From Vicinamibacteria bacterium (lineage in GTDB: Bacteria; Acidobacteriota; Vicinamibacteria; Vicinamibacterales; JAENWD01), in contig CAWDCH010000019.1 in the NCBI GenBank assembly GCA_963800785.1, forward strand, positions 4,790 to 68,789: a stretch of 64,000 nucleotides of DNA, given 5' to 3'. Both the position numbers and the translations under genes were made by a program. Of the stretch, positions 1 through 64,000 are shown piece after piece. Numbering within the stretch: position 1 is the stretch's first letter; each line of letters begins with the position of its first letter. A model generated the notes under the pieces. It was not told where the DNA came from. It did no database searches and saw nothing but the letters and a program-made list of their open reading frames with translations.

Positions 1-1
1 C

Positions 2-406
2 GCGTTCGAAACGACGCTTGGCGGGCACACCATCAGCGCTCTTCTGCACGAAGCGTCGGCGGCTGGCATCGAAGTGCGCATGTGGTTCGTGGGGTTGAGT
101 AGTCCCGAACTGCACATGGCGCGGGTTCGATCCAGGGTGGCTCGAGGCGGACACGACATCCCAGAAGAAAAGATTCGGGAGCGCTACGACAGGAGTCGGA
201 TCAATCTGATTGAGTTGATGCGGCGACTCACAGAGCTTCGGGTCTTCGACAACAGTTTTGACGCCGACCCGCATGCCGGACGCGCTCCCCAGCCAACGCT
301 CATTCTTCACCTTGCGAAGGGGAAGATCCTGGAGATGGTCGAGTTGTCCAAAACGCCTCAGTGGGCCAAGGCCTTGGTGGCCGCAGCGCTCAAGATCTCG
401 AAGTGA
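2..406 (+). CDS. zeta-toxin/COG4185-type P-loop kinase, C-terminal part (5' end outside window)
   Basis: Frame is open from base 2: AFETTLGGHTISALLHEASAAGIEVRMWFVGLSSPELHMARVRSRVARGGHDIPEEKIRERYDRS... The FVGL..RV..RV..GGH.IPE..I..RY pattern is typical of the C-terminal half of this family. Confidence 0.7.
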   Translation, partial: AFETTLGGHTISALLHEASAAGIEVRMWFVGLSSPELHMARVRSRVARGGHDIPEEKIRERYDRSRINLIELMRRLTELRVFDNSFDADPHAGRAPQPTLILHLAKGKILEMVELSKTPQWAKALVAAALKISK

Positions 407-481
407 TCGCTCTGCCTTGGGCGACGTCTCGGCCATCGATCGACCTGCTGCCGCAGCGCCAGGCCGGCACTGACACTGTCC

Positions 482-723
482 TCATGATCCGTCAACGCGT
501 TCCGCTCGGAACTGCGTCAACTCCCAGGTGTTGGATCGCTCGTCGTGGCGGACGAGATACGCATTACCGTCTGCGCCTTTCAGCTTGAAGTACCGGTAGT
601 CGGGTGCCAGCCCACGCGTCGAGCACTTCCGCAACGGCGATGCGCCGGTCACCGAGGATCAGCGTGCGTGGCGTCTGCTCGCCGCGATGGCCGGCGTAAC
701 ACTCGACGCCAACGCCTAGACAT
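482..723 (-). pseudogene. small conserved hypothetical ORF, frameshifted
   Basis: Minus strand reads GVGVECYAGHRGEQTPRTLILGDRRIAVAEVLDAW. One frame over it continues LAPDYRYFKLKGADGNAYLVRHDERSNTWELTQFRAERVDGS*. The ATG at 723 is in a third frame. The family resemblance is from memory only. Confidence 0.3.
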
Positions 724-1304
724 GGCGCTCCTCCTTCACTCGAGCTGCTTCTCGGGATGGCGCGGAGACATTCTCCGCGATCCGACCAAGCCGCCGGTCA
801 CAGTGCTGATTGAAGCCCCGCTACCTAGTCTAAGCTGCGGACGTTCCGAACGGCGAGTCCGCTCGTTCGCTCGTCGGACCCCCGGGCGCACGACGAGAAG
901 AGGCGGCTGGTAGTACCGACCCGCCATTGCTACCCGCGTAACCCCGTAACGACTCCAAAAACGCCGACCGGGCACGCGCCAAGCGAGAACCTCCAGCGCC
1001 CATGCCTGAAACGAGGCATTTTACGGTCGGTTCGCTGTTTGACTTGTACAAGACTCACGGGGGCACGCGAAGAGCTAGACGGAAACGCGACGCATCATAG
1101 AACGCGAGGCCTTGCCCGCTGAGACGCCGTGGCGTTCGGAGCTCGTTGAGCGGAAAAGCGAAAATGGCGCCAGTGATTGCGATCGGCATCAACTTATTGA
1201 CTACGCAGGGTTCAGCCGCTACCGTGTGACGACCGGTCAAGGCCGCAACTTCGCGCTGCTGCGGTTTCGTTAGTGCAACGCCGCAGCACTGCGCTCATTG
1301 GTTC

Positions 1305-1520
1305 CTAATCTCCCCGTTGCTGGCTTCCATCGAATCCGCGCTTGGTGCCTAAGGCTTCCCGTGTTGCCATCTGCTCCAGCAGCGCGAACCTGTCGACAAT
1401 CCCCCTGAAACGTCCGTTCTTGTCCACCAAAGCAACAAAGGCCACGCGCCTCCGCATGACCGCATCAGTCAGGGTCGCGAGCTACCGCGGGGCTCACCCG
1501 AGCCCCAACGACGCTCAATT
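1305..1520 (-). pseudogene. CBS-domain protein 3' remnant
   Basis: Minus strand reads TLTDAVMRRRVAFVALVDKNGRFRGIVDRFALLEQMA...*, which resembles a CBS motif (..lpVvD.nG.l.GIv...dll). Upstream sequence continues only in other frames with stops, and no intact gene is present. Confidence 0.3.
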
Positions 1521-1826
1521 ATTCGGTCAATCACGCACGCTCCGGACCAGACAGTTGCTCGGCCTGCTACGGATTTTCATCACGTTTCGCGGGCTGAAAG
1601 CCCAGGCTGACCCAGTTGCGAAACTCGTCCCAGACACCCCACCGCGAACACGCTGAAGACCAGGACCTTGCCACGGTTGAAGCTTACGGAGATGTCAGGT
1701 GTCAGCATGGAAATGCAAATCGGTCTCAGTAGGTTATGCCAGCGAGGAGGAAAGGAAGCCGCCGGCGCGTTAGCGCGGGCGCGCGGGAGCCGCGGAAGAT
1801 GAGGGCGGAGGAGGGGTCCTAGATAG

Positions 1827-2825
1827 TTACCACTGTCGTGGTGCGAAGCGCAGTGGGGCCATGCGAATCCCGTTGAGTGCCGGGCGCAGGCACGCTACAT
1901 ACAGCCTGTCGTCGTGCTGGACGATCTCCGGCGCGGCGATGGCCAGTGTGACCAGGAGATAGCGGTCGTCGTGCACGCCGAAATCAAGCGGATCTGGCGA
2001 GGCATACACGCGCGTTTCGGAATCGTGACCGTAGCGCTGCGTACGAAACAGGTAGAATAGGCGGGTGCGCTCGTGGTGATAGACGAAGGGGCATTCTGCG
2101 GAGGAGGGACCCGTACCTGACGAGCCCCCAGCGCTGACGATAGTCGATGTGCTCCAGTGCCGCAGGTCGCTCGAGACGCAGCAGTACACCGCACCTTTGC
2201 CACCCTGATGCGCGGTCGTGTAGCAGTAGTAGCGTTTGCCGTAGGCCAGCACCATCGGATCTCGCGTGTTCCCGGCTGGCGCATCGGAGAACATGCCAGA
2301 CCCGCCGCTCTTCGTCAGTTGCCGCACGAACGCCTTGCCGTCTACGCTCGTCGCCAGGCAGATATGTTCCCAGTCGCCGTACAGCATGTAATACGTCGCG
2401 CCCACCTTCAGCACGAACGGCGCCTGTAAGCCGCCTTGCGTCTCGCCGACGCGCGGATCGGCCGTGAGCGCGACGCCTTTCGGTGTCCAGTCGCGGTCAG
2501 TGAGCCGACGGGCTTGCCATCTGTAGAACAGGCGCGTTTTGCCTGGAGCTCTTGTGAAACGGATGCACGACCAAAGCTGCCACGTGCCATCAGCGGCGCG
2601 CCACATCCCGAAGTCGACAGGCTGCTGTTCCGGACCGCTGAGCGGACCGAGGTCGGGATTGTCCGTCACCGTCCAGAAATCGCCATCGATCTCCGGTACC
2701 AACGCCGCCTGCAACGCTGCGCTCACCGCCTGCGGTTCGGTTATCGCACGTCGGGCAAGGAGCCCGAGCGCGCCGCGGCCCGCGGACTTCACGAACCCTC
2801 GCCGATCGATCCTTGTCGTCGGCAC
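1827..2825 (-). CDS. Tat-exported five-bladed beta-propeller glycoside-hydrolase-like protein (GH43/GH32-clan-like)
   Basis: ORF 1827..3185. I place the start at in-frame GTG 2825 because it is followed directly by a twin-arginine signal (TRIDRRGFVKSAGRGALGLLA). The mature part has propeller-like blades (DPMVLAYGKRYYCYTT, ECPFVYHH, YVACL). Family assignment is by eye. The alternative ATG start is at 3017. Confidence 0.6.
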   Translation of the reverse strand: MPTTRIDRRGFVKSAGRGALGLLARRAITEPQAVSAALQAALVPEIDGDFWTVTDNPDLGPLSGPEQQPVDFGMWRAADGTWQLWSCIRFTRAPGKTRLFYRWQARRLTDRDWTPKGVALTADPRVGETQGGLQAPFVLKVGATYYMLYGDWEHICLATSVDGKAFVRQLTKSGGSGMFSDAPAGNTRDPMVLAYGKRYYCYTTAHQGGKGAVYCCVSSDLRHWSTSTIVSAGGSSGTGPSSAECPFVYHHERTRLFYLFRTQRYGHDSETRVYASPDPLDFGVHDDRYLLVTLAIAAPEIVQHDDRLYVACLRPALNGIRMAPLRFAPRQW

Positions 2826-3184
2826 ACTCGGCCTCCTACAGTCTCTCAGGCCTCTGCGGATCCGGCGAGGAACACCTCGCCCATGCCGCCAGCACCGATG
2901 GGGCGGACAATCCGGTAGTGGCCGAGCGTGGCCGGCAGCAAGCGCCGAGTGTACCACGTGGATCTGCACGTGAAGGCTCGGGCCTGCGCCACGAGTCCCC
3001 ACACTGTCAACGGGCATATCAGACAACCGGTTCTCGAGACGATCGCGCTCGTGATCGCGGTAAGCGGGGACTGAAACGGGTCGTGAAACGGCGGACTCCG
3101 ACTCTCGCGGGGTTACAAGGCGATGACGTATCGGGTGCCGCACCGGTTTTGGCGAAGGACACCACCTTGTCTGGTGCGACAGCA

Positions 3185-4123
3185 CTACGACGAACGCCGC
3201 TGACGATGTGTCCGAGACTCGCGCCGTCCGAGATCGCCCCGTGACCCCTCATGTCCGTTCGCGAACCTCCCGAGCAGCAAGACGGGGCATTGGGGCGAGG
3301 GCATCACGGCTGAAGACATGGCCGCGCTGCGGTGGGTGAAGCCGAAGATCGTCGTGGAGGTGTCGTTCGTGGAATGGACGCGAGACGGGCTGTTGCGGCA
3401 TCCCGAGTTCGTGGGCGTGCGAGACGACAAGTCGCCGCGAGAGGTCCTTTGTGATAAACGATTACGGCGGTGTTCGCTAGATTCCCCCCTGAGGGAAGCC
3501 GCTGATCCGTGGTGAAGTCTTGCGAAAAGCAACCTGCCTGCGAAGCTGGGTGCCACGACACAGACGAGAAGCGTGCTGAGCATCAAGAGTGTCGGCGGCT
3601 CGGGAATGGCGGTGGCGGCGTCCTCGAACTGGAGATAGCTCAGGCCACCGAAAGCCGACGCGTCCGTGGTGGCTCCGCTCAAACCAAAATTGAAGTCAGC
3701 GAATTCAGCAAACACCCCGAAAAAGACGCCCTCGCTGAGGTCACCGAGGTCCCCTCGCAGCAATGCGTGAGCGACGAAACCGAAAGTGCCGACGAATTCA
3801 TGGACCCGCGATTCGAGGAGGTCGGACGCAGTGAAGGTCACGTCTCCGGCAGAGATGAGAAGATCGATGATTGGGGACGCCCCTGTGGAGGAATCTACAA
3901 CGTCAAGATCGTAGACAAACCAGCCCGACACGACTGTCCCTACCGGGATGGCCGGGATCTCCCCGCGCACCTCGCTGACCACACCGCCGAAAGTGACGAT
4001 CACCTGTGTCGCTCCAGGTGCGAAGATGCTATCAGCGCACGCTGAGTCTGGCCGAGAGATGAGCGTGGCTCCTGCGGCGAGTCCAACTAGCAGTAGGCGT
4101 GGTAGGCGATGGTGAGCGAACAT
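3185..4123 (-). CDS. PEP-CTERM sorting-domain protein with anomalous C-terminal read-through
   Basis: ATG 4123 is preceded by AAAGGGGA and followed by a signal peptide (MFAHHRLPRLLLVGLAAGATLI). A PEP motif plus hydrophobic helix (AIPEPPTLLMLSTLLVCVVAPSFAGRLLFAR) lies at about 3540-3610. The ORF then runs about 115 codons further, antisense to the ligase remnant. Confidence 0.65.
   Translation of the reverse strand: MFAHHRLPRLLLVGLAAGATLISRPDSACADSIFAPGATQVIVTFGGVVSEVRGEIPAIPVGTVVSGWFVYDLDVVDSSTGASPIIDLLISAGDVTFTASDLLESRVHEFVGTFGFVAHALLRGDLGDLSEGVFFGVFAEFADFNFGLSGATTDASAFGGLSYLQFEDAATAIPEPPTLLMLSTLLVCVVAPSFAGRLLFARLHHGSAASLRGESSEHRRNRLSQRTSRGDLSSRTPTNSGCRNSPSRVHSTNDTSTTIFGFTHRSAAMSSAVMPSPQCPVLLLGRFANGHEGSRGDLGRRESRTHRQRRSS
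3240..3470 (+). pseudogene. ATP-dependent DNA ligase (LigD-type ligase domain) 3' remnant
   Basis: The frame reads CPFANLPSSKTGHWGEGITAEDMAALRWVKPKIVVEVSFVEWTRDGLLRHPEFVGVRDDKSPREV, the conserved C-terminal OB-fold end of bacterial ATP-dependent ligases. The frame opens only at 3204 and no upstream ligase sequence is present. Confidence 0.6.
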
Positions 4124-4275
4124 GACTGTTCCCCTTTCAGACTGCGCTGATTGCAGCGGAGGCGACACGAGTTGCGACGGTGGTGGCGGCGGGTGCGACT
4201 GACGCTACTTCTTCCGCGTCCGCCGACAGCGATCTCCCGACTTCATCAAGTTCCTTGAACTGGCCTTTCGCCGTG

Positions 4276-5254
4276 TGGAGTTCCCAGGATTTTGTGGACA
4301 GTAGCTAGCATCCCGGTCACGGGGGGCCAAGCCGATGTCCACGCGCATGAGTGGCGGGTGTGTCCGCGCGACGTACGAGTTCATCAAGGCGCATCGAGCT
4401 ACGTTCAGCGTGCAGACGCTCTGTCGCGTGCTCGACGTGGCTCCGAGCGGCTACTATGCGTGGCTGAAGCAGCCACTCTCGAACCGCGCCAAAGAAGACG
4501 CCCGGCTGCTGCGGCTGATTCGCGCGTCGTTCATCGCCAGCCAGGGCATCTACGGTGCGCCGCGGGTATTCCTGGACTTGCGTGAGGCTGGCGAGACCTG
4601 CAGCAAGCACCGGGTCGCGCGCCTCATGCGGGAGAACCGGTTGCGCGCCCTCCACGGGTATCGCACGCGGCGCTGGTCAATCGGTACGCCCGCCGTCCTG
4701 ATTCCGAATCTACTGCAGCGGCAGTTCACGGCGACACGGCCCAACAAGGCTTGGGTGACGGACATCACCTACATTCGGACGTGGCAAGGCTGGGTCTACC
4801 TGGCGGTAGTGATGGATCTGTTCTCGCGAAAGATCGTCGGCTGGTCTGCGGGGCCGACCATTCACCGCGAGCTCGTGCTCGACGCTGTGCTGATGGCCGT
4901 GCGCCGACGCCGGCCGCGTGACACGCTGATTCACTCCGATCAGGGCACCCAGTATGGCTCCGATGCGTGGCGGCGCTTCTGCCGCTCTCATCGACTTGAG
5001 CCGAGCATGAGCCGGAAGGGCAACTGCTGGGACAACGCCGTAGCCGAGTCCTTCTTCGGCAGCTTAAAGAAGGAGCGGATCAAGAAACAGATCTACAAAA
5101 CCCGAGCGCTGGCATTGACCGACGTGGCCGATTATATCGACGCGTTCTACAATCGCTCGCGCCGCCATAGTCATCTGGGCGGTATGAGTCCTGAGCAGTT
5201 TGAAGCGGCTCACAAGCCGCGCAGGTAGGTCTCCACTAAAGCCTGGGAACTCCA
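4276..5254 (+). mobile_element. IS3-family element lacking orfA (979 bp), copy 1
   Basis: Terminal inverted repeats TGGAGTTCCCAGGATTTTGTGGACAG and GTCTCCACTAAAGCCTGGGAACTCCA (13/13 outermost bases, about 22/26 overall). Flanked by GTG/GTG direct repeats at 4273-4275 and 5255-5257. Matches 47555..48533 in every overlapping ORF translation. Confidence 0.85.
4335..5228 (+). CDS. IS3-family transposase OrfB (DDE integrase-core domain)
   Basis: The 297-aa product contains YEFIKAHRATFSVQTLCRVLDVAPSGYYAWLKQP, GAPRVFLDLREAGETCSKHRVARLMRE, WVTDITYI, HSDQGTQY and NCWDNAVAESFF, the canonical IS3 OrfB motifs. No orfA lies upstream. Confidence 0.9.
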   Translation: MSTRMSGGCVRATYEFIKAHRATFSVQTLCRVLDVAPSGYYAWLKQPLSNRAKEDARLLRLIRASFIASQGIYGAPRVFLDLREAGETCSKHRVARLMRENRLRALHGYRTRRWSIGTPAVLIPNLLQRQFTATRPNKAWVTDITYIRTWQGWVYLAVVMDLFSRKIVGWSAGPTIHRELVLDAVLMAVRRRRPRDTLIHSDQGTQYGSDAWRRFCRSHRLEPSMSRKGNCWDNAVAESFFGSLKKERIKKQIYKTRALALTDVADYIDAFYNRSRRHSHLGGMSPEQFEAAHKPRR

Positions 5255-5398
5255 GTGGCGGTCCCTGGCCTGTGACGAACTTTCGTGACAGCTGGACCGC
5301 CAGCGATTGCGTGGTGGCAGAAGTGGCAGTGTTTCATAGAGGTCGGAGGAAAATGCGGAGCGGGGCGAGGACTATATCAGTCTAGCCCCGTGCGCGCA

Positions 5399-6289
5399 TC
5401 AGCGCAGCCGATTCAAGATGGACAGCTTCTGGTGTGGCGCCTGGAGGTCGGTCGTGACGAGATGCAGATACTTCATCGTCGTGCTGACCTCCGTGTGTCC
5501 CAGGATGATGGACAGCCGCACGACATCGCCGCCACGTTTCAAATACTCCGTCGCGAACGTGTGCCGGAGGTGGTGAAAGCCGGTTCTGGGGAGCGCCAGC
5601 GTCTGAAGCAAGCAGTAGTAGCTGCGGCGGGCGTTCCGAGGATGCCACTTGCCGCCATCGCGCGAGGGGAACAACAGGTCGGACGTGAGCCCGACGTGCT
5701 GTTTCTGTTGCGAGAAGCGGAACAGCACCTTGCGCAGTTCAATGGAAAACGGCACACGCCGTTCCTTGCGCCCCTTACCAACGACCGTCAGCAACAAGTT
5801 GTTGAAGTCAAAATCCTCCAGGCGCGCGGTGAGAAGTTCGTCAATGCGACATCCGGTGTCCAGAATCGTGCAGGCAATCGCATGGACCCGATAGTGCGGA
5901 AAGTTCTTGGGCTTGAAGCCGAGGATAGCGCGCAGAGCCAGCTCATCGAACGTCTTCAGCAGCCGCTTCTCGAGTTTTTGCAAAGGGAGATGCACAAGCG
6001 TGGACGTCGTGCCCCGTTCGTGCAGCCACCCGCAGAAGGAGTTCATCGCGCGCAGCCACGTGTTGCAGGACACGGGCTTGACGCCGCGCTCGCGCAGATG
6101 GATGACAAAGCGTTCCAAATCGGTGCGCGTGATGAGCGCCGAGTCACGCCCACGCATCGTGTCGTCGCAGCGTGCGCGCGCATACGCTTTCCACGCCGTC
6201 TCATACCAGGTGCGCGTCTTCGGCGTGATGTTCTGGAGGTAGGTGCGTTCGCGGAGAAACTGGGCGAAAAGTTCATCGAGCGGAGACAT
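5399..6289 (-). CDS. tyrosine recombinase / phage-type integrase
   Basis: The 296-aa product has an N-terminal SAM-like core-binding region and catalytic motifs (TGCRIDELLTARLEDFD; GKGRKERRVPF; HHLRHTFATEYL; LGHTEVSTTMKYLH). It lies immediately beside the tRNA-Pro 3' segment. Confidence 0.9.
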   Translation of the reverse strand: MSPLDELFAQFLRERTYLQNITPKTRTWYETAWKAYARARCDDTMRGRDSALITRTDLERFVIHLRERGVKPVSCNTWLRAMNSFCGWLHERGTTSTLVHLPLQKLEKRLLKTFDELALRAILGFKPKNFPHYRVHAIACTILDTGCRIDELLTARLEDFDFNNLLLTVVGKGRKERRVPFSIELRKVLFRFSQQKQHVGLTSDLLFPSRDGGKWHPRNARRSYYCLLQTLALPRTGFHHLRHTFATEYLKRGGDVVRLSIILGHTEVSTTMKYLHLVTTDLQAPHQKLSILNRLR

Positions 6290-6358
6290 GGAGACAGAGG
6301 GTCCTTTCTGACCGTGCTGTCTCGGAAAACCGCCCGGAACTCATTGCGCAGCAATGAG

Positions 6359-6404
6359 TTGGTCGGGGCGACTGGATTCGAACCAGCGACCCCCTGCGCC
6401 CAAG
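6359..6404 (-). repeat. tRNA-Pro(UGG) 3' segment (anticodon loop to CCA), att-type direct repeat copy 1
   Basis: Reverse complement is CTTGGGC GCAGG GGGTC GCTGGTTCGAATCCAGT CGCCCCG A CCA, i.e. anticodon loop (UGG), 3' anticodon stem, variable loop, T-arm and 3' acceptor strand. The upstream sequence (AACAA) cannot pair with GCAGG and no CGGGGCG 5' acceptor strand is present. Identical to 26866..26911. Confidence 0.8.
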
Positions 6405-6511
6405 TTGTTATCGCTGGCTGACAGCGAGCACCACGGACTGCCACCAAGCCTTAATCCACAGGAAAATCGTCATCGGGTGCATTGGCGCCCGGTGTGAGAT
6501 AGGTTGGCTCC

Positions 6512-7342
6512 ATGGCATCCCCTGGCGACCGGTCGAGGTTTGGTCACAAGCCACGTCACAGCCATCGGGCGGCCGAGACTACCGCCACTGCCGTCAAGAG
6601 AGCCCGCGCAAAAAGTGCGTTCGTCCAAAGCGTAAAGAGGGCCTTGTCAAAAGAGGAATGGTCACTCCTAATCGCGTGCAATTCCGACAGCGAAGTAGCC
6701 AGGTGGGCTGAGAACTTGCACGTGAACGCACCCGGCATGATCGAACACGCTCGCAGTCTGCTGACAACATTCTCGGCGGACGACCTCGTCTCGATGGCAA
6801 ATGGCGACTACAGTTGCGATGAGAGTTTTGGGGCACGAATGCCACCTGAATGGGAAACCGAGCTCGCCAGGCTGGACACCCTACCATCAGACTTTATGCG
6901 ACAGTCGTTGCGTGATCGGATGGACGACTCGTACATCGAGACGTACCGTCGTATACAGCTCTTGACTACCTCGTCTGCGAACCTCGCAGACGACGAGCTG
7001 CTGCTGGCGCGTCTGTCGGCTAATCCGTTCCATGAGAGCCGTGATCACTTCCTGAGTCGCGCCGGCGATCATTTTGATGCTCGGAATCTTCGGCTTCACA
7101 AAATTGGGCTAGCGGCCGGGTTCTCGCCTGAAGTCCCGAGGGATCAACCCGAAATGAACAAGCACGCCGACTGGCTTGTGAGGAACCAATTGCGCGGAGA
7201 GCGCGCAAGCGCCATTGCAGCTGCGGAGGGGCTTAACCGGCCCGACCAGCGCGATACCGTGAATAAGGCAATCCGCGAGATGGCCACGCTCATTGAGCTT
7301 CCGCCACGCTTCCGAAGGGGTCGCCCCGCCGCCGGGAAATAG
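6512..7342 (+). CDS. hypothetical protein
   Basis: 276-aa ORF on the same strand as the downstream Xis/primase module. No motif recognised. Confidence 0.45.
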   Translation: MASPGDRSRFGHKPRHSHRAAETTATAVKRARAKSAFVQSVKRALSKEEWSLLIACNSDSEVARWAENLHVNAPGMIEHARSLLTTFSADDLVSMANGDYSCDESFGARMPPEWETELARLDTLPSDFMRQSLRDRMDDSYIETYRRIQLLTTSSANLADDELLLARLSANPFHESRDHFLSRAGDHFDARNLRLHKIGLAAGFSPEVPRDQPEMNKHADWLVRNQLRGERASAIAAAEGLNRPDQRDTVNKAIREMATLIELPPRFRRGRPAAGK

Positions 7343-7421
7343 TGACCTCAGCCCCTCTGACCGAAGTCGTTTTATCTGTGACAGGGTACTTGCAACACTG
7401 TCCGTGGAGGCCAATGGCGCC

Positions 7422-7631
7422 ATGGACAATTCGACATCCACCCAAGTAGTTCCGAAACTCTCCGTTACCGTCGCAGAAGCTGCCCAGAGCACCGGATTCT
7501 CTGAGAACTACATCCGGCTGCTCATGACACGGCGTACGTTGCCGTGTGTTCGCGTGGGCCGTTCCGTCAGGCTGCTCGTCCGCGATCTTGAAGAGTTTTT
7601 GCGCCGGCATCGGCACAGCGCCAAGCCGTAG
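7422..7631 (+). CDS. excisionase/MerR-superfamily helix-turn-helix DNA-binding protein
   Basis: From ATG 7422: MDNSTSTQVVPKLSVTVAEAAQSTGFSENYIRLLMTRRTLPCVRVGRSVRLLVRDLEEFL. This is the typical Xis-type HTH pattern and it sits upstream of the primase. Confidence 0.7.
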   Translation: MDNSTSTQVVPKLSVTVAEAAQSTGFSENYIRLLMTRRTLPCVRVGRSVRLLVRDLEEFLRRHRHSAKP

Positions 7632-7812
7632 TCAGCCATGACGACGACAACGACTGCCCTCAACGGCGCGCTGATTCGCACCGCCGGTCGGCGTGCTTGC
7701 CTGCGCGACTGGATGCGCTCAAGCGTAAAAGCAACGATTGTCGCAGCGGGTTGTCGGCGCTTACTGCCTCACGCCCTCGCCGGGTGGCTCATACGGCGCG
7801 GAGGGTTGGAGC

Positions 7813-10251
7813 ATGACTGACGCGATTTCACAGTTTCGCAGCCGACTCAGCGCGCGCGGCATCATTGCCCCGGCCAATCTGCTCGCCGATGGCCGGCTGC
7901 ACCGCTGCGATGCCGAAGGGCAGGGCGGGAGGGGCGACGCAGCATACGTGCTGCACTTGGACGGTGTACCAGCCGGCGGCTTCGAGAACTGGAAAGACGG
8001 ACGCGGCTGGGAGAACTTCCGGGCTGACCTAGATCGGCCGTTGACGGCGGACGAACAGGCGGCGCACCGTGCCAGGCTCGAGACTGCCAAACGCGAGCGG
8101 AAGGCCGAGGATAGGGCAAGGAGAGCCGGCGCGCGCGCACGCGCACTCGAGTTGTGGGAAACGGGCCAACCCTGCACCACTCACCCGTACCTCAGGCGAA
8201 AGGGCGTCGAGGCGTACGGGGCGCGATTATCCGGCGACAGTCTGATGCTGGCTCTCCGGGATACAGCCGGCACGCTTCACTCGCTCCAGTTCATTGACGC
8301 TGACGGCGAGAAGCGTTTCTTGGCGGACGGCCAGAAACGCGGCTGCTATTTTCTTGTTGGGACGCCAGAAAAGGTGTTGTGCGTGGCGGAGGGACTTGCG
8401 ACAGCCGCCAGCATCCACGCGGCGACGCGCTTTGCCGTGGCGGTGGCGCTCGATGCCGGCAATCTGCTTCCGGTTACCGTGACCCTGCGGGCGAAATACC
8501 CAGATCTTCAGATTGTCGTGTGCGCGGACGACGATCGCAATACGGAGGGAAACCCTGGCAAAACCAAGGCGCTGGAGGCCGCAGGCGCTGCCCGTGCTCT
8601 TCTCGCGGTCCCGGATTTCGGTGACGACAGGCCCGACGACGCCACGGACTTCAATGACTTGCACTTGGCGCGCGGGCTGGAGACCGTTAAACAGTGTGTG
8701 AACGCGGCGCTAAGGACGGCAGATGGTGCCGACCCCGCCGACGCTATCGCACGCTGTGACTATGGCGGAGGATATTTCGAGTGTTCCAAGCGCGGGGTCT
8801 TCTTCGTGACGCCCGACAAAGACGGAAATCCGCTCCCTCAATGGATTTGTTCGCCCTTGGCGATTGTGGCGAAGACGCGGGACGCCAACAGCCGCGAATG
8901 GGGACGGCTGCTGCGCTGGACCGATGGGGATTCCAAACCCCACGAATGGGCGATGCCAATGGAAATGCTCCAGGGCGATGGCGCGGAGGTTCGATGTGAA
9001 CTCGCGCGACGCGGGCTAGAAATATCGCCAGCTCGGGCGGCGCGCGAACGATTGACGGCTTTTTTGAACGTCTGGCCCGTCGAGGCACGCGCACGGTGCG
9101 TGGATCGGCTCGGGTGGCACGGTGAGGTATATGTCACTCCGTTGGCCGCCTTCGGAGACGACACCGAAATCATCGTGTTTCAGAACGCACATGCGATCGA
9201 GCCGGCGTTCCACGTGCGCGGCACCCTCGATGAGTGGCGTGCGACGGTTGCGGCACTAGCCGTCGGTAACTCGCGGCTCGTGTTTGCGCTGTCCGTAGGG
9301 TTCGCGGGCGCCCTCCCAGCCCTAGTGAATGACGACTCCGGCGGGTTCCACTTTCGCGGCGCATCCTCGTCAGGAAAGACGACCGCGTTGAAGCTTGCGG
9401 CGTCCGTGTGGGGTGATCCGTCGGAATATCCGCGCCTGTGGCGAGCCACAGCGAACGGGCTTGAAGGGTTGGCGGCGCTGCACAACGATGGCCTTCTGAT
9501 TTTGGACGAACTCAGCCAAATCGATCCGAAGGAGGCCGGCGAGGCGGCGTATCTGCTCGCCAATGGGCAAGGAAAGGCACGCGCATCGCGCACTGGGACG
9601 GCGCGGCAGGCGGCGCGCTGGCGGCTGTTATTCCTGTCAGCGGGCGAAGAATCGCTAATCGCCCTGATGGCCCGGGTTGGGCGGCGCGTGAACGCAGGCC
9701 AAGAGATACGCCTGGCTGACCTCGACGTGGATGCCGGGGCCGGCATGGGTGCATTCGAGACGCTGCACGGAATCGACACACCAGCGGCATTCGCCTTGGC
9801 CGCGACGGATGCTGCTGCGCGCGCACACGGTTCGGCGGGTCCCGCGTGGCTTCGCAGCTTGGTTGCTGACCGGCGAGCGCTGCCGGCGTTGATCACAGAC
9901 GGTGTGCGACAGTTCCTCGCCGAATCGATGCCAGTCGGGGCGGAAGGACAGGCGGTGCGAGTGGGGCGACGGTTCGCGCTGGTCGCGGTGGCAGGCGAAC
10001 TCGCCACGCACTACGGATTGACGGGTTGGCGCGAGGGCGAGGCCAGCGAGGCCGCGCGGCGCTGCTTTGCGGCATGGCTGGAAAGTTTCGGTGGAGGCGG
10101 CAATCGTGACGAGCGGGCGATGCTGGCGCAGGTGAAAGCCTTCTTCGAGGCACACGGTTCCAGCCGGTTCGAGCCGATGGCGTCAACTGGCGAGCCGCGT
10201 ATTGTGAATCGCGCCGGCTTCTTTCGCACGGATGGCGATCATCGGGAGTAA
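7813..10251 (+). CDS. P4-type primase/helicase (Toprim + DUF927-like P-loop NTPase), 3' end frameshifted
   Basis: ATG 7813 follows GGAGGG. Toprim region: VLCVAEGLATAASIHAATRFAVAVALDAGNL...VVCADDD. Walker A: FHFRGASSSGKTT. Walker B-like: LLILDE. The C-terminal continuation is in the +1 frame (next feature). Confidence 0.85.
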   Translation: MTDAISQFRSRLSARGIIAPANLLADGRLHRCDAEGQGGRGDAAYVLHLDGVPAGGFENWKDGRGWENFRADLDRPLTADEQAAHRARLETAKRERKAEDRARRAGARARALELWETGQPCTTHPYLRRKGVEAYGARLSGDSLMLALRDTAGTLHSLQFIDADGEKRFLADGQKRGCYFLVGTPEKVLCVAEGLATAASIHAATRFAVAVALDAGNLLPVTVTLRAKYPDLQIVVCADDDRNTEGNPGKTKALEAAGAARALLAVPDFGDDRPDDATDFNDLHLARGLETVKQCVNAALRTADGADPADAIARCDYGGGYFECSKRGVFFVTPDKDGNPLPQWICSPLAIVAKTRDANSREWGRLLRWTDGDSKPHEWAMPMEMLQGDGAEVRCELARRGLEISPARAARERLTAFLNVWPVEARARCVDRLGWHGEVYVTPLAAFGDDTEIIVFQNAHAIEPAFHVRGTLDEWRATVAALAVGNSRLVFALSVGFAGALPALVNDDSGGFHFRGASSSGKTTALKLAASVWGDPSEYPRLWRATANGLEGLAALHNDGLLILDELSQIDPKEAGEAAYLLANGQGKARASRTGTARQAARWRLLFLSAGEESLIALMARVGRRVNAGQEIRLADLDVDAGAGMGAFETLHGIDTPAAFALAATDAAARAHGSAGPAWLRSLVADRRALPALITDGVRQFLAESMPVGAEGQAVRVGRRFALVAVAGELATHYGLTGWREGEASEAARRCFAAWLESFGGGGNRDERAMLAQVKAFFEAHGSSRFEPMASTGEPRIVNRAGFFRTDGDHRE

Positions 10252-10447
10252 CCTCGCCTTGCCCGAAATCTTTCAGCGCGAGATTTGCCAAGGTTATGAC
10301 CCTAAGCGTGTCACCAAGACGCTGCTTGCCGCCGGTTGGCTCGCGGCCGGCAAGGATGGCAAGGCAACGCAGAAGCCTCGCTTGCCTGGCATGGGCGGGT
10401 CGGCGCGCTGTTACGTCTTCACGACGCGCATGTGGGAGGGCGAATGA
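10232..10447 (+). pseudogene. C-terminal segment of the primase/helicase, displaced by a frameshift
   Basis: ...NLALPEIFQREICQGYDPKRVTKTLLAAGWLAAGKDGKATQKPRLPGMGGSARCYVF is, from memory, the usual C-terminal tail of DUF927-type proteins. It overlaps the stop of 7813..10251 in another frame. Confidence 0.6.
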
Positions 10448-10815
10448 AGCTGAAGTACTCACTGCTGTTGCGCACCGAAGGGGGACAAGGTGGGACGCGG
10501 GGGACACCAATAGCGACGGACTTGTTACCGTCCCCCGCGCTGCCGCACATTCGGGGGACAGAGGGGGACAACTGCTCGACAGCGTTGCAATGTCCCCCAG
10601 TGTCCCCCGCGTGCCCCACCGCAAATGGTAGCAACAACCATCGGTTTTGTTCGGTGTCCCACCTGTCCCCCGTTGTCCCCTCGCCAGAGGGGCTCATCGC
10701 AACGCAGCGGGAGTGGTTCGAGGAACGCGCCGCGATCATCGAATACGACGGCCGTCTGTCGCGGCTCGACGCTGAACTGCGGGCGGCATTTCTGCTCCGC
10801 CTGACGGGAAATTGA
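10444..10815 (+). CDS. hypothetical protein (only the C-terminal part looks protein-like)
   Basis: ATG 10444 overlaps the upstream stop (ATGA). The N-terminal two thirds is low-complexity translation of the iteron field. The C-terminus, REWFEERAAIIEYDGRLSRLDAELRAAF, is a motif I recall from primase-associated proteins. The true start is uncertain. Confidence 0.4.
   Translation: MKLKYSLLLRTEGGQGGTRGTPIATDLLPSPALPHIRGTEGDNCSTALQCPPVSPACPTANGSNNHRFCSVSHLSPVVPSPEGLIATQREWFEERAAIIEYDGRLSRLDAELRAAFLLRLTGN
10480..10681. repeat. iteron field (candidate replication origin): GGGGGACA / TGTCCCCC octamers
   Basis: Perfect GGGGGACA at 10480, 10499, 10553 and 10563. Perfect TGTCCCCC at 10591, 10601 and 10664. 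One-mismatch copies at 10490, 10529, 10655 and 10674. Several neighbours are spaced 9-10 bp apart, and forward copies precede reverse copies. Confidence 0.6.
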
Positions 10816-10817
10816 GG

Positions 10818-11465
10818 ATGGCCAAGCGAACGAAGCGGAAGCCAGAGCCCCACATACTGACGCTGAAGAGGCCCGAATCGCCGATCGAGGCGATGGCCGC
10901 CATGTGCGTGGAAGGCGTTGCGGCTAATGCCGCGACAACAGTCCGGGCGTCGGGATCTCTGCTGGGGGAGATCGACCTGACCGAATGCATGGTGGTGCTG
11001 TCCCGCGAGATTGCCAAGGCGACGGAATCGAACGACGCTCGCCTCCTTGAAGGAATCCTCATCGCGCAGAGCGTCACGCTGAATGCCCTGTTCAATCAGC
11101 TGATCCAGAAGGGCACCAATGCGACTTACTTCGATCATGCCGACGGGTACATGCGGCTGGCATTCAAGGCGCAGGCGCAGTGCCGCGCGACGATCGAGAC
11201 GTTCTTGGTGTCGAAGAATCCGCCGGTGTTCGCCCGACAGGCGAACATCGCGCAGGGTCCACAGCAGGTTAACAACACAGTGGCGCTAACGCGCGCGGTG
11301 ATTCCCGGAGACGCGCCGAACGGACTATTGGCGTATGACGAGGGGTTGCAGCCTGTAGCGACGGAGACGACAGGCGAGTCGCAATTCAACAATGGCGGCC
11401 GGCGACAGGGTCCGCGGGATCAAAAGCGTCGGAAGGTAAGGCGTGACGCCCGTTCATCCACATGA
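10818..11465 (+). CDS. conserved hypothetical protein of integrative elements
   Basis: ATG 10818 follows GAGG. The motif QAQCRATIETFLVSKNPPVFARQANIAQGPQQVNN recurs in genomic-island proteins I have seen, with unknown function. Confidence 0.55.
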   Translation: MAKRTKRKPEPHILTLKRPESPIEAMAAMCVEGVAANAATTVRASGSLLGEIDLTECMVVLSREIAKATESNDARLLEGILIAQSVTLNALFNQLIQKGTNATYFDHADGYMRLAFKAQAQCRATIETFLVSKNPPVFARQANIAQGPQQVNNTVALTRAVIPGDAPNGLLAYDEGLQPVATETTGESQFNNGGRRQGPRDQKRRKVRRDARSST

Positions 11466-11526
11466 TGTCGATCGCGCGCGGGCGTTTGCGAATCCGCGCC
11501 GAACGAACTATTGGAGGCGCATAGCG

Positions 11527-11754
11527 ATGGGCTGGAGTGCGGAGCGGCGGGCACGACAATCGCAGGCGATTCACATGTGGAAACCGTGGGAGCGGTCTAC
11601 CGGCCCCCGCTCCGCGGAAGGTAAGGCGAGGTGCGCGAGGAACTCCTATAAGGGCGGTCAGCGTCAACGCTTTCGTCAGTTCAGCAAGAGCCTCAATGCC
11701 GAGCTGCGAAGTGCGAGAGCGGTGAGGATGCCATGTTCGCGGGCGACACCTTAA
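11527..11754 (+). CDS. small basic protein (GWS-ERR-RQS...PWE.STGP family), paralogue of 15913..16200
   Basis: MGWSAERRARQSQAIHMWKPWERSTGPRSAEGKARCARNSYKGGQRQRFRQFSKSLNAELRSAR aligns residue-for-residue with the 15.9-kb copy. Confidence 0.55.
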   Translation: MGWSAERRARQSQAIHMWKPWERSTGPRSAEGKARCARNSYKGGQRQRFRQFSKSLNAELRSARAVRMPCSRATP

Positions 11755-12234
11755 CGCCGAATCACGAACGGCTCAATGCCCAGACGCTGGCACAGTACTC
11801 CGCGGATGATGTTGTCGGAGTCTAGAAACCCCTCCAAACCCTGCCTGTGATTTGTGACCCTCATCCATTCGAAGGATTTAAAGGCAACGCGAGGACCGTC
11901 GAGCAATTGGCGGGTGATGTCAACCGGGAAACCTGTGAGGACGATTACTTGGCCTTCTGGCGGTGACAACAGCGGCGGGCTCACCACGTAAAGACACCTT
12001 CGAGTGACTCCAGTAAATTAGGCGCAACCGCAAGAGCACCAAGTCCAAGGCTGGATCGGAACGGCGGGCTACTGTGATCAGGGCGATCAGCAACGGACGA
12101 CACGCAAGCGCTGATTTATCGCGTTTCGGATCGGGGTATCTCGGGTTCCCCAGGTCGATCTCAGTCGTCGCGATATTCAACCCAGTGGCTGCATCGCCGA
12201 AGGTTACTGATGGGTTAGTCTGTTCCCCACGCAA
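11751..12234 (-). pseudogene. hypothetical gene split by a frameshift
   Basis: ORFs 11920..12234 and 11751..11987 overlap in different frames and read on sensibly (...LIYWSHSKVS / VVSPPLLSPPEGQVIVLTGFPVDITRQLL...). Function unknown. Confidence 0.35.
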
Positions 12235-12321
12235 ATAATCCCCAGCTCGTCCGCACGCCTGAACAGTCCTCTGCTGGATTCTTCAGATCCAAAGTTCGCG
12301 TCGGCGTTACTCTGTACTCCT

Positions 12322-14142
12322 ATGCCGGGCAAACGCGAAAGCGATCGCTTGGATGCCGGTCCTCCTCCCGACCCCGGTAACTCTCGGTTCCGGCCTGTTG
12401 TGGGCGGATACCTCGTGTACGCGGAGGGCGGTCCAGAAGAATATTTCGTGCCGGAGGAGGCACTTGACGGCGTTAAAAATTTCATCGACGGCTTCGATGC
12501 TGTCCTGGGGGTGGTCCCCATTGTTGGGAACGCCAAGGATGTCATCGAGTGCATCACGGGCCGCCGCCTGCTCGATGGTCAAGAACTCTCAGCAACCGAA
12601 CGAACGTTGGCCCTCGTCGGCGCCCTTGCCGTCGTAGGCAACATCGTCAATGGCGTTCGCCTCCTGTCGGGGGGCGCGAAGGCGGTGGCCGCATATGAAG
12701 AAGCCGCAACCGACGCGCTGAAAGCGATCGACGAGGCGCGAAAGGCCAGTGACGGTGCGGCCCTACATGAGGCGACGCTGCGCTTTTTCGACGCGACTGA
12801 CGAACTTGCAGACGCGAAGGTGATACGCGCTGAGTACAACCGTCTGAACGAATCGCCCACTGGTCAATTCCTTGCAAACAAAGCCGGACCAATCGACAAG
12901 ATAGCAGACTGGTCGAACCTCGTCGCATTTATCGCAGTGGCCCAGTTTGGCATCAGGCCGGACGCGGAACTGGTGACTCAGGATCAGCCCGAAACCGAAT
13001 CGCCATCGACGTTCAACATGGAAGCTGACGCAAGGTCGAGAACATACGACGCCGAGGCCGACGCGAATGCCGGTACGTTCGACATGCGGCAAGACATCCG
13101 AGACGAAGAGTCTGGCCCAGGATTCGACGCTGACGGTGAGGTGGAGGACGTCGATGGTGATGGTGAACCGGACCGGTCGCTCGAGCCTGCCTCAGCGTTA
13201 AACGCCGCTGACCAGAGCGAATGGGGCGAGGGCTCCGGCGACGACTCAGATGCGCTGCCCGACGCGGCCATCTCTTGCAACGCGCCCGACGAAGGCGCGG
13301 TGGCGCTACCCGACGAAGACCTGTCGAGCGAGGACTCCGGCGACGACTCAGATGCGCTGCCCGACGCGGCCATCTCTTGCGACGCGCCCGACGAAGGCGC
13401 GGTGGCGCTGCCCGACGAAGACCTGTCGAGCGAGGACTCCGGCGACGACTCAGATGCGCTGCCCGACGCGGCCATCTCTTGCGACGCGCCCGACGAAGGC
13501 GCGGTGGCGCTGCCCGACGAAGACCTGTCGAGCGAGGACTCCGGCGACGACTCAGATGCGCTGCCCGACGCGGCCATCTCTTGCGACGCGCCCGACGAAG
13601 GCGCGGTGGCGCTGCCCGACGAAGACCTGTCGAGCGAGGACTCCGGCGACGACTCAGATGCGCTGCCCGACGCGGCCATCTCTTGCGACGCGCCCGACGA
13701 AGGTGCGGATGCGCTGCCCGATGAAGCCCTCTCGAGCGACAACTCCGGCGACGACTCAGATGCGCTGCCCGACGCGGCCCTGTCTTGCGACGCGCCCGAC
13801 GAAGGTGCGGATGCGCTGCCCGATGAAGCCCTCTCGAGCGACAACTCCGGCGACGACTCAGATGCGCTGCCCGATGCGGCCCTGTCTTGCGACGCGCCCG
13901 ACGAAGGTGCGGATGCGCTGCCCGATCCAGCCATCTCGGGCGACAACTCTGGCGACGACTCAGATGCCCTGCCCGACGCGGCCCTGTCTTGTGAGGCGCC
14001 GGACGGAGGCTCGGATATGCTCCCCGACGCAGGCGTGCAGCAGGCAGGGCCGACCGCTGAGGAGCTAGCGGCTGCGCTTGCCGAGGAGACACAACGAGAA
14101 GACGTTGACGTGCCTCAGGAAATCAGAGAGGTAAGCGGATGA
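12322..14142 (+). CDS. pre-toxin-TG (PT-TG) domain protein with long acidic 34-aa tandem repeats and no recognisable toxin domain
   Basis: The N-terminal VVPIVGNAKDVIECITGRRLLDGQELSATERTLALVGALAVVGN matches the PT-TG pattern (iP.vG..k..iE.iTG.d..tGe.Ls..eR). From about residue 305 there are 7.5 units of SGDDSDALPDAAISCDAPDEGAVALPDEDLSSED. Confidence 0.75.
   Translation: MPGKRESDRLDAGPPPDPGNSRFRPVVGGYLVYAEGGPEEYFVPEEALDGVKNFIDGFDAVLGVVPIVGNAKDVIECITGRRLLDGQELSATERTLALVGALAVVGNIVNGVRLLSGGAKAVAAYEEAATDALKAIDEARKASDGAALHEATLRFFDATDELADAKVIRAEYNRLNESPTGQFLANKAGPIDKIADWSNLVAFIAVAQFGIRPDAELVTQDQPETESPSTFNMEADARSRTYDAEADANAGTFDMRQDIRDEESGPGFDADGEVEDVDGDGEPDRSLEPASALNAADQSEWGEGSGDDSDALPDAAISCNAPDEGAVALPDEDLSSEDSGDDSDALPDAAISCDAPDEGAVALPDEDLSSEDSGDDSDALPDAAISCDAPDEGAVALPDEDLSSEDSGDDSDALPDAAISCDAPDEGAVALPDEDLSSEDSGDDSDALPDAAISCDAPDEGADALPDEALSSDNSGDDSDALPDAALSCDAPDEGADALPDEALSSDNSGDDSDALPDAALSCDAPDEGADALPDPAISGDNSGDDSDALPDAALSCEAPDGGSDMLPDAGVQQAGPTAEELAAALAEETQREDVDVPQEIREVSG
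13234..14030 (+). repeat. 102-bp in-frame tandem repeat, 7 full units plus a degenerate 8th
   Basis: Unit starts (TCCGGCGACGACTCAGATGCGCTGCCC...) at 13234, 13336, 13438, 13540, 13642, 13744, 13846 and 13948. Units 1-5 are near-identical. Units 6-8 form a variant subtype (ADALPDEALSSDN). Confidence 0.9.
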
Positions 14143-15509
14143 CATCAGAGGAGGCAGTACGCGAACGGCAGCGCGCAAAAGAACTTGCCTCTGCCGGGCA
14201 GTTGCCGGAAGCCGAAGCCATTTTGGCACGCGTGACCTCCGTGGCGGTATCCGATGAGCAAGCGTGGCATCTGCTGGGCTTGGTGCGGTATCGGCAGCGC
14301 TATTTCGAATCCGCTGCACGGGCATTTCGCCGGAGATTGGAGTTGGCTCCCCAGAATGCCGACGCGCATTACAGCCTAGCGATCACGTTGGTAAAGCTCG
14401 GCGTATCCGACGAAGCACTGCCACTGCTGCGCCAAGCGGTAAGACTCAAACCCAATTTTGCCGAGGCGCAGCAGGAACTGGCCAATCTGGAGACCACACG
14501 CGTGCAGGGCGGTCGCAGCTCAACAAGTACCGAGGTACACCCGCCGCTGCGAGCGGCCGAATCGGAAGGAGCCAGCATCCCTTCGCAAAGTCATGAGGCG
14601 CCGGGCGTGACGAAAGGTCTAATCAGGGGCATTGCACGTAACATTAAGACCACGTCCGTAGCACATCTACTCATTCGTGGAATGACGACAATAACCCTGT
14701 CCTTCCGCATACAGCGGACGGACGATCCAACACTTCCTCAAGTGCAGGTTCAACTAACGGGCGAGGCCATCGAGGGAGACTTGTCGGAGGGAGACGGAGT
14801 TGAAGTGCGCGGTACGGTTGGCGCGAGTGGGGTAGTGAAAGTCGCCCATGTTCGTAATCTGAACACCCAGGCACTAGTCAGCGCGCGACGGAGCGGCTTC
14901 GCACGGGCCACACGCGGGCTTGTTCCCCTTTATGCGCTACTTCTAGTTGCCGTTGCGTTCGGGGCGTTTAAGCTATGGAGCGGCAACAAGTCGACTGCAG
15001 TGCCGCCCGAAGAAATTCCCTCAGTCCGACCGGAATTGCAAGAGCCGGCTCCGAATCCGACGGAACGCGCGGCAGACCCCCGCCCGCCCACCGCCCGCGA
15101 CGAGGAGGCGACCCGGCCGCCCGGACCTATCGACCCGCCTCAAGTTCCGGGCGAAGAACCCAAGGAGCCAGCCGCCGCGAGGCCGCTACGTCCTGACGCA
15201 GGGGCACAGGCAAGTAGGGAGCCGCAGGCGGCCGCTCGCGTGGTGCCCGCCGGCATGCAATATGTCGTCCAGGTGGCGGCCGCTAGGCAGCGTCAGGAGG
15301 CCGATGACATCGAGCGTCAGCTTGACTCGAAGGGTTACGAGGCGTTCGTTGTTGACCCACGGCCAGGCGCCCCTGCCGTATTCAGAGTGCAGGTGGGGCC
15401 GTTCCTAACGAGGGGTGACGCCGAATTGAATAACGAAAAACTTCGCGATGACGGTTTCAAAGGGGGCTGGATTACGCACCTCGGTGGACAGGGGAAAACC
15501 GGCCATTAG
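14139..15509 (+). CDS. TPR-repeat / single-pass membrane / SPOR-domain protein
   Basis: ATG overlaps the upstream stop (ATGA at 14139-14142). Contains N-terminal TPRs (AWHLLGLVRYRQRYFESAARAFRRRLELAPQNADAHYSLAITL...), a TM helix (LVPLYALLLVAVAFGAFKLW) and a Pro-rich linker. The C-terminal SPOR-like module is YVVQVAAARQRQEADDIERQLDSKGYEAFVV...FRVQVGPFLTRGDAE. Confidence 0.75.
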   Translation: MTSEEAVRERQRAKELASAGQLPEAEAILARVTSVAVSDEQAWHLLGLVRYRQRYFESAARAFRRRLELAPQNADAHYSLAITLVKLGVSDEALPLLRQAVRLKPNFAEAQQELANLETTRVQGGRSSTSTEVHPPLRAAESEGASIPSQSHEAPGVTKGLIRGIARNIKTTSVAHLLIRGMTTITLSFRIQRTDDPTLPQVQVQLTGEAIEGDLSEGDGVEVRGTVGASGVVKVAHVRNLNTQALVSARRSGFARATRGLVPLYALLLVAVAFGAFKLWSGNKSTAVPPEEIPSVRPELQEPAPNPTERAADPRPPTARDEEATRPPGPIDPPQVPGEEPKEPAAARPLRPDAGAQASREPQAAARVVPAGMQYVVQVAAARQRQEADDIERQLDSKGYEAFVVDPRPGAPAVFRVQVGPFLTRGDAELNNEKLRDDGFKGGWITHLGGQGKTGH

Positions 15510-15778
15510 CCAACGTCGCAAACCGGCCATTTCGGCGGGCGAGCGAGACTGGTGAGCTCTACTGCGTCCTCGGTGCGCAAGTCGGTCTGTACTTTCGTTC
15601 GCCAGCTGCGTCGTCCGCATTGAGTACGTGCGCGTGATGAGGCAGCCGATCGAGCGCGCGGTGACGGAGGCGGTGTCGCCGAGCAGCTTGCCCAATCGTC
15701 CACCGGTCGGTTTGACGCAGCAGCGTGGAGCCGCGTTCGTACCGATCCGGGTGAACGGTCACAGGGCGCTGTGAGCCG

Positions 15779-15970
15779 TTAGCGACCCTTCCGGGCCGCT
15801 CTGGACGCTGCGGCAGCAACGCCGGCTTTCTTCGCTCGAGCCACGCGCTGCTTCGGCGTCATCCGCGCTGCCGCCGCCTTCCCGCCGGCGCTCCCTCCAA
15901 GCTTTCCACCGCGTGAGCCTTCCCGGCGGAAGAACTCAAGAACCTCTGCGGGTAGCTTGTGTTTTGCCAC
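15779..15970 (-). CDS. small basic Ala/Lys/Arg-rich protein, paralogue of 20531..20722
   Basis: MAKHKLPAEVLEFFRREGSRGGKLGGSAGGKAAAARMTPKQRVARAKKAGVAAAASRAARKGR is about 80% identical by eye to the 20.5-kb copy. Confidence 0.5.
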   Translation of the reverse strand: MAKHKLPAEVLEFFRREGSRGGKLGGSAGGKAAAARMTPKQRVARAKKAGVAAAASRAARKGR

Positions 15971-16200
15971 GCGACACGGGCTGGAGTCAGGAGCGCCGAC
16001 GACGACAGTCGGAGGCCATTCAGCGATGGCGACCGTGGGAGAAGTCCACGGGACTCCGAACCATTGACGGTAAAGCCCGATCTGCCCGGAATGCTGACCG
16101 CGGCGGTCAACGGCAGCAGTTCCGTCAATTCGTCAAAATCATCAACGCAGGACTACGAGCGGAGGGAGTAGCCGCGGGATCTCCTCGGTGCGTTCCTTGA
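15913..16200 (+). CDS. small basic protein (GWS-ERR family), paralogue of 11527..11754
   Basis: ...DTGWSQERRRRQSEAIQRWRPWEKSTGLRTIDGKARSARNADRGGQRQQFRQFVKIINAGLRAE. There is no ATG at the equivalent start. Possible starts are TTG 15964 or GTG 15913. Confidence 0.45.
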   Translation: MSLPGGRTQEPLRVACVLPRDTGWSQERRRRQSEAIQRWRPWEKSTGLRTIDGKARSARNADRGGQRQQFRQFVKIINAGLRAEGVAAGSPRCVP

Positions 16201-16625
16201 AGCGAGCCAGGCCCCAAGGCGGCATTGCAGGCTATTCCCGGCCGAAGCGGAAGGCGCGTTCAGGGAAACGCCCGCCGGGAAGCGGGCCGCTAAGATGGAA
16301 TCCTAAGCGCCGTTAGAGTGTCAAGCCGTGCGTTCTCTGGGTGTTTACAATGACACAGACGCCTTGCGCCGCGCTGGTGTCAAGTACGACCATGAGCGAT
16401 TCATCGTACGACACGAACCGTAGCCGCCCAGCGGCGCCAGTTCCGGTTGGCGCCCTACGCTTTGGTCGTTGGACGATTGTTCTCTTGTTGCTCGCTGTTC
16501 AGGGGGCCGGCGCGTCACAGTAGAACGCCCCCAAGCTCGGTGACCGAAGTCGATACTGGCGATGCAGCGGCGAACAGAAATGGAACTGCGAATTGCCTGG
16601 CGTGCCAACGAGAGGAACCGGGGCA

Positions 16626-17687
16626 TCACGCCCCAACCGCCACCGGCCACGTGCCAAGCTCCTCCGCGAGCGCCAATAGGTCGCGGTGAATGAGCTTCCA
16701 TGGCTGGTCGAGGTTAAGGCTTCGCACCAGCACCATGTGCCCTCCAAGCTCGTAGTGGAGAGGTTGGCCAGGGCCCAGACCCGCATAGAGAAGAACGCCC
16801 AGTGGCGCAGAGCCTGTGGACCAAGCGTGGTGCGTGAGATAGGTCAATAGCTGATAGAGATGCTCTGAGATCAGCTTCGGAGCGCCTTCGGTCCGTTTTT
16901 GCAGCGCCTCGGCGTAACACTTGGTCTCGACGATGATCGTTTGGCCCGGGCGGGCGAGCGAGATGTCGGTCTGCATGTCTGGCAACCATCGCGGGTCTGA
17001 ACTCGCGGCCCCTGCCACAGCCCAAGGCACCTTCGGCCGTGCGACGCTGAATTGACGTTGTTCACGCATCAGGAAGTTCCTGACGAATGCCTCGAACAAC
17101 GTGCCCATTTGCTGATCGCTGGACGTAAAGCTGCGGAACACTTTGCCTCGGCCCGCCTGTTCCGGCAGCAGGCAACCGGCCACTAATCTGGCAACCTCGA
17201 TCAGGAAGGCGTACCGCACGAGATTCTGGCTAAGCTGGACACCTCGGAATGCTGCGGGGCTGAGCTCAACATCAGACACATCGTCCAGGCGACGGCACAG
17301 GTCCTTGATGTCCAGCCCCAAATCGCGGTCAATACCCGGCAGCCTAGCCAGCTCGCGCATGGCAGACTTGAGGACACGATTGTGTGGAACGTCGTAGCTC
17401 AACTCGTCTGTGCGGCACGCGACGCGCCCTTGCTGCAACAGTAGCCGCTGGGCCGTTTCGACGAGCAGAACCTTGCCTCTCAGCTGTCTCCCTTCCTGCT
17501 CCACCGGTAGATAGCCGCGATCGAGTCCGCGGCGCATCAAATGAGATACACCGGCGTGCAGTACCTTGCCCAGCAGGTTCTCGATCCGATCGCCTGACAG
17601 TGCGCCGACGTCGACGGTATCTAGCGCATCGAGCCTGTCCCACGCGTAGCACAGGAGGTAATAGACGTTCTGAATCGGAACGGCCAT
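16626..17687 (-). CDS. mcrC: McrC-family restriction subunit (PD-(D/E)xK nuclease)
   Basis: 353 aa, with N-terminus MAVPIQNVYYLLCYAWD, then ...LFEAFVRNFL... and the nuclease core DMQTDISL...TIIVETKCY (D...ExK). It lies 3 nt downstream of mcrB. Confidence 0.85.
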   Translation of the reverse strand: MAVPIQNVYYLLCYAWDRLDALDTVDVGALSGDRIENLLGKVLHAGVSHLMRRGLDRGYLPVEQEGRQLRGKVLLVETAQRLLLQQGRVACRTDELSYDVPHNRVLKSAMRELARLPGIDRDLGLDIKDLCRRLDDVSDVELSPAAFRGVQLSQNLVRYAFLIEVARLVAGCLLPEQAGRGKVFRSFTSSDQQMGTLFEAFVRNFLMREQRQFSVARPKVPWAVAGAASSDPRWLPDMQTDISLARPGQTIIVETKCYAEALQKRTEGAPKLISEHLYQLLTYLTHHAWSTGSAPLGVLLYAGLGPGQPLHYELGGHMVLVRSLNLDQPWKLIHRDLLALAEELGTWPVAVGA

Positions 17688-17690
17688 GGC

Positions 17691-19108
17691 TTACGGCTCT
17701 AATAGCCGCTCCTCCTCAGCGTCGGCTTTGGTCCGGTCGTCAAACCAGTACTCGCGCAACAAGGGCGCCAGCTCCGTTCTGACGACGCGTCGGTACCACT
17801 CGTGTTCGCCCAAATCAGCCGGCTTTTGACAGAAGTAACTGTGCCCAATGCAGAACCCGGCGCCGAGGGTCCGGTCTTCGGTGATGGTGGCGTTGAGGCG
17901 GTTCAGTCGTGAGCGTATCCGAGTCGCAAACGCATCCGTAACACCAAGTTGCTTCAGTCGGCTCGGAGAAACCTGGCGACGACAGGCCGGGGGCCAAGTC
18001 GAGGAAGACAAACCTACGTCGAAGCGCGTAGTCCACCATGGCGAGCGACCGATCGGCCGTGTTCATCGTGCCAATGATGTGGAGGTTCTTCGGTACGAAG
18101 AACTTCTCATCGCCCAGTCGAGCGTAGGTCAATTCCGTCTGCCACTTGTCGCTGCGTTTGTCCGCTTCGATCAACAGCAGCAGCTCACCAAAGATCTTGC
18201 TCAGATTGCCTCGGTTGATCTCGTCAATGATGAACACATACTCCTGCGCCGGGTCCTGCAGCGCTTCATCGCAGAATCGCAGGAACGTGCCGTCCATGCG
18301 CTCAAACTGCCCCTTGGCATTGGGGCGGTAGCCTTGGACGAAGTCTTCGTAGGAATACGCCTGATGGAACTGCACGAGGCTGACTCGCGTCGCGTCCTGT
18401 TCGCCCATTAGGAGGTAGGCCAGGTGCTTAGCGAAGAACGTCTTCCCAACGCCTGGTGGCCCTTGCAGGATCAGGTTTTTCTTATAGCGCAATAGGTCGA
18501 TCGCGTCTTCGATTTGCTGCTGAGGAGCGAAGAGGTCTTCCAGTGCGTGGTCAAGGGTGTAGACGGTACGGAGCTTTGGAGGCAACTCCTCAGGTCCCTC
18601 GCCGCCTGTGCCAACGGCCAGCTTGAGGTCGGCCACCAGCTGCGGATACTTCCCGACATCGGTCAGCGTCTTGGTCACCAACGCCTTCTCGCGCGGCACC
18701 CAGCTCCCCCGCTTCTTCCACTCAACCGTTCGTACGTTGGGGTAATCGCCGCGTTCCGGCTCGTGCCGATATTCACCCGTCACGACACCGTACCCGACGA
18801 TCTCGCGTCTGCCTTTCTTGGCATACACGAGGTCGCCGACCTGCATCTCGTGGACGAACTGGTAGCAGGCATAGGCATCCTGGACCGGGCTGACATCCCC
18901 GCCACGGTGAGCCTGCAGAGCCGCTTTGACCGACGCGAGGTCACCATACTGAGAAAGGTCTCCGACCTCTGGCCACCCGATCCCAATCACGCCTTCCTTG
19001 TAGAACTCGTTCGAACATCTGTGCGCGCGGACCGGGCGCCACCAACCAGACTCGCGGACGGTCGCTCTGGGGTTCCTGCTCCTCGCCTTCCTCAGAATCG
19101 CCACCCAT
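17691..19108 (-). pseudogene. mcrB: McrB-family AAA+ GTPase with PUA/EVE-like reader module, frameshifted
   Basis: AAA+ core: LILQGPPGVGKTF, VFIIDEINRGNLSKIFGELL, IGTMNTADRS, ALRRRF. The C-terminus continues in another frame (17691..18011: RLKQLGVTDAFATRIRSRLNRLNATI...FCIGHSYF) after a G5/C5 run at 17989-17993. The N-terminal RVWLVAPG / NEFYKEGVIGIGWPEVGDLS segment is split near 19011-19016. Confidence 0.8.
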
Positions 19109-19130
19109 ACCTACACCGCGTGCTTCCCCG

Positions 19131-20259
19131 CTATGCAGGCGGTCGCACAAGTGCTCGAGCGTCAGGAACGAGACCCCGAGCGCCTTGGCCAGAGACGCGA
19201 AGACATTGACGAATGCGACATAGCCGTCCCCGCCTCGCAAGTGCCGGCTCGAGCAGGCCATCTTCCTGCAGCGCCTTGCGCGCCGATTGGAAGAAGGTTG
19301 GCCACATTTCCGAGTCCTGGGCATTCCAGCACGCACTGAGGAAGAACGGGGCATTCGCAGATCTCAACGCATTCGACGCCAATCCTCCCGACTCCAGCTG
19401 CTGGTCAAGAAATTGAACCACTTCGTCGATCTTTGTCCGCGCGTCATCCGTGGAGACAGGTGCCCTGACGGCTGCACGCATGATCCGCTCAGCTGCTTCC
19501 TGGTCAGGAACATTCTTGGCGACCTGATTGAGGAACATTGCTCCGGCTGGCCCTTTCAGGCCGAGCACTTCCCACTCAACCCGCGTCTTCGAGTCAAACT
19601 GCTCTTTGAAGTCCGCGAGTGACGTCTGGCCACTGGCGAATGCTCCAACCAAATCCTTCAGTGCCGGGTTCACCTCCATGCGTCGCTTGTCGCGGAGGCG
19701 ATGCCGCTCGAGGTATTCGGAGTCTTCGTCCGCAGCTTGGAGGTATGTCCGCCATCGGTCAACATCGTTGGGCAAAATGGCTGGCGGTGCTTCACCTCTC
19801 TTGGCACCTTCAACGCGTTGGCTCCACAACAGCTCCAGTTCCTGAGCCACTTCGGAAGGAATCCTGACGCCCGACATCTGCGTGTCCCATTTGTAGCCGG
19901 CGAACTGCTTTCCCTCCAGTTCAGCACGCCGGATCAGTGGCAACCGCACAAGGACATCAAACCGGATGGGCACGCGGTTCATCCTGTCGCCAGCGGCCCT
20001 TCGCTCAGGCTGCCAGTGTTCCTGATCCGCGACCTCACCGGTCGTGTAACCAGATCCAACGATTCCCCTTGGGTCAACGCCGAGCCTGATCAAGAACACC
20101 CTACTGCCGACAGGGATGCTTTCTGACGCTGCCGGTGGACCACCAACTCGAGACTCCGCCCTTCTCCGCGACCTCCCCGATCTCCTGGTCAAGTCGATCC
20201 CAGGCGAAGTTCTTCGGATTCCAGGCGAGTAGATATGTGGGTGGCGATTCGTTCGTCAT
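19131..20259 (-). pseudogene. N-terminal extension of the McrB gene: EVE/PUA-like domain plus helical region, frameshifted
   Basis: ATG 20259 gives MTNESPPTYLLAWNPKNFAWDRLDQEI...WWSTGSVR. It switches frame near 20120 to IPVGSRVFLIRLGVDPRGIVGSGYTTGEV (EVE-like). A further shift at a C4 run (19228-19231) leads to GDGYVAFVNVFASLAKALGVSFLTLEHL, which runs without a stop into the McrB segment. Confidence 0.55.
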
Positions 20260-20530
20260 GCGTTTTCCGATACGTTACCAGTTCAACAGAGTGAATCGTC
20301 CCGAGTTTATCGGAGAGCTTCTACCGTGGGCTCAAACAACGATGCCCCGATTTCAACTGGTCGTTGTGATGCTGACGCGTATCCAACCGTCAGGGCCAGA
20401 ATCCAAACTGCTCGCACCATGATGCGGGATATATGCCTCGTCCGCCGACGGAATACACGGCGCTGCAGGTTGTTGGTGAGGGCAGGAAGCCTAGCCCCTG
20501 CCTGTCAGGCTAAGCCGACGCTCCCCGTCG

Positions 20531-20722
20531 CTATCGCCGCTTGCGCGCTGCTCGCGATGCTGCCGCAGCGGCGCTTGCCTTCTTCGCCCGATCCACGCGC
20601 TGTTTGGGCGTCATCTTCGCAGCCGCCTTCTTTCCGCCGGCGCTGCCTCCGAGCTTCCCGCCTCGCGCACCTTCGCGTCGAAAGAACTCGAGCACTTCCG
20701 CCGGAAGTTTGGCTTTTGTCAT
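20531..20722 (-). CDS. small basic Ala/Lys/Arg-rich protein, paralogue of 15779..15970
   Basis: MTKAKLPAEVLEFFRREGARGGKLGGSAGGKKAAAKMTPKQRVDRAKKASAAAAASRAARKRR. Divergent from the integrase gene. Confidence 0.5.
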   Translation of the reverse strand: MTKAKLPAEVLEFFRREGARGGKLGGSAGGKKAAAKMTPKQRVDRAKKASAAAAASRAARKRR

Positions 20723-20753
20723 ACGGCTCTAGCTTACATGCCCTGAAACGCAA

Positions 20754-20782
20754 TTGACCTAAAAGGGGGTCTAAGATACGAT
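20754..20782 (+). promoter_or_regulatory. sigma70-like promoter for the integrase gene
   Basis: TTGACC (20754-20759), a 17-nt spacer, then TACGAT (20777-20782). AAGGGGGAA RBS and ATG at 20802. Confidence 0.4.
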
Positions 20783-20801
20783 ACGTGAAAGGGGGAACGC
20801 A

Positions 20802-22019
20802 ATGATCTACAAGCGAGGCGGCAAGTGGCACATGGACGTGACAATTTGCGGCGTGCGGTACCGCGAGGCATTGCACACGACAGACCGCCGAGAGGCACTG
20901 GCGCTCGAGAAAAAGCGAGTGGCTGAAATCCAGGCCGGAAAGGGAGCGTCGAAGAGCGGACGGGATTTCGCCCGATTGCCCTTCGATGTTGCCGCAGACC
21001 GTTTCACCGAGGAGCGCCGCGTAATGGTGTCCGCTCGCACGCTGCAACTTGACCGGGAACGGCTGAAACCGTTGAAGGCCTTCTTCGGTAGCACACTCCT
21101 TCTTCGAATAAAGGCCGGCGAAATCGCGGCCTATCAGCGCACCCGTCTTGTCGGTTCCATCACGCTACGTCGCTCGGGAACCGCGCGGGGCGTGTCTAAC
21201 CGCACGGTGAACATGGAGACTACCGTGCTCCGGCAGATGCTGCGGCGCGCCAAGGTGTGGTCGGTCGTGGCAGACGATGTCCGACACTTGCCGGAACGTC
21301 GCACGGCAGTCGGTCGCGTTCTGACCGCGGACCAGAAACAACTCTTGTTCCAAATCGCCGGCAGCAGGCCGGCCTGGGATGTCGCCTGCTGCGCCGCCGT
21401 GCTTGCTGTATCGACGACCTGCCGAGGTGTCGAGCTAAAGAATCTGAAGTGGGGCGATGTTGATTGGCTGGACCGCACCGTTAACATCCGACGGTCCAAA
21501 ACTGATGCGGGCAATCGGAAAATTCCCCTGAACGCGGATGCAATCGCTGCCCTTGCTCGGTTGCGTGACCGAGCGGAAGCGAATGCCGCATCGCGGTCTG
21601 AGCACTTCATATTTCCAGCTTGTGAGAATGGACGTCTGAACCCGTACGCGAATCAGAAAACGTGGCGCACTGCTTGGCGTTCACTTGTGAGAGCGGCGGC
21701 AGCGGCAGCGGGTGCGCGAGCTGCGAAAGAAGCGATCGCGGCCGGCCACGATTCCGGCGAGGCGTACCGATCCGCGGCGCTCTCATTCCAAGGACTGCGG
21801 TTCCACGATCTGCGCCATCAGGCGATCACGGAATTGGCTGAAGGCGGCGCGTCGGATGCCACGCTGATGGCTTTAGCGGGCCATCTTAGCCGCGAGATGA
21901 TGGAGCACTATTCGCACGTCCGGATGGCTGCAAAGCGTTCTGCTGTGGAAACGTTAACCGTCGGGTTTTGCGACGTCCAAGCTGACTCGGCCGCCGGCGC
22001 AGCGGATAGTGTTCACTAA
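20802..22019 (+). CDS. tyrosine integrase (phage-integrase family)
   Basis: 405 aa. N-terminal arm-type region MIYKRGGKWHMDVTICGVRYREAL. Catalytic region TTCRGVELKNLKWGDVD..., IRRSKTDAGNRKIPL, FHDLRHQAITELAE, LAGHLSREMMEHYSHV. Confidence 0.9.
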   Translation: MIYKRGGKWHMDVTICGVRYREALHTTDRREALALEKKRVAEIQAGKGASKSGRDFARLPFDVAADRFTEERRVMVSARTLQLDRERLKPLKAFFGSTLLLRIKAGEIAAYQRTRLVGSITLRRSGTARGVSNRTVNMETTVLRQMLRRAKVWSVVADDVRHLPERRTAVGRVLTADQKQLLFQIAGSRPAWDVACCAAVLAVSTTCRGVELKNLKWGDVDWLDRTVNIRRSKTDAGNRKIPLNADAIAALARLRDRAEANAASRSEHFIFPACENGRLNPYANQKTWRTAWRSLVRAAAAAAGARAAKEAIAAGHDSGEAYRSAALSFQGLRFHDLRHQAITELAEGGASDATLMALAGHLSREMMEHYSHVRMAAKRSAVETLTVGFCDVQADSAAGAADSVH

Positions 22020-22107
22020 CCGGCCTCGGCCCTAAACGCGCACCCCAGCATTTCTGTAACTGGTGTCCTTAGAGAACTTCCCCAATAACCATACGGTACC
22101 GCCCCAT

Positions 22108-22136
22108 TTGCCATACCAATATTTTTTGTGTATCAT
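22108..22136 (+). promoter_or_regulatory. near-consensus promoter giving a leaderless transcript for 22143
   Basis: TTGCCA (22108-22113), a 17-nt spacer, then TATCAT (22131-22136). The A of ATG 22143 is the 7th nt after the -10 hexamer. Confidence 0.4.
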
Positions 22137-22142
22137 ACCCGT

Positions 22143-22628
22143 ATGAGCGAGCGCGACAGAATCGCAGAGCTTCAGCGCTGGAAGTTGGAGGCGATGGAGG
22201 AAATGAAGGTAGCGCAAGCGGCACTCGCTGCGGCGCAGCAGCGAGTCGAAGCGTCCCGCGAGCGCCTACACCTTCTGGAACGCCTAGTAGCCGTCGAAGT
22301 CGGCCCCGAGGAGGTCAGCGTTGCGCAAGAAACCTTGATGCAAACGGCTCAGGAACGCAGGCCTGGCTCAGATGATCTTCTCGACGCATGCGAGAGAGTG
22401 ATCCGCGATGCCGGTAGGCCGCTTCACATCAGTGAGCTACATGCCGGAATCCTGAAGAGCGGGATTCCAATTCCTGGGCGCGGAACCGAAGCAAACCTGC
22501 TCGTTCGCCTTCATCGTTCTAACGGCCGGTTCGTTCGGACCGGACGCGGCACGTATGCACCGGTGTCCATGGGGGCCCGGGAAATCAGACCAACTCAGCG
22601 CCGGCGAGTACATGGTCGGAGCGCATAG
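22143..22628 (+). CDS. coiled-coil protein with C-terminal HARE-HTH-like winged helix
   Basis: N-terminal heptad-rich helix (IAELQRWKLEAMEEMKVAQAALAAAQQRVEASRERLHLLERL). The C-terminus PLHISELHAGILKSGIPIPGRGTEANLLVRLHRSNGRFVRTGRGTYAP follows the HARE-HTH pattern. Confidence 0.6.
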   Translation: MSERDRIAELQRWKLEAMEEMKVAQAALAAAQQRVEASRERLHLLERLVAVEVGPEEVSVAQETLMQTAQERRPGSDDLLDACERVIRDAGRPLHISELHAGILKSGIPIPGRGTEANLLVRLHRSNGRFVRTGRGTYAPVSMGAREIRPTQRRRVHGRSA

Positions 22629-23225
22629 TGACAAAAAAACCACGAGTCGACAACCCTGACATCATCCCTTTCGCCTTGCATCAGCTCGGCGGTGCGGGAC
22701 AGTTCTTCGACGTTGAGGACATCTTCCTTCGATGTTTTGAAGTCGCCCCGGAACGCTTCCGGTGGCGGAAGCACTTGATAGCCAACTACAAGACCCTTTC
22801 AAAGGCCTTGCGCGATTTCGAAGACCGACACCCGAATCTTCTGCTGAAGACCGAGGACGGGCTGAGCCGTCAGCTCTCGAAGGAAGGGATTGACTGGTTG
22901 AATTCGCGATTGGAGCTCTTCCGAGCAGTTCTCTCGCAGCCCGGCGCCAACCCGCCGACGCGAAGGCGAGAACAGAAGCTCCTCAACGAATTCGCCAACC
23001 ATCGCTTGGTTAGCGCATTTGAGAAAGGAAGCTTGGAAGCACTCCACAAGGTACGAAGTCGCCGATCTCCTTCTGTGCGCTCCGGACAGTCCGACCAGCG
23101 TGTGGAAGGAGCGTCTTGAAACCTACCGATCCGCCGCAAGTGCGGCAGGGCGGCCCAATCTCGTTGAGTTCCTCGACTATCTACGCAGCAACAAACCCGA
23201 CTGGTTCGGAGGAAACAATGGCTAG
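22628..23225 (+). pseudogene. hypothetical protein, middle gene of the GHKL operon, one frameshift
   Basis: GTG 22628 overlaps the upstream TAG. ORF 22628..23119 and ORF 23019..23225 join sensibly near 23050 (...GSLEALHK / RYEVADLLLCAPDSPTSVWKERLETY...). No motif recognised. Confidence 0.5.
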
Positions 23226-25483
23226 GAGCCAGATGAAGAGCGGCAACATCGACTACACGGGCAGGGCCTTCCATCAGGATGCGACCGATGCCATGCGGGG
23301 CGACATCATTCGTGGACTGATTGAGCTGATCACAAACTCGGACGATGCCTACGTCTCGATGGAAGGCCCGAAGCCGGGGAAGATTACCGTCGAGGTCGAA
23401 CACCGGAGAAACCAGCCGTGGCGCGTCATTGTCCGAGACCGAGCAAAGGGAATGACGACTGCCACCATGGAAAATCGTCTCGCTCGGCTCGGTGGGCGCA
23501 CTTCCGGCTTCGAGTCAGGCGAAAACCGGCGTGGGAATCTCGGGCGTGGAGCTAAGGACCTTGCGGCTTTCGGCAAGGTGACCTTCGAGTCGATCTGTGA
23601 CGGTTACTACGCCAAGTTTGTGCTTCACCCAGACGGCCGATGGGATTCGACCGTGAGCGCAAGGCCACCGAGGACGACCGCGAACGGACCGGGATTGCGC
23701 GTGGCTCGGGAACTGTAGTCTTGGTCGAGGCGGCTGCTGGAATCCGGTGCCCTCAGCACGAAAACCTCTACCGTCGCCTTGTCGGTCATTTCCAGGTTCG
23801 TGACATCTTCAGCGATCCCTCCAGACGTGTCGAGCTGATCAACCTAAATGACAAGTCCACCAAGTCGCTGATCTACGCCTACCCTCGCGCACAGGAGATT
23901 TACAACTCTGAAATCGACGTTCCAGGTTATGGCAGAGTGAAGGCGCGGCTCCGGCTTTGGCGGCTCACGGAGAAATGCGAGGACGGCCCTGAGAATACAG
24001 GCCGGCCGACTGGCATCCTCATCAAGGGCAAGCGTGCGATTTACGACAATACCCTCTTCAAGTACCGAGGGCGACATTCACTCCGGGTGGTTCGCTGGCA
24101 GGGTGGAGTGCGACTACATCGACCGGCTCGCGCGGGAGTACGACGACACGCTTGCGTCTGGACAACCCGTGAACCCGAGCAATCCGATCCCGATTATCTC
24201 GAGGCGTCGTGACGGGCTGAATCCGAATCACCCTTTTTTCATGGCCCTGAAGCAAGCCGTCGAGGGGCCTCTGGGAACTCTGGTAGCGGAGGAAGCTGAG
24301 CGAGCTCGCAGCGAAGCACGTAGCGTCGAGAGCGACGACACTCGGCAAGCTCTTGAGCGCCTCGCGCGAGAGCTCGGTCGATTGGTAACCGAGGAGCTCC
24401 GCGAAATTGAGGCGGAGGACTTGCCGGGAGATGACGTCGGGGAGGCGCCGCTGCTCTCGATCGTGCCGGAGCAGGTGTTCGCATACATGGGCGAGGATCT
24501 GTACGCTGACGGTCGTCGCCCGCAAGGTCGGAATCGCCATCGGTGATGAGGTTCACGTCGAAGTGGACCCAGGGGGCGTTGTAGAGCTGCTGACACCGAC
24601 AGCACCGCTGAAAGTACACGGTCGACGCGAGGACGTTCTCGTGGCGCAGGTCCGCATCCGTCCGTTGATCATGGGCGAGGCCGCGATGATCAGCGCCACC
24701 ATCGGTTCCCGCACAGCTCACGCGCTGCTCGAAGTTAGGCCCCCGCGGGTCATTGTCGAGGAACCGGTGATTCCTCCGGAGACCCTTCAGTTTGAACGGC
24801 CCACGTACCGGATCGGGTGGCAGCGCCAGAAAGAGTTGATCCTTCTTGCTCCGGCCGAAGTTGTTGCGACGATGGGTGAGGACTTACACATTAGTTCTAC
24901 AGACCCTGGAGTCATCATTCGCACGCCGCAGGTGAAGCTGAAATACAACGACGACCTCGACTTCTATCGCGTCGGCGTGCTCGTCGAAGGCCGCGTGCTG
25001 GACGCTGCTGGGCAGGTTATTGCTCGCAAGGGTGATACGGTCGCGGCCACCCAGGTCAAGGTGACTCGCAAAGAGGAAGGGCCGGATTTCCGCATTGAGC
25101 TCTCACAGGAAGAGATGGGGACTTTTCGCGCCATCATCGAGCGCGCGGAAGACGTACAGATCGTGAAGGTCGCCGCACGCCATCCGGCGCTTCTACCGTA
25201 CCTGGGCAACGGCTTTGAGGGGCAGAACTCTCCGATCGTTAGGGGTCTCTTGTCTGAGGCGGTCGCAGATGCGGCGGCGCGGCTCGTGGTCTCCAGGCTC
25301 TACTACCAGCGCCGAAGCACCGAGGCTTTCGATGTGGATCGGTACTACCGCGAGCACTACAAGCGGATGCTCAAGTTCCTGCCACGTTTTCAAAAGGTTC
25401 TTGTCGGTGAGCCGTCTTCAGCTCGCGCGGATATAGCCTTGGCTCCAACAGCGCTCGTGACGTCGCTACCTTCTACGGCGTAA
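23219..25483 (+). pseudogene. GHKL (Bergerat-fold, MORC/MutL-like) ATPase of about 750 aa, three frameshifts
   Basis: ATG 23219 follows GGAGGAAACA. GHKL motifs: IRGLIELITNSDDA (N-box), VIVRDRAKGM (G1) and RRGNLGRGAKDLAAFG (G2). The reading frame moves across ORFs 23116..23718, 23640..24212, 24034..24546 and 24407..25483, with sensible joins near 23645, 24065 and 24495. Confidence 0.75.
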
Positions 25484-25580
25484 CTGGCCCTCGAACAAGC
25501 CCGCCGCCGTGGAGCGCCCCCACTTGAGCACCAGCTGATGTGGCCCATTAGACAATGCGTAGCTCCGGCGTGAGCTCTTG

Positions 25581-26225
25581 CTAAAGAGAAAATTCAGGAT
25601 CGGCTTCCACCCGTTCTTCTACTGCCGACACTGATCCGTGCAGGGCCAAGAGGCTGTCGCCGAAGAATTGCCGACTAATCTGTAATTTGAAGAATTTGCT
25701 GCCGTGAATTTCGCTCGTTTCGACGATCACGTTGGGCGACTTAACGGTGGGAACATGGCCCTCCTTGGGCCAACCTCCAGCATGCGCGATGATATTGCGG
25801 ACGTTGGCAAAGTCGAGGCACTTCTGCTCGCAGTTAGCATTAGCAAACGGGGAACCACCTGTTAGCACCGTGAATAGCCCCTTGAGTTGACGAGCATCAT
25901 GCTCAAATGAAACTCGACGCTGAGCAGCGCTCATGACTTCTGGTGTGCTCATCGCAACGAACCGTTCTGGGTCGCGTTGCCCTTCCGCAAGGTGCAGACG
26001 GACTGCGGGCGCTTTGTAAAAGGTAGCGAGAGCAACAATGCAGAAGAGGTATTCCTCAAAGAACGACTGCACCATCAGGATCGAGCTCTTGTAGAGATAT
26101 TGCCGCTTGGGATCAGCGTCATCGTCCGGGAGATGCGGAGTCACGAGCTTGATGAAATCGACCGCGCCGCTAATCTGAAATTGCGCCCGGGAGATGCATG
26201 CTGACAACTTGTGTTCAGCGGGCAT
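25581..26225 (-). CDS. HEPN-domain protein (R-x4-H motif)
   Basis: 214 aa, all-helical in character, with CLDFANVRNIIAHAGGWP giving R-N-I-I-A-H. Resembles the MAE_28990/RiboL-PSP type of HEPN proteins by eye. Confidence 0.6.
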   Translation of the reverse strand: MPAEHKLSACISRAQFQISGAVDFIKLVTPHLPDDDADPKRQYLYKSSILMVQSFFEEYLFCIVALATFYKAPAVRLHLAEGQRDPERFVAMSTPEVMSAAQRRVSFEHDARQLKGLFTVLTGGSPFANANCEQKCLDFANVRNIIAHAGGWPKEGHVPTVKSPNVIVETSEIHGSKFFKLQISRQFFGDSLLALHGSVSAVEERVEADPEFSL

Positions 26226-26763
26226 CGCGGTTCAACTCAGAGCTTTCCGCACAGAGCGAATCGATAACGGCACGATGATGATCGATGCCCGCTTCGACCT
26301 TGTTGAGACCCTCGGCAAGTGCGTCCACTTGGGACGCCATCGCCTCTCGATCCACGGGTACAGCCCCCAAGTCGGCTCGAGCAATCCAGAGTTCCACGAG
26401 CCGCTCGGCCAGCTCTCCAGATTCGTTCTGAAGTCTCTGAGCGTCCTCGAGCCGCCGGCGGAGCTCAACGCATGCTCCCGCTCGGTTGCCTTCGAGCATC
26501 CCTTCGCCTAGCGTCTCTGGTAGCTGATTAAGGATCGCGACGAGAGACGCCGTGACACGAGTGTGCTCTGCCGTCAGTTCGTCGATTTTCTTGCTGTAAT
26601 TGACGTTCGCCCCCATCGCTTTCGATTTGCGAAGAAGGTCATTCATTTGGTCCCTGAGGGCCTGCTCTTCCGCGAGCATCTGTGGCCGTCGTGCCACCGC
26701 CGCGGCGCGTTTCTCAGCTTTTCGGATGCGCGAACGTTCAGAGCGCCGGGCGCACATCGCCAC
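26215..26763 (-). CDS. coiled-coil protein co-transcribed with the HEPN gene
   Basis: 182 aa, rich in long helical heptads (LAEEQALRDQMNDLLRKSK..., RRRLEDAQRLQNESGELAERLVELW). Its 3' end overlaps the HEPN start by 11 nt. Confidence 0.5.
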   Translation of the reverse strand: MAMCARRSERSRIRKAEKRAAAVARRPQMLAEEQALRDQMNDLLRKSKAMGANVNYSKKIDELTAEHTRVTASLVAILNQLPETLGEGMLEGNRAGACVELRRRLEDAQRLQNESGELAERLVELWIARADLGAVPVDREAMASQVDALAEGLNKVEAGIDHHRAVIDSLCAESSELNRDAR

Positions 26764-26865
26764 AATCCTCTGTCGCCCACGCGGCGTGGGGGAGGGGTCG
26801 CGTCACAATCCGGGTCACAAATGAAAACCCGGATGGCGGCTCGCGACTGTAAATGACTGTCACAA

Positions 26866-26911
26866 TTGGTCGGGGCGACTGGATTCGAACCAGCGACCCC
26901 CTGCGCCCAAG
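26866..26911 (-). repeat. tRNA-Pro(UGG) 3' segment, att-type direct repeat copy 2
   Basis: Identical 46 nt to 6359..6404. The preceding sequence in tRNA orientation (...GGTTAGAGC) cannot form the anticodon stem and no 5' acceptor strand is found. Confidence 0.8.
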
Positions 26912-26935
26912 GCTCTAACCGATCGTGGCACATGG

Positions 26936-26965
26936 CAGCCGACCCCGGAATTCCGGGGTCGGCTG
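26936..26965. repeat. perfect 30-bp palindrome
   Basis: CAGCCGACCCCGGAATTCCGGGGTCGGCTG has 15-bp arms, no loop and a central GAATTC. It lies 24 bp from the att repeat. Confidence 0.9.
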
Positions 26966-26989
26966 TCACTGATGATGGCCGTCCGAAGT

Positions 26990-27180
26990 CGCATGTGGTC
27001 GCGTTTCTCGGAATGGCTTGCTAGTTCTTGCAAGGAAGCGGGCGCGCCATCGGTCAGGACGATAAGTGCCATAAAATCGGAGCTCACTCGGCCCGCAAAT
27101 CGGGCCCATGGCACTCGACGAGCTGAGCGTGATGAACAAGACCAGCTTGGTGCCAACGCACGGTAGCTCGTGGCGTGTCG
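26990..27180 (-). pseudogene. heavily decayed integrase-core-type transposase N-terminal remnant
   Basis: TPRATVRWHQAGLV, then in a shifted frame LFITLSSSS..MGPICGPSELRFYGTYRPDRWRARFL. This is reminiscent of ..KPeTvi.WHRkGFRLFWtWKsR...GAPRIHGELLKLGi.vs..tV.rYl. Confidence 0.25.
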
Positions 27181-27364
27181 AAGCTGTTTAGAGGTTCACG
27201 ACGTTCACCAGGTTCCTCCCGCTGGCGCGAAAGCTTAAAGCGTTTTCTCGTCGATTCCATTGAGCTTCGCCACATACTCGAAGGGTATGGCCTCGTGAGC
27301 CACAGCGTAAGGTTGGAGTTCCCGAACCTCCTTGCTGCGAGTGCGGCTCAGCACGGACGCTGAG

Positions 27365-27545
27365 ATGCACAGAATTCTTTACGCGAGCAGCAGGGAGCCC
27401 ACGGTGCTCCGGTCCTCAGGATCCAGAGGATGCCATTGAGCACCGCACGGCTCTCCCTCTACGGGCGCTCTCGACCGTCTTCGCGGCGCCCGGCTCAAGC
27501 AAGAAGCGCCCAATGAAGTCCCACTGCACGTCCGTGAGGTCACGG
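27365..27545 (-). pseudogene. IS5-family (DUF4096 N-terminal) transposase remnant
   Basis: LTDVQWDFIGRFLLEPG....RGRAV, then frame-shifted LNGILWILRTGAPW. This is the standard N-terminus of IS5/IS4-type transposases, truncated after about 60 codons. Confidence 0.5.
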
Positions 27546-27746
27546 GGATGAGTCGCAGCAGGAAGGGCTATCCAGCAGAATGACCCCTGTCGCCTTCCGG
27601 TTATTGGCGCCGCCGAGCCTTCAGTAGCCACAACGGCGTTGATCGTTACTAACATCCGGCATCCGCCGCGCGCACTAACCGGCGGCGACACCAGTCATGC
27701 AAACTGCGCATCCGGCTTCGTGCCATCGTTAGGGCCCAGGCCCACT

Positions 27747-29318
27747 CTAGAGGCTAGACAACGTAGGCCGCTTCGTATGCCACCCTGTTGCTTGCTCGTA
27801 AGCATGCGCGAGCGCGAGCACCTTCGCCTCGCCGAACCGCGGTCCGCTGATCTGCATACCGATCGGCAGTCCCGAACGTGTAAAGCCGCACGGGAGAGAA
27901 ATAGTCGGGAGACCGTAGACATTGAAAGGCGCCGTGTTGCGGATCATCTCCCGTTCAATTCCGAGACGCACGGCTTCTTCAATGGTCGGCGGCGGCACCG
28001 CCGTCGTCGGAGTGACCAGTACGTCCACGCTCGAGAACGCGGCGACAATCGTCCGGCGCGCCTCGTCAAGGTCACGGCGCGACTGAATGTAAGCCGCGGT
28101 CGTCACTTCCGAGCCTTGCCGTAGATTCCGGCTGATGCTGGGGTGATAGAGCTGCGGCGTCTTCGCGAAGTAGGGTGCGTGGAACGCGTAATTCTCGGCG
28201 AAGACGATGTTTGGCGCAATCGTGTCTGAGATCGGCTGCAGGCTGACTTCTCGAACGTCGCTGGTCAGGCGGCGCAGCACTTTTAGCGCTGTACTCAGCG
28301 CCGCGTCGATCTCCGGATCGAGTTGATCGTAGAAGACGGCGCGAGGGACGCCCAGCCGTAGCGCTGAGACTTTGGCTCGCAGGGCCGCCGTATAGTCCGG
28401 TATCGGCGCTTCTACGCTGGTGGTGTCGCGCGGGTCGTGGCCGGCTATGGCGGAGAGCAGGAGCGCGGCGTCTGCCACGCTACGGCAGATCGGGCCGACG
28501 TGGTTCATCGACCACCAGCCCGCGTCCCCGGCGCCGCGCATGCTGACCAACCCATACGTCGGCTTGAGGCCGACGATTCCGCAATAAGCTGACGGCACGC
28601 GTATCGATCCGCCCGCGTCCGTCCCGACCGCTCCGAAACAGAGGCCGGCCGCGACGGCTGCAGCCGATCCACCCGACGAGCCACCGGCAATTCGATCGTG
28701 TTGCCACGGGTTATGGACCGGGCCGAAGTGGCTGACGGCTGCAGTCGTGCCGAAGGCAATTTCATGCAGATTCTGCTTGCCGAGCAGAACAGCTCCGCCG
28801 GCTTTTAGCCGGCGGACGACTTCGGCGTCGTCGGAAGGCACGCGATCCTTGAAAACGGCGCTGGCCAAGGTCGTGCGTACGCCTGCCGTATCGATGTTGT
28901 CCTTGAGTCCGATCGGGATGCCATGGAGCGGCCCGCGCCACCTGCCGCGCCGCACGTCAGCTTCGGCTTCACGCGCTTGCGCCATCGCCTCCTCGGCGGT
29001 CACGGTGATAAAGGCGTTGAGAGAAGGGTTCAGCCGCTCGATCCGCTCCAGACAGGCGCGCGTCAGCTCGAGCGGCGAGATTGCTTTTCTGCGCATTAGC
29101 TCGCCGGCTTCGCGAATACTCAGCGTGGTGTGGTCAGTACGATGTTCCTTGCCGACGAATGTCTGCTGAACGGCCGTGAGCTCTTCGGCGAGATCCGAGT
29201 TCATTAGCAGGATTCCGCCGTAGCAAACACCGGCTCTCATGAAAGATCTTCGTGACCAGACCTCTTGCGACGAACTCCAGTGCAACGGTGCGTCGGTCGT
29301 CTGGCGATCCTTGTTCAT
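27747..29318 (-). CDS. amidase-signature family amidase (GatA-like) with Tat-type leader
   Basis: Signature GGSSGGSAAAVAAGLCFGAVGTDAGGSIRVPSAYCGIVGLKPTYG. ATG 29318 gives MNKDRQ...WSRRSFMRAGVCYGGILL. Confidence 0.9.
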   Translation of the reverse strand: MNKDRQTTDAPLHWSSSQEVWSRRSFMRAGVCYGGILLMNSDLAEELTAVQQTFVGKEHRTDHTTLSIREAGELMRRKAISPLELTRACLERIERLNPSLNAFITVTAEEAMAQAREAEADVRRGRWRGPLHGIPIGLKDNIDTAGVRTTLASAVFKDRVPSDDAEVVRRLKAGGAVLLGKQNLHEIAFGTTAAVSHFGPVHNPWQHDRIAGGSSGGSAAAVAAGLCFGAVGTDAGGSIRVPSAYCGIVGLKPTYGLVSMRGAGDAGWWSMNHVGPICRSVADAALLLSAIAGHDPRDTTSVEAPIPDYTAALRAKVSALRLGVPRAVFYDQLDPEIDAALSTALKVLRRLTSDVREVSLQPISDTIAPNIVFAENYAFHAPYFAKTPQLYHPSISRNLRQGSEVTTAAYIQSRRDLDEARRTIVAAFSSVDVLVTPTTAVPPPTIEEAVRLGIEREMIRNTAPFNVYGLPTISLPCGFTRSGLPIGMQISGPRFGEAKVLALAHAYEQATGWHTKRPTLSSL

Positions 29319-29900
29319 GACGTCACCGTTCTCATTCACCTTGTCACGAAGCCTAACGTTGCATGACGGACAGCGCCGTCTTAGGGCCAGTTTCCGCTGC
29401 TTATGGACGTTGGACGCCACAACGCGACTGTTCGACCGCGTCATTATCCTTGCGTTTTTCCCGCCGAGAAAGTCCTGCGAACATCGACACGTCCACGACC
29501 ATCAGTCGGCGACGAAAGCCCGCCAGCGGCAGAACCACAGGATTTCTGCCTCGGCCGCAGCAACTGATTGTGGGTGTGGTGTCCATGTGCACCCAGTTCG
29601 CATCGACTGCCCCACGATTACTCCTGAGTAGCGGCCCACTCAATTCAATCGCGCCTCATCAGACCAGAAACTGTGCGTCATCGTGACCGACGGTGGGTGA
29701 CTGCGCGTAGGATCGGGCGGCGCATCCGGGGACCGAGGCCGCAGCGACACTGGTGCTGGTGTGCCCGTCGAGTAGCGTGGCCCGGGGAGTGACGGCATCA
29801 TCAGTGGTGACGCACTCTGTGGGGTGTGATCCCGTTTAGGAGTCTGTTCGCGAATCCGTCTCCCTGTTCCTGGATGTGCCTTCTCGCAGGGAGGATCCCG

Positions 29901-31292
29901 ATGACCGATCAGCCTCGCCGTCGCCGCAGCAAGCCGCGCTCCTCGCCGTACGTGTTGGAGCGCATCAATCCCCATGCGGCGGGGATTGACTGTGGTTCGA
30001 CCGCGCACTTCGTCGCGGTGCCGCCCGATCGCGACGCGACGCCGGTGCAGTCATTCCGCACGTTTACCACCGATCTGCATCGGCTGGCCGACTGGCTCGT
30101 GGCCTGTCGGGTGACCAGTGTGGCGATGGAGGCGACCGGCGTCTTTTGGATTCCGGTGTACGAGATCCTCGAAGCGCGAGGTCTCGAGGTACACCTCGTG
30201 AATGCGCGGCATGTGCAGAATGTGCCCGGGCGGAAGAGCGACGTGTCCGACTGCGAGTGGTTGCGCGACTTGCACAGCGTTGGGCTCTTGCGAGGCAGCT
30301 TTCGTCCGGTTGATGCGATGGTCACGCTGCGCGCCTACGTCCGGCATCGACAGACCCTCGTGGACACCGCTGCGATGCACATCCAGCGCATGCAGAAAGC
30401 CTTGATCCAGATGAATCTCCAGTTGCCGTTTGTGGTCAGTGACATCACCGGCCTGACGGGGCTCCGCATCCTGCGCGACATTGTCGCGGGCCAGCGCGAC
30501 CCAGCGCAGCTCGCGCAGCACCGGGATCGTCGGTGCCGCGCGTCAGAGGCCGAGATTGTGGCTGCGCTGACCGGTCACTATCGCCCGGAGCATCTCTTCG
30601 CGCTCCGACAGAATCTGGAACTCTTCGATGCGTGTCAGGCGCAGCTCGTGGATTGCGATCGGGCCATCGCCGCGCACGTCCAGCAACTGACCGCCCAACT
30701 GGCCGTGCCGGCCGCGCCGGTGCCGGCGCCACGGGTGACGCGAAAGCCGCGGGCCACCGATCCCGCCTTCGAGATCCGGACGTCGCTCCACCATCTCACC
30801 GGGGGCGTCGATCTGACACAGATCGACGGCATCGCGCCCTACACCGCGCTCAAGTTGGTTTCTGAAATCGGCACCGATATGCGGCGATGGCCCACCGCGC
30901 AGCACTTCACGTCGTGGCTGACGCTCGCGCCCAAAAACAAGGTCTCGGGCGGCCGGCTGCTCAGCGCGCGCACCCAGCCCTCTGCGAATCGCGCGGCCGC
31001 TATCCTGCGTCTTGCCGCCACAAGCCTGGGCCGCACGCAGACCGCTCTCGGCGCGTTTTATCGTCGATTGGCCGCGCGCATTGGCAAGCCCCAAGCAATC
31101 ACCGCCACCGCGCGCAAGCTCGCCATCCTGATTTACCACACGCTCAAGGGCGACTTCGTGTATCGCGATCCGGGCGCCGATGCGTACGATGCCCAACAGC
31201 GCGCCCGCATCCTCCGCCGGTTGCGTCAGCGTGCCGACCAACTTGGGTTTACGCTCCTTAATCGCGAGACCGGGGAAATACTCGCAGGTTAG
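29901..31292 (+). CDS. IS110-family transposase
   Basis: ATG 29901 follows GGGAGGA. Motifs: AAGIDCGSTAHFVAV, VAMEATGVFWIPVYEIL, VNARHVQNVPGRKSDVSDCEWL, and a C-terminal helix-hairpin-helix region (IDGIAPYTALKLVSEIG, ...GGRLLSARTQ...). Confidence 0.9.
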   Translation: MTDQPRRRRSKPRSSPYVLERINPHAAGIDCGSTAHFVAVPPDRDATPVQSFRTFTTDLHRLADWLVACRVTSVAMEATGVFWIPVYEILEARGLEVHLVNARHVQNVPGRKSDVSDCEWLRDLHSVGLLRGSFRPVDAMVTLRAYVRHRQTLVDTAAMHIQRMQKALIQMNLQLPFVVSDITGLTGLRILRDIVAGQRDPAQLAQHRDRRCRASEAEIVAALTGHYRPEHLFALRQNLELFDACQAQLVDCDRAIAAHVQQLTAQLAVPAAPVPAPRVTRKPRATDPAFEIRTSLHHLTGGVDLTQIDGIAPYTALKLVSEIGTDMRRWPTAQHFTSWLTLAPKNKVSGGRLLSARTQPSANRAAAILRLAATSLGRTQTALGAFYRRLAARIGKPQAITATARKLAILIYHTLKGDFVYRDPGADAYDAQQRARILRRLRQRADQLGFTLLNRETGEILAG

Positions 31293-31544
31293 TTTCTTAG
31301 GAGTCGCCAAGGGACGAGCAATCTCCTATTGAGGGGTCGGTCGTCGGTGCGGCGTGTACGAGGACCTATCTCTGTCAGGAGGGTCAGGGTCGTAGAACGG
31401 GCCTTGCGTTAACCTTCGAGAGGCCGCTAATGCTTCCTAATAGGCGCACGGCCCACGCTCGCGCCCACTCGAGCCGCGAAGGTTGACGTAGGATGGGCGC
31501 CGATGTGGAACGCGATCCATTCCAGCTGGCATGAGGAGACGGTA

Positions 31545-32555
31545 ATGAAGCCAAAGGGTATGCGCAAGCGGTCCGGTGCGATTGTGCTTCTCCTGACGGT
31601 GGCGGGACCCGCGCGCCCGTTCGCGGCCGCAGATGCGGCGCCGCCCGAGACGGTCATGCGGGCGCAGTTCGAGGCGTGGTTCAAGGAGATCTCGAACTGG
31701 GGGCGCTGGGGCAAGGACGACGAGCTGGGGACGCTCAACCTGATCACACCGGCGAAGCGCAAGGCGGCGGCCGCGCTGGTGCGAGATGGCGTGACCGTGT
31801 CGCTCTCGGTCGATCTGAACAAGCAGAAGGACGAATTCAATCCCAACCCGCTCGAGCAGACGCTCACGGTCGAGCAGTTCGGCGGACACGAGCTGGCCGG
31901 AGATCGCTACGCGATCGAGTACCACGGCTTTGCCCACTCGCACATGGACGGACTCACGCACTTCGCGCACCAGGGCAAGCTGTACAACGGCATCCCGGTG
32001 GATGTGCTCGAGCAGGGCGGTGCCCGCAAGCTCGGCATACAGAACGTGAAGAACGGCATCTTCACGCGCGGCGTGCTGGTCGACATCCCCTGGCTGCGCG
32101 GCGTGGACTTCCTCGAGCCCGGAACCGGGATCACGAGCGAGGATCTGGAGGCGTGGGAATCGAAGACGGGCGTTAAAGTGGGCAGCGGCGACGTGCTGTT
32201 GATCCGCGTCGGTCGCTGGCAACGGGCGCGCACGAAGGGCCCGTGGAACTTCCTCGAGGCGGGCGCGGCGGGCTCTCAGGCCTCGGTCGCCCGGTGGCTC
32301 AAGGCACGCGACGTGGCGATGATCGGTTCCGACGGCGAGAACGACGTGATACCGTCCAACGTCGAGGGGCTGGTGAACCCGCTGCACGAGCTGGTGCTCG
32401 TGAGTCTGGGCATGCCGATCCTCGACAACCTCGATCTGGACCCGCTGACCCGCGAAGCGCGGCAGCGGGGCCGCTGGACGTTTTTGTTCGTCGGCTTGCC
32501 GCTCCGCGTTCCGGGCGGCACCGGATCTCCGCTGAACCCGCTCGCGATTTTCTGA
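31545..32555 (+). CDS. secreted cyclase-family protein (kynurenine-formamidase-like fold)
   Basis: ATG 31545 follows GAGGAG and is followed by a signal peptide. Motifs: YHGFAHSHMDGLTHF, GVLVDIPW, GDVLLIRVGRW, MIGSDGENDV. Confidence 0.8.
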   Translation: MKPKGMRKRSGAIVLLLTVAGPARPFAAADAAPPETVMRAQFEAWFKEISNWGRWGKDDELGTLNLITPAKRKAAAALVRDGVTVSLSVDLNKQKDEFNPNPLEQTLTVEQFGGHELAGDRYAIEYHGFAHSHMDGLTHFAHQGKLYNGIPVDVLEQGGARKLGIQNVKNGIFTRGVLVDIPWLRGVDFLEPGTGITSEDLEAWESKTGVKVGSGDVLLIRVGRWQRARTKGPWNFLEAGAAGSQASVARWLKARDVAMIGSDGENDVIPSNVEGLVNPLHELVLVSLGMPILDNLDLDPLTREARQRGRWTFLFVGLPLRVPGGTGSPLNPLAIF

Positions 32556-32937
32556 CCGGAGGCGCAGCACGGTTGTGCTGCCGCAAAGACGGCACGGACC
32601 CTCGGTGGGACGCGTCAGCCTAAACTTTTCCGATGCCTGCGACCCGGGTGCTTGTCGGCGGCGACGAAGCCGCTCGCGAGGTTCCTCGTTCGCCCCGCTG
32701 ACACTTCGAAGTTCCTGCGGGCGAACGCACGTGCCGCCGGTGTCTGGTCGACCGCGGCCAGCCGCTGATTTGTCGGAGAGACCGATCTGTGAAACCAGAT
32801 TGGTCCTCACTGGTCGCCCAGTGTTTAGGAAAAGCCGAGGGCACTCTTGAAATCGCACCAGTCGAGGCCGGGCGGCCGAGCGACGCAGGTTCACCACGTT
32901 CATAGGTTCCCCCGCTACCGGCTCGGCGCTTAGGTCC

Positions 32938-33522
32938 GTGCGATCATGGGGATACGAAAACGCGCTGATGAGTACGTTTCTCGGTCCCGTTCAGCACGAA
33001 GAAGACGAAATCAGCGTCGTGCTCGGTGACACGCGTCGTGCGGAGTCGTACCGACTGGTTGAGCTGACTCGGCAACTGTATCCCAATCAAAAAGATAGGG
33101 TCGTCAATGTTTCACGCTATTACCTGTTGCGCCGCCCACCCGTCATCGTCGATTTCGAGCCCGCGCGATCCACAGGGCCGATGCACTGCGAACAGAAACG
33201 CCGATGGTGTCAGGGACAAGGGATTGTGTACGTCCCCATTTTCTTGGGCGACCAGCTTACGAGAGAGCAGTTCGCCGAACGTGTCCGGCTCGAACAGTGC
33301 GCAATGGAGCGAGGTTGCCGAGATCAAAGAGAGCATGCGGCTCTAGATGCCGTTTCGTTGAACGCGTACGATCCGCCAGGAGACCCGGAACGCGACATCG
33401 ACCGTATGGCCCTCGAACTGTTGGAGGCGGAAACGCGTCGGCATGGCAATCTGCGAGGTGCTGCCCGCGCAAATCGACTTGCACATCTGAAACGTCAGTT
33501 GCTCCTGGGTTCGACCATCTAG
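32938..33522 (+). CDS. hypothetical protein
   Basis: 194-aa ORF with no recognised motif. The alternative start is ATG 32968. Confidence 0.4.
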   Translation: MRSWGYENALMSTFLGPVQHEEDEISVVLGDTRRAESYRLVELTRQLYPNQKDRVVNVSRYYLLRRPPVIVDFEPARSTGPMHCEQKRRWCQGQGIVYVPIFLGDQLTREQFAERVRLEQCAMERGCRDQREHAALDAVSLNAYDPPGDPERDIDRMALELLEAETRRHGNLRGAARANRLAHLKRQLLLGSTI

Positions 33523-33820
33523 CGCTTTTGCGCGGTTCGGTCTGCGTGTTCAATCGTTCGCATGCGCCTCGCTGAACGCTCCTGGTCGCCCTGCCGGGAC
33601 AATAACGCTGCCGCGCTTCGCACGCGCAGTGCCACTGCCGTGTTCACGTCAACGCCTACCTGCCAGGCCGACATTTGGCAGACGTTGCCTTATGAATCGT
33701 AGGCCCCAGGATATGCGTGCACTTCAGATGGGAATGCCGGACAAGAGCAGGCTCCGTTGACTCTGGGACAGAAGTACGCGACCGTTCAACTGCTACGGAA
33801 CCGATCCTGCGAGGCATTGT

Positions 33821-34060
33821 GTGAGGTTCATTCGGCGGCATGAACTCATTCGGCTTACGGGGCTCAGCCGCCCGACCCTTGATCGGTTGGAACGAGCAGG
33901 AGCCTTCCCGCTGCGCCGACGTCTGTCGGCTGGAGCCGTTGGTTGGATCGATGTCGAGATCGAGGAGTGGCTTAAGAGTCGCGCCACTGCGGCGACCGAA
34001 CAGGCACCGGCGACTACCGACGCTATCAGCCCATTTCAGAGTGGCCTTGGGCGTTTTTGA
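33821..34060 (+). CDS. AlpA-family phage/island transcriptional regulator
   Basis: RFIRRHELIRLTGLSRPTLDRLERAGAFPLRRRLSAGAVGWIDVEIEEWLKSR matches the AlpA/Xis pattern (l.GlSrsTiyRl...G.FP.p.klg.ravgW...ei..Wl). Confidence 0.75.
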   Translation: MRFIRRHELIRLTGLSRPTLDRLERAGAFPLRRRLSAGAVGWIDVEIEEWLKSRATAATEQAPATTDAISPFQSGLGRF

Positions 34061-34248
34061 GCGCTTGGAGAGTGGGGAAATTCGCCGGGCCCTGGGACGT
34101 CCTCCGTCGCAGTCCCAGACTTTAGCCTCAGCGCAAATGCCGCCTGCTCCCGGGTAGTCCACCGCAGCTTTCAGCGCGTGGCACTGGGTCGCCATCCAGC
34201 CCCAGCAGGGGTCGTGCCTGTGGGAAATCTACAGCCGCTCCGTACTCC

Positions 34249-34335
34249 GCAGCGACGGGTAAACTCTGTCTGAGGCGCTGCTAAACATCCGAGGCTCATT
34301 GATGCCGCCGGTCGCGCACGCCTGCGGTGCCTAGC
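34249..34335 (+). repeat. IS3-like orfA-5' relic, copy A
   Basis: GCAGCGACGGGTAAACTCTGTCTGAGGCGCTGCTAAACATCCGAGGCTCATTGATGCCGCC... aligns with copies at 37021, 42906, 43.7 kb, 50.3 kb and 58.2 kb. Confidence 0.6.
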
Positions 34336-34844
34336 AGGTGATTGAAGAACTCCCTTCTTGAATTCTCCGGACAACCGGACAATCCTGCCTCTAAAGAGGC
34401 AGGGGTTTGTGTTCGGTCTGGTGGGTCACCGTGCCCTCGAGGGCATCGTAGTCGAGCGAATAGTCGAAGCCGTGCCATCCTAACTGAGCCGCGCGGTGAA
34501 CCTGCCGAGTGCGTTGCTGGCGACGACTGGCACCTCGCGCGTGCCCCTCAACTCGGCACCGAAGTGCGCCCACTCCTGTCCCCGCGGACGCTTACGCCCG
34601 ACAGACCCACGCCGGCAACGGCAGTTCTGATCAGGGCAAGCTTCTTCATCACACACCTCGCTGCAGGATGGTGCGGAAGTCATGAACGCGCTCGCGGTTG
34701 AAGTGCCCAGCGTTGAGAACCAGGCAACGCTGGGCGGGGTTTCACGTTGGCGTGACTCCGAGAATCCGACACTGCCTTCGGACGCACCGGACGCAGCCGG
34801 GCGCGCCGCGCACACAAAAAAGACTCCGCAGTTCGAGTGCCACA

Positions 34845-35534
34845 TCAGACGCCACTCTTCCTGCCGGTTTCGACCGTGAGAATGTACGTGACATCCAGGG
34901 AGAACACCCCGTCGCTGGTAGCCGCTGAGAAGTGAATGACGTGTTCCCCCGGTGGCAGCGGCGCTAGCAGCAGCCAAAAGCCATCAGACACGGCGGGCTC
35001 GTATATGCCTTCGGGCGCGCCGAAGATGTTACCGGCGGGCAGCGTGAGGCTGAATACGGGGGAGATTGCGCGATACCCCACCGGGTTCTCGACGGGTTGG
35101 CCATCAATGGTCACCGACATCGTGGCAATGGAGTCGATGAATGCTGCGTTTCTCGCGCGCATCTCCTCCACGGTACCTTCGTCCGCGCCCGCTAAGAACG
35201 TGTTCACGATCGGGAAGAAGAGCGCGGTTCCGGTCGGAACCGTGCAGGACCGTGTGGCCGTCCCACCGTTGGCTACTCCCGCCAGGTACCAGACCTTGGC
35301 ATCCTGGCCTTCAGCGCAATGTGCCCCCGAGTCATCTGTGAGCGGGTTGACGGCCGCCGGCGCGGCGAGCGCCCACTGCCACCACGCCGCCGTCCACTCC
35401 CCATATGACTGTCCGTACGGCTTCGTGTGCGGCGGCAGTATACGCGGGTTGGTATTCGCCGCGTGCGCCGATGACAACGGCAGAAGCAAGGCAAGGCCAA
35501 GACTGAAAACACGCGCGAGTATCACCTGTCTCAT
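34845..35534 (-). CDS. secreted hypothetical protein
   Basis: ATG 35534 follows AGGAAAC. Signal peptide MRQVILARVFSLGLALLLPLSSAHA. No known domain recognised. Confidence 0.6.
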   Translation of the reverse strand: MRQVILARVFSLGLALLLPLSSAHAANTNPRILPPHTKPYGQSYGEWTAAWWQWALAAPAAVNPLTDDSGAHCAEGQDAKVWYLAGVANGGTATRSCTVPTGTALFFPIVNTFLAGADEGTVEEMRARNAAFIDSIATMSVTIDGQPVENPVGYRAISPVFSLTLPAGNIFGAPEGIYEPAVSDGFWLLLAPLPPGEHVIHFSAATSDGVFSLDVTYILTVETGRKSGV

Positions 35535-35815
35535 AGGAGTTTCCTTTCTGAGACTGCGTTCAACGAGTCGAGCGAGAACCGGTAGCGCACACGGAGGGGG
35601 GCGCTCCCCTTGGGGGAGTGTTCCGCGGTGCCTTCCGGCTGGGTCCGGTGCCGGATAAACGGGCGGAGATGCTACCGGACCACACGTCATCCTTCAAGCA
35701 CGACTGTAAAAATCGTTGAGCGCCCTTCGGTGGGATCCAGGATATGGGCGACCCACCCAGACTCCCGCGATCACCAGCACCCACTTGGGAGACACGCCTT
35801 AGACGGCGCGCGTAG

Positions 35816-35844
35816 TTGACGTTATAGCGCTTTAGCGTTATTAT
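35816..35844 (+). promoter_or_regulatory. near-consensus promoter overlapping the recombinase start
   Basis: TTGACG (35816-35821), a 17-nt spacer, then TATTAT (35839-35844). The -10 hexamer overlaps ATG 35843, so in-frame GTG 35852 may be a leaderless start. Confidence 0.35.
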
Positions 35845-36487
35845 GGACGGCGTGCGAGCTGCTCTGTACGCGCGAGTGTCAACACTTGATCAACACCCTG
35901 AGAACCAACTTGATGAGCTGCGTCGGTACGCTGAGCACCGAGGTTGGTCGGCTGAACCGTTTGTGGACCACGGTATTTCTGGCACGAAGGAGTCACGACC
36001 CGAGTTGAACCGGCTGCTCGCGCGCGCCAGACGCCGCCAGATCGACGTCGTTGTGTGCTGGCGGTTGGATCGTCTCGGACGGAATCTCAAACACCTGATC
36101 ACGGTTCTCGACGAGTTTCAGAGCCTCGGGGTGGCCTTCGTCTCGCTCGGCGAGGGGATCGACGCGACGACGCCTGCCGGAAAGCTCCAGCTCCACATTC
36201 TGGGCGCTATCGCGGAATTCGAGCGTGGGCGCATAGTCGAGCGAGTCAAGGCAGGTTTAGCGCGCGCCCGTGCGAACGGGCGAAAACTGGGCCGACCAAG
36301 GGGAGCCGTTCCTTTCCATCGTCTTGTTCCGGTGGCTCATCTGTCGAACGCCGAAGCCGCTCGTTCGCTTGGGGTGTCACTGGCCACGCTGAAGCGATGG
36401 AGGAAGGCTCAGAAAACCCCCTCAGAAACGCCCTCACCTTCGCCCGAAATCACGAAGGATTCCGCGACGCCGGACCTCGCGGCGTGA
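35843..36487 (+). CDS. small serine recombinase (resolvase/invertase family)
   Basis: AALYARVSTLDQHPENQLDEL (catalytic Ser), VVVCWRLDRLGRNLKHLI, EFERGRIVERVKAGLARARANGRKLGRPRG, and a C-terminal HTH (AEAARSLGVSLATLKRW). Confidence 0.9.
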   Translation: MDGVRAALYARVSTLDQHPENQLDELRRYAEHRGWSAEPFVDHGISGTKESRPELNRLLARARRRQIDVVVCWRLDRLGRNLKHLITVLDEFQSLGVAFVSLGEGIDATTPAGKLQLHILGAIAEFERGRIVERVKAGLARARANGRKLGRPRGAVPFHRLVPVAHLSNAEAARSLGVSLATLKRWRKAQKTPSETPSPSPEITKDSATPDLAA

Positions 36488-36532
36488 GGCTCAGGAATCA
36501 GTCCTTTTTGGATCACACGACACACGTCGGGC

Positions 36533-36751
36533 ATGGGTAGATCAACCAAGGGAAAGAGGGTGACCGTAGGACCCAGAGGTGGTGCTACCACCGTGACGGA
36601 CGCGGGACTTGTCCGGAAGACCGTCTACTTCGATCCGGATGAATGGAAGGCGATCCGTCGAGAGGGGTTGGAGCAGGATTTGTCGTCCACTGAGATTGTG
36701 CGTCGTGCGGTCCGCAGGGCCCTTGGAATGCGAGAACCAGATCAAGGCTGA
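36533..36751 (+). CDS. ribbon-helix-helix (CopG-like) protein
   Basis: LVRKTVYFDPDEWKAIRREGLEQDLSSTEIVRRAVRRAL has a beta-strand followed by two helices, typical of RHH. Confidence 0.55.
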   Translation: MGRSTKGKRVTVGPRGGATTVTDAGLVRKTVYFDPDEWKAIRREGLEQDLSSTEIVRRAVRRALGMREPDQG

Positions 36752-37020
36752 CGGGCCAACTTGGGGAACGAGGAGCGTGATGGTAGAGGTCCGACCACTG
36801 GACTACACGAAGAGAAAATGCGCACGATCGCGGTGCTGCGCCTCGCACTTGACGGCAGGATCGTCATGCAAGGAAAGGTTCCGGAGAGTATTGAAGAAGA
36901 CTTGGCGCACCTGAGTCATCACGTGGAGTCAGGGCGGGAATTCCTGTGTCGCTTGCCGCGCGAGTCTTCAGCGTGTACTTGCGACCGAGCTGCGAGACCA
37001 GACGGTTTTCGGGCCAATCA

Positions 37021-37100
37021 CCAGGCGCTGCTAAACGATCGCGGAACATGGGTCAGGCCCACCGCAGGTCCCTGTGAAAATTCCCGGCAAAACTGACCTC
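37021..37100 (+). repeat. IS3-like orfA-5' relic, copy B
   Basis: CCAGGCGCTGCTAAACGATCGCGGAACATGGGTCAGGCCCACCGCAGGTCCCTGTGAAAATTCCCGGCAAAACTGA aligns with copy C. Confidence 0.55.
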
Positions 37101-37233
37101 GACGGCCTAACTAGTCCCCTGCTGAGGTTGCGAGTTGAGCCACCCGGCGCGCCATTGTTTTCAGCCTTCGACGATTGAGTCGCGAATCGAGTCCTTTGCC
37201 GCAGCCGCGCCGTTATAATCCGCCCGGCTGCCA

Positions 37234-39957
37234 ATGCCCGTGGGTCCCGGCGCTCGCCTGGATGCGTATGAGATCGTCGCCCCGCTCGGCACCGGAGGCA
37301 TGGGCGAAGTCTGGCTCGCGAAAGACCTGAGCCTACAGCGTAATGTCGCACTCAAGCTCTTACCGGCTGACCTGACCCGCGATTCCGCTCGCGTCGCCCG
37401 CTTCCGGCAGGAGGCTCGTGCCGCCTCCGCTCTCAATCATCCGAACGTCTGCACCATCCACGCGCTCGGGGAGACGCCTGACGGCCAGCAATTCATCGCC
37501 ATGGAGTGCGTGGAGGGCGAGACGCTGCGACAGAGGGTGGCTGGGCGGCACGTCACGGTGCGCGAGGCCCTCGACATTGCCCTCCAGGTCGCGACCGCGC
37601 TGAGCGCGGCGCACGCAGCGGGCATCGTCCACCGGGACATCAAGCCCGAAAACGTCATGCTCCGACCGGACGGGTTCGTGAAGGTGTTGGACTTCGGGCT
37701 AGCCAAGCTGGTGTCCGCCAGCGACGCACTGGAGCCGCAGTCCACGCGCACCGGGTTCAAGACGAACGCCGGGCATGTGGTCGGCACGATCGCGTACATG
37801 TCGCCGGAGCAGGCGCGCGCGCAGGAGATAGATGGCCGTACCGACATTTGGTCGCTGGGCGTCCTGCTCTTCGAGATGGTGGCGGGTCGCCACCCTTTCG
37901 CTGGGAAGAGTAGCAGCGATGTGCTCGCCGCGATTCTCGATCGCGAGCCCGCACCGCTGGCGCGGTTCGAGCCAGATGTGCCGACAGAACTCCAGCGCAT
38001 CGTCAGCAAGACGCTTCGTAAGGACCGAACGCAACGCTATCAGACGATGCAGGACCTGCTGCTGGATCTGCGCGCGCTCCGTGACGAACTACAAGGGCAA
38101 GTGCGCTCTGGCAGCTCGCCCGTCGTGCAGCGCGGGGAATCGGGGCCAGACAGCGACGCCCCGTTGACCTCGGTCCCGGCGTCCAGAGCCACACGTCGCC
38201 GCGCCTTGGCTATGGGCAGCCTCGCGATGGCCCTCGCGATGGTAGCGGCGGGTGCTGTCTGGTGGTGGGTGCATAGGGCAGCACTCCACGAGCACGGGAG
38301 CGGCACACGGTATCGAATCGGCCGGATGACTCGCTTGACCACCGAAGGGCATGCACACATGGCGGCGATTTCTGGCGACGGCCGCTACGTCGTACATGTC
38401 AAGACGGTGAACGGGACGCCGAGTCTGTGGGTACGACAGACAGCCACCGCGAGCGACGTACAGATTGTCCCCCCTTCGGGTGTCGAGTACATCGGAGTCG
38501 CCTTTTCGCGCGATGCGAATCACATCTACTACGTCACCAAAGAAAGTGGCGGTGGCTTATGGGGAACCCTTTTCAAAGTGCCCGTTCTGGGCGGGAGGCC
38601 CCAGCGCCTCATCCATGACATCGACAGCGGCATCGGGTTTGCGCCGGATGGATCACACTTCGTTTTCGCACGCCACGTACTGGCAAAGGATCACACTGAG
38701 TCCCACCTGATGCTCTCAGACATTGAAGGCAGAGCCATTCGTCCGCTCGCCTCATTTCGGGATGGGCGTTTATTCATGAGACATCCGGCGTCGTGGTCTC
38801 CGGATGGCAAACGGGTCTTAGCGGCGATCATCGTGGGTGGACACGCCGAGCTGCGATTGATCGACACTCACAGTGGAGCTGAAAAGGGGGTAGCGGGGTC
38901 ATGGGCCGTTATCTCCGCCGCGCAGTGGATGCCGGACGGCCAATCGATCCTACTCTCCGGAACGGAAGTGAATGGGCAGCCGTTGCAAATTTGGCAAGCG
39001 TTTCCAGAGTCAGGCAAGCGCACTCCGGTGACAAATGATCTGGCGACCTATGCGGGTCTGAGCCTGTCGAGCGATGGCACGATGTTGGTGACGGTGCAGT
39101 ATGAGATCACATCCCGCATCTCGCTGGTGACTGACGGTGCGGCTAGCGACCTGACGTTTGGGCGAACTGCCGATGGTGCCTTTGGCCTAACGTGGCTGGC
39201 TGACGGGCGCGTGCTTTTCGGGTCCACCCGGTCCGGTCCAGCAGAGATCTGGGCCGTCAATCGGGATGGGAGCGGTTTGGTCCCTCTCGCGCCGGGTGTC
39301 GAGAACGTAGGTTCAGTCGCCGCCAGCCATGACGGGCGTTATGTCTTCTGCGCGCGTACGGAGGCTCGGGCAAGCCGCATCTGGAGGGTGGACGTTGTGA
39401 GTGGAGATGCAAAGCCCATCACTTCCGGGCCGGAGGACTCTGGCCCCGTCATGAGCACGGATGGCCAGGAAATCTATTTCAATACACTCGCGAATGGGAT
39501 AACACGCACCTTCCGGGTTCCGGCAAACGGCGGTGTGCCCGCCGCTGTGGGGAACGGACAACCGTTCTGGCTGTCAGACATTCTGCCAGACGGGCGACTG
39601 CTCGGCGGCATGGCTGTTCAGCAGGATGATGGAACCATTGGAGGCACGTTCGCACTGCTGTCTCCGAACACCGGTGCTGTCGAACGGATTCGCGGAATTC
39701 CGCTGTCACCACATCCGTTTATCCCTGACGTGTCGCTGCGTGTCGCGGGCTTGCCGGACGGGACTGGAATCGCGTTCGTTGACACAAGGGACTCTGTACC
39801 CAATATATGGCGTAAGCCCATCAAAGGCGGTCCCGCACAGCGGGTGACGAACTTCACATCGGAGGCAATCTTCGACTTCGCGTGGTCGAAAGACGGGAAG
39901 CTCGCGGTTACGCGGGGCCGAGTTCAAGACGATCTGGTCCTGATCGCGAGGGAGTAG
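37234..39957 (+). CDS. Ser/Thr protein kinase with TM segment and C-terminal TolB/PD40-like beta-propeller
   Basis: Kinase motifs: LGTGGMGEVWLAKD, VALKLL, HRDIKPENVM, DFGLAK, GTIAYMSPEQ. TM helix LAMGSLAMALAMVAAGAVWWWV. The C-terminal region has repeated SPDG/APDG blades. Confidence 0.9.
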   Translation: MPVGPGARLDAYEIVAPLGTGGMGEVWLAKDLSLQRNVALKLLPADLTRDSARVARFRQEARAASALNHPNVCTIHALGETPDGQQFIAMECVEGETLRQRVAGRHVTVREALDIALQVATALSAAHAAGIVHRDIKPENVMLRPDGFVKVLDFGLAKLVSASDALEPQSTRTGFKTNAGHVVGTIAYMSPEQARAQEIDGRTDIWSLGVLLFEMVAGRHPFAGKSSSDVLAAILDREPAPLARFEPDVPTELQRIVSKTLRKDRTQRYQTMQDLLLDLRALRDELQGQVRSGSSPVVQRGESGPDSDAPLTSVPASRATRRRALAMGSLAMALAMVAAGAVWWWVHRAALHEHGSGTRYRIGRMTRLTTEGHAHMAAISGDGRYVVHVKTVNGTPSLWVRQTATASDVQIVPPSGVEYIGVAFSRDANHIYYVTKESGGGLWGTLFKVPVLGGRPQRLIHDIDSGIGFAPDGSHFVFARHVLAKDHTESHLMLSDIEGRAIRPLASFRDGRLFMRHPASWSPDGKRVLAAIIVGGHAELRLIDTHSGAEKGVAGSWAVISAAQWMPDGQSILLSGTEVNGQPLQIWQAFPESGKRTPVTNDLATYAGLSLSSDGTMLVTVQYEITSRISLVTDGAASDLTFGRTADGAFGLTWLADGRVLFGSTRSGPAEIWAVNRDGSGLVPLAPGVENVGSVAASHDGRYVFCARTEARASRIWRVDVVSGDAKPITSGPEDSGPVMSTDGQEIYFNTLANGITRTFRVPANGGVPAAVGNGQPFWLSDILPDGRLLGGMAVQQDDGTIGGTFALLSPNTGAVERIRGIPLSPHPFIPDVSLRVAGLPDGTGIAFVDTRDSVPNIWRKPIKGGPAQRVTNFTSEAIFDFAWSKDGKLAVTRGRVQDDLVLIARE

Positions 39958-40031
39958 TCGCAGGCTCCGCTACGATTTTTCCGAAGTGACCTGCAGCATT
40001 TGGATGCTCGACAACGTCGGATCGACAAGTG

Positions 40032-42677
40032 ATGGCACTCTCCACTGGCGTCAGACTCGGCCCCTACGAAATCGTGAGTCACGCCGGATCAGGCGGTATG
40101 GGCGAAGTCTACAAGGCCCGCGACACACGCCTGGACCGCACGGTCGCCATCAAGATACTCCCAAGCGACATCTCTGCTGACGCCGAGCGCCGTGCACGAT
40201 TTGAACGCGAAGCGAAGGCGATTGCCGCGTTGAGCCATCCGCGCATTTGCGCGCTCTACGACGTCGGTGTGCAGGATGGTGCCACGTACCTGGTCATGGA
40301 ACATCTGGCGGGTGAGACGCTGGCCGAGCGCCTACGGAAAGGACCATTGCCGCTCGCCAGTGCGCTGGACATCGCTGCCCAAGTCGCCGATGCGTTAGCC
40401 GCAGCGCACCGCGCGGGGATTGTGCATCGTGATCTGAAACCCGCCAATGTCATGCTGACAAAGAGTGGAGCCAAGCTGCTTGACTTCGGCTTGGCGAGGA
40501 CGATCCCGCTGGGCGTCACTGGCGACCAGACCCACATGGCAACCGAGGAACCGCTCACGAGCACGGGGACCATTCTCGGCACGTTGCACTACATGGCACC
40601 TGAACAGGTGGAGGGAGCGACGGCCGATGCACGGACTGATGTGTTTGCGTTCGGAGCGGTGCTCTACGAGATGCTGACAGGAAAGCGAGCGTTTGATGGG
40701 GGGAGTTCAGCATCTGTCATTGGCCAAATTCTGCACGCGCAGCCGTCTTGGATGCCCAGCGTGCGTTCACCAATCTCTGCGCTGATTCGGGCGACCGTTG
40801 AGCGATGTCTCGCGAAAGATCCAGACGCACGGTGGCAGAGCATCGCCGATGTCGCCGCGACGCTTCAGCTTGCGGCTGGACCCGATGATCGACCTACCCA
40901 CGACACTCGACCGATAGTCCGGCGCTCTGCATTTGTGGCAGCAGCCGCCGCCCTGATGCTTGCCGCCGCTGTGCTGTGGCCATGGGTCCGGCAGCGCACG
41001 ACTCCGCGAATACCGCCGATGGAACTCTCGGTTGTGCCGCCAGTCGGCACGACACTGCCCGATCTGCGCTCCAATCTCACCGTCAATTACATAGGATCTG
41101 AGGCCATCTCACCTGATGGTTCAAAGCTCGCCTTTGTCGCGTTTTCTGCGAAGGGCGACCCTGAGCTCTGGGTGCGCGATCTCTCGTCAGGCAACGCGAT
41201 CGTTGTGGCCGACACCTCGACCCTCCAGAAGCCGTTTTGGTCTCCTGACAGTCGCTCACTGGCGTACAGTGCGGTGGACGGCATGTATCGTCTCGATCTC
41301 GGCCAGGGGCGGCCTCGCCGCATCACCACTCCCGGCGGCCGAGGAACGTGGAGTGTCAATGGCACCATCATCTTCGACAAGTTTGGGATAGATACCCTGC
41401 TTCGAGTGGACGCGAGGGGTGGCGTAGCGACGCCGATCACGCGCCTGGAGCGCAATGGGCTCTCTCATGAGACGGCACACTTCCTCCCCGACGGCAACCA
41501 CTTCCTCTATACAGCGTTCATCCGGGGAGCCGGGCCGAGAATTGTCCTCGGATCGCTCGACGGTTCTCTAGCGCAAACGGTCGTGGAGCGCGCGGAGAAC
41601 CCCATTTATTCAGCGGGACACTTGCTGTTTCTGCGATCATCCACCCTGATGGCACAGCCCTTTGATCCTGTGCGCTTCACCACTAGCGGCGAGCCTCGAA
41701 CGATTGCATCGAACGTACTCAGCATGGGCGGCGGTCTCTCGACCTCGAATACGGGTGTCGTGGCGTATAGACCACGGCCGTCCGAACTGCATCAAGCATG
41801 GTGGTTCGATACCAGAGGGCAGCGCCTTGCACGTGTCGGTGTCGCACAGCCTTACCAGGATCAGTTTGTGTCACTCTCTCCGGACAACAAGCGCCTTGTC
41901 TACGGTGCCTATGCCTCGGACGTGAGTCGCGAGACTGATATCTGGATGCTGGACCTGGAGTACGACAGTGTGGCGCGGATAACGTCCGATCCCGGAGATG
42001 AGATCTTCCCCGCCTGGGCCCCTGACGGTCGGTCGATTGCTTACGTCTCCGATCGCGATCATGTGACCACCATCTGGCGCAGAGACTTAGAGTCGGGTAC
42101 CCAAGAGGTGCTCCGGAAGGTCAACGATTATAAAATCTACACTTACCAATGGTCGCCAGACGGCCGGTTCGTCATTTTTCACGAACCGGTCCCTAACTCG
42201 GGCAAATTCCTCCTGTCCTCAGTATCAGTCACGCAACCGGGACCACCCCGGCGTGTAACGACCAGTCAACTGAGAATGCAAGCGTATGCGACCGTGTCTC
42301 CAGACTCGCGCTGGACCGCTTATTTGGCCGAAGAGGGTATTGAAGGCTTAGCGTTATATCTTGAACCCTTCCCGCCAACAGGTCAGATCCAGCGCATCGC
42401 GCCTAAAGCAACCTTCGTCCAGTGGGGACGCAATGCCGCCGAGCTGTTTTTTAGCGCCGACCGCAAGATGTATCGCGTGCGGCCCGTGGCGTCGGCAGCG
42501 GCCGAAGCGCCGCAATTTCTCTTTGAAGTGGATTTCGAGCTCAACACGTTCAACGTAGCCAAGGACGCTGACCGCTTCTTGCTCTTGGTGCCGCTAGAGG
42601 GTGTGCAATCGGGCAGGATCAACCTGATCACCGACTGGCCGGAGCGCCTCAGCGGCGCTCAGCAGGCACACCCCTGA
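40032..42677 (+). CDS. Ser/Thr protein kinase with TM segment and C-terminal TolB/PD40-like beta-propeller (paralogue)
   Basis: AGSGGMGEVYKARD, VAIKIL, HRDLKPANVM, DFGLAR, GTLHYMAPEQ, a TM helix, then repeated SPDG/LPDGN/APDGR blades. Confidence 0.9.
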   Translation: MALSTGVRLGPYEIVSHAGSGGMGEVYKARDTRLDRTVAIKILPSDISADAERRARFEREAKAIAALSHPRICALYDVGVQDGATYLVMEHLAGETLAERLRKGPLPLASALDIAAQVADALAAAHRAGIVHRDLKPANVMLTKSGAKLLDFGLARTIPLGVTGDQTHMATEEPLTSTGTILGTLHYMAPEQVEGATADARTDVFAFGAVLYEMLTGKRAFDGGSSASVIGQILHAQPSWMPSVRSPISALIRATVERCLAKDPDARWQSIADVAATLQLAAGPDDRPTHDTRPIVRRSAFVAAAAALMLAAAVLWPWVRQRTTPRIPPMELSVVPPVGTTLPDLRSNLTVNYIGSEAISPDGSKLAFVAFSAKGDPELWVRDLSSGNAIVVADTSTLQKPFWSPDSRSLAYSAVDGMYRLDLGQGRPRRITTPGGRGTWSVNGTIIFDKFGIDTLLRVDARGGVATPITRLERNGLSHETAHFLPDGNHFLYTAFIRGAGPRIVLGSLDGSLAQTVVERAENPIYSAGHLLFLRSSTLMAQPFDPVRFTTSGEPRTIASNVLSMGGGLSTSNTGVVAYRPRPSELHQAWWFDTRGQRLARVGVAQPYQDQFVSLSPDNKRLVYGAYASDVSRETDIWMLDLEYDSVARITSDPGDEIFPAWAPDGRSIAYVSDRDHVTTIWRRDLESGTQEVLRKVNDYKIYTYQWSPDGRFVIFHEPVPNSGKFLLSSVSVTQPGPPRRVTTSQLRMQAYATVSPDSRWTAYLAEEGIEGLALYLEPFPPTGQIQRIAPKATFVQWGRNAAELFFSADRKMYRVRPVASAAAEAPQFLFEVDFELNTFNVAKDADRFLLLVPLEGVQSGRINLITDWPERLSGAQQAHP

Positions 42678-42905
42678 ACGGCCTACCCGCGCGGCGATCT
42701 GGTGCCGCCCGAGCCGACGATACGCAACCCTCAGCCAATCGCGTCATTCCGCGCAACGATCTGCGCCAGCTAGCTCGCATTCAGAGATCGCACTAGCGTG
42801 CCAGGTTGCGGAGCATCCGGTCGGGCCTTCGTCGGTAAACCGTAGGACATCAGGACGCAGTTGCACCTGTGCCCCGCCGTGCACGCCTAGAGCGAACACA
42901 CCGTG

Positions 42906-42988
42906 CCAGGCGCTGCTAAACAAGCGGCGCTCATCGATGTGGCCGCCCGCAAGTGTCTGCGAAAATTTTCTGGCTCAAAGATTATTCC
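42906..42988 (+). repeat. IS3-like orfA-5' relic, copy C
   Basis: CCAGGCGCTGCTAAACAAGCGGCGCTCATCGATGTGGCCGCCCGCAAGTGTCTGCGAAAATTTTCTGGCTCAAAGATT. Confidence 0.6.
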
Positions 42989-43145
42989 TGACGGCACCGG
43001 CCATCAGCTTAGCCAGACGTCGTACCCAGCCGCCGTGAACGTCTCACTCGTCGCTGCGATAACGATCCGCATCACGCCGGCAGCGACAGACTGCTGACTC
43101 TGGCTCTGGAGCGTTTGCGGGGGACCGCCCGCCTGCGCTCGCTGC

Positions 43146-43514
43146 TTACTTCTTTATCTGACTCTGCAGGTTCTTCTGGACGACGGTCACCTGGGAAGCG
43201 TGCATCTTCCCCTCCATCTCGTGGTACGTCACCTTGACCAGGTCGTCGGTGGCGACACCATCCGTGATGGTGAGCGGCTCGTTTTTCGCCTTCTTCTCAC
43301 TTGCCATCGTCCCGATGCCTTTGCCCGTCAGCTTGGTGGCCGAGTCCACGGCAAAGGTCATGGTGTCTGCACCGTGCGAGATCGTGAGGGAATCGTTTGT
43401 GACTGCTGTAACTTTCCCCTGCACCGTCGTGGTCTTCGGGTTCTGCGCCGCTAGCGCGACGCCAACCACCCCGCTCAGGAGCAACGTGACGCCAAGTCGG
43501 ACCATCCTCTTCAT
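43146..43514 (-). CDS. small secreted beta-rich protein
   Basis: Signal peptide MKRMVRLGVTLLLSGVVGVALA, then VQGKVTAVTNDSLTISHGADTMTFAV...LVKVTYHEMEGKMHASQVTVV. Confidence 0.65.
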   Translation of the reverse strand: MKRMVRLGVTLLLSGVVGVALAAQNPKTTTVQGKVTAVTNDSLTISHGADTMTFAVDSATKLTGKGIGTMASEKKAKNEPLTITDGVATDDLVKVTYHEMEGKMHASQVTVVQKNLQSQIKK

Positions 43515-43631
43515 GGCAGCCTCCTATTGATGACGCCTTGATGACGCCGCACCGTTGGCCGGAAAGCGCTCCGAGAGTAGGCCTGTGCGGGGGCGCGGTC
43601 AAGCCCGCCTTCCCCCGACTCGACTGTGGCC

Positions 43632-43830
43632 TGACGTTCTGGCCGAAAACGACGGCATCCAAAAACTAGAGAAAACTTGCGGCTTCGGACGGCACAGGAG
43701 CGGACCATGAAGAAGTCGAAGTTCACCGACGAGCAGATCGCCGACGCCCTCCGCCAGGTCGAAAACAGAAGCGTTGCTGACGCGTTGCTCGATTCGAGGA
43801 TTTGCCATTGGCGGTTTACGGGCGGGCTGG
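43632..43830 (+). mobile_element. IS3-like left end (IRL-like) plus degenerate orfA 5' part, copy D
   Basis: TGACGTTCTGGCCGAAAACGACGGCATCCAAAAACTAGAG aligns with the copy E terminus. ATG 43707 gives MKKSKFTDEQIADALRQVEN..., the usual IS3 OrfA N-terminus, then degenerates. Confidence 0.6.
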
Positions 43831-44157
43831 ACGAGCAAGGACGAGCTGTGTGCGCCGTTACTTCACCAAACGCGGAACGCCCGCTCCGCCCTGGTCAATG
43901 CCAACACGGCAAGGTCGTGCGCATTAACGCTCGGATTGCCTGTAACGGGAATGGCCGCTTGGTGCTTCCATGCGAAAGGATGTGCAATGACGTCTTTCTC
44001 GCGGCGAGCAGGCCCCTAAAACCTGACCGGACGTATCTGATCGAAGACGGGCGAGTCCCGTCGAGACACGCGCACGCACTTCCGCGACCTCCGCGCACGA
44101 CACTTCAGCAGTATTCTGCAATCCCCAACGCGACGGCTCCTCGGCTCCGAGTGAGCC

Positions 44158-44337
44158 ATGTCAAACAATCATGCCGATGGGATGGGCGTTCCGATGGAAC
44201 GTGTCTGTCCGAACTGTCAGCACGCGGAAGCAAAAACGACGCTTCGCACCACGTGGGCCCTGCTGTATGTGCAGTGCCTTCGCTGTGGGCATGTGTGGGC
44301 CGTCCCGCAACCGATCCCACCGTTGACGGGGAGCTAA
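44158..44337 (+). CDS. small Zn-ribbon protein (59 aa), family member 1
   Basis: MSNNHADGMGVPMERVCPNCQHAEAKTTLRTTWALLYVQCLRCGHVWAVPQPIPPLTGS. Below the 60-aa ORF-track cutoff, so read directly from the DNA. Confidence 0.45.
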   Translation: MSNNHADGMGVPMERVCPNCQHAEAKTTLRTTWALLYVQCLRCGHVWAVPQPIPPLTGS

Positions 44338-44444
44338 CGTGCTCGATGAAGAGACGGCTTGTCGGCGGTGCGGTGGGAACGTCAGCGAATCGCACGAGAC
44401 GGTGCCGTATATCGGCCCAGGCCCTTGCGTCGTGGAGTTGCGGA

Positions 44445-44633
44445 ATGTCGCTCGTGCGGCGATGTGTCACATGTGGGCAGATGGGTATCGAGGTGCCAGA
44501 TGCCTCGGCCCTGGACGTGTTGGTGCAATGCCTGCGGGCTGGACGAACCAACGCCATGCTCCAACTTGTGTATAAGCGGGGACGGTGGCGCGTCTCCGGC
44601 ATGAAACGCGGTCATCGGCGAGGTTCGCAGTGA
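44445..44633 (+). CDS. small Zn-ribbon-like protein, family member 2 (second CxxC degenerate)
   Basis: MSLVRRCVTCGQMGIEVPDASALDVLVQCLRAGRTNAMLQLVYKRGRWRV... Confidence 0.35.
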   Translation: MSLVRRCVTCGQMGIEVPDASALDVLVQCLRAGRTNAMLQLVYKRGRWRVSGMKRGHRRGSQ

Positions 44634-44682
44634 CTGCTGGCTTCCAGGACCGTCGTGAGCGTGAGCAACGAAGCCGTGCCAC

Positions 44683-44907
44683 CTACGATGCACGCTTCAT
44701 ATTCGCGCGCGAGATGGCCTCCTCCAGCGCCTGCACAACGGACTTCGCCACAGCAGGTTGGAGTAGGCAGGCCCGCGCACCGCTAGTGGTATCGCCCACA
44801 ACGGTGAGACCGATCACCACCGACCCGTCGCGTTCTCCGACATCGAGGGTGACCTTCTCTCCGCCGCGATACCCATCGCCCAGCACCTCGAACAGGAGGT
44901 CCATCAT
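44683..44907 (-). CDS. hypothetical small protein
   Basis: MMDLLFEVLGDGYRGGEKVTLDVGERDGSVVIGLTVVGDTTSG... ATG 44907 follows GAGAAAGG. Confidence 0.4.
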   Translation of the reverse strand: MMDLLFEVLGDGYRGGEKVTLDVGERDGSVVIGLTVVGDTTSGARACLLQPAVAKSVVQALEEAISRANMKRAS

Positions 44908-45184
44908 CTCGATTTGCCTTTCTCGCAGTGCAGGCCGGTGACGCATCCGGCCGGTGTTGTGGGGGGATGTCGCGGGGGACTCCAACGCTATGCCGCGATG
45001 ACGACCATGTCAAGGATCGGGCAGTGGCAGTTTTTGAAAATCTGGGCCGAAGACAGCTGCCTGCGGCCGCTGGCGAGGCAGGGTCGTCCTTATGTCATGG
45101 ACCAATTTGGCGGTGATTCCGCGCTTCGCTATTTTTGACGTCCCCGGACCGATCGAACAATCCATCAACTCACACTCCCGCGTT

Positions 45185-45361
45185 ATGGCCGAAGATTACC
45201 CAGACCCTGGTATTGCGGTGAACTGTCCGAAGTGCGGCACCCCGCTGCGCTATCTCGCAACCAAGCCGGAAACGGGGGTGTATATCTATGTCTGCGACCA
45301 GGATGGGTTGTTCGTCCTCACTAGAGACAATCCCGTGCCGATGCCGCTACCGAAGACGTGA
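45185..45361 (+). CDS. small Zn-ribbon-like protein, family member 3
   Basis: MAEDYPDPGIAVNCPKCGTPLRYLATKPETGVYIYVCDQDGLFVLTRD... Confidence 0.4.
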   Translation: MAEDYPDPGIAVNCPKCGTPLRYLATKPETGVYIYVCDQDGLFVLTRDNPVPMPLPKT

Positions 45362-45478
45362 GGCGGCGGATGTGTCAGGGAGCCGACAGTCTGCGCTAAA
45401 AAAACTGATATAACTCGTGATCCCCCCACAATTCACTCCTCGAAGACTCCCCACCATTCGGCCCTGGAAGGCGGCTCG

Positions 45479-45682
45479 GTGGCCGAGCACGACGCCCCGC
45501 TAGAAGCCGACCTCGTCATCGAGGGCGATCCTGAGCGATACGTTCCTGCCTGTCCGGTCTGTCAGCAGCCTGGGCGCGAGCGTGGCGCTGGCATCGCGGA
45601 TCGTCAGTTCATTTGCGCGCAGTGCGGCACGCGCTGGATCGTGCGCCGGAATCGCTTGAACCCGATGGCTGGGTTTGGGTAG
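45479..45682 (+). CDS. small Zn-ribbon protein, family member 4
   Basis: ...YVPACPVCQQPGRERGAGIADRQFICAQCGTRWIVRRN (CPxC...CxxCGxxW). Confidence 0.45.
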   Translation: MAEHDAPLEADLVIEGDPERYVPACPVCQQPGRERGAGIADRQFICAQCGTRWIVRRNRLNPMAGFG

Positions 45683-45712
45683 CTAGCTTCTACAACCACC
45701 TCAAGGTATTTC

Positions 45713-45907
45713 ATGCCGTCCGATGCAACCCTCAATGCAAAGGCTGGCGAGTCTCAGCCCGCCTATCCCCCATGTCCGTCGTGTGGGCGCGAGGGCCACA
45801 CGAAGCCGCTCGTTATCGCCGACCTCTCCCCAGGCGTCCAGTATTACCGCTGTGAACGCTGCGGGTTTGTCTGGGCGACACGCGAGGATCGCGAAGTCGC
45901 GGTGTAG
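45713..45907 (+). CDS. small Zn-ribbon protein, family member 5
   Basis: ...YPPCPSCGREGHTKPLVIADLSPGVQYYRCERCGFVWATRED (CPxC...CxxCGxxW). Confidence 0.5.
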   Translation: MPSDATLNAKAGESQPAYPPCPSCGREGHTKPLVIADLSPGVQYYRCERCGFVWATREDREVAV

Positions 45908-46067
45908 CGCGCTGCGGTTTAACGGGACAACGCTTCCGCCTCTCAGGCGGGGTTTCGATGGGAAAAGATCAGGAGCAGGTCTTTGTCGTCATCGCGCGAC
46001 ACCCACACGACCATGCGCATCACACGCCCAGTAACTGCGTCCGCCCGAGACCCGGTCGAGGATGCCC

Positions 46068-46397
46068 TCAAATCTGTGGGGTGGCCGACAGTCTGCCGTC
46101 CGGGTCAACCCGCGCCAGCCCAGTCGCCTCGAAGACCGTGGGCCGAGCGTTTGGTGCGAGCGTTGCGCGCCAGCGAGTATGGCGAGGCAGAAGCGGAAGG
46201 CGTTCGGCCGATAGGCCAACCCGTCGCAAGAGGCGCTTGGCGGCTTCGGTTCTGACGCCAACGATGGTCCACTCTGCCTCGGCCATCATTGCCGCCAAGT
46301 CATAGGACGCGGACGGCCGCAGCAGTCGCAAGCCGTGGGGTGTTTGACGTAAGTGGAACTCCTGAGTCGAGCCGTCCGGCATTCGTATAACAACCAT
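46068..46397 (-). CDS. hypothetical protein
   Basis: MVVIRMPDGSTQEFHLRQTPHGLRLLRPSASYDLAAMMAEAEWTIVGV... No motif recognised. Confidence 0.35.
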   Translation of the reverse strand: MVVIRMPDGSTQEFHLRQTPHGLRLLRPSASYDLAAMMAEAEWTIVGVRTEAAKRLLRRVGLSAERLPLLPRHTRWRATLAPNARPTVFEATGLARVDPDGRLSATPQI

Positions 46398-46697
46398 GCG
46401 ATCCTCCGCGCGCAAAAGACGCGCCGAACTGGCCTATCGGCTCTATCGCCTGGTTTCTTAACGTCATTGCTGGATGTTTTCCTAACGCCAGAATAGCAAC
46501 TGGTGGGTGGCAGCAATTCAGGTCGATCCACCCGGGAGATTATCGCTTCTGGTGGGTTTATTAGTGGTGTGATGTACGACGTGTTCTGGAGACCGTCCCC
46601 CGGATCACCGGCCTGCAACTCCAACGATCTTGCGAGACACATGACGAACGCGCAGTGTGGGACCAACTTCCCGCAAGTGCGGTACTAGGAGGCCGTG

Positions 46698-46874
46698 ATG
46701 ACCAATGGATGGCTCAGACCAGTCCTCACAGGTCTGCTCATCGCGATTGTGGTATCCGTGCTGAACAGGTGGCACTGGCATCCGGCTGCCGTCTTTCTGT
46801 TCGTCACGGCGGCCGTGATCGTGGTGCAGTACGTGCTGGAACGAGTGGCAAAAGGTATTACCGATGAAAAGTAA
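46698..46874 (+). CDS. small two-TM membrane protein (58 aa)
   Basis: AGGAGG RBS, then ATG 46698: MTNGWLRPVLTGLLIAIVVSVLNRWHWHPAAVFLFVTAAVIVVQYVLERVAKGITDEK. Confidence 0.45.
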   Translation: MTNGWLRPVLTGLLIAIVVSVLNRWHWHPAAVFLFVTAAVIVVQYVLERVAKGITDEK

Positions 46875-47554
46875 GACGGATGAGACGACGCGACGCGACG
46901 ACTTCTGGATGGCGGTCGTAACAGGCCTCGGGATGATCTGCGCCTCAACATCGTCCAGCAGCTAACCGGCTGGCGCGTGGTCTGGATGTTCGTGGGCCTT
47001 CTCGTCCCCGGCGTCCTGACGTGGCGTGCCCTGACGGACGGACTGCCGACACAGTGGTGGTTCTATGTCCTCACCATGGCATTTGCCGTCGCGCTTTACA
47101 TGTTCGCACCGTAAAAACGAGAGGCGGCGGTTTCCGCCCCACTTTCACAGCAATATACGCCTTTGACCAGTCGCGAGCCGACTCACTCCCGCAGCACCTG
47201 AGTAACAGGGAAGCCCCGAACAGCCATGCCATCACCAATCGTCCGCTCGAAACTGCGCCTCCTTGATCAGGATGCTGCCGCCGCCCGGACGTGGCTTCCA
47301 CCATCCATGCAGCATCGACACGAGCCGTCCATTGCTGCAGAACTCAACTTTCGTCTTGAGCATGCCTCCACGCTCAGATGAGATGACTCGAAGGACGAGA
47401 CAGCGTTCGACAGGGCCATCTCGACGTCGGTGCACGCCCCACTCGACCGACACGCCCGCCGGACAGTCGGTCGAGGGACCGGTACGAACCACCGTGATCT
47501 GCGCCAGCGCCTGACGCGGATCTGGCAGGGACGCAGCGCTGACTGACACGATTG

Positions 47555-48533
47555 TGGAGTTCCCAGGATTTTGTGGACAGTAGCTAGCATCCCGGTCACG
47601 GGGGGCCAAGCCGATGTCCACGCGCATGAGTGGCGGGTGTGTCCGCGCGACGTACGAGTTCATCAAGGCGCATCGAGCTACGTTCAGCGTGCAGACGCTC
47701 TGTCGCGTGCTCGACGTGGCTCCGAGCGGCTACTATGCGTGGCTGAAGCAGCCACTCTCGAACCGCGCCAAAGAAGACGCCCGGCTGCTGCGGCTGATTC
47801 GCGCGTCGTTCATCGCCAGCCAGGGCATCTACGGTGCGCCGCGGGTATTCCTGGACTTGCGTGAGGCTGGCGAGACCTGCAGCAAGCACCGGGTCGCGCG
47901 CCTCATGCGGGAGAACCGGTTGCGCGCCCTCCACGGGTATCGCACGCGGCGCTGGTCAATCGGTACGCCCGCCGTCCTGATTCCGAATCTACTGCAGCGG
48001 CAGTTCACGGCGACACGGCCCAACAAGGCTTGGGTGACGGACATCACCTACATTCGGACGTGGCAAGGCTGGGTCTACCTGGCGGTAGTGATGGATCTGT
48101 TCTCGCGAAAGATCGTCGGCTGGTCTGCGGGGCCGACCATTCACCGCGAGCTCGTGCTCGACGCTGTGCTGATGGCCGTGCGCCGACGCCGGCCGCGTGA
48201 CACGCTGATTCACTCCGATCAGGGCACCCAGTATGGCTCCGATGCGTGGCGGCGCTTCTGCCGCTCTCATCGACTTGAGCCGAGCATGAGCCGGAAGGGC
48301 AACTGCTGGGACAACGCCGTAGCCGAGTCCTTCTTCGGCAGCTTAAAGAAGGAGCGGATCAAGAAACAGATCTACAAAACCCGAGCGCTGGCATTGACCG
48401 ACGTGGCCGATTATATCGACGCGTTCTACAATCGCTCGCGCCGCCATAGTCATCTGGGCGGTATGAGTCCTGAGCAGTTTGAAGCGGCTCACAAGCCGCG
48501 CAGGTAGGTCTCCACTAAAGCCTGGGAACTCCA
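47555..48533 (+). mobile_element. IS3-family element lacking orfA (979 bp), copy 2
   Basis: Same termini as copy 1. Flanked by ATTG/ATTG direct repeats at 47551-47554 and 48534-48537. Confidence 0.85.
47614..48507 (+). CDS. IS3-family transposase OrfB (DDE integrase-core domain)
   Basis: The 297-aa translation is identical to 4335..5228. Confidence 0.9.
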   Translation: MSTRMSGGCVRATYEFIKAHRATFSVQTLCRVLDVAPSGYYAWLKQPLSNRAKEDARLLRLIRASFIASQGIYGAPRVFLDLREAGETCSKHRVARLMRENRLRALHGYRTRRWSIGTPAVLIPNLLQRQFTATRPNKAWVTDITYIRTWQGWVYLAVVMDLFSRKIVGWSAGPTIHRELVLDAVLMAVRRRRPRDTLIHSDQGTQYGSDAWRRFCRSHRLEPSMSRKGNCWDNAVAESFFGSLKKERIKKQIYKTRALALTDVADYIDAFYNRSRRHSHLGGMSPEQFEAAHKPRR

Positions 48534-48992
48534 ATTGGGACAGCAAGGGCCGCAAATAGCTGGCGGCGGTCGATGAGAGAGTCGAACCGATCGGCCATGG
48601 TGTCCTCCTGGCTCGTGAGCCCATGTTGAGGACACCCAGAGCTACTGACCGGGGTCAGCGGGACGCTTCGTTGTCCGCCACCCGACGGACCACATCTCGC
48701 TTGGCGCGATGGCACCTTGCGCGTCCGCGCAGGTTGCCGAGCCCATCGCCTCGTTGGGATGGACTGCTCTGGATGTCGCGGTCAGTGTACCACGCGGTTT
48801 AGGACTGACTGGCCTGCCGCCAGCCCCGTTTCCGCAGGTACGCCTGTTGGTGGTCTTCGTTGTCAAACTCCGTGTACTCCCGCCGGGAGACCGGCAGGCT
48901 CGCTTCTTGAACCCTGTTTACCTATGGGTCACAAAACACATGATTGCGGGACGAAAGCGGCGCAGGCCAAAACGAGCGGATTCCCGAGGAAA

Positions 48993-49190
48993 TCAGGAGG
49001 CGAGTTCAGCAGGTTTCTGGGACACCCTGGCCCGATGCACGACAGATCGCGAGACGCCGAGCGTAGCGGCCGCTTCACGCACCGACATGTGGGCCGTCCG
49101 CATGATGTCGGGCAGCGCGAGATTAGCCGCTGGACGGCCCAGGCTTGCAAGAGGTGCGAACTCTCGCGAGCCCAGCCCGTACCGCTCCGG
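48993..49190 (-). pseudogene. serine-recombinase C-terminal HTH remnant
   Basis: ...LGRPAANLALPDIMRTAHMSVREAAATLGVSRSVVHRAR resembles the GRP...HTH tail of resolvases. No catalytic domain lies upstream. Confidence 0.35.
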
Positions 49191-49234
49191 GATTCGCGCC
49201 ACGGTCGTCGAACGTCTCACGTCCGGTCCGTGTC

Positions 49235-50194
49235 ATGATGCATCCGCCCTCCAACGGAGGTATCGTGATTGACACCTCTGACTCACTTGCCCGCCTCGTC
49301 TCTGTCGTGCTGCCCCCCGCCGCTAGCGAGGAGGACGTCAAGATCCGAATCGTAATGCCCTTCCTCAGAGCATTCGGGTATACCGACGACGAATTTGGCT
49401 ACGAGGGTCGAACCGGAAAAGGCTATGTAGATATTACCACCTCTACTCTTCCAGTCGGCATCGTGGTCGAAACGAAGGGGCCCAAAAAACGGGTATCCGA
49501 TCATATCGACCAACTCGAGTCCTACGTCTTCCAGAAGCATACCCGCGATCGAGCAACCGTCGCTATCCTCACGAATGGCGACGTGTTCTATGTGTTCGGC
49601 GTTGCCGAGGCTTGGATTCGCGGTGACCTACACCTGCATCGACTGGAGTGCTTTCGACGTTCGGAACTCGCGGACGCGGCACTACTGACTCGGTTAGGTG
49701 GCCTACTGAGCAAAGAGCGAAACCGATCCGGTCTTCTCTTTGATGCGATCACTGCCCGCCTGAAGGAGGTTCGCGAAATGCGTGAGCGAGTAAGGGCCAT
49801 CGACGCGGAGCTGGAGACACTCATCGCCCAGCGCCTGCGCATCGACGTCCAGATTCGTGACTTGCAGTCCGAGCGGGCATCGCTGGTTGGCGCTGCGGTG
49901 GCTCCGACCGCGCCCTCTCTACCTACCTTCACAGATGAGCTGCCCGGCGGGACATCCATTGACAAGCTGACAAGGATCGCCTCACCTCACATTATTCGGC
50001 TACTTCATGAAAAGGGTGCCACCTCCAGAGAACGCGCGGTTCAACGCACTTGGCTCGACCAGACTCTCATTGGCAAGGTTCAAGGCATCGACACCCAACA
50101 GGAGGTCAGCTGGGGCATCATCGAGCTTAAGAAGGTAGGGAGAATCGATTACGACAAGAAGAGCGGTCGCGTCCGTTCAGTCTGGCTCAAATAA
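49235..50194 (+). CDS. HSDR_N-like PD-(D/E)xK nuclease domain + coiled coil + C-terminal winged-helix-like region
   Basis: EEDVKIRIVMPFLRAFGYTDDEFGYEGRTGKGYVDITT...GIVVETKGPKKRVSDHIDQLESYV...AILTNGDVFYVF follows the type I HsdR N-terminal nuclease pattern (E..vk....lL..LGy...E...g..D..l...i.vE.K...Ql..Y...a.ltnG). A helical segment follows: RLKEVREMRERVRAIDAELETLIAQRLRIDVQIRDLQ. Confidence 0.6.
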   Translation: MMHPPSNGGIVIDTSDSLARLVSVVLPPAASEEDVKIRIVMPFLRAFGYTDDEFGYEGRTGKGYVDITTSTLPVGIVVETKGPKKRVSDHIDQLESYVFQKHTRDRATVAILTNGDVFYVFGVAEAWIRGDLHLHRLECFRRSELADAALLTRLGGLLSKERNRSGLLFDAITARLKEVREMRERVRAIDAELETLIAQRLRIDVQIRDLQSERASLVGAAVAPTAPSLPTFTDELPGGTSIDKLTRIASPHIIRLLHEKGATSRERAVQRTWLDQTLIGKVQGIDTQQEVSWGIIELKKVGRIDYDKKSGRVRSVWLK

Positions 50195-50201
50195 ATGGGA
50201 G

Positions 50202-50412
50202 TGTGACGTTGCCCCACAAAACGGGGGCAGTCCACACTAGAGAATCCTGACGCGTGCGGGGTCCTCGATGAGAGGATGAGGACCAATGACGAAATCGAAG
50301 TTCACCGAGGAGCAGATCGGCTAACCTGTCTGAGGCGCTGCTAAACGTGCTGCGCTCATCGATACTGTCGCTCGCAAGTATCTGCGAAAAGTTTCTGCTC
50401 CAAGACATTCCT
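50202..50412 (+). mobile_element. IS3-like left end (palindromic IRL) plus orfA 5' relic, copy E
   Basis: TGTGACGTTGCCCCACAAAACGGGGGCAGTCCACACTAGAGAATCC is similar to the IRL region of the 979-bp element. ATG 50286 gives MTKSKFTEEQIG*, followed by the shared ...CTGTCTGAGGCGCTGCTAAACGTGCTGCGCTCATCGATACTGTC...CTGCGAAAAGTTTCTGCTCCAAGA. Confidence 0.65.
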
Positions 50413-51000
50413 CGTTGGCGGCCTACCAGTGAGGGCGGTGTCCCAGCTCCCCAGTCGCTGAGCGCAGACGATAGACTCAGCCGAGTCGGTCAAACCGTTG
50501 TGCTCCGAATTCCGGCTAAGCTGACTGCGCTCCAGAGATAATAACGAACCGCCGGACGTGTGCGGCAGCGCTCGGCCGGGGAGGTCCGACGGCACGACAC
50601 CCTGCAGGTACCCCCGCATCAACTGCTGCCAGTGGTCGGCATCACGCAGGTAATCGTCGAAGTACGTGTCGCCGATGAAGCCGAGGTACAGCAGGCGGAC
50701 GGGCACGCCGACGCTGGCCACCTTGTACGCGGAGGCGAGGCGGTTCGCGAGCTGGTAGTGGCTGTCGGCCGTCAGCGCCGTCGGACCCGCGACCTGTGAG
50801 AACCAGTCCTGCGCCTCGGCGATTGCGGCCCGGATGCGCCCGTCGTTCGCCCATGCCTGAGGACTGTCGGTCTCCGCGCTCAGCGCCCGCTTGCCCTTCC
50901 AGTCCAACCCGGACTCGTGGGCCTTCGCCTCGACCAGCAGCAGTCCGCTAAGTTCTGGGTGTGCCCGTCGGCGTCCGCACCTGCTAGAGTAGCGCCGCAC
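50356..51000 (-). CDS. hypothetical protein with possible PD-(D/E)xK element; N- and C-termini uncertain
   Basis: HPELSGLLLVEAKAHESGLDWKGK (ExK) and SHYQLANRLASAYKVASVGVPVRLLYLGFIGD. The start is only a GTG, 12 nt from the divergent gene. A possible upstream ...GADADGH piece lies in another frame. The 3' end runs into relic E. Confidence 0.4.
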   Translation of the reverse strand: MRRYSSRCGRRRAHPELSGLLLVEAKAHESGLDWKGKRALSAETDSPQAWANDGRIRAAIAEAQDWFSQVAGPTALTADSHYQLANRLASAYKVASVGVPVRLLYLGFIGDTYFDDYLRDADHWQQLMRGYLQGVVPSDLPGRALPHTSGGSLLSLERSQLSRNSEHNGLTDSAESIVCAQRLGSWDTALTGRPPTRNVLEQKLFADTCERQYR

Positions 51001-51011
51001 GGGGTGCCGAA

Positions 51012-51854
51012 ATGCTTGGACTGTTCGAACTCCTCTCGCTGCGACACGTGTCTTGCGACCCCAAACGGACGAAGCTGGTCCGGCACAAGGACCAGCGGTT
51101 CGACCTGCAGTTGTTCAAGCGCCGAGGATGGCTGGAAATCTATCAAGCATTTCAGAGCCGACCCATCTTCCATGGCTGCGACACGATTCTCACGTTCATG
51201 GGCGAGGAAGAGAAGCGCAGCCGACTACTCGGGATGTACAAGGTAGCCGGACACCAGCCCGCCGATGGCGTCTCACTCCCCGCAGGGTGTCCCTCAGCAG
51301 TGAAGACGGGTGGCTACTTCTACACCCTCGAACGCCTCGCTGGGCTGGAAGACCTTGAAGGTCGCGTCGTGATCGACTGGGGCCGGAACCCAATCGCATG
51401 GCACCAGTGGCTGACAGATCGCGAGCTGATTGAGATCAGCCCGCCGGGCCAATCGCGCGCCCCGTTCCGCGACTATCTGGAGTTCACCCTGACGCACGAG
51501 GAGTTGTGCGATCTGGCGACTCACGCCGCCGCCAACCGTGAATGGCAGGCCCGGCTAGAGGCGGTAGGGGGCGTGTACTTGATTCTGGCCACGACCAACG
51601 GTCAGCAGTATGTGGGGTCGGCGACCGGGGCAGGCGGTGTTTGGGATCGCTGGATGGGATATGCCCGCACGGGTCACGGCGGGAACGCTGCGCTCCGCGC
51701 CCTCCTCGCGAATGACAAGAACTACCCGGCGGCGTTCCAGTACTCGCTCCTGCAGGTATTTTCGAAGACCTTGACCCGGGCCGAGGCTCTCGATCACGAG
51801 CGCCTGTACAAGACAAAGCTGGGGAGCCGGGCACAGGGGCTCCAACTGAACTGA
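51012..51854 (+). CDS. GIY-YIG nuclease family protein with uncharacterised N-terminal domain
   Basis: C-terminal GVYLILATTNGQQYVGSATGAGGVWDRWMGYARTGHGGN...FQYSLLQVFSKTLTRAEALDHERLYKTKLGSR (GIY...YIG...R...E). N-terminal KLVRHKDQRFDLQLFKRRGWLEIYQAFQ. Confidence 0.75.
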   Translation: MLGLFELLSLRHVSCDPKRTKLVRHKDQRFDLQLFKRRGWLEIYQAFQSRPIFHGCDTILTFMGEEEKRSRLLGMYKVAGHQPADGVSLPAGCPSAVKTGGYFYTLERLAGLEDLEGRVVIDWGRNPIAWHQWLTDRELIEISPPGQSRAPFRDYLEFTLTHEELCDLATHAAANREWQARLEAVGGVYLILATTNGQQYVGSATGAGGVWDRWMGYARTGHGGNAALRALLANDKNYPAAFQYSLLQVFSKTLTRAEALDHERLYKTKLGSRAQGLQLN

Positions 51855-51869
51855 CGCTGCACTGGGCAC

Positions 51870-52784
51870 ATGAATCGGTTCTGGCGGGATCTAGCTACAG
51901 AGGACGCGGTCAACGAGGAGATCTGGGCGCGTTCGCCAGACCTGCAGCGGCGCATCCAGCCGCCCGAGGCGCTGCAGCTCGCTGGAGCCGTCGGGGCACA
52001 GCAGGCGATGCTTCCGGGTGATCCTCATGGGGTGCTGCCATGGGTGCCGGACCTGTTCGGGAGGTCGTGGCACGAGCCCGACGCGTTGCTCGTCGTCGCG
52101 TCGGCCTACGCGGGGTTCATAGCGGAATGTTCGACCCGACACCGGTGCCTGCAGATCGCCGACTACCGCCCCGCTCGCACGTGGACGGAGTTCCAGCGGG
52201 TGTTCGTCGCGCGCGATGTAGACGACGACCCGAATTACTACGGCCCGATAGCGCAGCTGGTAGCTACGGTCACGGGGCGGACGGAGTCATCGCATCTAGC
52301 TCTATTCGATCTGTGCCGGGCCAGCTTCGTCCGACGGGGCCAAGGGGGTAACCGGTCCGACGTGAGCGACGACCGCATGGTGCGTAACGCCGCAGACACC
52401 TACAACCGCTACGTGGATGCGGGAGACGGGTGGAGCTGGCGTAATGTCTCTGGCGGTGATGCCGTGCGCGTCGTAGCGCTGGGCACGATTGCGGAGCATG
52501 GGTTGCTGCGCTTGTTCGCCGCGCACGGCTGTGCGGTCCGTCACAGTCGAACAGGCGAGGTGTGGAAACCTATCGCTGCCCGGCACAGTGGGGCGTGGGT
52601 GGCCCGCTATGCCGACTCCCGCTACAGACTGGCGACATGGCTGCAGGAAGGATGCTGGTGGGAGATCTCCAGCTCGGACATAGGCCGGGTCTGGCGAGTG
52701 CTGCCCCTCGCGCACCCGTCGCGGTCGCAACATGACCCAGGGTATGCGCGCGCGTCGAGTGTTCTACAGGCGATTTCAGTGTAA
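51870..52784 (+). CDS. uracil-DNA-glycosylase-fold-like protein with non-canonical motif A
   Basis: DALLVVASAYAGF (in place of GxxPG), ALFDLCRASFVRRG, VRVVALGTIAEHGLLRLF and VLPLAHPSRS (like motif B, HPS). Assignment is by eye only. Confidence 0.4.
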   Translation: MNRFWRDLATEDAVNEEIWARSPDLQRRIQPPEALQLAGAVGAQQAMLPGDPHGVLPWVPDLFGRSWHEPDALLVVASAYAGFIAECSTRHRCLQIADYRPARTWTEFQRVFVARDVDDDPNYYGPIAQLVATVTGRTESSHLALFDLCRASFVRRGQGGNRSDVSDDRMVRNAADTYNRYVDAGDGWSWRNVSGGDAVRVVALGTIAEHGLLRLFAAHGCAVRHSRTGEVWKPIAARHSGAWVARYADSRYRLATWLQEGCWWEISSSDIGRVWRVLPLAHPSRSQHDPGYARASSVLQAISV

Positions 52785-53176
52785 TGGCGTGGATCTGTGC
52801 GCCGTCGCGATTCACGGCTCCCGGCTACTCTATGACTGGCGACACTTGGCCATCTAAACGCAGTGAATCACCGAACCGAACGCGGGTGCGTGCGGAGCGG
52901 CACTCCCTAACGTGTCTGGTCGCGGGATCCACTCTACTCAGTTTTGTCGAGAGGTTGTGCTCAACTGCCGACCTCACGCTTGCGGACGTTGCGGCGCTAG
53001 GCGCAGACTGGGACGCTGACCGACCGCCTCGTGGTTCTGGTAGCTGACTGGGGCGGCGAACTCTAAGAAGACCTTGCGCTCCCATTCGTCCTTTGGAATC
53101 AGCATTCTTTCGATTCCGGCTTGCGATGTTACCGCCCGTTCAGCCCATCGTAGACCTTCTCTGTCGGCAGTGCGAG

Positions 53177-53617
53177 CTACCGCGGCGGAGTTGCCAGCCG
53201 AGAACGAGCCGCGTCCTTGAACAGTTGCTCCAGATATTGATCAAGCCCGGCGACGATAGTGGTGGCGGCAAATTCGACCCGATTTGCGCCGACCCAAAGG
53301 ACTTGATCATGGAGGTAACTGTCTGATGGAAGCAATGTCATCAGCGCGGCCACAGAGATGGCATCACCGGGTGTTGACGAAGCGTCGGCGCAGTGGAGCC
53401 GCACCTTGGCGAAGGTATCTTTCTCCGTATCCGCAACAGTGAGCGTACTTGACTTCCTCACTCGTTCCTTCACCTCGTAGCACAGGTTAGTGCCCACAAG
53501 GCCTCCCCCTGCGCATTCAAAGAAGATTCGCGTGCGTGGATCGACCGTGGTCTGCGAGTTGACATCAACGCCCGGCGTCAGAAGCAGAAGCGACAGGAGC
53601 ACAGAGTAGCTCTTCAT
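53177..53617 (-). CDS. secreted hypothetical protein (lower-GC gene)
   Basis: Signal peptide MKSYSVLLSLLLLTPGV. No domain recognised. Confidence 0.55.
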   Translation of the reverse strand: MKSYSVLLSLLLLTPGVDVNSQTTVDPRTRIFFECAGGGLVGTNLCYEVKERVRKSSTLTVADTEKDTFAKVRLHCADASSTPGDAISVAALMTLLPSDSYLHDQVLWVGANRVEFAATTIVAGLDQYLEQLFKDAARSRLATPPR

Positions 53618-53875
53618 GTATCCCTTCCCTTACACGAGAAGACCGGCTAACGGCCTGCGGCTAAGCCGCGGTGGCCGGATGCCCATTTTGACGATCAGGA
53701 AGCCGAGGCGCTACTCGCCGTCGGCTTCAGCCGCTGGTTGCAAGCTACAACGCGCGCGGCTTCAGTCGCGTTTGAACATCAGACAGAGGCTTGTCCGTCA
53801 GGCGTGACGTTGTCTCGCCGTTTGCTGTGAGGGTTTTCTCGCTGAAGCAACCGCTGGAGGCGCGAGTAGCAAGCA

Positions 53876-54481
53876 TCACATTGCGAACGGAAGCGTTTTC
53901 GCGCCGTAGCTGAACAGCGCCTTGTCCAGCAGGCGCAAGTCCTTCGTCGTGCAGCGCTCAGCGAGCTCCGAGAACCGGGGGCAGTACGACTCCACATACC
54001 ACTGAACCGTATTCGGGGCGTTGGAGCCGGTCATACGTCCGATGGCTCTTCTTACCCGCGTGTCGAAAATGGGGTAGCGCGTGCCGCTGATGAAATACAG
54101 AAGCGTCGTGGAGCGAGACAGCCCGAACCGTTTTGTGCCGCTCGGCGACGATCGGTCCGCATATTGTCTTCCTGACCAACCTCGCAGGAAACCTTCGACA
54201 TTATCAGCACCTGGACACTGAGGGAGTTCCAAAGCGGCCATGTTCCAAATGTCGTAGGCCACAGATGCGACGCCCGACTTCCATCTGGCGTCGGTCCCAG
54301 CAGCGTCTTTCCACCTACCGATCTGCACGAACTCTGCAGCGCCGAGTGGACCACGCTTGGCGATTATGCGGTCATGCTCTGCGTCGTACTTTGCTGTTGG
54401 ATAGCGTTTCGACCATACCACCAACCATTCGTTCGGCGCGACGGCGGTTCCGTCGCGGCCACAAAATCGAAATGACGTCAT
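53876..54481 (-). CDS. OGG-fold (HhH-GPD-like) protein
   Basis: KRFGLSRSTTLLYFISGTRYPIFDTRVRRAIG matches, from memory, the ..GvG.a.aS.iL.f..P..yPi.D.r.. pattern of '8-oxoguanine DNA glycosylase OGG fold' proteins. Confidence 0.5.
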   Translation of the reverse strand: MTSFRFCGRDGTAVAPNEWLVVWSKRYPTAKYDAEHDRIIAKRGPLGAAEFVQIGRWKDAAGTDARWKSGVASVAYDIWNMAALELPQCPGADNVEGFLRGWSGRQYADRSSPSGTKRFGLSRSTTLLYFISGTRYPIFDTRVRRAIGRMTGSNAPNTVQWYVESYCPRFSELAERCTTKDLRLLDKALFSYGAKTLPFAM

Positions 54482-54724
54482 TTTGACCAGGTCCTTGACG
54501 CCCTATGCGCCCGATTCCCGCGCGGCCCTGCAAAGCGCAACGCGGACCAATCATGGGGTGGTGCTGCTATCTTCCGCAAGCCTGTCAGCGCGGCAAATGC
54601 GACGCACTCACGAGGAACGTCATGACGTCTCCGTGCATCTGCACTCGCGCGTCCGACTCCCGTAGAACTGCACGCCCTTCCCACGCGTTCGGCTGGGTGC
54701 TCCGTCCCACGCCAGCGCGTACCT

Positions 54725-56649
54725 TCAGCCGTGGGCGGCGAGGTGCCCGCACGTCTCGTCCTCGAAGTTGATCTCCTTGTGCAGACACATGCCGGTCAGT
54801 GAAGCGGTTGTAGGCCAGATCAAGCGGCAGAGGTCGAAAAGCAATCTTTGTCTGCCATCAAGCTCATCCGGGCCGAATTTCTCCAGTGCCTGAAACGTGA
54901 GCTTGTTTGCGGAAATAAATGCGGCGAGATCCAGCTTGCTCTTGTAGGTATCCTCTAAGAGCGTCTGGTTCCACAGCAGTGTGTTCGCATAGGACTTCTG
55001 CTTCTGACTGAACGGTTCGTTCCCGCTGGAGATATTGTCCTTCCCCTTCAGCAGGAGCACGCCCCCAAGCCGGTTCCGCTCCTGCTCGAAGCGTTCTTCG
55101 TCGTTGTCAAACAGGCCAAGATTTTCGGCGTTCCGCGAGAGGATGTGCTCGATGTGAAAGCCGTTCACGCTGCCCCTGAGCGTTACCAGGTCCTTGAGCG
55201 ACTGCGTTGGCTGCTTCATTCCCTTGCTGAGCAGTGACTCCACGCGCGCAAACAAGTACCGTACGAAACGAGTATTCAGTCGGTCAATCGACATGGGCTT
55301 GAAGAGCGCCCAGTTCCATGCATCGAGGTCAGGCGTGCCTCGCCGCTCTATAAGCTCCGCTATCAAGTGCCTGTTGAAGATCGCGGGGATCTCCGCGGCC
55401 GGTCGGTCACGAATATCCTTGCTGATCTCGAACAGCCGCGAAGTGTACTCGTTGGAGTCATACGCGCCTTGAAGCTGCAACAGGGAGAACATTCGATCAA
55501 CGCCCGACGCGACCGCTTGCACCTTGGCGGACTCCTCGGGATCGTCCACTTTGCAAGCGGCGAGCACCAGCATGAACTGGTTGTCCTGCTCGTTGAGACT
55601 GTTGCAGTAAACGGCCATGGACTCGACTGACTCTTTTTTGGTCGCCGCAGACAGTCGAGCGTAAAGGCCAGTGAAATAGCGAAACGTGCCGTTCAGAAAC
55701 GCTTTCGCCCCGACGGCGTTGTGGTCAAGCTTCAGGTGAGCGTCGAGATCCACCTTGAACATCTCGCGGTGATAAGCGCCATCAAATCTCTGGCCATCCT
55801 TGCGACTGTCAGCGAACTTCGCCTTCAGCCAGTACCTGAAAAAGCTGTCGATTTCGTCTTCGCGGAAGTCATTCACCGCTTGTACGCGTTCCTCCCACAG
55901 CGCGTTGAACTTTCCGCTTTCCAGCTCGATCTTGTCGATTTGTCCGAGCAGCTTCCCCTTGAGGATCTCATAGGGTTTGAGCCGAACGCCGCGGTCGTTG
56001 ATGACCTCAAATACCATCGGTACGTGGGTCGTCTCGACCGACAGGTTGATCAGCACTAGTCGAAAGAGGAAGTAGTGAACAAACGTCTCAACCTTGTGCT
56101 TCGTCGTCAAATTCGCATCGAGATAGCCGCTGATAGCCTGATAGTTGCCGACCATGTTCACAGCGGTCACGCCGGTCGTCGTGTCGATGCTGCCTAAAGC
56201 CTGACCTTCCATCAATGCTTTGAGTACGTGTAGGTAACGCACGTGGTTCATCCAGAACACTTGCTCGGTTCCGGAGTACCCGAGATCTTTCGGTCGATCC
56301 AGTTGGCAGTCTTCGACTCATGTGTCCGAGCCATAGCCAGCAACTTGAGAAGGATCAACGTCAGCGTGGTCAGCCGCTGCTGCCCGTCCACGACGAACAC
56401 GCGTCCACCCACAGGGTTCGTGACGTACGTGTTCAGGTAGTACCACGGGTACCGGGCGTTGATGTTCTCGCGGTTCGGCTCAAGCGAGGCATGTGTCGCG
56501 TAGGCTTCGTCGAACTGGTAGAAGACATCCTCCAGTAGACGTTTCACCGGTTCAGCGGTCCATTTGTAGTCCCGTTGATAGAAGTCAATCTCGTAGACCG
56601 TTGTGGAGAAGGTCTGATCGAGGTTCTGCTTGTCGGGCTGGATGTCCAT
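54725..56649 (-). pseudogene. GmrSD-family type IV restriction enzyme (DUF262 + DUF1524), one frameshift
   Basis: N-terminal ORF 56248..56649: YEIDFYQRDYKWTAEPVKRLLEDV, VVDGQQRLTTLTLIL (DUF262). ORF 54725..56260: VFEVINDRGVRLKPYEILK and FHIEHILSRNAENLG...LGGVLLLKGKDNISSGN (DUF1524 His-Me finger). The join is near 56270-56280 (ISG / YSGTEQVFWMNH). Confidence 0.8.
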
Positions 56650-57395
56650 GTCAGACTCACTGAAAGTGGGTGACGTCCGTAGCGGGGCGCGCCCGGGCCG
56701 TCATTTCGAACCCGGATCTCGATGACGGCGATCGAGGGCACTGTCCAACGCCGCTACCCGGCGCTTGCTCATGATCGATCCGCTCTGAGCAGGCTCGCGA
56801 CCCCTCCCGGCTGAGCGGCCTGTTCGAGTGACTCTGGCGGCTCTCGCATTGCAACATCCTTTCACTTCGGATGCAGACGTGCCTGGACCGACTTCCTCGA
56901 GTAGCAGTCCGCGCGGTGCAGAGTGTTTCTGGGAGGTAAAGCGGATGAATCGGCAGCGTTCCCCGATTGCCGAATCACAATATCAGTGGCCGAACCAAGC
57001 TGTCGTTGCGCGATCGCAATCACCGCTAGCGCGTTTAGGTCACTTGCCGCCGTTTTGATCTGCGACGTGGGCGGACCGACCCTGGCCTCTGGATTGGGGG
57101 CTAAACTCAGCAGCAGTGCTTCCGATAGGCGTCGTGAAGTCCTGTGAAAATCGAGTTGTTGACAGATGGCTCATTGCTCGCGCGCAACGACAGCCACAAT
57201 CACGCTTCGGTAGAATTCCGTCGTCGTAAGCGAGTCGGCTGGCGAGTTGCTGGCTACCGCCACGATCGAGCACCACCCCCAGTCAATTGCAAGGCTGAGA
57301 GACGCAACGCCTGGTGGCCTCGCCGCCTGCCAGGGTGTGTGCGGATTGGAGAGTTGTTGTTGAGTCGATCCGTCGTTCACACGGAAGCGACGTCA

Positions 57396-57935
57396 GTGCC
57401 AGATGGCGCAGCGATCATCGACCACCTCGCGCATGGGCCGCTCCATCGGTTTGCCGACTGGCCGAACGCCAACGTGCCGAGGGTGGCTATCGGGCTCTAC
57501 TCAGTGTGGAGAGACGAAGAGTTCATCTACATCGGCATGGCGGGCAGAGCGAGTGAGGCCGTGCTCCACAGCGCACACGAGGCGGGAAGAGCCTGTGGCC
57601 TTCGCGACCGATTGCGAAGCCATGCCACGGGGCGACGGAGCGGCGACCAGTTCTGCATCTACGTCGCAGATCGTCTGGTCCTGCCCGAACTCAACTCGGA
57701 CCAGATCAGTGCCGTTGCGTCAGGCCGTCTCTCCCTCGACGCGCTCGTGTGCGACTACATCCAGCAACATCTCGGCTACCGCTTCTATGCCTTTCCGGCG
57801 CTTTCCGTGACGGAGCAACAGGCGATGCGGCGGCTGGAGCGCCACATCCAGCAGGGCGAAAGCCCCATCGGACGACCGCTCCTGAACCCGCTTCCACTGC
57901 CAGGATCGCCACCGCCGCCCGTGGGATTGCTGTGA
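57396..57935 (+). CDS. GIY-YIG-like nuclease domain protein
   Basis: VAIGLYSVWRDEEFIYIGMAGRAS...GLRDRLRSHATGRRSGDQFCIYV... The ORF opens at GTG 57144. I favour in-frame GTG 57396 because the domain starts just after it. Confidence 0.5.
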   Translation: MPDGAAIIDHLAHGPLHRFADWPNANVPRVAIGLYSVWRDEEFIYIGMAGRASEAVLHSAHEAGRACGLRDRLRSHATGRRSGDQFCIYVADRLVLPELNSDQISAVASGRLSLDALVCDYIQQHLGYRFYAFPALSVTEQQAMRRLERHIQQGESPIGRPLLNPLPLPGSPPPPVGLL

Positions 57936-58200
57936 CCGCAGTCGCTCCGGATACGACTCGAAGACTGAGCTTGCGAGGCATGATAGCCACTCCCAATGCT
58001 GAATACTGACCGCCAGCGCCTGGTCGAACAGGCCCTGCGCGTGCTTGCCCTGCTGGCCCTTGCGGTCATCCCCGCGCTCCTTCTTGAAGATAGTCCGCAT
58101 CGCGGGTCATTCAGGCCGTGGCTCGCGGTGTGAACTGGTTCGTATGGTTGGCGTTGCTTCGCTCGCCCAGGGCAAGACGAGTAAACAAGTCGGCGGGCCG

Positions 58201-58320
58201 CTAGAGTCGGCAGTACGATGCAGCGACGGCCGACCTGTCAGAGGTGCTGCTAAACGTGATGCGCTCATCGATACTGTCAATCGTAAGTGCCTGCGAAAAT
58301 TTTTCTGCTCCAAGATTTTC
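58201..58320 (+). repeat. IS3-like orfA-5' relic, copy F
   Basis: CTAGAGTCGGCAGTACGATGCAGCGACGGCCGACCTGTCAGAGGTGCTGCTAAACGTGATGCGCTCATCGATACTGTCAATCGTAAGTGCCTGCGAAAATTTTTCTGCTCCAAGATTTTC. Confidence 0.65.
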
Positions 58321-58438
58321 TCTGGCGTGCAGTCAGCCTAGCCGGAAGTCGGAGGACAACGCCCGTCCGGCATGCAGCTCGCTGAAAAGTGCTCAGCACT
58401 CATCATCGCAACGTCGCCGCGCCAGAGAGGTGCAAGCC

Positions 58439-58993
58439 ATGAGTTCAATTAAGGTCACTGTGCCTGGAGCCACGCTGCTAAAACGATTGTCGAAGTTGTG
58501 GCAACGCAGTTGCGCCACGCGCACAGTGACACGCCGTGTTAGGGCCGTCGCTGTGCTAGCTGCGGCCGCACTTCCACTATTAGGAACGCTAAGCGCGCAA
58601 ACTCACACTCGGCGGCTGGAAACGCCTAGTCGCCGATTGATAGGACACTGGGTAATCACAGATGTGGCGTACGAGTTTAGTTCTGGGGACGTGCCTGTAT
58701 CAAACCCCCACAGCACGGAATGGTACATAGGGCCACGGCCACAACGCGTTACGGATCTAGGCTCAATTACGATTCTGATTGACGGCGCAGTTTCGCAAGT
58801 GCGATACCAGGTCCTTGAAGAAGAGCCTAACGGTGAGCGAGTCCTTATCGACCGCGTGCAACTAGATGGGAGGCGGCAGCGATACGCATTCTGGCTCGCT
58901 AAGGATGGCCAGTCATTGATTCTCCGAGATCCGATCGGTATCCGGCGTGAGGGTCGGTATCTAGACAGTCGGACGCGCCCAGCGAGCAATTGA
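58439..58993 (+). CDS. secreted hypothetical protein
   Basis: ATG 58439 follows AGAGAGG. Hydrophobic leader AVAVLAAAALPLLGTLSAQ. No domain recognised. Confidence 0.5.
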   Translation: MSSIKVTVPGATLLKRLSKLWQRSCATRTVTRRVRAVAVLAAAALPLLGTLSAQTHTRRLETPSRRLIGHWVITDVAYEFSSGDVPVSNPHSTEWYIGPRPQRVTDLGSITILIDGAVSQVRYQVLEEEPNGERVLIDRVQLDGRRQRYAFWLAKDGQSLILRDPIGIRREGRYLDSRTRPASN

Positions 58994-59223
58994 CGCAAGA
59001 GTACGGAACGGACGGATCTCTGGGTGCTACAGTCACCGGGAGAAGTGCATCTCCGCCGCCCTCAGGATGATGCTTTCGAGTGATCGGCAACGAACTTTCG
59101 CGGGCCGCCGCTTCATAGCCCTCAGCGGTGTAGCGCGCGTGGCGACCCAAACGTTGAGATTCATCGCGACCTCGGCTTTGAGCCGACCGACACCGGCGGC
59201 ACCCGTCCACGCCGATCAATTCC

Positions 59224-62199
59224 ATGCGGTGTCTTCTGGTACCTTACCGACGTGCTCGACTTTACCGTAGACTCGCCACGACGGTGACCCGCCACGAGAC
59301 CCCTGAGAAGGCCGCGCGCCGGAAGATTGATGCCGCCCTAGAGGCTGCCGGGTGGAAGGTGCAGAGCCGCGACGCGCTCAACCTTCACGCTGGCCGGGGT
59401 GTCGCCGTGCGCGAGTTCAAGCTCCTCGCCGGTCACGGCTATGCCGACTACCTGTTGTACGTGGAACAGCGGGCCGTGGGCGTGATCGAGGCGAAGAAGG
59501 AGGGCGAGACGCTCACAGGCGTCGAGGTGCAGGCCGAGAAGTACGCGACCGGAATGCCCGAGTCTTTGCCTGCCCCCTACCGACCGTTGCCGTATCTCTA
59601 CCAGTCCACGGGCGTCGAGACACGCTTCACAAACCGCTTCGACCCTGATCACAGGAGCCGCCGCGTCTTCGTCTTCCACAAGCCCGAGACGCTCGCCGAC
59701 TGGCTCAAGGCCGACCCGCTATGGCTACCCGTCGTGGACGGCAGGCCGGACCCCGCGAGCAATATCCCTTCGACATTGCGGCGTCGCCTGCGGGCGCTAC
59801 CCACGCTTGATGAGCGCGCTCTCTGGCCCGCCCAGGCCACGGCAGTCCGCAATCTCGAAGTATCCCTTGCTCAGGATCGACCGCGGGCGCTCATCCAGAT
59901 GGCAACTGGGAGCGGCAAGACCTTCACGGCAGTCACTGCCACCTACCGCATGGTGAAGTTCGGCGCTGCCGCGCGCGTGCTCTTCCTCGTGGACCGCGCC
60001 AACCTGGGACGACAGGCACTGAAAGAGTTCCAGCAGTACGCCACCCCCGACGACGGACGGAAGTTCACTGAGCTGTACAACGTCCAGCTCCTCACGTCGA
60101 ACCGCGTGGACCCGGTGGCGAAGGTGGTCATTACCACCATCCAACGGCTCTACTCGATGCTGAAGGGGGAAGCGGACCTCGACCCCGAGGTGGAGGAGCA
60201 GTCCCAGTTCACCAGCCCGGCTGCCCTCATCAAGGATCCGCTGCCGGTCGCCTATAACCCGACCCTCCCGCCCGAGCTGTTCGATGTCGTGTTCATCGAC
60301 GAGTGCCACCGCTCGATTTACTCTCTGTGGCGGCAGGTCTTGGAGTACTTCGACGCGCACCTCATCGGGCTCACCGCGACTCCGGCTCGCCAGACGTTCG
60401 GGTTCTTCAACCAGAATCTGGTGATGGAGTACGGCCACCGACAGGCCGTGGCTGATGGCGTGAACGTGGACTTCGATGTGTACCGGATCCGCACGAAGGT
60501 GACCCAGCTGGGTGCCACCGTCGAAACCGAGGAGGTCGAAACCATCGGCAAGCGCGACCGCCTCACGCGACGGCTCCGCTGGGAGCGGCTGGACGAGGAC
60601 CTCGCCTACGAAGGTGCGGACCTTGATCGGAGCGTCGTCGCGCCCGACCAGATTCGCACGGTCATTCGCACGTTCCGAGACAAACTCCCGACCGACATCA
60701 TGCCGGGCCGGACCTGGGTGCCGAAGACGCTGATCTACGCGAAGGACGACTCGCACGCCGACGACATCGTGCAGGTTGTGCGCGAGGAGTTCGGGAAGGG
60801 CAACGACTTCTGCGAGAAGATCACCTACCGCACCGGCACCGCCCGCGTCGTCGAGACGGTCGTCCAGGCCGACGGCACCGAGAAGAAGGTCGTGCGGTAC
60901 GTCTCGGGCAGTAGCCTGAAACCCGAGGTGCTGCTGAGCGCCTTCCGCAACTCCCCGATGCCCCGCATCGTCGTCACCGTGGACATGATCGCCACCGGCA
61001 CCGACATCAAGCCCCTCGAAATCGTGATGTTCATGCGGTCAGTCAAGAGCCGCAACTTCTTCGAGCAGATGAAGGGCCGTGGGGTCCGCGTCATCGGCCC
61101 CACTGACATCCAAGCTGTGACGCCGGATGCTGTGGCGAAGGACCACTTCGTTATCGTCGATGCGGTGGGCGTGACCGAGCAGGAGCTGTCCGAGACGTTC
61201 CCGCTGGACCGGAAGCGCACCATCCCATTCGGCACCCTGCTGGAGCAGGTCGCGCTCGGCTCGACCGACGAGGATGTCCTGTCCGCCATCGCGGGCCGAC
61301 TCGCCCGAATGGACCGCGCCATTGGCGAGCCCGAGCGCGCGCTCATCAAGGACGCCTCCGGTGGGCTCGCCCTGCGCGACCTCACGGACGGCCTCGTGGA
61401 CGCCCTCGACCCCGACCGTCACGTCGAACGAGCGCGGCGGGAGCATGCCCTGCCTCCCGACGTCGAGCCGACCGACGCTCAAGTCGCGGACGCAGCGAAG
61501 GCGATGGTCGCCGAAGCCGTCAGGCCGCTCGCCAGCAGTCCGCAGTTACGTCAACGCCTTGTAGACCTGAAGAAGAGCCTGGAGCAGGTCATCGACGACA
61601 CGACGAAGGACGAACTCCTCGAAGCCGGGTACTCGGCCGAGGCGACCGAGCGGGCGCGGAACATCGTCGAGTCGTGGGAGCAGTTCATCGCGGCGCACAA
61701 GGACCAGATCACCGCGTTCCAGATTCTCTACAGTCAGCCGCACGGGCGCGTGCAGTTCCAGGACATCAAGGTGCTCGCCGATCTGATCAAGGCCCCGCCC
61801 CGGTCGTGGACGCCGGAGCTGCTCTGGAGCGCCTACGAGAAGCTCCAGCGCGACAAGGTCCGGGGGGCCGGGGGCAACCGTCTCCTCACCGACATCGTGT
61901 CCCTGGTGCGCTTCGCGCTGCGTCAGGCGGACGTGCTCGTGCCCTACCACGAGCAAGTCGAGCAACGGTTCGCTCAGTGGCTCGCGCAGCAGGTGACAGC
62001 GGGGGTCGTCTTCACGGCCGAGCAGCTCCAGTGGCTCGAATTGATCCGCGACCACGTCGCGGCGAGCATGGGCATCGACATCGACGACTTCGACCTGGTG
62101 CCGTTCGCGCAGAAGGGTGGCGCTGGGAAAGCGTACGCCGTGTTCGGTGAGCGGCTGCGCGCGCTGTTGAACGAGCTAAATGAGGTATTGGCGGCGTGA
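59224..62199 (+). CDS. hsdR: type I restriction enzyme R subunit (EcoEI-like, with EcoEI_R_C-type C-terminal domain)
   Basis: N-terminal nuclease region RRKIDAALEAAGWKV...GYADYLLYVEQRAVGVIEAKKE. Helicase motifs QMATGSGKTFTAV, DECHRS, LTATP and the TGTDIKPLE region. The C-terminus AFQILYSQPHGRVQFQDIKVLADLI is as in EcoEI-type HsdR. The alternative start is GTG 59284. Confidence 0.9.
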   Translation: MRCLLVPYRRARLYRRLATTVTRHETPEKAARRKIDAALEAAGWKVQSRDALNLHAGRGVAVREFKLLAGHGYADYLLYVEQRAVGVIEAKKEGETLTGVEVQAEKYATGMPESLPAPYRPLPYLYQSTGVETRFTNRFDPDHRSRRVFVFHKPETLADWLKADPLWLPVVDGRPDPASNIPSTLRRRLRALPTLDERALWPAQATAVRNLEVSLAQDRPRALIQMATGSGKTFTAVTATYRMVKFGAAARVLFLVDRANLGRQALKEFQQYATPDDGRKFTELYNVQLLTSNRVDPVAKVVITTIQRLYSMLKGEADLDPEVEEQSQFTSPAALIKDPLPVAYNPTLPPELFDVVFIDECHRSIYSLWRQVLEYFDAHLIGLTATPARQTFGFFNQNLVMEYGHRQAVADGVNVDFDVYRIRTKVTQLGATVETEEVETIGKRDRLTRRLRWERLDEDLAYEGADLDRSVVAPDQIRTVIRTFRDKLPTDIMPGRTWVPKTLIYAKDDSHADDIVQVVREEFGKGNDFCEKITYRTGTARVVETVVQADGTEKKVVRYVSGSSLKPEVLLSAFRNSPMPRIVVTVDMIATGTDIKPLEIVMFMRSVKSRNFFEQMKGRGVRVIGPTDIQAVTPDAVAKDHFVIVDAVGVTEQELSETFPLDRKRTIPFGTLLEQVALGSTDEDVLSAIAGRLARMDRAIGEPERALIKDASGGLALRDLTDGLVDALDPDRHVERARREHALPPDVEPTDAQVADAAKAMVAEAVRPLASSPQLRQRLVDLKKSLEQVIDDTTKDELLEAGYSAEATERARNIVESWEQFIAAHKDQITAFQILYSQPHGRVQFQDIKVLADLIKAPPRSWTPELLWSAYEKLQRDKVRGAGGNRLLTDIVSLVRFALRQADVLVPYHEQVEQRFAQWLAQQVTAGVVFTAEQLQWLELIRDHVAASMGIDIDDFDLVPFAQKGGAGKAYAVFGERLRALLNELNEVLAA

Positions 62200-63629
62200 G
62201 TACCCAACAGGACGCTCTTCCCGCCGGGTGGCAGTGGAGGGCTTTGGGTGAGTTGGCGGCGGACGAAGAAGGAGCCATGACCGATGGCCCCTTCGGGTCT
62301 AATCTCAAGACGGAGCATTACACCACCGTCGGGCCCAGGGTAGTCCGTCTCCAGAACATCGGCGACGGCATCTACAACGAGAGCGACGCGCATATCTCGA
62401 ACGCCCACTACGACCGACTCCGCAGGCACGCGGTGAACGACGGCGACGTGGTCATCGCACTTCTTGGCGAGAGCGTGCCTCGTGCGTGCATAGTGCCGCC
62501 GCACGTGGTGCCTGCCATCGTCAAGGCCGACTGCATCAAGTTCAGGCCAAACACGGACCTTGTGTCCTCTCGCTACGTCGCTCACGCCCTCAATACAAGG
62601 TCGGTGCGACAAAGAGCAGTGATACACGGCGTGGGTCGGCCCAGACTGAACTTGCGGGAGCTGCGGCACCTTCCAATCCCGCTGGCACCGAGGCCGGAGC
62701 AGGACGCTATCGTCGCCGAGATCGAGAAGCACTTCACGCGCCTCGACGCCGCTGTCGGCAGCCTGAAGGCTGTGCTGGCCAAGCTCAGGTCTTACAAAGC
62801 GGCAGTGATGAAAGCGGCGGTGGAAGGTCACCTCGTGCAGCGCGAGATTGACTGCGCCGCTCGCGAAGGGCGCGCGTACGAATCGGCGAGTGAACTGCTA
62901 AGGCTAACGCCGCCGCCACAGCGACCGAACCGCTGGGCCAGCCGGAGCACGGACGTAATCCCTGGGCACCCGGCCCTCGCGGTGGGTAAACAGACGACGC
63001 CGCTCCCCGAGGGTTGGATTTGGGCGCAACTCGTCAATGTCGCGCGAATGGAAAGCGGCCACACTCCGAGCCGCGAACACCCGGAGTGGTGGGACGGGGA
63101 CATCCCATGGATCGGCATCCGAGATGCCCGCGATCACGATGGCAGCGTCATCCACGAGACGGCGCAGGCGACAAATCAGCAAGGGCTAGATAACTCAGCC
63201 GCTCGTCTACTGCCGTCGGGCACCGTGTGCGTGAGCCGCACCGCCTCGGTCGGGTACGTTGTCGTGATGGGCCGGTCGATGGCAACCAGCCAAGATTTCG
63301 TCAACTGGATCCCTACACCAGCGGTCACGTCCGACTGGTTGCGCCTCGTGTTCTCGGCCGACCGGGAGGCGCTGCGGCGGTTCGGTAAAGGCTCGGTGCA
63401 CAAGACGATCTATTTTCCTGAGTGGTTGTCCATGCACATCGCGGTGCCGCCGCTCGCAGAGCAGGAGCGGATCACGACAGAGGTCGATAGGCTGCTCAGC
63501 GGTACGGCGAAGGTGTTGGAGAGCATCGAAGAAAACCTGCTCCGTGCGAAGGCTCTGCAGCAGGTCATATTGCGAGCGGCGTTCGATGGGGAGTTAGTGA
63601 AACCTGAGGCTGTGGAGGAACTGGTCTGA
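62196..63629 (+). CDS. hsdS: type I restriction-modification specificity subunit
   Basis: Two target-recognition halves, each followed by the conserved helix (PLAPRPEQDAIVAEIEKHFTRLDAAVGSLK; VPPLAEQERITTEVDRLLSGTAKVLESIEENL). Overlaps the hsdR stop. Confidence 0.9.
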   Translation: MSTQQDALPAGWQWRALGELAADEEGAMTDGPFGSNLKTEHYTTVGPRVVRLQNIGDGIYNESDAHISNAHYDRLRRHAVNDGDVVIALLGESVPRACIVPPHVVPAIVKADCIKFRPNTDLVSSRYVAHALNTRSVRQRAVIHGVGRPRLNLRELRHLPIPLAPRPEQDAIVAEIEKHFTRLDAAVGSLKAVLAKLRSYKAAVMKAAVEGHLVQREIDCAAREGRAYESASELLRLTPPPQRPNRWASRSTDVIPGHPALAVGKQTTPLPEGWIWAQLVNVARMESGHTPSREHPEWWDGDIPWIGIRDARDHDGSVIHETAQATNQQGLDNSAARLLPSGTVCVSRTASVGYVVVMGRSMATSQDFVNWIPTPAVTSDWLRLVFSADREALRRFGKGSVHKTIYFPEWLSMHIAVPPLAEQERITTEVDRLLSGTAKVLESIEENLLRAKALQQVILRAAFDGELVKPEAVEELV

Positions 63630-64000
63630 TGGAGCAGCGGGCCTCGAATGTCGTCCAGAAGCTCTGGAACTACTGCAACGTCCTGCGCGACGACGGGCTG
63701 TCGTACGGGGATTACGTCGAGCAGCTCACGTACCTCCTGTTCTTGAAGATGGCGCACGAGCAGACGCTCCCGCCGTGGAACCGGCCGTCGTTCATCCCGA
63801 CAGGGTTCGACTGGCCCGCGCTCGACGCGCAGGACGGCGACGATCTGGAGACGCACTACCGTCACACGCTGGAGACGCTCGGCAAGCAGCCTGGGATGCT
63901 GGGCGTCATCTTCCGCAAGGCCCAGAACAAGATTCAGGACCCCGCGAAGTTGAAGCGCCTCATCAGCGACCTCATCGACGCCGAGCAGTGGGTGTCACTC
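63629..64000 (+). CDS. hsdM: type I restriction-modification methyltransferase, N-terminal part (3' end outside window)
   Basis: ATG overlaps the hsdS stop (ATGA). VVQKLWNYCNVLRDDGLSYGDYVEQLTYLLFLKMAHE is the HsdM N-terminal domain signature. Confidence 0.85.
   Translation, partial: MEQRASNVVQKLWNYCNVLRDDGLSYGDYVEQLTYLLFLKMAHEQTLPPWNRPSFIPTGFDWPALDAQDGDDLETHYRHTLETLGKQPGMLGVIFRKAQNKIQDPAKLKRLISDLIDAEQWVSL

Follow-up and report, generated by a model that had tools for sequence, protein, structure and literature searches.

The window analysed here, a stretch of 64,000 nt, contains three overlapping genes directly downstream of an integrase gene, and the question raised by this locus is whether these genes form a known genetic system and whether defence is a plausible role for them. 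A first-pass annotation made from the sequence alone had described the trio as a candidate novel defence system. Its overall interpretation was upheld as regards a conserved unit without a named system and had to be revised in the details of gene 1, gene 2 and the C-terminus of gene 3; its sequence-level claims on the trio were all borne out, with small corrections only. We read the locus, tentatively and with slightly less than even confidence, as an inactivated copy of an unnamed conserved cassette carried as island cargo, the cassette likely being a DNA-targeting conflict system directed against mobile elements or phages.

Layout and state of the cassette in the window

The cassette extends from 22143 to 25483 on the forward strand and consists of gene 1 (22143-22628, 161 aa, intact), gene 2 (22628-23225, 198 aa after frame correction) and gene 3 (23219-25483, 754 aa after frame correction), encoding a likely autoregulator, a predicted winged-helix protein and a GHKL ATPase, respectively. 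The genes are coupled through their stop and start codons, as proposed earlier: the last base of the gene 1 stop codon (TAG, 22626-22628) is also the first base of the gene 2 start codon (GTG, 22628-22630), and gene 3 begins (ATG, 23219) in overlap with the end of gene 2 (TAG, 23223-25). Similar overlaps of 4-8 nt are found in intact homologous loci, for example at 7412/7415 and 8001/8008 in locus L001. The genes are preceded by a promoter-like site on the same strand, TTGCCA-17-TATCAT (22108-22136), matching 10/12 positions. The start at 22108 given in the first-pass annotation holds for this site and not for gene 1 itself, whose ATG is at 22143 and for which the ORF tool gave GTG 22128 as the first start. 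The near-consensus promoter was found as claimed; a consensus match alone is nevertheless weak evidence, since 1.3 such sites are expected in the 5.4 kb scanned and two were found. The ATG of gene 1 is located 6 nt after the -10 element, which suggests that its mRNA is probably leaderless, and the start codon of homologous loci is located 5-9 nt downstream of a -10-like hexamer.

Intact homologues with up to 83-90% identity are known, and tblastn alignment against such sequences was used to position the frameshifts already suspected in genes 2 and 3. Gene 2 carries a single +1 frameshift (an extra G at ~23050/51) and gene 3 carries three: -1 at 23647/48, +1 (an extra C) at 24066 and +1 (an extra T) within 24499-24502. 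No in-frame stop is present within the corrected frames of either gene. Because of these frameshifts, one in gene 2 and three in gene 3, the cassette cannot work in the window and this copy is non-functional as sequenced. An exact-protein look-up returned no second assembly with the same locus. Gene 3 is also fragmented in 7/65 other loci.

The tyrosine integrase directly upstream (20802-22019, forward strand, 405 aa; Phage_integrase, E=8e-22) is intact. The cassette lies inside a 20.5-kb island bounded by perfect 46-nt direct repeats on the reverse strand (6359-6404 at the left end, 26866-26911 at the other), which resemble the 3' end of a tRNA and are putative att sites. The tRNA-Leu called by ARAGORN at the left repeat is doubtful, because Rfam gives no tRNA at either copy, and none at the left one even at E<=1. 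The first-pass annotation had described the island as packed with defence genes; this is true of McrC (16626-17687) and a frameshifted McrB (17815-19104), and no other recognisable defence gene is found near the cassette. With McrB, gene 2 and gene 3 all disrupted, the island is decaying.

Conservation, distribution and genomic neighbourhood

Related loci were collected as a non-redundant set of 65, with enough upstream sequence for gene 2 in 63 of them and for gene 1 in 57. Gene 2 is directly upstream of gene 3 in 55/63 loci and the full trio is present in 29/57, so that the co-occurrence expected of a real system is observed outside the window. The obligatory unit is genes 2 and 3; gene 1 is accessory and dispensable in part of the family. 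Homologues number 366 for gene 3 (full length, 44-83% identity), 75 for gene 2 (up to 90% identical, 100% coverage) and 44 for gene 1. Shared longest contigs (29520, 16479 or 31175 nt, for example) suggest that all three genes probably reside on common contigs, and this was directly confirmed on the 29,520-nt contig of L068.

Members of the family were detected by a pattern-based scan, which provides a lower bound, in at least 57 of 185,579 species representatives, and these are spread over several phyla (Chloroflexota, Actinomycetota, Acidobacteriota, Proteobacteria, Patescibacteria and an archaeon). The cassette occurs in dozens of mostly uncultured bacteria and is nearly confined to uncultured lineages of soil, sediment and groundwater, which is why the family is missed by the catalogues. 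One carrier, Mycobacterium sp. E183, has been cultured and would allow experiments to begin. No member of the family was found in 72,556 plasmids or 50,697 phages, and 2.9 million viral contigs gave a single match; a plasmid, phage or viral-contig origin of the cassette was rejected on these counts.

The neighbourhood bears on what the cassette may do. A DndB protein (E=7e-97) takes the place of gene 2 at three loci, and an Mrr_N winged-helix protein occupies the position of gene 1 in Mycobacterium sp. E183. In L009, L030 and L044, gene 3 and the gene of an N6_N4 methylase are arranged tail to tail, a fourth methylase being located ~4 kb away from the cassette at another locus. Occasional fourth genes encode DUF4365, SLFN_AlbA_2 or HNH_2 proteins (HNH_2 in 1 of ~60 loci), and a conserved effector, whether nuclease, helicase, methylase or other, is lacking from the operon among the loci examined. 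Other neighbours include McrBC (in the window), Fic/SoFic-like, AbiE, RES and KAP NTPase proteins, integrases, a relaxase and Y2 transposases. The trio of L066 stands alone, inserted between housekeeping genes, as expected of mobile cargo. When 150 neighbouring ORFs were searched with Pfam and PADLOC, 162 Pfam families and no recurrent partner were obtained, a minority of the ORFs matching PADLOC models; as this sample is heterogeneous and has no matched control, no enrichment in defence islands is claimed. The PADLOC 'mad2' matches in this sample are probably the adjacent methylases, mad2 being the methyltransferase of MADS. Taken together, cargo status in mobile elements, patchy phylogeny, DndB and Mrr_N swaps and adjacent methylases make a defence role plausible.

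The same context could be read as that of a cassette serving the mobile element itself, as a module for MORC-like silencing, partition or exclusion that would control the element's own DNA or keep competitors out and would play no role against phages. The cassette adjoins an integrase both in the att-bounded island of the window and in L001, L006 and L044, it is found in relaxase/T4SS regions (L003, L007) and between Y2 transposases (L068), and it has no effector nuclease. This explanation is nevertheless rather unlikely in our opinion, given the near absence of the family from the plasmid, phage and viral collections mentioned above and the many loci without mobile-element genes within 6 kb. 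It also overlaps with the conflict-system explanation, because the exclusion of competing elements is a form of defence.

Some loci display a different setting. Genes 2 and 3 only are present, among housekeeping genes, in ~20 loci, with signs of synteny around the pair in two Dehalococcoidia (L034, L050). Such pairs fit a stable cellular function no less well than defence. The pair could be an accessory of cellular DNA repair or recombination, a MutL-like matchmaker working with helicases and occasionally captured by mobile elements: its GHKL and transducer architecture is common to MutL, RecQ immediately follows in L031, UvrD is encoded convergently in L040 and close by in L001, and pairs lie amid housekeeping genes in Dehalococcoidia and Actinomycetota. 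Helicase neighbours are however limited to 3 of ~60 loci, the few carriers are scattered across phyla, and the DndB and Mrr_N swaps and adjacent methylases point to modification and restriction themes. Gene 3 moreover has no MutL_C match and no PDB sequence homologue at E<=0.3, a solved MutL included. A repair function consequently appears improbable, and the conflict-system explanation is retained below.

Predicted proteins and a candidate operator

The Bergerat-fold motifs reported in gene 3 (ELITNSDDA, DRAKGM and GNLGRGAKD) are present and correspond to the ExxxNxxD, DxGxG and GxxGxG signatures of GHKL ATPases. Across 97 homologues, the key residues of these motifs do not vary (E36, N40 and D43; D74 and G78; G106, G109 and G111 in P0003 numbering), while motif IV (GT) retains only G164 of the pair as invariant. 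The Pfam HATPase_c_3 profile (PF13589) is matched at threshold level, with 25.1 bits for a cut-off of 25. In the AlphaFold model (pLDDT 87), the approximate forward-strand coordinates are 23219-23830 for the GHKL domain, 23830-24150 for a transducer, 24230-24420 for a helical hairpin, 24450-25180 for three beta-sandwich domains and 25190-25483 for a helical bundle. The ~550 residues that the first-pass annotation had left uncharacterised are thereby resolved in the model into transducer, helical stalk, beta-sandwich domains and bundle. The best Foldseek matches are Topo VI-B (9o0g_B, E=2.6e-11, 663 aligned columns), ParE/GyrB 43K, MORC2/3 and Hsp90, with E values of 1e-11 to 1e-9 over 350-660 columns, which places the model in the transducer/S5-like subclass of the Bergerat fold (Topo II / MutL / MORC / Hsp90). 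The family profile gave noise only (E>=0.3) against PDB sequences, so no solved sequence homologue is available.

An ATP-gated clamp module is common to Topo VI-B, GyrB/ParE, MORC, MutL and Hsp90. The model suggests that the N-terminal ~400 residues of gene 3 (GHKL domain, transducer and stalk) would form such a module and dimerise. The C-terminal module is in contrast restricted to the family: its 597 representative matches always correspond to ~residues 405-750 of proteins of 730-780 aa, and none was found outside the family among 1.84 billion representative proteins. No nuclease could be recognised in gene 3, either as a Pfam match or in the model. A stretch RYYREH resembles the Rx4-6H motif of HEPN domains, a reading that was rejected because its Arg is not conserved.

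Gene 2, in which no motif had been recognised, does adopt a recognisable fold in its model (pLDDT 91), with an N-terminal winged helix followed by a helical C-terminal domain; its fold matches are weak (best E=0.067).

The description of gene 1 as a long coiled coil joined to a HARE-HTH domain stands for the second part. The Pfam profile PF05066 is matched just above its gathering cut-off (E=7e-6, 26.7 bits for a cut-off of 25.9) and is precomputed for many homologues, while the coiled coil is indicated by no more than weak similarity to the coiled-coil regions of JetC, LmuB and FliH. The protein consists of a helical or coiled-coil segment (~aa 5-60), a variable linker, the HARE-HTH domain (aa 79-141) and a basic tail.

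In related loci, the sequence preceding gene 1 is ~19-fold enriched in the palindrome GTAnnTAC, with 37 sites in 4.76 kb versus 2.0 +/- 1.4 in dinucleotide-preserving shuffles, and no such site precedes gene 2 in the 23 loci without gene 1. The palindrome may therefore be assigned to gene 1 as a candidate operator by co-occurrence, and gene 1 is probably an autoregulator of the operon rather than a sensor or effector, DNA binding being presumed. Further copies at ~+410-446 nt inside gene 1 were discounted as operators because they are encoded by a conserved GTY motif (GGT-ACN-TAC). In the window, the strict palindrome does not occur ahead of gene 1; there GTAT-C-ATAC (22130-22138, forward strand), with one extra central base and overlapping the -10 element, is a possible remnant of the family operator.

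A GHKL protein encoded with one or two winged-helix proteins and a conserved operator also recalls the pairs formed by CapK, a GHKL kinase, and CapS, a STAS-wHTH repressor, which control adjacent immune operons (PMC13373217). By this precedent, gene 3 would act as a protein kinase on the winged-helix protein(s) and thereby switch transcription of neighbouring genes, in a CapK/CapS-like or anti-sigma-like manner. We regard this as very improbable: the fold of gene 3 matches the ATPase and transducer class and not histidine or anti-sigma kinases, no STAS, HisKA or DHp domain is found, there is no conserved downstream operon to regulate, and CapK has nothing comparable to the 350-aa C-terminal module.

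In the conflict-system explanation, the core of the cassette would be the translationally coupled pair made of the gene 2 winged-helix protein and the ~750-aa gene 3 ATPase, while gene 1 would be an accessory transcription factor repressing the operon via paired GTAnnTAC sites at its own, often leaderless, promoter. Gene 2 would tether a gene 3 dimer to DNA; ATP binding would then shut the N-terminal gate and the complex would clamp or compact the target DNA in a MORC-like manner. Replication or expression of that DNA would be blocked or, alternatively, the DNA would be passed to a nuclease provided in trans or by the occasional fourth gene. We infer all three underlying properties, namely the gene 2-gene 3 interaction, dimerisation and DNA binding.

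ATPases with GHKL and transducer domains power topoisomerases, mismatch repair, Hsp90 and the silencing of chromatin by MORC, and to our knowledge very few of the bacterial relatives of this kind have been put to the test. A role of such relatives in restriction-like systems was predicted in 2008 (PMC2292703). The present family is distinguished by its fixed architecture, its obligatory winged-helix partner, its own regulator with a recognisable operator and the lack of a nuclease. If the cassette protects cells, it would use an ATP-gated clamp as immune effector and provide a bacterial model of MORC-type silencing.

Comparison with known systems

As stated in the first-pass annotation, the trio cannot be assigned to a named system: PADLOC v2, NCBIfam and PHROGs gave no usable match and Pfam gave generic domains only. 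Within PADLOC-DB v2.0.0 (2023), genes 2 and 3 match no family at E<=1 and gene 1 returns only coiled-coil noise (JetC, LmuB). No published description of the trio was found in the literature. CapK/CapS, VcSduA, MADS and HEF_HK were rejected as identities of the cassette on domain content.

Topo VI-B, the best structural match, shares the GHKL domain, transducer and long helical stalk of gene 3, but TM-scores are only 0.32-0.39 over the whole chain. The cassette also differs from type IIB topoisomerases (Topo VI / VIII) in having no Top6A/Spo11-like partner (5Y-CAP and Toprim), operonic or fused; no Toprim or Top6A was found in gene 3 or its conserved neighbours. The HEF_HK / Response_reg_2 gene pairs, related to paraMORCs (Bellieny-Rabelo et al. 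2021, PMC8011034), similarly link a small protein tightly to a HATPase_c_3 protein and frequently have R-M neighbours. Their small partner is however a receiver-like domain and not a winged helix, and PF19191 and PF19192 gave no match at E<=1. VcSduA, a GHKL-Shedu fusion and proven anti-phage system (Adams et al. 2025, PMC12137116), likewise combines a GHKL ATPase with a clamp-like middle domain. It works as one protein with its own C-terminal DUF4263 PD-(D/E)xK nuclease, whereas gene 3 lacks a nuclease domain and would need gene 2.

Gene 1 resembles the regulators CapK/CapS, CapW, BrxR and C-proteins as a small, presumably dimeric winged-helix protein encoded first in its operon, with palindromic promoter operators and dispensable in part of the family, but it is built of a HARE-HTH domain and a coiled coil instead of STAS-wHTH, WYL or Xre domains. 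It belongs to the same winged-helix family as the HARE-HTH modules of restriction enzymes, proposed as readers of modified DNA (Aravind and Iyer 2012, as cited in PMC10853773). It differs from these modules in being stand-alone with a coiled coil and in tracking a promoter-proximal palindrome, which fits a sequence-specific regulator better than a modification reader.

The prokaryotic MORC and paraMORC1-5 GHKL ATPases are encoded in restriction-modification-like operons (Iyer, Abhiman and Aravind 2008, PMC2292703). MORC sensu stricto is defined by the S5 motif GhXhhpXXRhl (PMC2292703), from which the corresponding RPxGILIKGxRAIY of gene 3, aligned by eye, deviates by a K at h5 and an A at the R position. 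For paraMORCs, the operon partners described comprise SF2 helicases, DNA methylases and endonucleases of the RE-fold, Vsr or HNH type (PMC2292703); the conserved partners of gene 3 are genes 2 and 1 only, small winged-helix proteins, and the operon has no conserved SF2 helicase, Vsr or RE-fold endonuclease. The paraMORC extensions, namely ExxxH in S5 (pM2), an RE-fold nuclease (pM3), TIR (pM4) and an HxH domain (pM5) (PMC2292703), differ from the beta-sandwich and helical-bundle module of gene 3, which has no Pfam nuclease or TIR match and whose conserved polar motif is YxEH and not HxH. Likeness to both groups resides in an N-terminal GHKL domain whose ATP motifs are intact and which precedes an S5/transducer-type domain, in the threshold match to HATPase_c_3, in a sporadic and laterally mobile distribution and in the occasional link to DNA methylases, all of these proteins being predicted ATP-driven DNA manipulators of conflict systems. 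It is conceivable, although doubtful at present, that genes 2 and 3 are a nuclease-free bacterial counterpart of eukaryotic MORC silencing, in which an ATP-gated clamp loaded by a winged-helix adaptor would entrap or compact foreign DNA instead of cleaving it, under the restraint of a HARE-HTH repressor; this would then represent a class of prokaryotic immunity or xenogeneic silencing with a new mechanism.

Layout and state of the cassette in the window

In the window, the cassette (22143-25483, + strand) follows a tyrosine integrase gene (20802-22019). Its three genes, g1 (22143-22628, +, 161 aa), g2 (22628-23225, +, 198 aa after frame correction) and g3 (23219-25483, +, 754 aa after frame correction), are coupled by stop-start codon overlaps and lie behind a promoter-like site, TTGCCA-17-TATCAT (22108-22136, +), and the coupling described in the first-pass annotation was read again in the sequence. 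The g1 ATG is located 6 nt past the -10 hexamer, a layout shared by several homologous loci, and the transcript would therefore be leaderless.

The frameshifts previously reported in g2 and g3 were confirmed and mapped by three-frame translation and by tblastn with intact homologues. One affects g2 (+1, an extra G at about 23050/51) and three affect g3 (-1 at 23647/48, +1 at 24066 and +1 within 24499-24502), so that the window copy, as sequenced, cannot make either protein. The frame-corrected products align over their full length with intact proteins and no internal stop codon is present in the correct frames of g2 and g3; given this lack of in-frame stops, consensus error is a possible source of the frameshifts. 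Of the four indels, no more than two fall in two-base runs. Elsewhere in the window, long ORFs of 837-991 aa are uninterrupted, which suggests a decay local to the defence-like genes of the island rather than a uniformly poor sequence. A g3 gene broken into 2-4 ORF pieces was also observed in 7 of 65 other loci (L022, L024, L025, L026/L027, L036, L038 and L054), some of them from error-prone long-read MAGs (MFD and OZ records), with L026/L027 originating from SPAdes contigs.

A perfect 46-nt direct repeat delimits the island (6359-6404 and 26866-26911); its copies lie 20.5 kb apart in the same orientation, and an intact tRNA is missing to their right. Read as its reverse complement, the repeat resembles a tRNA 3' end with T-arm, acceptor stem and CCA. 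ARAGORN places a tRNA-Leu(cag) at 6360-6448, and Rfam, searched up to E<=1, returned no tRNA for the two copies. Besides the integrase and the cassette, the island carries a DUF927/Toprim primase, a PT-TG protein, McrC and a McrB-like AAA_5 GTPase. The McrB-like gene (17815-19104, -) is frameshifted near 17900-17990, its C-terminal part (...IGHSYF...EERLLEP) being found in another frame that stops immediately ahead of the McrC start (MAVPIQNVYY); this type IV restriction system next to the cassette would thus be broken as well. The region 19131-20259 (-) may be one further gene split by a frameshift, as it contains a 52-aa ORF (20101-20259; ...LAWNPKNFAWD...WWSTG) and a 353-aa ORF (19131-20192; ...VGSRVFLIRLG...GIVGSG...), the latter without Pfam match. 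Within the 606-aa PT-TG (pre-toxin) ORF (12322-14142), many overlapping 300-nt repeat copies, mostly 51 nt apart, cover 13124-14137, which points to a tandem array with a unit of about 51 nt. A SAM-I/IV riboswitch is present at 48657-48781 (-), scoring 48.2 bits, above the Rfam gathering threshold.

Gene linkage and genomic settings

At least 366 homologues of g3 (at 90% clustering), 75 of g2 and 44 of g1 were collected, nearly all from metagenomes and labelled 'hypothetical protein'. Their hosts belong to Chloroflexota, Actinomycetota, Acidobacteriota, Proteobacteria, Patescibacteria and several candidate phyla, with one archaeon. Linkage was evaluated in 65 non-redundant loci, whose ORFs were searched with the family HMMs. 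Where the upstream sequence leaves room for it (63 loci), g2 is directly 5' of g3 in 55 cases; g1 was found in 29 of 57 loci. The co-occurrence of the trio outside this locus, set as a check in the first-pass annotation, is verified for g2 and g3 and extends to g1 in part of the loci. The eight loci lacking an upstream g2 comprise three with a DndB-family protein, an archaeal one and four encoding distant 630-aa solo GHKL proteins. Twenty loci, mostly from Dehalococcoidia and Actinomycetota, contain g2 and g3 only, with g3 at 27-32% identity. In the three DndB loci (L018, L019 and L020; Acidimicrobiia, OM1), the DGQHR protein (PF14072, E=7e-97) occupies the place of g2 beside a g3 homologue at 38-40% identity, and no further dnd genes were recognised near g3. 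Mycobacterium sp. E183 (locus L013, NZ_LZJN01000077.1) has an Mrr_N winged-helix protein at the g1 position; its cassette proteins, like those of L001 and L066, are intact. From these linkage counts and first-position swaps, the obligatory unit is g2 plus g3, and the first position holds varying winged-helix proteins. A conserved 575-620-aa gene (at about 8150-10000) abuts or overlaps the g3 stop in an Actinomycetota clade (L033, L041, L043, L045, L049 and L056); its sole signal is a weak Sigma70_r4-like HTH, and it may represent a clade-specific fourth component or effector.

A palindrome, GTAnnTAC, is found upstream of g1 in related loci (for instance GTATATAC, GTAGCTAC and GTAGGTAC), often as paired copies 9-12 nt apart that overlap or flank the -35 and -10 elements. 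The 4.76 kb examined from 28 loci contain 37 sites, with at least one site in 19 loci, compared to 2.0 +/- 1.4 sites (maximum 10) in 1000 dinucleotide-preserving shuffles and a background of 0.14 per kb over all loci. No site was found upstream of g2 in the 23 loci devoid of g1, indicating that the motif travels with g1. The simplest reading of this co-occurrence is that a dimeric g1 would bind GTAnnTAC and autoregulate the operon. The strict motif is absent upstream of g1 in the window, where GTAT-C-ATAC overlies the -10 (22130-22138) and may be a remnant expanded by one base.

The settings of the cassette are diverse. It adjoins integrases, Fic, DUF2357/PDDEXK_7 and EVE proteins in L001, AbiE and integrases in L006, T4SS genes and a KAP NTPase in L007, and a SoFic-like Fic gene in L069. 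It lies between Y2 transposases in L068, with a SLFN_AlbA_2 gene 13 nt downstream, and stands alone in L066, flanked by a threonyl-tRNA synthetase gene on one side and housekeeping genes on the other. A N6_N4 DNA methylase gene is tail to tail with g3 in three loci (L009, L030 and L044), and DUF4365, HNH_2, RecQ and UvrD each occur once beside the cassette. In L003 and L004, the cassette belongs to a relaxase/ParA region with RES and a convergent pair (10363-14087 and 7865-11589, respectively) encoding a 765-aa HATPase_c_3 protein and a 476-aa Metallophos phosphoesterase, which may form a second, different GHKL-based module in one island. ComEC adjoins the cassette on two unrelated contigs (L005, 5264-7150; L065, 4394-6282, also with ComEA), which could reflect a common insertion hotspot or coincidence. 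A blind scan of 150 neighbouring ORFs yielded 162 Pfam families, a minority of PADLOC matches and no recurrent partner family. Searches of 72,556 plasmids and of 50,697 phage genomes gave no member of the cassette family, and 2.9 million viral contigs gave one. Taken together, g2 and g3 form a conserved, self-contained and laterally mobile core, of which g1 is an optional, probable regulator. That such a mobile core would serve its own element, as a silencing or exclusion module, is considered rather unlikely.

Domains and predicted folds

The first-pass annotation described g1 as a coiled coil joined to a HARE-HTH. The latter was retrieved by Pfam at residues 79-141 (26.7 bits, cut-off 25.9). 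The 60 N-terminal residues are helical and conserved, and weak matches to the coiled-coil parts of JetC, LmuB and FliH suggest that they behave like a coiled coil. The frame-corrected g2 gave no profile match, in line with its description as devoid of recognised motifs, but this does not extend to its fold: the AlphaFold model of a homologue (P0122, 87% identical, pLDDT 91) is predicted to fold as a winged helix over residues 9-83 and to continue into a helical domain. The Foldseek matches of this model are weak (best E=0.067) and are all winged-helix proteins (PadR-like, STIV F93, the MUS81 winged helix, AspA and ScpB).

In g3, residues 34-113 match HATPase_c_3 (Pfam, 25.1 bits, cut-off 25). 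Across 97 homologues, neither the motif I-III residues nor G164 of motif IV varies, which bears out the Bergerat motifs noted earlier, and intact members should therefore bind ATP. The approximately 550 residues following the ATPase, initially left uncharacterised, could be described from the model of a homologue (P0003, 78% identical, pLDDT 87): after the Bergerat fold (1-200) come a transducer-like alpha/beta domain (200-310), a long helical hairpin (338-398), three beta-sandwich domains (412-651) and a helical bundle (658-750). A Foldseek search of the PDB ranked Topo VI-B first (E=2.6e-11), then the ParE/GyrB 43K fragments, MORC2/3 and Hsp90; no solved relative was reached by the family profile at the sequence level. 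On its modelled structure, g3 ranks with the GHKL enzymes of the ATP-gated clamp class. It has no detectable domain of the nuclease, helicase, Toprim, TIR or methylase type. Searched by profile alone, its C-terminal 350 residues define 597 representative clusters among 1.84 billion proteins, always at about residues 405-750 of 730-780-aa proteins, and the architecture is thus fixed and family-specific.

Putative role and relation to known systems

In the proposed mechanism, g3 would dimerise via its ATP gate, and probably also via its C-terminal bundle, while g2 would tether it to DNA. DndB belongs to the ParB superfamily, binds DNA and is reported to have NTPase and nuclease activities (PMC10853773); its presence in place of g2 supports a DNA-directed partner role for g2. 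The g2-g3 complex would then act on DNA while carrying no nuclease itself. A putative conflict (defence) role best accounts for the data because of the mobility, patchy phylogeny, restriction-type partner swaps, occasional methylase or nuclease neighbours and frequent disruption of the cassette.

Several identities were examined and rejected. Topo VI lacks its A subunit here, and MutL its MutL_C domain; a role as a MutL-like repair accessory is judged improbable. Histidine or anti-sigma kinases, HEF_HK/Response_reg_2, VcSduA and MADS were discarded as well, and a kinase switch of the CapK/CapS type appears very improbable. Novelty with respect to named systems is relative to the 2023 release of PADLOC, which was the one scanned. 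The closest described kind is that of the MORC and paraMORC GHKL proteins of restriction-like operons (PMC2292703). Unlike these, the g3 family has neither the MORC motif nor helicase, endonuclease or methylase partners, and the paraMORC descriptions set it apart by extensions of which it carries none. It nevertheless shares with both groups the GHKL and S5/transducer core.

Follow-up and report, generated by a model that had tools for sequence, protein, structure and literature searches.

Tandemly accreted integrative elements, whether formed by ICE/CIME accretion or as tRNA-linked island arrays such as tycheposons, have attachment-site (att) repeats between them. In integrons, imperfectly conserved attC sites of ~60–140 nt lie in the same orientation between cargo units, which can include defence genes. 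IS26 translocatable-unit arrays alternate cargo with directly oriented, complete and identical insertion sequences (ISs) that carry an active transposase, and the res, gix and hix sites have inverted half-sites around a central dinucleotide. The locus described here shares features with each of these arrangements, and a literature search found nothing directly comparable to its repeat family.

Within the window, that is, the whole 64-kb stretch of DNA that was analysed, an nhmmer profile built from the copies detected five core repeats, all on the + strand. They are copy A (34241–34363, 87.9 bits), copy B (36991–37114, 79.0 bits), copy C (42879–43002, 104 bits), copy E (50303–50429, 110.7 bits; the nearest to the consensus of all copies) and copy F (58212–58338, 104 bits). 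Their E-values ranged from 1e-23 to 1e-33, while the next-best match in the 64 kb reached only 0.4. The original prediction had listed six copies sharing a core, and five of them were recovered essentially where it had placed them. The sixth, D, lacks the core, and therefore the number of core copies is five. The corrected annotation thus has five core copies and, in addition, two IS3 left-end relics. The single strand that had been noted holds for the five core copies in the nhmmer search and for D, although the placement of five of five copies on one strand gives a two-sided p of only 0.06 when taken alone.

The core is ~110–125 nt long and reaches up to ~190 nt with its weaker flanks. Pairwise identity is low overall (60–86%): E and F share 84–86% and C and E 83%, while A and B are ~62% identical to the others, and E and F match without interruption over ~19 nt at most. 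Conservation within the core is patchy and comprises a 13-mer, GGCGCTGCTAAAC, the motifs CAT.G and CG.A.G, and CTG.GAAAAT with an A/T-rich near-palindrome, GAAAA(N)TTTTC. Four of the five window copies (A, B, C and E) carry the 13-mer exactly and F has it with one mismatch, and GGCTCAT is missing from copy B. A pattern of 22 positions that are invariant across all five copies found 0 matches in the shuffled window. Homology had been proposed to end at a similar point in all copies. This is roughly true of the right ends, which in pairwise comparisons fall at 50412–50420, 42989–43022 and 58327–58351, but not of the left ends, which vary by copy.

Searches with three patterns revealed no true family copies in a genome collection of 185,579 species, in JGI metagenomes or in viral contigs. 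The strict 22-position pattern had no match in the genomes or JGI metagenomes, and a two-motif pattern had none in the genomes. Looser patterns gave chance matches only; none of the 19 from JGI metagenomes or the 18 from viral contigs passed the profile. A plasmid BLAST with copy E returned the orfA start only, with no match to the core. True copies beyond the window were confined to relatives of the same locus, namely, the contigs L003 (three copies) and L025 (one copy) and the soil runs X3 and X41, the soil-run material consisting of short, low-depth contigs in which copy F is uncovered. The three copies of L003 have the order and orientation seen in the window and lie around a 99%-identical recombinase block.

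The array begins next to a small AlpA-like gene of the excisionase/regulator type (33821–34060, + strand), so named on the basis of the Pfam Phage_AlpA match of its L003 ortholog. Copy A separates this gene from the 3′ end of an ORF for a secreted protein on the minus strand. Between A and B lies a gene for a small serine recombinase (35843–36487, + strand) with a resolvase N-terminal domain and an HTH (PF00239, 4e-50), whose closest solved relative is the Gin invertase (PDB 4m6f, 3e-28) and whose L003 ortholog is 99% identical. It is followed by a 72-amino-acid ORF (36533–36751, + strand), labelled RHH by the original prediction, which has no Pfam or NCBIfam match and sits upstream of a core copy in the window, L003 and L025. 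Copy B follows the recombinase and RHH-like genes and precedes the first of two kinase genes by 120 nt, copy C comes after the second, and copy F is ~100 nt 5′ of a small secreted-protein ORF and type I R-M genes. The defence-type cargo includes the kinases, which match PD-T4-6 models, a full-length UzuA match, GmrSD and the type I R-M genes. A single tyrosine recombinase was found (20802–22019), in a tRNA-Leu island 12 kb away.

Like the att repeats of ICEs, CIMEs and tycheposons, the copies are direct repeats in one orientation that split an island into strain-variable modules, most of which have no recombinase of their own, with some relatives carrying half or hybrid copies. In contrast to att repeats, they lie outside tRNA and other conserved genes and have no linked integrase, no fixed crossover and probably no core identical in all copies, and they are only 60–86% alike. 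The likeness to attC sites extends to the single orientation, the imperfect conservation, the length and the defence cargo; however, there is no attC-type hairpin (fold z about 0) and no IntI was seen next to the array, the blocks are multi-gene units of 3–8 kb on both strands, and the recombinase beside the array is of the serine type. As in IS26 arrays, directly oriented sequence that is IS-derived alternates with cargo, but the repeats are diverged non-coding copies of ~120 nt with no ORF. A length of ~120 nt is res-like, the array adjoins a Gin-like recombinase and the 13-mer, like invertase half-sites, terminates in an A-tract (TAAAC); yet half-sites inverted about a central dinucleotide are lacking, and loci with homologous recombinases do not share the sites.

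The IS-derived sequences themselves are two left ends. Relic D (43632–43940, + strand) comprises an IS3-type left end (TGACGTT...), the orfA start MKKSKFTDEQIA and decayed orfA, with breakpoints at 43741/43826 and ~43940. Its residues 1–23 match HTH_Tnp_1 weakly in Pfam, and it stays beside a DUF5666 gene in relatives (L025, L046, L047 and X41). The second relic (50202–50319, + strand) consists of an IS3-type left end and the first 12 codons of orfA, with the ATG at 50286, and is fused to copy E. Positions 50218–50319 of E and 43646–43740 of D are identical at 78 of 107 aligned positions, and their similarity stops at 50319/43740. The two share the TGACGTT... terminus and the orfA start M(T/K)KSKFT(E/D)EQI with IS3-family left ends, such as that of an intact element in the Indioceanicola plasmid NZ_CP030127 (L002). 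The stretch 50286–50319/50323 matches the orfA starts of intact IS3-family elements in soil contigs and in this plasmid, after which the similarity stops. Thus, D and E do keep an IS3-type left end and an OrfA start, as had been proposed. In X42, the gene upstream of E terminates at 50193 and the IS end is absent. The frame opened by the ATG at 50286 ends with MTKSKFTEEQIG at TAA 50322–50324 in GGCTAAC, a stop that F does not have; the in-frame TAA previously assigned to GCTGCTAAAC is not there, because this frame reads GCT AAA at that place. The only intact IS in the region, at 47555–48533, is unrelated to the repeat copies.

Blocks between the copies are gained, lost and reordered among relatives independently of each other, which bears out the proposal that the copies separate cargo blocks. 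As compared to L025, the window has extra segments: 36925–43131, with B, both kinase genes and C; 43941–47247; an IS; and 48825–50403, with the nuclease gene, the IS3 end and E, which ends at the right end of copy E. In this comparison, the window-specific blocks that bear a core copy always have it at or near a block end. Homology between the window and L003 stops at the right end of copy B, with unrelated genes beyond it in each. Copy C is contained in a 345-nt segment (42788–43132) that is located elsewhere in X41, where the contig runs 43132–43931, 306 nt, 42788–43132, so that the segments of C and D are swapped relative to the window. Finally, 50404–50465 is inverted in X40/X41 and L025 and joined directly to 50543. 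An invertible switch at 50403/50542 was considered; the junctions are not inverted repeats by eye and the relatives diverge again after 62 nt, and a simple switch was therefore rejected.

Several copies in relatives are themselves mosaic: one is split, one truncated and one patch-replaced. The alpA block of L003 and X3 has half copies on its two sides, one a left half and the other a right half. The left half abuts it at the junction of TGCTAAACGTGCCGCGCTCATCGAC with 33658, and both junctions carry an imperfect duplication of ~20 nt, AAC.T.CC.GGCTCAT.GA. The copy in L025 begins exactly at CGCTGCTAAAC. In copy A of L003, a 99%-identical relative, the left 42 nt (34243–34284) are replaced by unrelated sequence of ~50% identity, while the flanks are 98–100% identical, and the 13-mer is missing. 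The window's version of this patch is identical at 35 of 42 positions to the L003 half copy, and no donor of the L003 patch was found in any sequence compared. Such split, truncated and patch-replaced copies fit the serial recombination between copies that the original prediction had put forward.

Breakpoints are enriched at the repeats. With junctions delimited by the analyst in two relatives, repeats and IS3 relics cover 5.5% of the span under comparison but take up 8 of 20 breakpoint ends (p = 6e-6); counted by event on the same basis, 6 of 12 involve a copy or relic (p = 9e-4). Other breakpoints lie away from the repeats, at 33658, 36508, 43132, 47248 and 48824. Within the repeat, the junctions are found before the 13-mer (L025), after it (the patch in copy A), ~25 nt later (the half copy of L003 and X3) and at the right end (B and E). 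Thus, the scatter of breakpoints along the repeat does not support one fixed crossover site. The relatives, including the short, low-depth soil contigs, showed no excision circle, no deletion junction between two copies and no empty/occupied pair with clean hybrid sites.

We tentatively read the five copies as one lineage-restricted, non-coding family of direct repeats that marks the seams of a patchwork defence island. The account that we favour, although with less than even confidence, is that of a non-coding junction repeat that was copied as modules accreted and was later eroded by recombination. The copies would descend from a single ancestor that was already non-coding, rather than from five IS elements that decayed separately; the argument against independent decay, made earlier, holds because the copies share the same non-coding core. 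Multiplication would have been local, with modules added head-to-tail beside an existing copy. Each addition may have brought or regenerated a copy, so that accretion itself would have copied the repeat, which would explain why all share one orientation and why they lie between blocks. Later, the copies would have served as recombination-prone junctions, with boundaries of deletions, of patch replacements and of a flipped flank falling inside them, and the mosaic, split and truncated copies would result from these events. The Gin-like serine recombinase and the AlpA-like protein encoded beside copy A are the candidate enzyme, and RecA-independent short-homology joining is the alternative to it. 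Against this account, the copies are too diverged for RecA to recombine them efficiently, the breakpoints take different positions in the repeat or lie away from it, and recombinase homologs (L004 and L005) have no such repeats nearby.

The strongest competing explanation, which we nevertheless consider rather unlikely, is that the repeats are inert debris, that is, the remains of old sequence, from IS3 or elsewhere, that underwent a few local duplications (by unequal crossing-over, for instance) and has no role in block movement. Their location at intergenic seams would then reflect only the tolerance of such places for insertions and deletions. This explanation is consistent with the strong divergence of the copies, with junctions that are spread along the repeat and in many cases lie elsewhere, and with an orientation bias that is marginal by itself. 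It would also fit the contiguity of E with an IS3 end and the weak OrfA-HTH likeness of its frame-0 peptide (p about 0.03). Searches for a functional signal point the same way. Single-strand DNA folds of the copies were unremarkable on both strands (z −0.6 to 1.1), and the consensus fold had −4.5 kcal/mol and 10 pairs with no real covariation. No RNA family was found at the repeats in Rfam, no sigma-70 promoters at C, E and F, and no dyad symmetry in the copies. However, inert sequence would hardly be expected to keep a 13-mer in copies that are otherwise ~60% identical, nor to attract breakpoints. The 42-nt patch swap was limited to the copy, between nearly identical flanks, and a core copy lies at or near the end of each window-specific block bearing one. 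These observations argue against inert debris.

A less probable alternative is the one originally proposed, that all six elements are relics of one IS3-family left end, with the core a decayed orfA HTH region that spread after truncation in a one-ended or MITE-like fashion. In E, the IRL, the orfA start and the core are contiguous; D bears the same IS end; and E's core is followed by RWRPTSEGG, roughly where the RWKxKYGG motif of OrfA falls. Comparisons of the core itself with orfA were negative or marginal. Against intact orfA as DNA, it scored z about 0–2, and Pfam profiles gave no HTH_Tnp_1 match to the core in two reading frames. The frame-0 peptide of E (...IDTVARK...) resembled the OrfA HTH region only weakly, and the other copies had p above 0.1. 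Upstream of the A, B, C, F, L003 and L025 copies, no IRL or orfA start was detected in alignments to the left ends of E and D (z below 1.5), the sole exception being ~23 nt of the L003 half copy that directly precede its core and resemble those left ends. An IS3 origin of the whole family is thus not borne out: it is established for D and, at copy E, for the 115 nt that precede the core, while the IS3 end is absent from four of the five core copies, the core is absent from D, and the post-core stretch 50404–50465 occurs independently, in inverted form, in relatives. In contrast to an IS3-family element, the locus shows no target duplication. Downstream of the copies, no IRR-like end rose above background, and orfB is also absent beside every copy; an IRR resemblance seen by eye at 43100–43132 failed scoring. 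The suggestion of a MITE-like unit is therefore unsupported, because no IRR-like end was found at any copy.

We give still less credence to a dedicated cassette system, in which the repeats would be double-stranded recombination sites of ~120 bp and the Gin-like recombinase would excise and insert multi-gene modules of 1–8 kb, its directionality set by the AlpA-like protein. It is equally doubtful that the locus represents an undescribed serine-recombinase counterpart of the integron for defence modules. The recombinase, alpA-like and RHH-like genes do occupy the A–B part of the array in the window and L003 alike, the alpA block of L003 and X3 lies between half copies with the ~20-nt duplication at both junctions, and the copies are uniform in orientation and have the 13-mer in common. 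Against this, the crossover position differs between events, and the conserved motifs are not present in every copy, with GGCTCAT missing in copy B and the 13-mer in copy A of L003. No dyad-symmetric half-sites were found, palindromy around the 13-mer being short and imperfect only, and no invertase-type motif (WAAAC-N3-GTTTW) was present near the recombinase or any copy. Homologous recombinases that are 76–79% identical (L004 and L005) have no related repeats nearby, and an active resolvase would be expected to delete direct res-like sites. It is very improbable that the repeat acts in cis as a regulatory site bound by a protein, such as an operator that the RHH-like or some other HTH protein would recognise ahead of or behind defence modules. 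Its patchily conserved motifs and the RHH-like ORF directly 5′ of a copy in three loci would fit such a role, but the copies lie in varied contexts (A, C and E between convergent genes, B and F upstream of + strand genes), promoter-like sites were not found at C, E and F and the clustering of breakpoints at copies would be left unexplained.

If the repeats are debris only, they are the ordinary footprint of an old mobile-element hotspot, and the main value of our analysis is the corrected annotation. If the recombinase acts on them, they would belong to a new cassette-exchange system. If, in line with the junction repeat that we favour, they are seams of module exchange, they would offer a handle on the assembly of defence islands in poorly studied soil bacteria and a simple sequence marker of module boundaries.

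A search for repeats, together with a profile made from the copies, defined one family of five members in the 64-kb window, all on the + strand: copies A (34241-34363), B (36991-37114), C (42879-43002), E (50303-50429) and F (58212-58338). The profile detected no further core copy in the window better than E = 0.4. Copies A, B, C, and E carry the 13-mer GGCGCTGCTAAAC unchanged, and F carries it with one mismatch; 22 positions are invariant in all five copies, and the pattern of these had zero occurrences in shuffled sequence. The original prediction had counted six copies with a shared core, all on the + strand; this holds for five, while the sixth, D (43632-43740), lacks the core. The core copies are old; E and F are 84-86% identical, C and E 83%, and A and B match the rest at only ~62%.

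Read in window orientation, a 3.2-kb JGI contig (L025) consists, in order, of the RHH-like region (72% identical to the window), its one core copy starting exactly at CGCTGCTAAAC, 479 unique nt, window 43132-43741 and 43826-43940 (the DUF5666 gene and relic D), 187 unique nt, window 47248-47557 joined to 48534-48824 without an insertion sequence (IS), 105 unique nt, window 50404-50465 inverted (L025 416-477), and window 50543-50948. Thus, the window has extra blocks at 36925-43131, 43941-47247, the IS, and 48825-50403. The first holds B, both kinases, and C; the last, with a nuclease-like gene, the IS3 end, and core E, terminates exactly at E's right end. The 62-nt stretch 50404-50465, which follows core E in the window, lies flipped and directly against 50543 in L025 and in soil metagenome runs X40 and X41, with no core attached, and there adjoins a terminator-like hairpin (50569-50548, minus strand). 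A local inversion or rejoining has taken place at 50404-50465. In run X41, the segment with C (42788-43132) also follows relic D instead of preceding it, and the contigs of two other relatives (L046 and L047) keep relic D beside the DUF5666 gene with other sequence past 43132.

A contig from ENA (L003), whose recombinase is 99% identical, carries three copies in the order and orientation of the window. Its positions 7770-10883 correspond to window 33658-36754, a mostly 98-100% identical block comprising the alpA-like gene (33821-34060), copy A, a secreted-protein ORF, the Gin-like serine recombinase (35843-36487), and a small RHH-like ORF (36533-36751). Three differences between the two involve repeats. 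Before the alpA block, L003 and soil run X3 have the left half of a core copy (...GCTGCTAAACGTGCCG(G/C)GCTCATCGAC|ACC...), where the window and run X12 have unrelated sequence. Within copy A, the two are ~50% identical over a 42-nt patch (34243-34284, the left half with the 13-mer) between flanks of 98-100%; here the window has an ordinary left half, matching L003's half copy at 35/42 positions, and L003 has sequence that is not repeat-like and had no donor among the sequences compared. Last, homology stops at the right end of copy B, with unrelated genes beyond in each. Separately, L003 8600-10000 differs from window 34480-35870 by many single-base insertions and deletions in otherwise 99%-identical sequence, which break up the secreted-protein ORF, so that L003 has three called genes in its place; the cause is either pseudogenization or faulty assembly of one record. 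This ORF, beside the recombinase, is bracketed by a 17-nt inverted repeat (34784-34800/35635-35651, 16/17 complementary), which could mark an invertible segment.

Counting all junctions of whole-locus comparisons with two relatives, as delimited by our own judgment, we found that core copies and IS3 relics together make up 5.5% of the span compared and that 8 of 20 breakpoint ends lay in them (p = 6e-6); half of the events (6/12) touched one (p = 9e-4). Because the junctions sit at several different positions inside the repeat, they lend no support to one fixed point of site-specific crossover. Such scattered junctions, like the high divergence of the copies, agree with the copies being inert debris, but this explanation is at odds with both the motif conservation and the breakpoint enrichment, and we consider it rather unlikely.

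The proposed descent of the family from an IS3 left end stands for D and for 115 nt of E. D and E have in common only the IS3-type terminus and orfA codons 1-12; E 50218-50319 and D 43646-43740 agree at 78/107 positions in the alignment, and the likeness ends where E's core starts. The 34 nt from E's ATG (50286) match the starts of intact orfAs in a complete plasmid IS3-family element (NZ_CP030127, OrfA MRKSKFTEEQIAFALRQAE...) and many soil contigs, which part from the window exactly at 50319-50323 and then run on as normal orfA. Therefore, E has 115 nt of true IS3 left end, and D has one with a decayed orfA. The in-frame TAA that had been placed in GCTGCTAAAC was a frame error, as the frame of E's ATG reads GCT AAA there; the stop in E's orfA frame is the TAA at 50322-50324, after MTKSKFTEEQIG. 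For the core, the likeness could not be extended: it has no significant DNA similarity to intact orfA beyond nt 34, two of its reading frames gave no HTH_Tnp_1 match, and its frame-0 peptide (GAAKRAALIDTVARKYLRK) resembled OrfA at only p ~0.03 for E, with p above 0.1 for the other copies. In the 220 nt preceding A, B, C, F, and each copy in the relatives, no IRL/orfA-start likeness was found, and no IRR-like end follows any core copy. Thus, descent of the core from IS3 is a possibility, yet unproven, and E could just as well have arisen by joining of an IS3 end to a core copy via the shared GCAG.(A/G).CGG. That all copies are IS3 relics would require core homology that could not be detected, and is improbable.

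Fold z-scores of the core were ~0, with no significant structure as single strand or RNA, and its consensus fold has 10 pairs with no real covariation. It showed no Rfam match, no sigma-70-like promoter at C, E, and F, and no invertase- or resolvase-type inverted half-sites; no related repeats surround recombinase homologs at 76-79% identity. The most interesting reading, a dedicated serine-recombinase cassette system acting at the repeats, draws its main support from the core copy that is split around the alpA block, where each of the two junctions bears an imperfect ~20-nt duplication, and we give this reading little credence. A regulatory binding site would leave the rearrangements unexplained and is very improbable. 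Direct repeats are well known to divide islands into parts, as do att duplicates, attC sites, and IS26 arrays; the core family fits none of these on the features tested.

Three search patterns, each looser than the one before, found no true core copy in representative genomes of 185,579 species, JGI metagenomes, or viral contigs, and the agreement of 37 loose-pattern matches was limited to the pattern itself. True copies outside the window were reached only by tracing neighboring proteins into relatives, which also led to fragments of the family in soil runs X3 and X41. The core family is almost nowhere else and absent from the collections searched.

The cargo blocks hold defense-type genes: two tandem Ser/Thr kinases with PD40 propellers (37234-39957 and 40029-42677), whose matches to PD-T4-6 defense kinase models may reflect the kinase domain only; UzuA of the Uzume defense system (51012-51854, full-length match, 1.6e-81); a type I R-M system; and, on the minus strand, a split GmrSD-type enzyme, whose N-terminal ORF (56248-56649, 133 aa, GmrSD_N) and overlapping C-terminal ORF (54725-56260, 511 aa, GmrSD_C) suggest a frameshifted gene. 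The sole intact IS near the array, unrelated to the core copies, is a 979-bp element in two 100% identical copies (4276-5254 and 47555-48533) with a single 297-aa rve/HTH_21 ORF, no orfA, 23-nt inverted repeats TGGAGTTCCCAGG(A/C)TTT(T/A)GTGGA, and target duplications of 3-4 bp (GTG, ATTG); L025 has the empty site for the second copy (47557 joined to 48534). The second copy now parts a SAM-I/IV riboswitch match (48657-48781, minus strand; 48.2 bits versus the Rfam gathering score of 41.1) from its former downstream sequence, the two sides being contiguous in L025. The left part of the window contains a separate 20.5-kb island between 46-nt perfect direct repeats of the tRNA-Leu(CAG) 3' part (6359-6404 and 26866-26911), the partial copy lying, unusually, on the 5' side of the intact tRNA. 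The island carries a DUF927/Toprim primase, a PT-TG toxin, McrBC, a tyrosine integrase (20802-22019), 51/102-nt tandem repeats (long array 13124-14137) within the 606-aa PT-TG (pre-toxin) ORF (12322-14142), and a 193-nt direct repeat (15777-15969/20529-20721, 76% identity). The 26 nt right after its att repeat (26911-26936, GGCTCTAACCGATCGTGGCACATGG) resemble the center of copy B at a profile score of only 2.4 bits, which may be chance.

Our tentative preference is for a lineage-restricted, non-coding junction repeat in a defense-island hotspot. This reading explains why the copies all point one way and sit between variable blocks, why the 13-mer is constrained, why breakpoints are enriched at the repeats, and how mosaic copies came about. 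Modules would have accreted head-to-tail, with the repeat copied along with them by a mechanism and an enzyme that we infer, and the junction repeat would afterward have become a favored site for further rearrangement.
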